From Chthonomonadaceae bacterium (GTDB lineage Bacteria; Armatimonadota; Chthonomonadetes; Chthonomonadales; Chthonomonadaceae), in contig DASRGZ010000173.1 in assembly GCA_035650735.1 (NCBI GenBank), forward strand, positions 54,615 to 74,614: a stretch of DNA of 20,000 nucleotides, written 5' to 3'. The notes beneath the pieces were generated by a model. That model was not told where the DNA came from, did not search any database, and saw only the letters and a list, made by a program, of their open reading frames with translations. Positions 1 through 20,000 of the stretch are shown here, piece by piece; the stretch's first letter is position 1, and every line of letters begins with the position of its first letter. Both the position numbers and the translations under genes were made by a program.

Positions 1-108
1 GGGATCCCATTTACATTTAGAGGAATCCGAAGCGAAAGAGATTAAGACACGAGAACATCCAACCTGGGAGACAGACATGACATTATCAGCCCCGAAGAGG
101 TCACGCTA

Positions 109-459
109 ATGGAAGTGCTGGAGCGGACCCGACCTTATGAGGAATTTGTTGCCGTCGTGGAGGCGGTCGTCCGACGGTTGCAGGCCGAAGGGATCGCCGC
201 CCTCGTGCGAATCCAGTTCTATGCCCACTCCAACTCGACCGAGGTCGGCGCCCTTCTCACCTTTTCAGACCGCAACCAGATCATGCAGCACATCCAAATG
301 ATCACGGACTGGGAAGAGTTCCGGCAGTTCTTCCAGACGGTCAAGCCCCTGGATGTGCGGACCTACGGCAAATTGAGTGAGGAAGCAGAGGCCTGGATAC
401 GTCAATTCGATGTGGTGAGCAAAACCTTTGAGGAGCACGTAGCCGGGTTCGTGCGCTGA
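109..459 (+). CDS. Hypothetical protein (116 aa); true start may be ATG 77 if a 1-nt indel is present
   Basis: Protein-like ORF co-oriented with the downstream genes; no family motif recognised. GGAG (67-70) precedes an out-of-frame ATG at 77. Confidence 0.75.
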   Translation: MEVLERTRPYEEFVAVVEAVVRRLQAEGIAALVRIQFYAHSNSTEVGALLTFSDRNQIMQHIQMITDWEEFRQFFQTVKPLDVRTYGKLSEEAEAWIRQFDVVSKTFEEHVAGFVR

Positions 460-516
460 AGCCGCAAGGAAGAACGTGATACATTTAACGAGGCTCAGCG
501 AAGGAGAGAAAAGGGG

Positions 517-1554
517 ATGCGCCAAAAACCGGACTTTCCCGAGGAGAAGATAACCGCCTGTCTTCGCACCCAGTATGGCCTCGACGTCATTTCCGCTCGC
601 TTTCTGCCCATCGGCCATGACCTGAATGCCTTTCTCTACGAGGCGATCACGGCGGAAGGCGTCTCCTACTTCGTCAAAATTCGGGCCGGAGCCATCCACC
701 CGCCCAGCCTGCTTGTCCCGCGCGCTCTCATTGAGCATGGCATTCCGAACATCCTCGCGCCGCTAACCACCCGGACGCAGGCGCTCTGGTGCTCCCTGGA
801 TAGTTACTCGGTGATTGTCTACCCCTTCATCCGAGGCGAGAACGCGATGGTTGTCGGCCTGACCGACAGCCAGTGGCGGGAATTCGGCGCCACTCTGAAA
901 GCCATTCACTCTGGCGGCTTTGCTTCGCTGCTGCGTGGGCAAGTGCCTACGGAAACGTTCTCCATTCCGTCGGCCCGGCTAGTCCAGCGCTTGTCGGCCT
1001 GGATACAGGACGCCCGTTTCGATAGTCCGGTGGCTTCGGATCTGGCCTCATTTTGGGCCGAGAAGATGCCTGTAATAGAGCACATCATCGCACGCGCGCA
1101 GGCTTTAGGAAAACAGCTTCAATCCCGGCCGTTTGAGAATGTCCTGTGTCATGCCGATATTCATCGCGCGAACGTTCTGGTCAGCCAAGAGGGGCAGATC
1201 TACCTCATAGACTGGGACGGTCCTCTCCTGGCTCCCAGAGAGCGGGATCTGCTCTTTATAATTGGTTCCACCATTGCGGGTCGCGTGGAACCAGGAGAAG
1301 AAGAATTGTTCTTTCAAGGGTACGGCGCGGTGGATGTGGATCTCGCCGCGCTGGCGTATTACCGCTACGAGCGGGCCATCGAAGACATCGGTGAGTTTGG
1401 ACGAAGCGTGTTCCTGGATACAGGTCTGGGGGAAGAGGCAAAGGCAGGTGAGGCGAGGCTTCTCCGCAGTCAATTTGATCCGGGCGATATCATAGAGGCG
1501 GCTATGGAGGCCGACCAAAAACAGGGCGGGCCTACCTTCTGTGCTCAGGGATAA
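517..1554 (+). CDS. Aminoglycoside/aminocyclitol phosphotransferase, spectinomycin phosphotransferase APH(9)-like
   Basis: Brenner motif LCHADIHRANVL, YLIDWDGPLLAPRERDL and YYRYERAIEDI; layout resembles Legionella APH(9)-Ia as recalled. Purine-rich RBS upstream. Confidence 0.85.
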   Translation: MRQKPDFPEEKITACLRTQYGLDVISARFLPIGHDLNAFLYEAITAEGVSYFVKIRAGAIHPPSLLVPRALIEHGIPNILAPLTTRTQALWCSLDSYSVIVYPFIRGENAMVVGLTDSQWREFGATLKAIHSGGFASLLRGQVPTETFSIPSARLVQRLSAWIQDARFDSPVASDLASFWAEKMPVIEHIIARAQALGKQLQSRPFENVLCHADIHRANVLVSQEGQIYLIDWDGPLLAPRERDLLFIIGSTIAGRVEPGEEELFFQGYGAVDVDLAALAYYRYERAIEDIGEFGRSVFLDTGLGEEAKAGEARLLRSQFDPGDIIEAAMEADQKQGGPTFCAQG

Positions 1555-1652
1555 GAAGGCTCACACTGCGCTGGCATATCCGTTATGGTATTATGGTACT
1601 GGTATGCTTCTCAACCATATATTCACGGTATGTCCGGTAGCGCTATTCTATT

Positions 1653-2123
1653 ATGGCGACTCTCTTTCTGATATGCGGTTTGCCGGGGGCAGGCAAAACA
1701 ACGCTTGCCAGGCAACTGGAGCAGGAACGGCCCGCACTGCGATTATGCCCCGACGAATGGATCACGCAAATCATCGCCGATCCGACGGATCAAGCCGAGC
1801 TAGACAGGCTGCGCTCGCCGGTGGAAGCCGTACAGTGGGAGGTTGCCACAAGGGCTCTTGTTTTAGGAATCGATGTCGTCCTGGAATGGGGATTCTGGTC
1901 TCGGGAGGAGCGCCGACATTATCGGGCGCAGGCGGAAGCGTTAGGGGCCTGTGTCGAGCTGCGCTACCTTGAGGTTGGCCGGGAGGAATTGTGGGCCAGA
2001 TTGTCGAAGCGCAATGCAAATCTCCCGCCAGGAACCTTTGTCGTCACCGAGGAACAGCTTAATCTCTGGTGGTCGTGGTTTGAGCCTCCCACCCAGGAGG
2101 AGCTTGAATTGAACGCAACATAG
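1653..2123 (+). CDS. Small P-loop kinase / AAA_33-family ATP-binding protein
   Basis: Walker A GLPGAGKTT at the N-terminus, DVVLEWGFWSREER, and lid-like RLSKRN. Confidence 0.85.
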   Translation: MATLFLICGLPGAGKTTLARQLEQERPALRLCPDEWITQIIADPTDQAELDRLRSPVEAVQWEVATRALVLGIDVVLEWGFWSREERRHYRAQAEALGACVELRYLEVGREELWARLSKRNANLPPGTFVVTEEQLNLWWSWFEPPTQEELELNAT

Positions 2124-2159
2124 CATCAAATTGCCAGAATGTGTAAGGAAACAGCCATT

Positions 2160-3149
2160 ATGTCCCAACCGTGCACTGTTCTCCGCCGCCTGACATTCAC
2201 TGCGACCTGCGCCGCCCTCCTCGGCGTTGCCGTTGCCGCCGGATGGACGCGCGCCGGCGCGCGCCCGAACCAGGCATCTCTGCCCAAATCAAAGCCAGCC
2301 ACTCCTTCTGCCAGTGCCGGAAGTGCTGGCAAAAAGTCGGAGTGGGCGCAGATAAGCGCGGAACGCTGGACGCACGACGACGTAACCAGTGTGGGCAGCG
2401 GGCGCAACTTCCGCTATGTCGAAGGGGAGACGACCGTTACCGGCGATGCCTTCCGCTATAACAGCAAACAAAAGCAGTTGGATGCGGAGGGGCATCTGGT
2501 TCTGGACGACCTGAAACACCATGTCACGGGCGATAAGGCGACGGTGGATAACAGCCGCAAGAAGCTGGCTATCATCACAGGCCATGTGGTTCTGGTACTC
2601 AAGCCGGAGTCGGAAGCGCAGGGCAGTCCTCCGCCGGGGGCAGTAAAGGGAGCGGTCGGGCTGGCGCCGATAGAGGTGCCGGGCAAGACGCCTCCGCCCA
2701 CTGAGGAGAAAGAGGATGCCGGCGCGATTCGGCGGCACGGCGTCACCGCGACCTGCGACCGCCTGGAGGACTACTACCGGAGGAAGTTCGCCATCCTGCG
2801 CGGCAACGTCGTGTTTACACAAAAATATACCGACAAGGACGGTAAGCAGATCGAGCGCACGGCGACCGCCGAGCACGCCGAATACAACGGCAAAACGGAA
2901 GTTCTCGTGCTCTTCGCGCCGGTTGAGATGCACGATAATCAGGGGCAGGAATTTCACTTCGACCAGAACCTGACCATCCACACGAAAAAGGGCGAAGAAC
3001 AAATCTCCAGCCAGGGGAAACTTCAGGGAAAGATCCACGTTGACGAGGAGGATGAGGGGGGCGAGGAAGAGGGCGAGGCGCCCTCCGCGCCTGCCACCCC
3101 CACGCCCTCCCAGCCTGCTCCGCCTTCTCCCACGGGGAAGGGCGGATAA
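2160..3149 (+). CDS. Exported LptA/OstA-like beta-jellyroll protein with Pro-rich insertion and acidic tail
   Basis: Signal peptide; repeated beta-strand motifs (VTGDAFRYN...LDAEGHLVL, VTGDKATVD...IITGHVVL, ATCDRLED...ILRGNVVF, ATAEHAEYN). ATG 2160 follows AAGGAAA. Confidence 0.7.
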   Translation: MSQPCTVLRRLTFTATCAALLGVAVAAGWTRAGARPNQASLPKSKPATPSASAGSAGKKSEWAQISAERWTHDDVTSVGSGRNFRYVEGETTVTGDAFRYNSKQKQLDAEGHLVLDDLKHHVTGDKATVDNSRKKLAIITGHVVLVLKPESEAQGSPPPGAVKGAVGLAPIEVPGKTPPPTEEKEDAGAIRRHGVTATCDRLEDYYRRKFAILRGNVVFTQKYTDKDGKQIERTATAEHAEYNGKTEVLVLFAPVEMHDNQGQEFHFDQNLTIHTKKGEEQISSQGKLQGKIHVDEEDEGGEEEGEAPSAPATPTPSQPAPPSPTGKGG

Positions 3150-3157
3150 GCCCAGGC

Positions 3158-3308
3158 GCCCGGCCCTAAAGGACCGGGCTGTAGGCGGCAAGCCCGCTAA
3201 AGCGGGCTAAGAGAGGTGGGTGAGCCCCTTTCAGGGGTTACAAGAAGGAAGGTTAGCCCCCTTCAGGGGGCTTGCCGTCCGCAGCCCATCCCTTTAGGGG
3301 TGGGCTGC
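3158..3308. repeat. REP/REPIN-like element: two inverted hairpin-linker-hairpin units flanking a central hairpin
   Basis: Left arm 3158-3210 gcccggccctaaaggaccgggctgtaggcggcaagcccgctaaagcgggctaa; right arm 3253-3305 reverse complement gcccacccctaaagggatgggctgcggacggcaagccccctgaagggggctaa; extra hairpin 3223-3239. Lies between convergent stops. Confidence 0.8.
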
Positions 3309-3309
3309 C

Positions 3310-4329
3310 TTACTGCCAGGGCTTGAGCAGGATTTTGGCGCAGTTGTGCGAGGCGGAAACCTCCATCGCCTGCTGGATCTCGCTCATGGGTATCTCGTGG
3401 CTAATCAGCTTGTCCAGCAGCGGCGATTTCTGAATGACCTGCATGATCTGCGGGAAGAGCGCCAGGTTGTAGTGCCAGGAGCCGATGAGCTTAAGCCCCT
3501 TGCGGATCATATCCGGGCTAATGCGCAGACGCAGCTCGTCGTCGTAGCACTCGCCGACAAAGGCCAGGCTACCCTTGCGTCGTAAAGCGTCAATGCAGAC
3601 TCGCTGCGCCTGGGGCACGCCGGAGCAGTCCAGCGCCTTATCTACTCCACGCCCCTGCGTCAGATCCCGGATCTGGCTCACCACGTTCTCGCTCTTCGGA
3701 TCGATCACGGCCTCTGCGCCAAGCTGTTTCGCGCGCTCCACGCGCCAGGGATGGCCCTCCACCACGATAGGCCGCGCGCCCCGGTAGACGGCGTTGACAA
3801 TCGCGCCCAGCCCGACCGGCCCGGCCCCCGTAATTAGCACCGTATCGAACGCATCCACACCCATCAGGTCAAACGCGCCAAACGACGGCCCCAGTGCGCA
3901 GCAGGCCAGCGAGGCGTGCTCGTAGGAGACGCCCTCCGGGATTTTGGGCAGCAGCCAGGAGGGCTTGAGGATATACTGGCCCATCGTGGCGCTACCCTCC
4001 AGCGAGCCGTGCAGCCGGGCGTAATCGGCGGCTTGCTCGCAATGGATATAGTCGCCGCCCACGCAGAGCGAGCACGTGCCGCATCCGGCCAGCGGCATGG
4101 CGACCACGCGATCCCCGACCTTGACGCGCCCCGGCTGGGCGACCGCGACCACTTCGCCCGCCGCCTCATGCCCCAGATGCTCGGCGCGATTTCCGGCCAG
4201 GAACGCTTTGTACTCCGTACACATGGGCGCGACATGCACCTTCACCAGAACCCAGTCCTCTTTCGGGCGCGGGTCCGGCACTTCCACGATCTCGGCCCGA
4301 CGTGGGCCGCTCACGACCACTTTTTGCAT
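3310..4329 (-). CDS. Zn-dependent medium-chain dehydrogenase (polyol/sugar dehydrogenase-like)
   Basis: Catalytic Cys (PMCTE), GHE, structural Zn cluster CGTCSLCVGGDYIHC, and GAGPVG Rossmann motif. Confidence 0.9.
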   Translation of the reverse strand: MQKVVVSGPRRAEIVEVPDPRPKEDWVLVKVHVAPMCTEYKAFLAGNRAEHLGHEAAGEVVAVAQPGRVKVGDRVVAMPLAGCGTCSLCVGGDYIHCEQAADYARLHGSLEGSATMGQYILKPSWLLPKIPEGVSYEHASLACCALGPSFGAFDLMGVDAFDTVLITGAGPVGLGAIVNAVYRGARPIVVEGHPWRVERAKQLGAEAVIDPKSENVVSQIRDLTQGRGVDKALDCSGVPQAQRVCIDALRRKGSLAFVGECYDDELRLRISPDMIRKGLKLIGSWHYNLALFPQIMQVIQKSPLLDKLISHEIPMSEIQQAMEVSASHNCAKILLKPWQ

Positions 4330-4340
4330 CTATCTCTCCC

Positions 4341-6362
4341 TTAAATTGGAATCACTTTGTAAGTCTGCACGCCGGTAAGGGTGCCGAAGAGCGCCCAGAG
4401 ACCGCCGGAGACGTAATCGCCCAGGATCAGGCCGATAAAGAACGGCAGCAACTGACGGTAGAGCTTCATCCCGCCATAGCGCAGAATCAATGCCTTGATC
4501 AGCCAGCCGACAAACGTCGCGCACCAGAGCCAGGGCATCGTAAACGTCCCGGCCAGCGCGTAGCCGACCGGGTGAAACGGCCACCAGAGAAAACGCGCCC
4601 GGCCCGCCATTAGCAGCCCCATGACCAGCATCCCGATGCCCATGCCTTGCAGGCGCAGCACATCAAACCGATTGGGCGTATCTATCCAGCCGGAGAGAAT
4701 GTTCCAGGGCGTGCGGCCCATCGAGGTGCGCCAGCTATCTACGTGCGCCGATCCCGCGCCGTAGCGGTAATAGCAGGCCAGGATGGCGGCCCAGGCAACC
4801 AGCGTGCCCAGGACGGTTGCCAGCAGGATCGCCCCAAAAACCTGCCGCTGCCGCATGCGCGCTTCGCCCGCGATCTTGAACGCCTCCAACTGGTAGGGCA
4901 TCAAGGTTGGGCGGTAATCCAGGTCCATCCACTGAAACTGGGTCAGCCCGACCAGGTTCTGCATCCCGTAGACCTGCGGGTTGGCGGCGGAGGTAAGCAT
5001 CTGATGCGGGGTCATGTCCGGCCCAAACGCCCAGGGCAGGCCCGCCTCCGCCCGCAGGCGCGTGTAGGTAACCACCACCAGCAGATAGAGCAGGAAGAAG
5101 AGCGCCGCCAGCCAGGCCGACATGCCAAGCGCCACCGCAAACGCCGTCATCCCCACAAAGCCGAGTACCGTGCCCGCCAGCGCCCAGCGATAGGGAAGCG
5201 GCTCCTTGCTGTCGTCCCCGGCGGCCCCGTCCGACCGGAAGGCCGTGCGGAATACCTCCCGCAGATAGCCGCGCATGTTCCACAGCGAGAACAGCGCCAG
5301 CCCGATAAACGCGCCAAACGCCTGCTCCCCGATATAAGGAATGCGCGCCAGGGCCGGGCGCGCCCCCGGATCGCGAAAGCCCAGCGCCGTCGTGATCACG
5401 TCCTCCGCCTTGCGCACAAAAAAGAAGAACCAGCAGGAGAAGGAGACATCCGTGGGCAGGAAGTAGACTACGCCGATAACTACCGGGTAGAACGACATCT
5501 CCAGCGTGCCAACGGCGTTCCAGGGCGAGGTGGTGAAGAGGGACGTCAGGCTCAGGCGCGGATCGCTAGGCTTGAGGGGCACGAAGGGAATGGATGGATA
5601 GAGATAGGCGATGCCGGCGAGGTTCTCCAGCGCAAAGGCGGCCAGAAACCCGGCCCACAGGAACTTATTGGCAAACAGGGCGCGATTGCCGCCGTCGCGG
5701 GTCATCTCCAGCGGCAGCAGGACGATGGGGAAAGTCAGCCGCTCCTGCTCGACCCAGCGCCGCCGCAGGATCGCGCTCAGGCAGAGTGTCGTAAAGAGCA
5801 TGACCACGATAAAGGCCGACCAGGCCAGGATCGGGCCGAGCCAGGCGGAAACGTGCGCCCACGTAAAGAACGAGGACTGGCCGTGATAGAACCCGCGCAG
5901 CGCGTCCGGGCGGGGAAACGCCCAGGCGCGCAGGTACGGGTGAAACTTCTCCGCCCACTGGTTTTCGGGCGTCGCCTCGTGCAGACCGCTCGCCTGCATC
6001 ATAATGAGAAACTGCATCATGCCGACGCTGCTGATGCTGATGGATACCGTCTGCAAGATATAGATGAAGAGCAGCTCCGCCTGCGTCAGCGCCAGGCGCG
6101 GCAGCCATCGTTTCAGGGCAGCGTTGACGGCCAGCAGCACCAGCAGCGCGAAGGTCACTCCGACGCCAAGCGCCGTGACGGCCAGTTCGGTGGACTGGGC
6201 CACGATGTCGCTGTAGACGTTCCAGAAGCAGAGCGCCGGAATGAGTAGCGTGCCGATGAGAAGCGCACGCGGAGTGATGCCGTAGGCGCTCAGGCGGCGT
6301 GCCCGGACGCCGCCCTGCGGCTGCGATGGCGTTTGTCGTTGGGACGGCGCGGGTCGCATCAT
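4341..6362 (-). CDS. Polytopic membrane protein, DUF6785/DUF6784-like (putative transporter)
   Basis: Many hydrophobic helices; motifs RRRWVEQERLTFPI, RLRAEAG, WWPFHPVGY, LILRYGG and PFFIGLILGD. Start moved to ATG 6362/6359 to avoid overlap with the upstream gene. Family name from recall. Confidence 0.75.
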   Translation of the reverse strand: MMRPAPSQRQTPSQPQGGVRARRLSAYGITPRALLIGTLLIPALCFWNVYSDIVAQSTELAVTALGVGVTFALLVLLAVNAALKRWLPRLALTQAELLFIYILQTVSISISSVGMMQFLIMMQASGLHEATPENQWAEKFHPYLRAWAFPRPDALRGFYHGQSSFFTWAHVSAWLGPILAWSAFIVVMLFTTLCLSAILRRRWVEQERLTFPIVLLPLEMTRDGGNRALFANKFLWAGFLAAFALENLAGIAYLYPSIPFVPLKPSDPRLSLTSLFTTSPWNAVGTLEMSFYPVVIGVVYFLPTDVSFSCWFFFFVRKAEDVITTALGFRDPGARPALARIPYIGEQAFGAFIGLALFSLWNMRGYLREVFRTAFRSDGAAGDDSKEPLPYRWALAGTVLGFVGMTAFAVALGMSAWLAALFFLLYLLVVVTYTRLRAEAGLPWAFGPDMTPHQMLTSAANPQVYGMQNLVGLTQFQWMDLDYRPTLMPYQLEAFKIAGEARMRQRQVFGAILLATVLGTLVAWAAILACYYRYGAGSAHVDSWRTSMGRTPWNILSGWIDTPNRFDVLRLQGMGIGMLVMGLLMAGRARFLWWPFHPVGYALAGTFTMPWLWCATFVGWLIKALILRYGGMKLYRQLLPFFIGLILGDYVSGGLWALFGTLTGVQTYKVIPI

Positions 6363-6370
6363 CGCCCGGC

Positions 6371-7423
6371 TCAATCGGCGATGGGGGCCGGGTTGTGCTC
6401 CCAATCGAGAATGACGCCCAGGTAACTCTCCTTCTCGTGCAGTAGTCCCTGGTAAGCGTTATTCAGCTCGGCGGGCGGCAGGACATGGGAGATGAGCGGC
6501 GTCACCTGGAGGCTGCCGTCGCCGATCATGCGCAGGATCAGCTCGGCGTTGGCCTCGGTGGTTACGCCCGGGCTCTGGCGCTTCAGCAGCGGGATCGTCC
6601 ACTCCAGCGCACCGATGATCTCGACGCCGTGGAAGTGCGCCCGCTTGAGCGCAACGGTGACGTCGCCCTGATAGGGCGCGCGCGGCGTGCCGAGCATGAT
6701 GACCTGCCCATTGTTGGCTACGTGGTGTACCGCCTGCTCGACGATGCGCGAGTCGCCGACGGCGTCCACGACGATAGGCGGGTTAACGCCGCCGTTCAGG
6801 GCGTTCACTCGCGCCCAGAGCTCGTCTTCCGAAAGCTCGGACGGATCGAGGGTCGCGTAGAAGCCGACTCTCTCGGCCAGGGCCCGCCGCTTGGCCGCGA
6901 GGTCTATGCCGATGACGCGCTGCCCATCCCGCTGGAAGAACTGCCCGGCCAGGTTCCCGACCAGCCCCAGGCCGATCATGACGACCGTATCGCCCAGCGC
7001 GGCCCGCGCCCGGCGAATGCCGGTGATCGCTACGCCCGCCATGCGCGCCATGACCGCCGTCGTCGAGTCCAATCCCTCCGGCACGGGCACGCAGAGCCGC
7101 TTGGCCGTGTCCTCCAGCGCATAGGAAGCGTGGTTGTAGATGCCGTAGACCCGCTGCCCCGGCGCGATGCCCTGCACGTCCGGTCCGATCGCCTGCACGC
7201 GCCCGATGCCGCCGTAGCCGGGCCGCCAGGGATAGGCGCACCATCGGCCCGGCACGCGCGTATCCGGGTCCAGGCCGGTGTAGTTGGCCAACTCTGTGCC
7301 GGCGCTGACGATGGTGCGCTCTATCTTCACCAGCACCTGCGTTCCCTGCGGCTCGTCCGGCAGGTCAAACTCCTCAAACCGCACCGTCTGTTCGGCAACG
7401 ATGCTCGCGCGAACGGCTTTCAT
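6371..7423 (-). CDS. Medium-chain dehydrogenase lacking canonical Zn ligands (BchC-like MDR subgroup)
   Basis: VSAGTE and PGYGGIGRV replace the Cys and GHE motifs; GLGLVG Rossmann motif. AGGAG RBS before ATG 7423 (MKAVRAS). Confidence 0.85.
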   Translation of the reverse strand: MKAVRASIVAEQTVRFEEFDLPDEPQGTQVLVKIERTIVSAGTELANYTGLDPDTRVPGRWCAYPWRPGYGGIGRVQAIGPDVQGIAPGQRVYGIYNHASYALEDTAKRLCVPVPEGLDSTTAVMARMAGVAITGIRRARAALGDTVVMIGLGLVGNLAGQFFQRDGQRVIGIDLAAKRRALAERVGFYATLDPSELSEDELWARVNALNGGVNPPIVVDAVGDSRIVEQAVHHVANNGQVIMLGTPRAPYQGDVTVALKRAHFHGVEIIGALEWTIPLLKRQSPGVTTEANAELILRMIGDGSLQVTPLISHVLPPAELNNAYQGLLHEKESYLGVILDWEHNPAPIAD

Positions 7424-7454
7424 GCTTCTTTCTCCTATGTAAGGGGTTCCATTG

Positions 7455-8756
7455 TTATGGGGAGAGGCTAGCGGTAAGGGCGTTAGCCTCGTCTTGGCGT
7501 CCGGCGTCGTGGAGCGCCTGCGCCAACTGGCGGCGTGCCTGCTGATCATCAGGCTGCATCTCCAGGATACGCTTGTACTCCACGATAGCCCGCTTCAGGC
7601 TGCCCACCCGATAGTATTCGCGGGCCAGAGCCCGGTGAGCGTTTATGTCGTTGGGCTTGAGGGTCACCCCCAGGGTCAGACGCGCCAGGGTATCGCTGAG
7701 CGTATGGTCTTGTTTGTGCTGCTTGAGAAGCTCCGCTCCCTTTTGCGTCTCTCCCTTTTGAATGTAAAGCTGTCCCAGGTGCAAAAGCACTTGCTCCGTA
7801 TGGCTATCGGCGGCGCGCACCTGCTCCAGGTCGCGCAGGGCGGCGTCGGTCTGGCCGAGCATCTTCTCGGCGACGCCCCGGATATAGAGGGCGCGTATAT
7901 TTCCGGGATGCAGCTGAAGCGCCTGGTTGGCAGCGTCAATTGCGGCGGGCGCGTTGCGCATCTGGATATAGATCTGCGCGCGCTCCAGCAGCAGCAGGCC
8001 CTTATCCGGCAGAATTTTGAGCGCCTCGTCTATGGTTTTGAGCGCATCGGGGTAGCGCTGGGCGTGCCGATAAACTTCGATCAGGGGGCCGATGCTGGAG
8101 GCGTCCTGAGGATCGAGCCGCCGCGCGGTCAGCAGTTCCCGCTCCGAAGCTCGAAAGTCGTTATTCTGGAAGTAGACCATGCCGAGCGTCACGTGCAGGC
8201 GCGGATCGTTGGGCAATTGCTTCAGGGCGCGGATGAGCAGTTGTTCCGCCTCGCGATTCCAGCCGAAAGCGATATATTTATAAGCCAGCAAGGAGAGCGC
8301 CTGGCCGTTATTAGGGTCAAGCTCCAGCGCGCGGCGGAACTCCTCCGCCGCCAGGTCGGGTAATCCGCTTACGTCGTAGATCTGGCCCAGGGCGACGTGC
8401 GGCTCGGCGCTTTGCGGGTTGAGCTGCGCGGCGATACGCGCCTCCTGCGCGGCCTGCGGGTACTTGAGCGCCCGGCCCAGCACAGCGGCCAGCGCCAGAT
8501 GCGCCTGGAAATTCTGCGGATCGGCGGCGACGCGCTTGCGGGCCGCCGCTTCCTCGGCTTTTTGCCGCTCCAGCGCGCGGAGGGCCTGGGCCTTTTGGGC
8601 GGTATCCTGCTCAATCCGGGCGGTTTCGCGGCTTAAGCGGGCGCGCAGCGGCCAGGTAGCCAGCCAGGCGACCGCCAGGATACCCAGGACGATCAGCAGA
8701 ATGCGGTCACGCCTGGAAAGACGGCCTGCGGTGGGTGAGAGCGAGAACGGCTTCAA
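7455..8756 (-). CDS. Membrane-anchored tetratricopeptide repeat (TPR) protein
   Basis: N-terminal TM (ILLIVLGILAVAWLATW), coiled segment, and multiple TPRs (e.g. AEPHVALGQIY...AAEEFRRALELDPNN). TTG start abuts the upstream stop. Confidence 0.85.
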   Translation of the reverse strand: MKPFSLSPTAGRLSRRDRILLIVLGILAVAWLATWPLRARLSRETARIEQDTAQKAQALRALERQKAEEAAARKRVAADPQNFQAHLALAAVLGRALKYPQAAQEARIAAQLNPQSAEPHVALGQIYDVSGLPDLAAEEFRRALELDPNNGQALSLLAYKYIAFGWNREAEQLLIRALKQLPNDPRLHVTLGMVYFQNNDFRASERELLTARRLDPQDASSIGPLIEVYRHAQRYPDALKTIDEALKILPDKGLLLLERAQIYIQMRNAPAAIDAANQALQLHPGNIRALYIRGVAEKMLGQTDAALRDLEQVRAADSHTEQVLLHLGQLYIQKGETQKGAELLKQHKQDHTLSDTLARLTLGVTLKPNDINAHRALAREYYRVGSLKRAIVEYKRILEMQPDDQQARRQLAQALHDAGRQDEANALTASLSP

Positions 8757-8757
8757 T

Positions 8758-10188
8758 TCAGGGACTTGCTTCCTTACTCAGAGCGCGGGCTGAGAGCGCT
8801 GCGCTCGTTTGCGCGACGGCTTGCGCTTCGCTCTGTCTGCCCATAGATTTCAAGGCCGAAACCAGCAAGCGGCGCGCCTGGCCATCGGTTGGGCGCAGCT
8901 GGAGCGTGCGGCGCAGCTCCACGACTGCCTGCGGGGCGCGGTCCGATTTCAAGTACCAGAGGGCGACGCTGCGATGGGCGCTTGCATCGTTGGGATGGGC
9001 GCTTACGGCGGCGCGCGCCTCGGCAAAATGGCGGGCATTAGCTTCCGCCGTCGTATAGAGCGAGATCAGGCGCTCGCCTTCGGCGCGTCTGGCCGGCTCT
9101 GACGCGCGCCGATAGATCCGACCCAATTGGAGTGCGACGGATTCAAACTGGATATCCTGGCGCGCGGCAAGCGCATAGTGACTTTCCGCTTCCGCCATCT
9201 TGCCCTGTAGCTCCAGCGCCCGACCCAGCCAGTAGTGGGCTTCCAGGTCGTCGGGACTCTGGCGCAGGGCCATGCGCGCCATCTGCTCCGCCTCCGCATA
9301 GCGCAGGGGCTTCCAGCTCGGCTCCAGCAGCAGGTGAGCCAGGCGCGTATAATCACGCGCCTGGACGGAGGGATCCGCGGAGAGCCTTATCGCGCGGCGC
9401 AGAAGCTCCTCGGCAGCGGGATAGCGTCCCTGCAAACGGTCTGCCTCCGCCAGGATGACCAGCAGCGCGGTGTTCTGCGGCCAGCGGCGCAGTCCCTCCT
9501 GTGCCGTCTGCTCCATGGCCGGATACTGATGCCGCAGATAGGCCAGCGTCGCCTGTCCGATCAGAACGCGCGGCTCCTCCGGCGCGGCGCGCGCCGCCTG
9601 ATCGAGCGCCTGCCGAGCGTCCTCAAGCCAGCCCAGATCCAGGTAGATGTCTCCCAGCCGGAGCGCTGTCTCCGCATCTCCGGGAGCGAGGCGCCGCAGC
9701 GTCTCCAGCGTCTCTAGCTCACGGTCGAGATAATTCGCCTTCCGGTAGAGAGCCGCCAGAGCACGGTAGGCCTCCACACTCTTTGGATCTAACCGAATGG
9801 CAGCGCGCAGTTCCTGGGCCGCTTCCGGCGCTTTCCCGCTCCGCGCGTAGAGGGAGGCCAGACTGATCCGGGCCGAGACGTCCCGTCTATTTTGGCGCAG
9901 GCGCTGCTCGGCAACAGCGACCTCAGCCGTTGTGGGCGGCGGCAGATCCGGAGGTGACTGTTGTCCAGGCGCAGCAGCGTGCTGGCTGGATAGGGCGGAA
10001 CTGGTTAAGAGCGGTTTGACTCCTGAAGAAGGCGGGGAATGCTGTACGCAGGAAAAGGCCAGGCCTGGCAGCAGCGTCAGCAGGCAAGCAGCCCATCGTG
10101 CGCCGGAGTTTAGGTTCGACGCTCGTAAACGACGCCTGATATTCACCATGTTTATAGGCTGAGTCAGCCGATTATGACCTATGCCCAT
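8758..10188 (-). CDS. TPR protein with signal peptide/possible lipobox and Pro-rich linker
   Basis: WAACLLTLLPGLAFSC, a PPDLPPP linker, then many TPRs (AAQELRAAIRLDPKSVEAYRALA, AHYWLGRALELQG). Start uncertain (10188 or 10149). Confidence 0.85.
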   Translation of the reverse strand: MGIGHNRLTQPINMVNIRRRLRASNLNSGARWAACLLTLLPGLAFSCVQHSPPSSGVKPLLTSSALSSQHAAAPGQQSPPDLPPPTTAEVAVAEQRLRQNRRDVSARISLASLYARSGKAPEAAQELRAAIRLDPKSVEAYRALAALYRKANYLDRELETLETLRRLAPGDAETALRLGDIYLDLGWLEDARQALDQAARAAPEEPRVLIGQATLAYLRHQYPAMEQTAQEGLRRWPQNTALLVILAEADRLQGRYPAAEELLRRAIRLSADPSVQARDYTRLAHLLLEPSWKPLRYAEAEQMARMALRQSPDDLEAHYWLGRALELQGKMAEAESHYALAARQDIQFESVALQLGRIYRRASEPARRAEGERLISLYTTAEANARHFAEARAAVSAHPNDASAHRSVALWYLKSDRAPQAVVELRRTLQLRPTDGQARRLLVSALKSMGRQSEAQAVAQTSAALSARALSKEASP

Positions 10189-10243
10189 CTCAACGGGTCA
10201 TTCCGAGGGCTAGAGAACTATCCGTACAGAGAAGCAAAGGGCA

Positions 10244-10483
10244 TCACCTGCCGGAGGGAGCGGGAGTAGCTGCGGCGCTGCCCGCGTTCCCCTGTCCGGA
10301 TGGATGCGCGCTCTGGTATCGCTGCTGCATCATCTGCTGCATACCTTTTTCCATCCTCGCTTTGCTTTCCTGGGGCGTCAGCTTTGTCTCATGGAAGTAG
10401 GTCATATAGAGTCCTCCCACGATGGCCAGGGCAGCGACAACGATAACGACAACGGCGACGGGTCCGCTAATCTTTTGCTTCAT
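10244..10483 (-). CDS. Small single-TM protein (MKQKIS type), paralog of 17902-18129
   Basis: Basic N-terminus, ~20-aa hydrophobic helix, low-complexity tail; AAGGAAG RBS; paralog in the same context. Confidence 0.85.
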   Translation of the reverse strand: MKQKISGPVAVVVIVVAALAIVGGLYMTYFHETKLTPQESKARMEKGMQQMMQQRYQSAHPSGQGNAGSAAATPAPSGR

Positions 10484-10528
10484 CACAACTTCCTTAGAGT
10501 TTAGAGTACAGTTTCGAAAGCGGAGCGG

Positions 10529-10581
10529 GGCAGGCGCAATACAGAGACGCCCATTCGGTTTGCTTTCCGATTGCGCCTGCC
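10529..10581 (-). other. Intergenic stem-loop just after the DUF1559 stop
   Basis: ggcaggcgcaat (10529-10540) and attgcgcctgcc (10570-10581) form a perfect 12-bp stem with a 29-nt loop; no U-tract. Confidence 0.6.
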
Positions 10582-10591
10582 GCCCTTCAAT

Positions 10592-11482
10592 CTACCGGAC
10601 GAAAGTGCCCCGGAACAGATCGTTTGTCGTCTGGGTGTTCTTGAGCCACTTGACGTGCCCATCCGCATAGCCGATCACCTGCCCACCGGAATGGCGCGTG
10701 CCGCTCTCCCACTCCGGTTTGGCCAGCGTGCAGTCGTTAGCCCAGGTGCCATCGTTGTTCTGGGAATAGGCGACACGGCGAATCAGGCAGTTGTGGTTGG
10801 GATCGTTGGGGTTGTTCGGATCCGGGTAGGTGCCCCAGCTCACGCCGTCCGCCGGGTAGGGGCTGCCGGTCGTGAAGTGGACCGAATCGGCGAACGCCAT
10901 CACCTGCGCCGGTTTCTCCAGTTGCGAGTCGGTGGTGGGGCTGGTGCCGTTACCGAAGAGCTCGCCAAAGTGGAGCGGCTCGCTCATGCCATAGGAGACC
11001 TGCTGCTTGAGCACGGCAGGATTGATCCCGAGTTTCTCGCCCACGCCGGCCTTGCTCAGATCCTGGTTTGTCCACCACCAGATATTGCTGTTGGCAGGGG
11101 TAAGCTGCTGCGCATCGCTGGGGCAGGCATAGATCTGGGAATTCTTGCTATACGTATAGACGGCGTTGATCCAGAGCGTCTCATAGCGTCCGCAGCCCGC
11201 ATCCAGGGCCGGGTTGCCCCGGCTGCCGCAGCCGCCTGCATCCGATTGGTACCACCAGTTCCAGTAAGGGAAGTTGCCGTCGTAGTCCTGGACGTACATC
11301 ATGGCGGCCAGAGTCAACTGTTTCAGGTTGGATGTACAAGAAGCCTGGCGGGCTTTGGCGCGCGCCTGGGCGAAGACGGGGAACAGGATCGCCGCGAGAA
11401 TCGCAATAATGGCGATGACGACGAGCAATTCGATCAGAGTAAACGCCGTACGGCGCTTTCGATACGGAGATGCGATCTGCAT
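10592..11482 (-). CDS. DUF1559-type prepilin N-terminal cleavage/methylation protein with C-terminal H-X9-DG motif
   Basis: [55 protein letters not shown] and [25 protein letters not shown] before ATG 11482. Confidence 0.93.
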
Positions 11483-11735
11483 GTTAATTCTCCTCAAAGA
11501 GATGGTCTGCCGGCAGCGGCAAAGCCTTACAGCGTAGTTAGACGAAAGAATGAGAACCTCAATCAGGCCGGATTATGGGCAGTGACGGCTCCCCATGCGG
11601 AAGCGCCGGGCTTCTACGGTCTTGCACCGATGTTGTGCCGTCCCATAGGTTTCAATCCTCGCCCAGCCTAAGCACCGGGCGCATCGAATCCAATTCGTAA
11701 ATCGCAACGGAGTGTTCTCACCTCCTCCCTTTTCT

Positions 11736-11766
11736 CATCCATCGGGCTCAAGCCCACGACGGGATG
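11736..11766 (-). other. Stem-loop after the LacI stop
   Basis: Minus-strand catcccgtcgtgggc-ttga-gcccgatggatg forms an imperfect hairpin about 10 nt after the stop. Confidence 0.45.
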
Positions 11767-11775
11767 CCCATTATG

Positions 11776-12831
11776 TCAGACAGCCAGATTGCTACCAAAC
11801 GAAACGGGTGGCGCGGTAGATTGCCGGATAATAAGCTCGACCGGGCAGATAACCCCGGAAGGCATTTTGGCATCCGGCACGGCGCAGAGAGTCTCCAGCG
11901 CGAACTCCACGGCGGCTTTGCCCAGGCAATCCGGGTCTTGCCGCACGGTCGTCAGGGACGGCAGCATGGTGCGCGCGGAAGGCGCATCGTCGAACCCGAC
12001 AACGGAGAGGTCTTCCGGAATGCGCAAACCCCGCTCCCGTGCGGCCTGATAGACGTCCTCCGCCGCAAAATCGTACCAGGTCAGCAGGGCCGTCGGCGGC
12101 GTGTCGGCGGCCAGCCATTGGTCTAGCTGCGCAGCCGTGGCGTCGGCGTTCCAGGTATAGGGCTGTATCCAGTCCTCGCGCACCGGCAGGCCGTGCGCCT
12201 GGAGCGCTTTGCGGAACGCGGCCACGCGCGCAAGAACAATTGGCTCGTCGCTGCGCCCGGTCAGGTAGGCGATATGGCGGTGTCCCAGCCCTGCCAGATG
12301 GGCGATAGCCGCATAGATGCCGCCCTCGTTATCGCTATCCACCCAGCGCGCGTGGGGACCGGAGTCGCGGCTCAGCACGGTGATGGCCGGGATGCCGACG
12401 CTCTGTAGATACTCCACCAGCGCGCTCCGGTTGGGCGGGTTGATGAGCAGAAACGCATCGCTGCGCCCATCGCTATAGCGCAGGAATTCTTCGATCCCGG
12501 CGTCCTGATCCGGAAAGCCGTAGATCTGGGGGTTATAGCCGCGCTCCAGGGCATGATAGAAGATCGCCGAGAGCAGGGCATGCTCGAAAGCATGAGGCGC
12601 CATCTTCGCAAACGGCTGCACCGCGCAGACGATCCCAAGTACCTCCGCTCGCCGCCGCACCAACGCCCGCGCTACGGCATGAGGACGGAACTGTAGCGTC
12701 TCCGCTGCCGCCAGCACCCGCTCGCGCGTAGCAGGCGGAATTCGGTTGTTGCCGTTGAGCGCCAGGGAGGCGGTCGTCTTGGAGACGCCTGCGGCCAGCG
12801 CTACATCTGCCAGGGTGGGTCGCTTTCTCAT
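11776..12831 (-). CDS. LacI/GalR-family transcriptional regulator
   Basis: HTH PTLADVALAAGVSKTTASLALN, hinge FRPHAVARAL, and C-terminal IPEDLSVVGFDD...PSLTTVRQ...LIIRQST. Start at ATG 12831 after GAAGGGGG. Confidence 0.95.
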   Translation of the reverse strand: MRKRPTLADVALAAGVSKTTASLALNGNNRIPPATRERVLAAAETLQFRPHAVARALVRRRAEVLGIVCAVQPFAKMAPHAFEHALLSAIFYHALERGYNPQIYGFPDQDAGIEEFLRYSDGRSDAFLLINPPNRSALVEYLQSVGIPAITVLSRDSGPHARWVDSDNEGGIYAAIAHLAGLGHRHIAYLTGRSDEPIVLARVAAFRKALQAHGLPVREDWIQPYTWNADATAAQLDQWLAADTPPTALLTWYDFAAEDVYQAARERGLRIPEDLSVVGFDDAPSARTMLPSLTTVRQDPDCLGKAAVEFALETLCAVPDAKMPSGVICPVELIIRQSTAPPVSFGSNLAV

Positions 12832-12855
12832 GCCAGGTAGAATTCCCCCTTCACG

Positions 12856-12969
12856 GGCGGCTGCATAGGGCAAACCGTCGCGACCGGGGCCGCTCTCTTC
12901 TCGGCTTCTCGCCGCCGGACGGCCTTCCTTATTGGCGGCTGCGCGGGGCAAACCGTAGCGATTGCGGCC
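12856..12969. repeat. Imperfect direct repeat (2 x 36 bp, 78 bp apart) in the LacI leader
   Basis: 12856-12891 and 12934-12969 share 29/36 nt, core ggcggctgc-N3-gggcaaaccgt-N-gcga. Confidence 0.7.
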
Positions 12970-12973
12970 CGTA

Positions 12974-12987
12974 GTAAATCGGTTCAC
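12974..12987. promoter_or_regulatory. LacI-type operator GTAAATCGGTTCAC
   Basis: Pseudo-palindrome GTRAAYCGRTTYAC with a central CG; exact reverse complement at 15067-15080; 8 bp downstream of a -10 box. Confidence 0.8.
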
Positions 12988-12995
12988 CTGCTCTT

Positions 12996-13024
12996 AGATT
13001 AACAAACGATGTGACCGTTGTCAA
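12996..13024 (-). promoter_or_regulatory. Sigma70-like promoter for the LacI gene
   Basis: Minus strand TTGACA (13024-13019), 17-bp spacer ending in TGn, TAATCT (13001-12996). Confidence 0.8.
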
Positions 13025-13062
13025 GTGTTTTTTTGGCGGTACGGAATAAGACTGGAACAACT

Positions 13063-13139
13063 GCGGGCGCGGTTCGGAGGCGCGCTCGGCCAGCGTTCGA
13101 GGCCACCTGGAGGACCCAACCTCCGCAAACGCGGCCCGC
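13063..13139 (-). terminator. Long GC-rich hairpin after the 2-hydroxyacid dehydrogenase gene
   Basis: gcgggcgcggttcggagg (13063-13080) pairs imperfectly with cctccgcaaacgcggcccgc (13120-13139); tail only weakly U-rich. Confidence 0.4.
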
Positions 13140-13156
13140 CTGCGGCGTCCGGGAGT

Positions 13157-14161
13157 TCAGCCGCGATTGCGAATGTACTCCGGCTGGGCGACCTGCATCT
13201 CCTGGGGAGGCAGGCCCGCCAGGATCGCCTCCAGGTCGTTGATGACCATGCGCCCGATCATGCGGTAGGTCTCCGGGCCGCCGCCCGCCCGGTGCGCCGA
13301 CAGGATCGCGCCCGGCGCCAGCCGGATCGGATGGTCTGGCGGCAGCGGCTCGGTTGGGAAGACGTCAATGGCTGCTTTGAGCCGCCCGGCCAGCACCATC
13401 TCGGTCAGCGCGTCGAAGTCCACCAGATGCGCCCGGCTGATCAGCACCAGCACGGCGCCCGGCTGCATCGACTCCAGCCGCTCGCGGCTGAGGAGGGCGC
13501 GGTTGGCTTTGCTGGGAACGGCCAGCACAAAAACAACGCGCGACGTGCGCAGCAGCGTCTCCAGGCTGACGGGCGTGACGCCCTGCGTGCGCAGATAGGC
13601 GTCGGTCAGCCAGGGGTCGTAGACCTGAATCTGACAGCGGAAGGGGGCCAGCAGCGACTTGAGCGCGCGTGCCAGCCCGCCGAACCCGATAAAACCGACG
13701 GGCTTATCAAAGAGCAGGAAGTCATGCACATTGCCCGCGTAGCCCCAGACCTCTCGCCCGGCGCGAAACGCGGCGTCGCTGGCCACGATGTCCCGGGCGG
13801 CGGCGATGGCCATGCCCAGCGCCATCTCCGCCACTGCCGGCGCAAAGCCCGGCGCGCAGCTTAAGACACGGATGCCGCGCGCAAAGCAGGTCGGATAATC
13901 CAGGATTTCCGGGCTGGGGAAGCTGCCGCCGACCTCCAGGATGGCGCGCAGCTTCGGAAACGCCGCTACGGAGCCGTAGCGCCAGCCGCCCGTGATGATG
14001 GCGACGATCTCCTCCCGCACGACCTCCACGGCTTCTGGGGGCATCGGCTCGTCCCGCGCCCAGACGATTTCGGCCAACGTGCGCAGGCGCTCCATCTCCT
14101 CCGCCCCGAACAGAGACGCCATCTTGCGAAAATGGGGATCGAGAATGACCTTCTCGGTCAT
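13157..14161 (-). CDS. D-isomer-specific 2-hydroxyacid dehydrogenase
   Basis: AVAEMALG, GFIGFGGLAR, YDPW, LISRAHLVD, DVFPTEP and SAHRAG. GAGGAG RBS before ATG 14161 (MTEKVIL). Confidence 0.9.
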   Translation of the reverse strand: MTEKVILDPHFRKMASLFGAEEMERLRTLAEIVWARDEPMPPEAVEVVREEIVAIITGGWRYGSVAAFPKLRAILEVGGSFPSPEILDYPTCFARGIRVLSCAPGFAPAVAEMALGMAIAAARDIVASDAAFRAGREVWGYAGNVHDFLLFDKPVGFIGFGGLARALKSLLAPFRCQIQVYDPWLTDAYLRTQGVTPVSLETLLRTSRVVFVLAVPSKANRALLSRERLESMQPGAVLVLISRAHLVDFDALTEMVLAGRLKAAIDVFPTEPLPPDHPIRLAPGAILSAHRAGGGPETYRMIGRMVINDLEAILAGLPPQEMQVAQPEYIRNRG

Positions 14162-14175
14162 GGAGTGGCGCTCCT

Positions 14176-14979
14176 CTAGAAGTTGGGGATAGGCGAGTAG
14201 TCGTTCTTGCCGCCGGTGCGGTCTTTGCCGCGTACCAGATAGATTCTGTGCTCCCTGTTCCAGCCTTCTCGGTGGAGCTTGACATGGGCCGGCATGTAGC
14301 GCATGGTATAGCCGCAGCGGCGCTTGGTGGAGGTGTTCGGGTTCGAGCCGTGAACCGTCCAGGCGTCGTGGAAGTGGCATTCGCCGACCGCCAGTTCGAG
14401 GTCTACGACTTTGTTCTCGTCAATCAGTTCGGGCGGGATGCGCGCATGGAAGACGTTGGTGCTTTTATCCACCGGCTCGTAAGCCTCAATGGCCGTCTTC
14501 ATCGCCCGGTGTGAGCCGGGAAGGACGCGCATACAGCCGTTCTCTACGGTGGACTCATCCACGGCCAGCCAGAGCGTGATGACCTCCATGGGATCGAGGC
14601 GTCGGTTCCAGTACGCGCCGTCGGTGTGCCAGGGAACGGCCTTGCCGTCGCCCTTGGGCTTGGCGATGAAGTGGCTGGACCAGAGAACAATGTCCGGCCC
14701 GATAAAATCTTCGATCACGTCCAGGACGCGCGGATCGGTCAGGTAGCGGAACAGCCACGGGTCGGTAAAGTGGGGGACGTCCATCTCTTCGGGGCGCTTG
14801 CCTTCCGGGAGGGCCGCGATCATCTCATCCACATGCTGGCGGAGGGCCTCGATTTCGGCCTGCGTGAAAATACGTCCAAACTTTAAGTAACCGTTCTCAC
14901 GGTAAAGGGCGACCTGTTCCGGCGTGGCGTGCCGCACCGTTTCGCTGTCTTTCCAGGTCGGCGGCGTTGCGATGGTCAT
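14176..14979 (-). CDS. Phytanoyl-CoA dioxygenase (PhyH)-family Fe(II)/2-oxoglutarate dioxygenase
   Basis: YRENGYL, WHTDG (HxD), WLAVDESTVENGCMRVLPGSH and VHGSNPN...RR. AAAGGAG RBS. Confidence 0.92.
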   Translation of the reverse strand: MTIATPPTWKDSETVRHATPEQVALYRENGYLKFGRIFTQAEIEALRQHVDEMIAALPEGKRPEEMDVPHFTDPWLFRYLTDPRVLDVIEDFIGPDIVLWSSHFIAKPKGDGKAVPWHTDGAYWNRRLDPMEVITLWLAVDESTVENGCMRVLPGSHRAMKTAIEAYEPVDKSTNVFHARIPPELIDENKVVDLELAVGECHFHDAWTVHGSNPNTSTKRRCGYTMRYMPAHVKLHREGWNREHRIYLVRGKDRTGGKNDYSPIPNF

Positions 14980-15066
14980 GGGGGTCTTCTCCTTTGAGTT
15001 CCCTGGAGGTAAGCCAGAAGCCGTTCGAGTAAGGGCAGCTTCCTGGCGGGAATACTATTCGCGTTG

Positions 15067-15080
15067 GTGAACCGATTTAC
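15067..15080. promoter_or_regulatory. LacI-type operator GTGAACCGATTTAC
   Basis: Identical to the reverse complement of 12974-12987; 8 bp downstream of a -10 box. Confidence 0.8.
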
Positions 15081-15088
15081 CTGCACAG

Positions 15089-15118
15089 AGCATACCAAAA
15101 CAAATGGAGGGTTGTCAA
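15089..15118 (-). promoter_or_regulatory. Sigma70-like promoter for the PhyH / 2-hydroxyacid dehydrogenase operon
   Basis: Minus strand TTGACA (15118-15113), 18-bp spacer ending in TGn, TATGCT (15094-15089). Confidence 0.8.
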
Positions 15119-15248
15119 GGCTCTTTTATGCGTTTGCGAGAATGCAGGGAGAAGGAACAGGCTGGCGTTGGGGTGAATAGGCTCATGAAAAAGGACAGCC
15201 CCTCCGTAGACGTTTGGGCTGCCTTATCCTGCATGGGAGCCTTTGCCG

Positions 15249-17402
15249 ATGTGTCGGTTCTCTCTCTTTTTGCGCGCGCTGCTGACGGCAGCCGCCCTGG
15301 GGGTTGTTATGCCGCTTGCACAAGCCGCTACGCTCTATGTCGCGCCCGACGGCAACGATGCCTGGTCCGGGAGGCGATCACGCCCCAACGCCGCGCATAG
15401 TGACGGCCCGCTGGCCTCCCTGGCGGGCGCGCGGGACGCCATCCGCCGGCTCAAGGCGGGCGGGCCGCTGACCGAAGCCGTGCGCGTTGTCATTGCGGGG
15501 GGCCGCTACACGCTGACCGAGCCGATCGTCTTCGGCCCGCAGGATAGCGGCACGGAGCGCTTTCGCATCGTCTACGAGGCGGCGCGTGGGGCCAGGCCGA
15601 TCTTCAGCGGCGGGCGCGTTCTGGGCGGCTTTCAGCCCGGAGCGGACGGCCTCTGGAGGACGGTCGTGCCGGAGGTTAAGGCCGGGAAATGGACCTTCGA
15701 GCAGCTCTTCGTCAATGGCAGGCGGGCGACGCGGGCGCGCACGCCCAACAAGTTCTATTTTTATATGCAGGGCAAGGTCGGTGAGGGCACCGACCCGCTG
15801 ACCGGCAAGCAGACCAATCTCGCCAACCGGGCCTTTATCGCCCGCCCCGAAGACATCCAGCCGCTGCTCGGCCTCTCGCCGGAACAGCTCCGCGACGTGA
15901 CGCTGGTGGCCTATCATTCCTGGGAGGTCTCGCGCCTGCGAATCGCCGCCATTGACCCGAGGACCAACATGGTAATCACGACCGGGCCGGCGGCGTGGCC
16001 GTTTCTGGAGTGGGGGCCGAGCCAGCGCTACCATCTGGAGAATTTCAAAGCGGCGCTGGATGCTCCCGGCGAGTGGTTCCTGGATCGCGACGGCACGCTG
16101 ACCTATAAGCCGCTGCCCGGTGAGGAGTGGACAAAGGCGGAGGTCGTCGCGCCGGTGGTGGAGCAGTTCGTGCGCTTTGAGGGCGAGCCGGGACGGAAGG
16201 TGGCACATATCACGCTCAAAGGGCTTTCCTTCCAGCACGGGCAGCGCCTTCTGGAGCCGGAGGGCCACAGCGACTCACAGGCCGCCTATAGCGTTCCCGC
16301 CGTCCTCATGGCCGATGACGCGCAGGACATCGCCATACAGAACTGCGAGATCGCCCACATCGGCGACTACGGCATCTGGTTTCGGCGCGGCTGCTCCAAT
16401 TGCCGGGTCGAGCATACCTACATTCATGATCTAGGCGCGGGCGGCGTGCGCATCGGCGAGGGCGAGATACGCCCGGAGGAGGCGGAGCGCACCGGCCATA
16501 TCACCGTGGACAACAACATCATCCAATCCGGCGGGCATCTCTTTATGGGCGCGGTGGGAGTCTGGATCGGCCAGAGCGGCGATAACCGCGTCACGCATAA
16601 CGACATTGGCGACTTCCGCTACACGGGCGTCTCGGTCGGCTGGCGCTGGGGTTACGACGAGAGCCTGGCGAAGCGCAACGTCATCAACTTCAACCACATC
16701 CACCATCTCGGCTGGGGCATCCTGAGCGACATGGGCGGCGTCTACACGCTCGGCCCCTCCGAGGGCACGACCGTCAACAACAACTGCATCCACGACGTCT
16801 ACTCGTATGACCGCTACGGGCGCGGCGGCTGGGGCCTCTATAACGACGAAGGCTCCACGCATATCCTCCTGGAGAACAACCTGGTCTACAATACCAAGAC
16901 CGGCGGCTACCACCAGCACTACGGCAAGGAGAACCGCGTCCGCAACAACATCTTCGCCTTCAGCATGGACGGGCAGTTGCAGCGCTCGCGCGTGGAAGAG
17001 CATATCTCCTTCTTCTTCGAGCGCAACATCGTCTACTGGAAGGGCGGCAGGCTCTTCACCGGCTCGTGGAAGGATGCCAACGTCGTACTCGATCACAACC
17101 TCTACTGGGACGCCTCCGGAGCGCCGATCTCTTTTGAGGGCCTGAGTTTTGAGCAGTGGCAGCGGCTCGGCAAGGATGCCGGCTCGCTGGTGGCCGATCC
17201 GAAGTTTGTCGCGCCCGACCGCTACGATTTCCGCCTGCGTCCCGACTCGCCCGCCTTTTCTATTGGCTTTCAGCCGTTCGACTACCGCCAAGCGGGTGTC
17301 TACGGCGATCCGGCCTGGGTGCGGCTGGCAAAGCGCGCAGCCTATCCGCCCGTGGAGTTTGCGCCGGAGCCGCCGCCATCCACTGCAACGACCTCCCGCT
17401 AG
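15249..17402 (+). CDS. Secreted right-handed parallel beta-helix protein, GH141-like glycoside hydrolase
   Basis: Signal peptide ending [17 protein letters not shown]...[17 protein letters not shown]; beta-helix repeats; [11 protein letters not shown] and GLYNDEGS motifs. GGGAG before ATG 15249. Confidence 0.8.
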
Positions 17403-17431
17403 TCCACCACGCAAACAGGGGTCCTCTCACA

Positions 17432-17898
17432 TTGAGCCGGGTACGTTCTATGCCCGGCTCAAGCTCTTTGTGACCGGGCATTGAAAATACCCGTCTGTAG
17501 GGCGGCTACGCCGCCAACCGTCCTTCGGACGGAACACCTGGCTTTACTGTGCGTCCGCCAGGGCGCTTGGCCGTTAGGCCCTAGAGCCGGGGGTTGAAAA
17601 CCCCGGACCTAGCCGGGCATGGAAAATACCCGTCTGTAGGGCGGCTACGCCGCCAACCGTCCTTCGGACGGAACAACCGGCATGGCGGCAGGTGGTTGCC
17701 TTAGTAAAGCGGGAAGAACCTGCCGCAGCGAGGCGTCCGCTAGTCGCAAGGCAGAGGCGCGAGTGTCGCCAGGCGGAGATCGCCAGGCAGAGCCGCGAGC
17801 CGTTGAGCGGCGTCCCTGGCAGTCGAGCGTGCGTAGTTCCGACCCTAGCAGTCGCTTGGCGGCGTAGCCGCCCTAGAGACGGGTACTTTCAGTACCCG
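17432..17898. repeat. Cluster of REP-like three-hairpin units in alternating orientation
   Basis: Unit of ~63 bp ccgggcat(t/g)gaaaatacccgtctgtagggcggctacgccgccaaccgtccttcggacggaaca at 17474-17536 and 17613-17675 (1 mismatch); inverted variants at 17551-17606 and 17836-17898; related hairpin at 17432-17462. Confidence 0.85.
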
Positions 17899-17901
17899 AA
17901 A

Positions 17902-18129
17902 CTATGGGGTAGAAGAGGGAGCGTTGCCGGGCTGGTTGCCGAAGGGTGGTCCACCTCGCTGCACTCCTGGCGGTGGTCCCGTCGGCGGACCCGGTCGTTT
18001 AAAGACGGTCGTGCTATCCACAACGCGGTTGGAGGGGGTCATAAAGTGCCGGTAGGCCAGTACGATGATAACCACCGCCACGACGACGATGATGGCAATG
18101 GCCGCTGCTGGGCTAATCTTTTGCTGCAT
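17902..18129 (-). CDS. Small single-TM protein (MQQKIS type), paralog of 10244-10483
   Basis: MQQKISPAAAIAIIVVVAVVIIVLAYRHF plus a Pro/Gly tail; GGAAAGG RBS before ATG 18129. Confidence 0.85.
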   Translation of the reverse strand: MQQKISPAAAIAIIVVVAVVIIVLAYRHFMTPSNRVVDSTTVFKRPGPPTGPPPGVQRGGPPFGNQPGNAPSSTP

Positions 18130-18240
18130 CCTACAACTACCTTTCCGTATAAAATGGCATTCTCTATCAGAGCGCAAGCGTTCCTCTCTGCCTGCGGCCC
18201 TTTTCAGGGCGCGCGGACGGGAACGGATCGCCCGGCCCTG

Positions 18241-19797
18241 TTACTTTTTCGTCCCCGTGGTAAAGGTCTCGATCTTCTGGGCGCGGATGGCAGGATCATC
18301 CTGATGCTGCGCCGCGAACTGCCGTAGGCGGGTGATCAGCACCGGAGAGCGCTGCGGCTCCAGGCGGATCGCCTGGTTGTACTCGTCCGCCGCCTCTTTG
18401 AGCCGACGCATCTGCAGCAGGGCGTTGCCCAACTCCTCGTGAGCATCCGGGCTGCGGCGGGCCAGCTCGACTGCGCGCAGCGCCAGCGGCAGCGCCAGGT
18501 ACGCATGGCCGCCCTGCGTCAGGTCGCGCGAGGCGGCGATCAGCACGGGCGGCGCGTCCAGCGCCTTGTGCATGGCCATCGAGTAGTTATGCACGCAGCC
18601 GTCGGCGTCGCCGTGCCGGCCTAGCCAGCGCGCCAGCCGCATCTTGCGGGCCGGGTCGTTGGGATCTACCGTCACATCCTGGAGCAGCTTGCTGCGTTCG
18701 GAGGTCAGGTTCTGCCGCAGGAGATATTCTCGTTCCCAGGTCTTGAACTCGTCCGTATGGCCCAGGGCGCGGTGGATCTGCATCAGCGTCAGCGCCGGCG
18801 CCGGGTCGTCCGGGGCCAGTTGGGCGGCGCGGGTGAGCGGTTCGATGGCCCCGACGCGGTCGCCGTTATAGTTGCGCGCGCGCCCCAGAATCAGGTAAGA
18901 GGCCGAATCACCGATGCCGAGCGCAATGGCCTGCTGCGCCTGCTGCGCCGCCAGGCTCCGGTCGGCGGGCGTTTTGGCGGTATCCAGCAGCCAGCGGGCG
19001 TACTCCTGGTGCGCCACGGCATGGCGCGGGGCCAGGGCCAGCGTCTTCTCAAACTCGGCGCGGGTCAGCGCGGGCGGTTGATTGGTGCGGGCGCACAGGG
19101 AAGCAAAAGCCAGGTGCGCCTCCGCGCTCTGTGGGTTGAGCGCTACGGCATGGGAAGCCGCCTGCCAGGCTTTTGCCAGGTCGCGCAGGCTATCCTCCGC
19201 CCCGGCCAGATAGAGATACGCCGCGGCGTAGTCGGGTTTGAGGGCGACGGCACGGGTAAACTCTTCGCTGGCCCGCTCCATCGAGCGCTGCGTATAGTAG
19301 AACTTGCCCAGGATGTAATGGGCCTCGGCTAGATCCGGGTGCCGTCCGGCGAACTCGCGCAGCTCGCCGAAGGCCGCCGTCGTGTTGCCGCTGCCGAGTA
19401 AGGCGCGCGCCCACTCGTCCCGCAGGCGCGGCGTGTCCGGGTCCAGCCCGACGGCTTGCCGCAGATACCCGTCCGCCTCCGCAAAGCGCTTCTGCTGATT
19501 GAGGCGCAGGCCGATATAGTAGAGCAGTCGGGAGCTTTCCCCACGATCCTGGAGCTCCTGCTTCAATTCAGACAAGGACATCCGGGAAAGCCGCCAGTCC
19601 TGGTAAGTCCCGCTTTGGAGCGTCAGGGAAGCGCCGACAGCGAGCACCGCCGCCAGGCAGATCAGCGCGGCAAAGCGCGGGGAGATCCGGCGGCGCGGCG
19701 CGGGGGCACTGGCGCTTTGGGTAGGAGCAGAGGCAGCGGACGCTGCCTCTCGCGTGTGGAACATCATAGGGTTACGTGCTTTTGGGCCTCTCTCCAC
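18241..19797 (-). CDS. Membrane-anchored TPR protein
   Basis: TM FAALICLAAVLAVGASL followed by many TPRs (AEAHYILGKFYY...FTRAVALKPDYAAAYLYLA). Start is 19797 (GTG) or 19767 (ATG). Confidence 0.85.
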   Translation of the reverse strand: MERGPKARNPMMFHTREAASAASAPTQSASAPAPRRRISPRFAALICLAAVLAVGASLTLQSGTYQDWRLSRMSLSELKQELQDRGESSRLLYYIGLRLNQQKRFAEADGYLRQAVGLDPDTPRLRDEWARALLGSGNTTAAFGELREFAGRHPDLAEAHYILGKFYYTQRSMERASEEFTRAVALKPDYAAAYLYLAGAEDSLRDLAKAWQAASHAVALNPQSAEAHLAFASLCARTNQPPALTRAEFEKTLALAPRHAVAHQEYARWLLDTAKTPADRSLAAQQAQQAIALGIGDSASYLILGRARNYNGDRVGAIEPLTRAAQLAPDDPAPALTLMQIHRALGHTDEFKTWEREYLLRQNLTSERSKLLQDVTVDPNDPARKMRLARWLGRHGDADGCVHNYSMAMHKALDAPPVLIAASRDLTQGGHAYLALPLALRAVELARRSPDAHEELGNALLQMRRLKEAADEYNQAIRLEPQRSPVLITRLRQFAAQHQDDPAIRAQKIETFTTGTKK

Positions 19798-19841
19798 AAG
19801 CGTTCTGCCAGGGTAGGCATATCTGCCTGTGGGGAGAGGCC
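19785..19841 (-). other. Intergenic stem-loop after the second H-X9-DG gene
   Basis: ggcctctctccacaag (19785-19800) and cctgtggggagaggcc (19826-19841): 14/16 complementary. Confidence 0.55.
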
Positions 19842-19866
19842 ATTAACTGCCGCGCAGACGCAGGCG

Positions 19867-20000
19867 TTACGGATGGTTGGACATCAGGTCTTCCGGGGAG
19901 CCCTGCTTGGCATTCATGAACGAAGGCGAGAGCGATTTGACATGCCCGTCAAAGAAGGCGGCGTTGAGGCGGCCGGAGTGGCGCGGGAAGGGACGCCGGG
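19867..20000 (-). CDS. C-terminus of a second H-X9-DG (DUF1559-type) protein, truncated by the window edge
   Basis: Manual translation from 19998: RRPFPRHSGRLNAAFFDGHVKSLSPSFMNAKQGSPEDLMSNHP*. Not in the ORF track. Confidence 0.88.
   Translation of the reverse strand, partial: RRPFPRHSGRLNAAFFDGHVKSLSPSFMNAKQGSPEDLMSNHP

Follow-up and report, generated by a model that had tools for sequence, protein, structure and literature searches.

A LacI-linked pseudopilin-like cassette repeated in a Chthonomonadaceae genome, a candidate system for nutrient capture

Why should genes for pilin-like proteins stand among those of sugar catabolism, and what might such proteins do for the cell? The question is raised by the window, that is, the whole 20,000-nucleotide stretch of Chthonomonadaceae DNA analysed here, in which a DUF1559/H-X9-DG pilin-like protein is encoded beside a small membrane protein and TPR proteins. 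The preliminary description had interpreted these genes as a pilin-based system of glycan capture and uptake, an interpretation that is partly supported by the present analysis. Genes for a pilin-like protein and a small membrane protein are paired dozens of times in the genome of this soil bacterium, and the pairing recurs in the phylum. Together with this recurrence, the window may well represent a regulator-gated pseudopilin capture system, in which the cassette would supply a substrate-specific subunit for a common pseudopilus/secretin machine; our confidence in this reading is about evenly balanced. If it is true, it gives a testable role to the DUF1559 proteins, which form a very large family without an established function. 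Our literature searches found no published description of the LacI-pilin-small protein cassette.

Gene order and a shared operator

Open reading frames and Pfam matches (Table 1) agree with the layout described earlier, and all of the genes named there are present. The three gene types occur twice on the minus strand: copy 1 in the order DUF1559, small membrane protein, TPR, TPR, followed by an MDR dehydrogenase, the DUF6785+DUF6784 protein and a further MDR dehydrogenase, and copy 2 in the order H-X9-DG, TPR, small membrane protein. A LacI gene lies immediately upstream of the copy 1 pilin-like gene, the secreted GH141-like gene is situated between the copies, and SusC/D and ABC transporter genes are absent from the 16 window ORFs scanned. 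The H-X9-DG gene of copy 2 is represented by its C-terminus only, the gene being broken off by the end of the contig (C173), which is also the end of the window; this C-terminus reads HSGRLNAAFFDGH, and the translation contains HSGRLNAAFFDGHVKSL. Gene calls and family HMMs were home-made and crude.

Table 1. Features of the window, with the evidence for each.
Feature	Position	Strand	Evidence and remarks
MDR zinc-type dehydrogenase, last of run	3310..4329	-	Pfam ADH_zinc_N 93.8 bits, ADH_N 53.8 bits; NCBIfam equivalog cut-off not reached
DUF6785+DUF6784 polytopic membrane protein	4341..6290	-	Pfam DUF6785 531 bits, DUF6784 124 bits; start uncertain, ORF extends to 6404
Second MDR-type dehydrogenase	6371..7423	-	Pfam ADH_zinc_N 50.8 bits, ADH_N 24.8 bits; start set at MKAVRAS, the ortholog start seen in G001 L079
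TPR protein 1, membrane-anchored, 433 aa	7455..8756	-	Many TPR Pfam families; N-terminal hydrophobic segment in translation
TPR protein 2, 476 aa	8758..10188	-	TPR Pfam families; N-terminal signal, hydrophobic or perhaps of lipoprotein type
Small bitopic membrane protein 1 (MMKQKISGP + TM + variable tail)	10244..10486	-	Translation
DUF1559/H-X9-DG pseudopilin-like protein, copy 1, 296 aa	10592..11482	-	Pfam N_methyl 33.7 bits, DUF1559 40.8 bits
LacI-family regulator	11776..12831	-	Pfam LacI HTH 53.1 bits, Peripla_BP_3 130.9 bits; NCBIfam LacI-family models; true start set at ATG 12831
Operator 1 (putative), GTGAACCGATTTAC	12974..12987	-	Exact 14-mer, 8 nt after LacI promoter -10
LacI promoter	TTGACA 13024-13019, TAATCT 13001-12996	-	Boxes in sequence
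D-isomer 2-hydroxyacid dehydrogenase	13157..14161	-	Pfam 2-Hacid_dh_C 117.4 bits
PhyH-type Fe(II)/2-oxoglutarate dioxygenase, first gene behind operator 2	14176..14979	-	Pfam PhyH 120.3 bits
Operator 2 (putative), 14-mer identical to operator 1	15067..15080	.	8 nt after -10 of PhyH promoter
PhyH-facing promoter TTGACA-18-TATGCT	15118-15089	-	Boxes in sequence
Secreted GH141-like right-handed beta-helix protein	15243..17402	+	Pfam Beta_helix 57.5 bits, GH141_M 28.6 bits (cut-off 27); phmmer vs PDB: 5mqp BT_1002 E 6.5e-40, 9rx2 E 7.6e-48; N-terminus signal-peptide-like in translation
Small bitopic membrane protein 2 (MQQKISP + TM + P/G-rich tail)	17902..18129	-	Translation
TPR protein 3, membrane-anchored	18241..19797	-	TPR Pfam families; start uncertain
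Second H-X9-DG pseudopilin-like gene, C-terminal 44 codons	19867..20000	-	Translation

The exact 14-bp putative operator occurs in just two copies in the 6.5-Mb genome, both inside the window, and the second of these precedes the GH141-like start by 163 nt. Membership of the pilin-like gene in a sugar-type regulon is supported by its position behind LacI and by the operator common to the LacI promoter and the PhyH/GH141 intergenic region. The gap between LacI and the pilin-like gene measures 293 nt here and holds no operator copy, so that co-transcription of the two is an assumption.

This linkage extends well beyond the window. A same-strand pilin gene lies within three called genes after 13 of the 16 LacI genes of this genome, with one more in divergent orientation, and LacI adjoins 8 of the 74 pilin genes (0.38 expected). 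Across four related genomes, which are non-independent samples, a pilin gene stands directly downstream at 17 of 21 LacI loci and is divergent at one. In the core unit, LacI is followed by a DUF1559/H-X9-DG pseudopilin and this in turn by a bitopic "MKQxISP" protein of 60-100 aa.

The pilin-like proteins and their small membrane partner

The copy 1 pilin matches TIGR02532 at 27.4 bits, above the cut-off of 16.3, and the NCBIfam ComGC and ComGE models match its N-terminus below their own cut-offs. Ala, not Gly, precedes the predicted cleavage site, and the motif H264-X9-D274-G275 is conserved. Its AF2 model contains a long N-terminal helix (residues 16-66); pLDDT is 67 overall and below 50 for 100 residues, the head being modelled poorly. 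A fold search with the head matched nothing beyond the pilin helix and returned no binding-protein fold; the proposed role of this protein as the glycan-binding unit is not supported. Pairwise identity among 38 pilin proteins (703 pairs) averages 82% over the N-terminal 54 residues versus 14% over the remainder, and a likeness to the short pseudopilins encoded beside the GspE/secretin genes of this genome is seen in the first ~22 mature residues. Assembly genes comprise one prepilin peptidase, at least seven GspE/PilB-type ATPase matches of near-full length and six secretins, alongside the 74 pilin-like genes called.

DUF1559 proteins share with GspG and type IV pilins a short basic leader, a G/A-FTLIE motif with Glu5, a long hydrophobic N-terminal helix and a conserved stem topped by a variable globular part, and assembly genes are present in this genome. 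Unlike GspG, they carry a head of ~230 aa that has no recognisable fold match and bears the H-X9-DG motif; they form 74 paralogs here, each with its own regulator and scattered far from the assembly genes, and they are accompanied by a tiny, dedicated membrane protein. Streptococcus sanguinis has "modular" pilins (PilB and PilC) that bear an additional binding module.

The two small proteins of the window have in common their N-terminal six residues and the TM segment (BLASTP E 0.29). An "MxQKIS" signature had been proposed for them and proved too narrow: the strict motif M.QK[IVL][ST] plus TM has two occurrences genome-wide, both in the window, and the family pattern is the broader M-[KQR]-[QK]-x-[IV]-[SNP]-P. 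Small protein 1 belongs to family alignment A4 and is preceded by a Shine-Dalgarno-like AAGGAAG, while small protein 2 matches the A4 model with an HMM E of 5.6e-16 (G000:C173:72519-72743). Between small protein 1 and its ortholog in the same-genus genome G001, the first ten codons differ by four synonymous changes and one non-synonymous change. Codon bias is weak in the small ORFs; small protein 1 has a GC3 bias of 0.68, below that of the genes around it, and the crude gene caller chose an opposite-strand ORF in its place.

The view that the pilin gene has a dedicated partner in the small protein is upheld by the recurrence of the pairing across the phylum. A small ORF with an N-terminal TM segment lies at most 300 nt downstream of 24 of the 74 pilin genes (random 3.4 ± 1.6, maximum 8 in 200). 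In genome G004, a 19-member HMM of the kind suggested in the preliminary description has 15 of its 16 matches within ~350 bp of a pilin gene and the sixteenth in a pilin-TPR-small-CRTAC1 run. The two genes adjoin each other at 16 of 17 loci in three distant genomes, and of the 121 genomes sampled from the phylum, 46 encode a member of the family. The small-protein gene also occurs after TPR or CRTAC1 genes (L018, L074, L075).

Complex modelling, likewise suggested earlier, weakly favours an interaction: pilin and small protein score an ipSAE of 0.52 (runs 0.50-0.57) versus 0.00 for the best of three controls, although these controls are probably soluble proteins, so that generic helix-helix packing is possible. 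The runs have at least 87% of contacts in common, with a partner pLDDT of at least 72. Of 157 solved complexes, 116 reached the ipSAE mark, as did 2 of 215 mismatched pairs; passing values of 0.60 or less comprised 18 of the 157 solved complexes and both of the passing mismatched pairs. Pilin accessory genes downstream of pilA are known in Pseudomonas aeruginosa (TfpX/TfpY/TfpZ), and these similarly specify a small membrane protein encoded beside its own pilin allele and varying with it. The proteins described here differ in being shorter, with one TM segment and a fixed MKQxISP start.

Facultative TPR proteins

The three TPR proteins of the window are 27-30% identical (TPR 2 vs TPR 1, 30%; TPR 3 vs TPR 1, 27%), and TPR 1 matches the PilW model TIGR02521 at 78.3 bits, under the cut-off of 154. 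TPR genes of the window type lie within four genes of 21 of the 74 pilin genes (random 4.65 ± 2.0, maximum 12 in 1000) and are immediate neighbours of 13 (random 1.45, maximum 6). TPR genes are thus enriched beside pilin genes; however, in this genome they pair equally often with those of CRTAC1-like lipoproteins. Within two genes of the 55 TPR-family genes, a pilin and a CRTAC1-like gene occur together in 10 cases, a pilin gene only in 9, a CRTAC1-like gene only in 10, and neither in 26. The same-genus locus in G001 runs LacI-pilin-small-dehydrogenase with no TPR gene, and none occurs at the 17 distant loci, so the TPR proteins are not the obligatory assembly partners they had been taken for. 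They are facultative and part of the cassette in this lineage only, and their absence from the same-genus locus suggests that they may be irrelevant to its core function.

It is possible, if doubtful, that the TPR genes constitute a separate system with the CRTAC1-like lipoproteins, one whose genes, in this bacterial order, frequently end up next to those for pilins. The near-equal pilin-only and CRTAC1-like-only counts and the TPR-free loci agree with this, as do the 18 of 32 CRTAC1-like genes with a TPR gene within two genes (random 1.1) and the one TPR-CRTAC1 fusion. Against it, the one-strand order pilin-(small)-TPR recurs with short gaps in this genome, G004 and G012 (L061, L072, L075), and small-protein genes themselves follow TPR or CRTAC1 genes.

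Carrier, capture and the alternatives

The AF2 model of the DUF6785/6784 protein (pLDDT 89.2, pTM 0.90) has the fold of the OPT/Yellow Stripe transporters over the whole chain, matching barley YS1. Foldseek returned 7wst_A as its top match (E 7.7e-10, TM 0.66/0.71), and VIA-align aligned 559 residues with 7wsr_A (Z 25.1, rmsd 3.9; next match Z 5.5). Identity to HvYS1 is 11-14%, and the Pfam OPT model does not match the protein even at E 10. The substrates known for OPT transporters are peptides and metal chelates rather than sugars, whereas the genomic setting here is one of sugar catabolism. As for its proposed role as the importer, the predicted fold is in favour, yet DUF6785 genes (23 matches) are immediate neighbours of none of the 74 pilin genes; within five genes they are moderately enriched (10 of 74 vs 2.7).

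Under the capture reading, a sugar-type effector would release LacI, upon which the cell would produce the pilin-like protein with its small partner, the TPR proteins, PhyH, the OPT-fold carrier and three dehydrogenases. Prepilin peptidase would cleave the pilin-like protein, its conserved helix would insert it into the common fibre, and its variable head would bind the nutrient, which would be brought in past the outer membrane; import of the product over the inner membrane would then likely fall to the OPT-fold protein. As for the small protein, it probably escorts or docks its cognate pilin in the inner membrane, and the TPR proteins, elsewhere paired with CRTAC1-like beta-propeller lipoproteins, could be optional periplasmic adaptors. 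The likely role of the cassette is the capture of a single, specific nutrient at the surface of the cell.

TPP and cobalamin riboswitches govern genes of synthesis or uptake. The only TPP and the only cobalamin riboswitch found in this genome each precede a DUF1559 gene, which favours uptake over export. Such vitamin switches would be unexpected if DUF1559 proteins were cargo-specific pseudopilins for type II export of a co-regulated enzyme such as the GH141-like protein, with no capture involved. That possibility, which we consider unlikely, draws on the GspG-like character of the proteins, the several GspE/secretin sets, the secreted GH141-like gene beside operator 2, the GH78 (L058), PF10091 (L059) and GH38 (L055) proteins encoded near other LacI-pilin units, and a report of raised type II secretion system expression in a planctomycete on fucoidan (PMC11685898). 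Many LacI-pilin-small units, however, have no adjoining secreted enzyme, and operator 2 sits just past the minus-strand promoter facing PhyH, at a distance from the GH141-like start.

An unpolymerised DUF1559 protein could instead be tethered to the membrane, bind the substrate and, jointly with the small protein, deliver it to the OPT-fold DUF6785 protein, in working resembling DctP-DctQ-DctM (TRAP) or TctC-TctB-TctA. The order LacI-pilin-small-DUF6785 at L027, L032 and L088, the pilin-small-dehydrogenase-DUF6785 order at the same-genus locus (DUF6785 ortholog 72% identical), the carrier fold and the predicted complex, all of which also count for the capture reading, fit such a tripartite secondary transporter. 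We nevertheless regard it as improbable: pilin genes far outnumber DUF6785 matches and never adjoin them in this genome, the head search gave no binding-protein fold, and the conserved pilin helix with its prepilin cleavage motif is hard to explain without a common assembly machine.

The capture reading has functional parallels. Like competence pseudopili of the ComGC type, the proposed fibre would bind an outside polymer and bring it in by retraction; unlike them, it would take sugars or vitamins rather than DNA, through many exchangeable specificity subunits. The grouping of regulator, secreted glycosidase, catabolic enzymes and importer recalls, in working only, the SusC/SusD PULs of Bacteroidota, from which the window differs in having neither a SusC-like TonB-dependent transporter nor SusD. 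TonB-dependent barrels are nearly absent from the lineage (one match in this genome, 0-4 in 20 relatives), which makes a PUL-like role without SusC/D conceivable.

That the proteins are merely variable attachment subunits, expressed on sensing a plant or microbial polymer and with no role in uptake, is very unlikely: adhesive pilins typically combine variable heads with a conserved stem, and the Fimbriimonas ginsengisoli genome paper, in its treatment of 79 PulG-like genes, reads them as attachment pili (PMC4072686), but riboswitch control and the carrier and catabolic genes of the same run point to acquisition, and attachment alone leaves the scarcity of TonB-dependent receptors unexplained.

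Envelope fibres that bind polysaccharide before uptake are a precedent from another phylum, the Planctomycetes, in which pili-like fibres at crateriform structures bind gold-labelled dextran (Boedeker et al. 2017, PMC5394234); the passages describing them leave the subunit unnamed and describe no regulator or small partner. DUF1559 paralog groups are large in that phylum, 68 being reported in Planctopirus limnophila (PMC10632474).

Gene content of the locus and its pilin-like proteins

The window forms the final 20 kb of contig C173, in a genome of 6.52 Mb in 224 contigs. Translation and Pfam analysis confirmed the gene content and order of the preliminary description (see table); both small ORFs and the PhyH gene were missed by our gene caller, which uses a crude codon-usage model. 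The gene calls and family HMMs employed throughout are home-made, and the related genomes represent non-independent samples. The notion of a recurring module holds for the gene types, which occur in both copies, and less so for the proteins themselves: the resemblance of the two small proteins is limited to the initial six residues and a TM segment, and the three TPR proteins are 27-30% identical to each other.

Features of the window, with transcription order where noted
Feature	Position	Strand	Remark
PhyH dioxygenase	14176-14979	-	first in transcription order
D-2-hydroxyacid dehydrogenase	13157-14161	-	after PhyH
LacI	11776-12831	-	
DUF1559/N_methyl pilin-like gene, copy 1	10592-11482	-	
Small ORF 1 (80 aa, start MMKQKISGP, one TM segment)	10244-10486	-	
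TPR gene pair	8758-10188 and 7455-8756	-	
MDR dehydrogenase	6371-7423	-	
DUF6785+DUF6784 membrane protein	4341-6290	-	
Second MDR dehydrogenase	3310-4329	-	last in transcription order
Secreted GH141-like beta-helix gene	15243-17402	+	between the copies
H-X9-DG C-terminus, copy 2	19867-20000	-	
TPR gene, copy 2	18241-19797	-	
Small ORF 2 (75 aa, start MQQKISP)	17902-18129	-	

Sequence matches indicate that the beta-helix protein is related to BT_1002, the founder of GH141 (PDB 5mqp_A, E 6.5e-40), and that it carries the GH141 insertion domain (Pfam GH141_M, 28.6 bits, cut-off 27). NCBIfam holds no model for this protein, the small proteins or DUF6785. Between the GH141-like gene and small ORF 2, positions 17460-17900 are made of a dispersed repeat with 426 blastn-short matches over 106 contigs and a per-base coverage of about 50-100, of which a unit of about 53 nt is present twice there. 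Plus-strand genes at positions 517-3149 encode an APH-type kinase, a kinase-like protein of the AAA_33 type and a secreted protein whose LptA/LptC-like matches are weak; they appear unrelated to the cassette.

The copy 1 pilin-like protein scores well above threshold with N_methyl (33.7 bits, Pfam cut-off 21.2) and TIGR02532 (27.4 bits, cut-off 16.3), and it displays a class III signal, i.e. a short basic leader, G/A before Phe1, Glu5 and approximately 20 hydrophobic residues, with Ala instead of Gly preceding the predicted cleavage site. Its match to DUF1559 (PF07596; 40.8 bits, cut-off 23.3) covers only profile positions 2-40 of 268. The H-X9-DG motif (His, nine residues, Asp-Gly) is present in both copies, reading HSGRLNAAFFDGH in copy 2. 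Across 38 aligned sequences, D274 and H276 are invariant and H264 and G275 nearly so. Our gene calls yield 74 pilin-like genes with a G/A-FTLIE start in this genome, 40 of which carry H-X9-DG within their last 80 residues.

These proteins consist of a conserved stem and a divergent head: the mean identity among 38 proteins from five genomes is 82% over the N-terminal 54 residues and 14% over the remainder. A profile search of the PDB produced matches confined to pilin N-termini. The AF2 model comprises a helix (residues 16-66) and a few C-terminal strands, with a poorly defined head (100 residues at pLDDT <50), and a Foldseek search of the PDB with this low-confidence model aligned the helix alone, at E 0.8 or worse, returning nothing beyond the pilin helix. 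A common stem combined with private heads is what would be expected of subunits that enter one shared fibre. In their first ~22 mature residues, the pilin-like proteins are similar to the short GspG-like pseudopilins encoded beside the ATPase and secretin genes of the genome. The genome contains a single Peptidase_A24 match (prepilin peptidase), six secretin matches and 17 T2SSE matches; at least seven of the last are near-full-length and of the GspE/PilB type, and there are also shorter, PilT-sized ones.

The small membrane protein and the TPR/CRTAC1-like layer

An ORF of 35-140 aa with an N-terminal TM segment starts within 300 nt downstream of 24 of the 74 pilin genes (random 3.4 ± 1.6, maximum 8 in 200 sets). 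The strict motif M.QK[IVL][ST] plus TM matched the window's two ORFs alone in this genome and was dropped in favour of a broader family alignment (19 members, five genomes), whose signature M-[KQR]-[QK]-x-[IV]-[SNP]-P precedes a TM segment; then come an aromatic residue with Arg/Lys and a Pro/Gly-rich tail that is not conserved. Searches with the resulting HMM ignored gene neighbourhood. Even so, 15 of the 16 matches in the related genome G004 lie within ~350 bp of a pilin gene, on either side, and the sixteenth is located inside a pilin-TPR-small-CRTAC1 run. A second relative, G012, has four matches: one adjoins a pilin gene, one lies in the order pilin-TPR-small seen in the window's copy 2, one follows TPR-CRTAC1 and one is false. 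A third, G017, has 17. Within the phylum, the family is present in 46 of 121 sampled genomes and is unevenly spread (6/6, 4/4, 8/9 and 5/5 in some families versus 0/10 and 0/6 in others). In three distant genomes, a pilin gene stands beside the small-family match at 16 of 17 loci; the same 17 loci include LacI in seven cases and DUF6785 in four, and none has a TPR or CRTAC1 gene.

The weak GC3 bias of the small ORFs, and the failure of our caller to find them, could suggest that they are chance ORFs. This idea is rejected because neighbour-blind HMM matches adjoin pilin genes so consistently in G004 and in the distant genomes. Comparison of the small gene with its counterpart in the orthologous piece of the same-genus genome G001 shows four synonymous changes and one replacement over the first ten codons. 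The small protein is a real and dedicated pilin partner. The predicted complex of the two proteins has an ipSAE of 0.52 (0.50-0.57 between runs; best of three controls 0.00). In this score range (≤0.60), just 18 of the 157 solved complexes used as a benchmark reached the mark, as did both mismatched pairs that passed; over all scores, 116 of the 157 complexes and 2 of 215 mismatched pairs did so. At least 87% of contacts are common to all runs and the pLDDT of the partner is at least 72, and the model lends weak support to such a complex. At another locus of this genome (L016, G000:C193:19000-26000), a lipoprotein-like small protein of a different type, with a PGYY(S/T)GPF(K/R) motif, comes after each of three pilin genes in tandem and may represent a second small-partner family.

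TPR genes of the window type are likewise enriched near pilin genes, in line with the expected co-localisation: using an HMM built from the window's three TPR proteins, and hence generic, one is found within four genes of 21 of the 74 pilin genes (random 4.65 ± 2.0, maximum 12 in 1000 sets) and as an immediate neighbour of 13 (1.45 at random). The commonest order is pilin, (small), TPR, often followed by a CRTAC1-like lipoprotein of 570-740 aa with FG-GAP_3 and UnbV_ASPIC domains. Among 55 TPR-family genes, a pilin gene and a CRTAC1-like gene both lie at most two genes away in ten cases, a pilin gene alone in nine, a CRTAC1-like gene alone in ten and neither in 26. The genome encodes 32 CRTAC1-like proteins, 19 with a lipobox (genes include L001:3977-5719, L002:8351-10576 and L004:4778-6478), and 18 of the genes have a TPR gene within two genes; a single TPR-CRTAC1 fusion of 1218 aa is found at C218:7604. 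The window's TPR proteins fall below the cut-offs of both TIGR02521 (PilW; 78.3, 47.8 and 77.5 bits against 154) and the Tgl model (37.7-46 bits against 225), and their scores point to a generic TPR likeness rather than to membership of PilW/PilF/Tgl. Within G000:C100:10306-14042, a GspE-type ATPase gene (C100:12915-14042) is found 1.7 kb away from a pilin-TPR-CRTAC1-TPR-TPR module, the only proximity seen between a cassette and assembly genes.

The orthologous piece of G001 reads LacI, pilin (290 aa), small protein (66 aa, MKQKISAP...) and then, immediately, the start of the dehydrogenase gene, with no TPR gene between the last two; as this genome is in short contigs (L077, L079, L083), this stretch is its only contiguous part of the locus. 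Together with the TPR-free loci of the distant genomes, it defines the core as regulator, pilin and small protein. Of the earlier view of the small and TPR proteins as dedicated assembly partners, the dedicated partnership is supported for the small protein; in this order of bacteria, TPR proteins are added to the core optionally.

LacI and a predicted operator

The window's LacI protein combines an HTH with a periplasmic-binding-protein-like effector domain (Pfam LacI 53.1 bits, Peripla_BP_3 130.9 bits) and scores 147.6 bits with an NCBIfam LacI-family subfamily model, below the cut-off of 340. With this protein as a phmmer query, 16 LacI-family genes were identified in the genome. A same-strand pilin gene follows 13 of them within three called genes, one more is divergent from a pilin gene, and the remaining two are found with TPR genes (C40) and with FG-GAP proteins and DUF6785 (C79). 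Conversely, LacI is the immediate neighbour of eight of the 74 pilin genes (0.38 expected). In related genomes, 21 LacI genes at 20 loci, being all the matches listed for G004, G012 and G017 and two of the three listed for G019, comprise 17 with a pilin gene directly downstream, one that is divergent and three with none, the paired genes often overlapping or lying a few bases apart.

The promoter of the window's LacI gene reads TTGACA, 17 nt, TAATCT, 8 nt and then GTGAACCGATTTAC, a 14-bp near-palindrome with 10 of 14 positions symmetric and a central CG. A second copy, at 15067-15080, lies 8 nt past the -10 element of a minus-strand promoter (TTGACA, 18 nt, TATGCT) directed towards PhyH; the GH141-like gene starts 163 nt away from this copy. 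The genome has no third exact copy, and of the ten sites that match it with one or two mismatches, seven are inside called ORFs and none adjoins a pilin gene. Its near-palindromic form, central CG and position at promoters fit the LacI/GalR operator pattern, and we regard GTGAACCGATTTAC as a predicted operator. From the two exact copies, a local regulon is predicted that includes, at a minimum, the PhyH-dehydrogenase pair together with the run headed by LacI, and the GH141-like gene is possibly under the same control. LacI and the pilin gene are separated by 293 nt in which no copy of the predicted operator occurs, so that co-transcription of these two genes is an assumption.

A proposed role in nutrient capture and the predicted DUF6785 carrier

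Riboswitches for TPP and cobalamin control genes of synthesis or uptake. The only TPP riboswitch found in the genome (C21:3469-3572) is just upstream of a DUF1559/H-X9-DG gene (switch and gene together, G000:C21:3469-4527). Likewise, the search gave one cobalamin riboswitch (C106:31931-32073), positioned 168 nt ahead of a second gene of this kind (together, G000:C106:30996-32073); a 90-aa Cys-rich ORF and a 586-aa lipoprotein gene come after the latter. TonB-dependent barrels are scarce, with one match here (plus one Plug match) and zero to four per genome in 20 relatives. Riboswitch placement and barrel scarcity together favour acquisition over the export of enzymes. In planctomycetes, pili-like fibres bind dextran, the fibre subunit not being named in the consulted sections of that report (PMC5394234).

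The preliminary description saw in the locus a pilin-like substrate binder, assembly partners and a membrane importer, analogous to a polysaccharide utilisation locus. In an extended form, which we consider conceivable but rather improbable, DUF1559/H-X9-DG proteins would be exchangeable ligand-binding subunits of a nutrient-fishing pseudopilus, the steps beyond gene order, motifs and folds being those that we infer. Each pilin would be switched on by a nutrient sensor of its own, a LacI repressor in the case of sugars and a TPP or B12 riboswitch in that of vitamins, and its tiny partner protein in the membrane would load it onto a single retractile pseudopilus; this would fish nutrients through a secretin into the periplasm, and OPT-fold DUF6785 carriers would complete import. 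If true, this would constitute a third general outer-membrane route, taking the place of TonB-dependent/SusCD uptake in the Armatimonadota and, probably, in the Planctomycetota and allies. A role in nutrient capture as such, if it holds, would explain the uptake of large nutrients by carbohydrate-scavenging diderms that are almost without TonB-dependent receptors, and would simultaneously provide several uncharacterised protein families with a function. The locus offers a defined test case, with one repressor and its predicted 14-bp operator, one pilin-like protein and its tiny partner, a secreted GH141-like enzyme and a carrier of predicted OPT fold.

The cassette differs from SusC/SusD loci, in which a SusC-like TonB-dependent transporter and a SusD-like lipoprotein are adjacent: as the preliminary description had maintained, a Pfam scan of 16 window ORFs revealed neither. 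Its likeness to TRAP/TTT systems (a DctP/TctC-type binding protein with DctQM/TctBA) is architectural only, as no such Pfam family occurs among the window proteins. The parts are of known kinds, namely a pseudopilin, a LacI repressor, a TPR protein and an OPT fold. In Planctopirus limnophila, DUF1559 is reported to form the largest group of paralogs, comprising 68 genes of which two are essential (PMC10632474), and Fimbriimonas ginsengisoli has 79 PulG-like genes (PMC4072686); the consulted sections of these two reports assign no function to the family. The main texts of the literature searched contained no description of the cassette, its regulator logic, the tiny partner or the link to an OPT-fold carrier; the searches yielded no paper on DUF6785, and only an unrelated one for H-X9-DG. 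New here are the TPR/CRTAC1 layer, together with the finding that it is facultative, the pair of exact copies of the predicted operator, the TPR-free locus at genus level and the small-family numbers.

The AF2 model of the DUF6785/6784 protein, from an alignment of 20 paralogs, reached a pLDDT of 89.2 and a pTM of 0.90. Its best Foldseek match is barley Yellow Stripe 1 (7wst_A, E 7.7e-10, probability 1.00, TM 0.66/0.71), all remaining matches having TM <0.2, and VIA-align, which is independent of Foldseek, aligned 559 of 600 residues with 7wsr_A (Z 25.1, rmsd 3.9; next Z 5.5). The model thus predicts an OPT fold over the whole chain. With three DUF6785 paralogs, Pfam OPT (PF03169) gave no match up to E 10, which suggests a remote branch of this fold; in the Atlas, 11% of one archaeal DUF6785 cluster carries PF03169, a lead only. 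The idea of a GT-C-type pilin glycosyltransferase was dropped, as the sole strong fold match is an OPT carrier.

The genome contains 23 DUF6785 matches. Their settings include a sugar-catabolic run with FGGY kinase, PhyH, UxuA-like and GH130-like proteins, a GH38 neighbour, and a LacI-headed run with FG-GAP proteins. DUF6785 is the immediate neighbour of none of the 74 pilin genes in this genome and lies within five genes of ten (2.7 expected), a moderate enrichment; at three loci elsewhere (L027, L032 and L088), pilin and small genes are followed directly by DUF6785. On the window's own contig, 12 kb upstream, PhyH and DUF6785 occur together in a sugar-catabolic run (L054, G000:C173:35000-50000), and in the same-genus genome a DUF6785 gene directly follows PhyH (L080, G001:C298).
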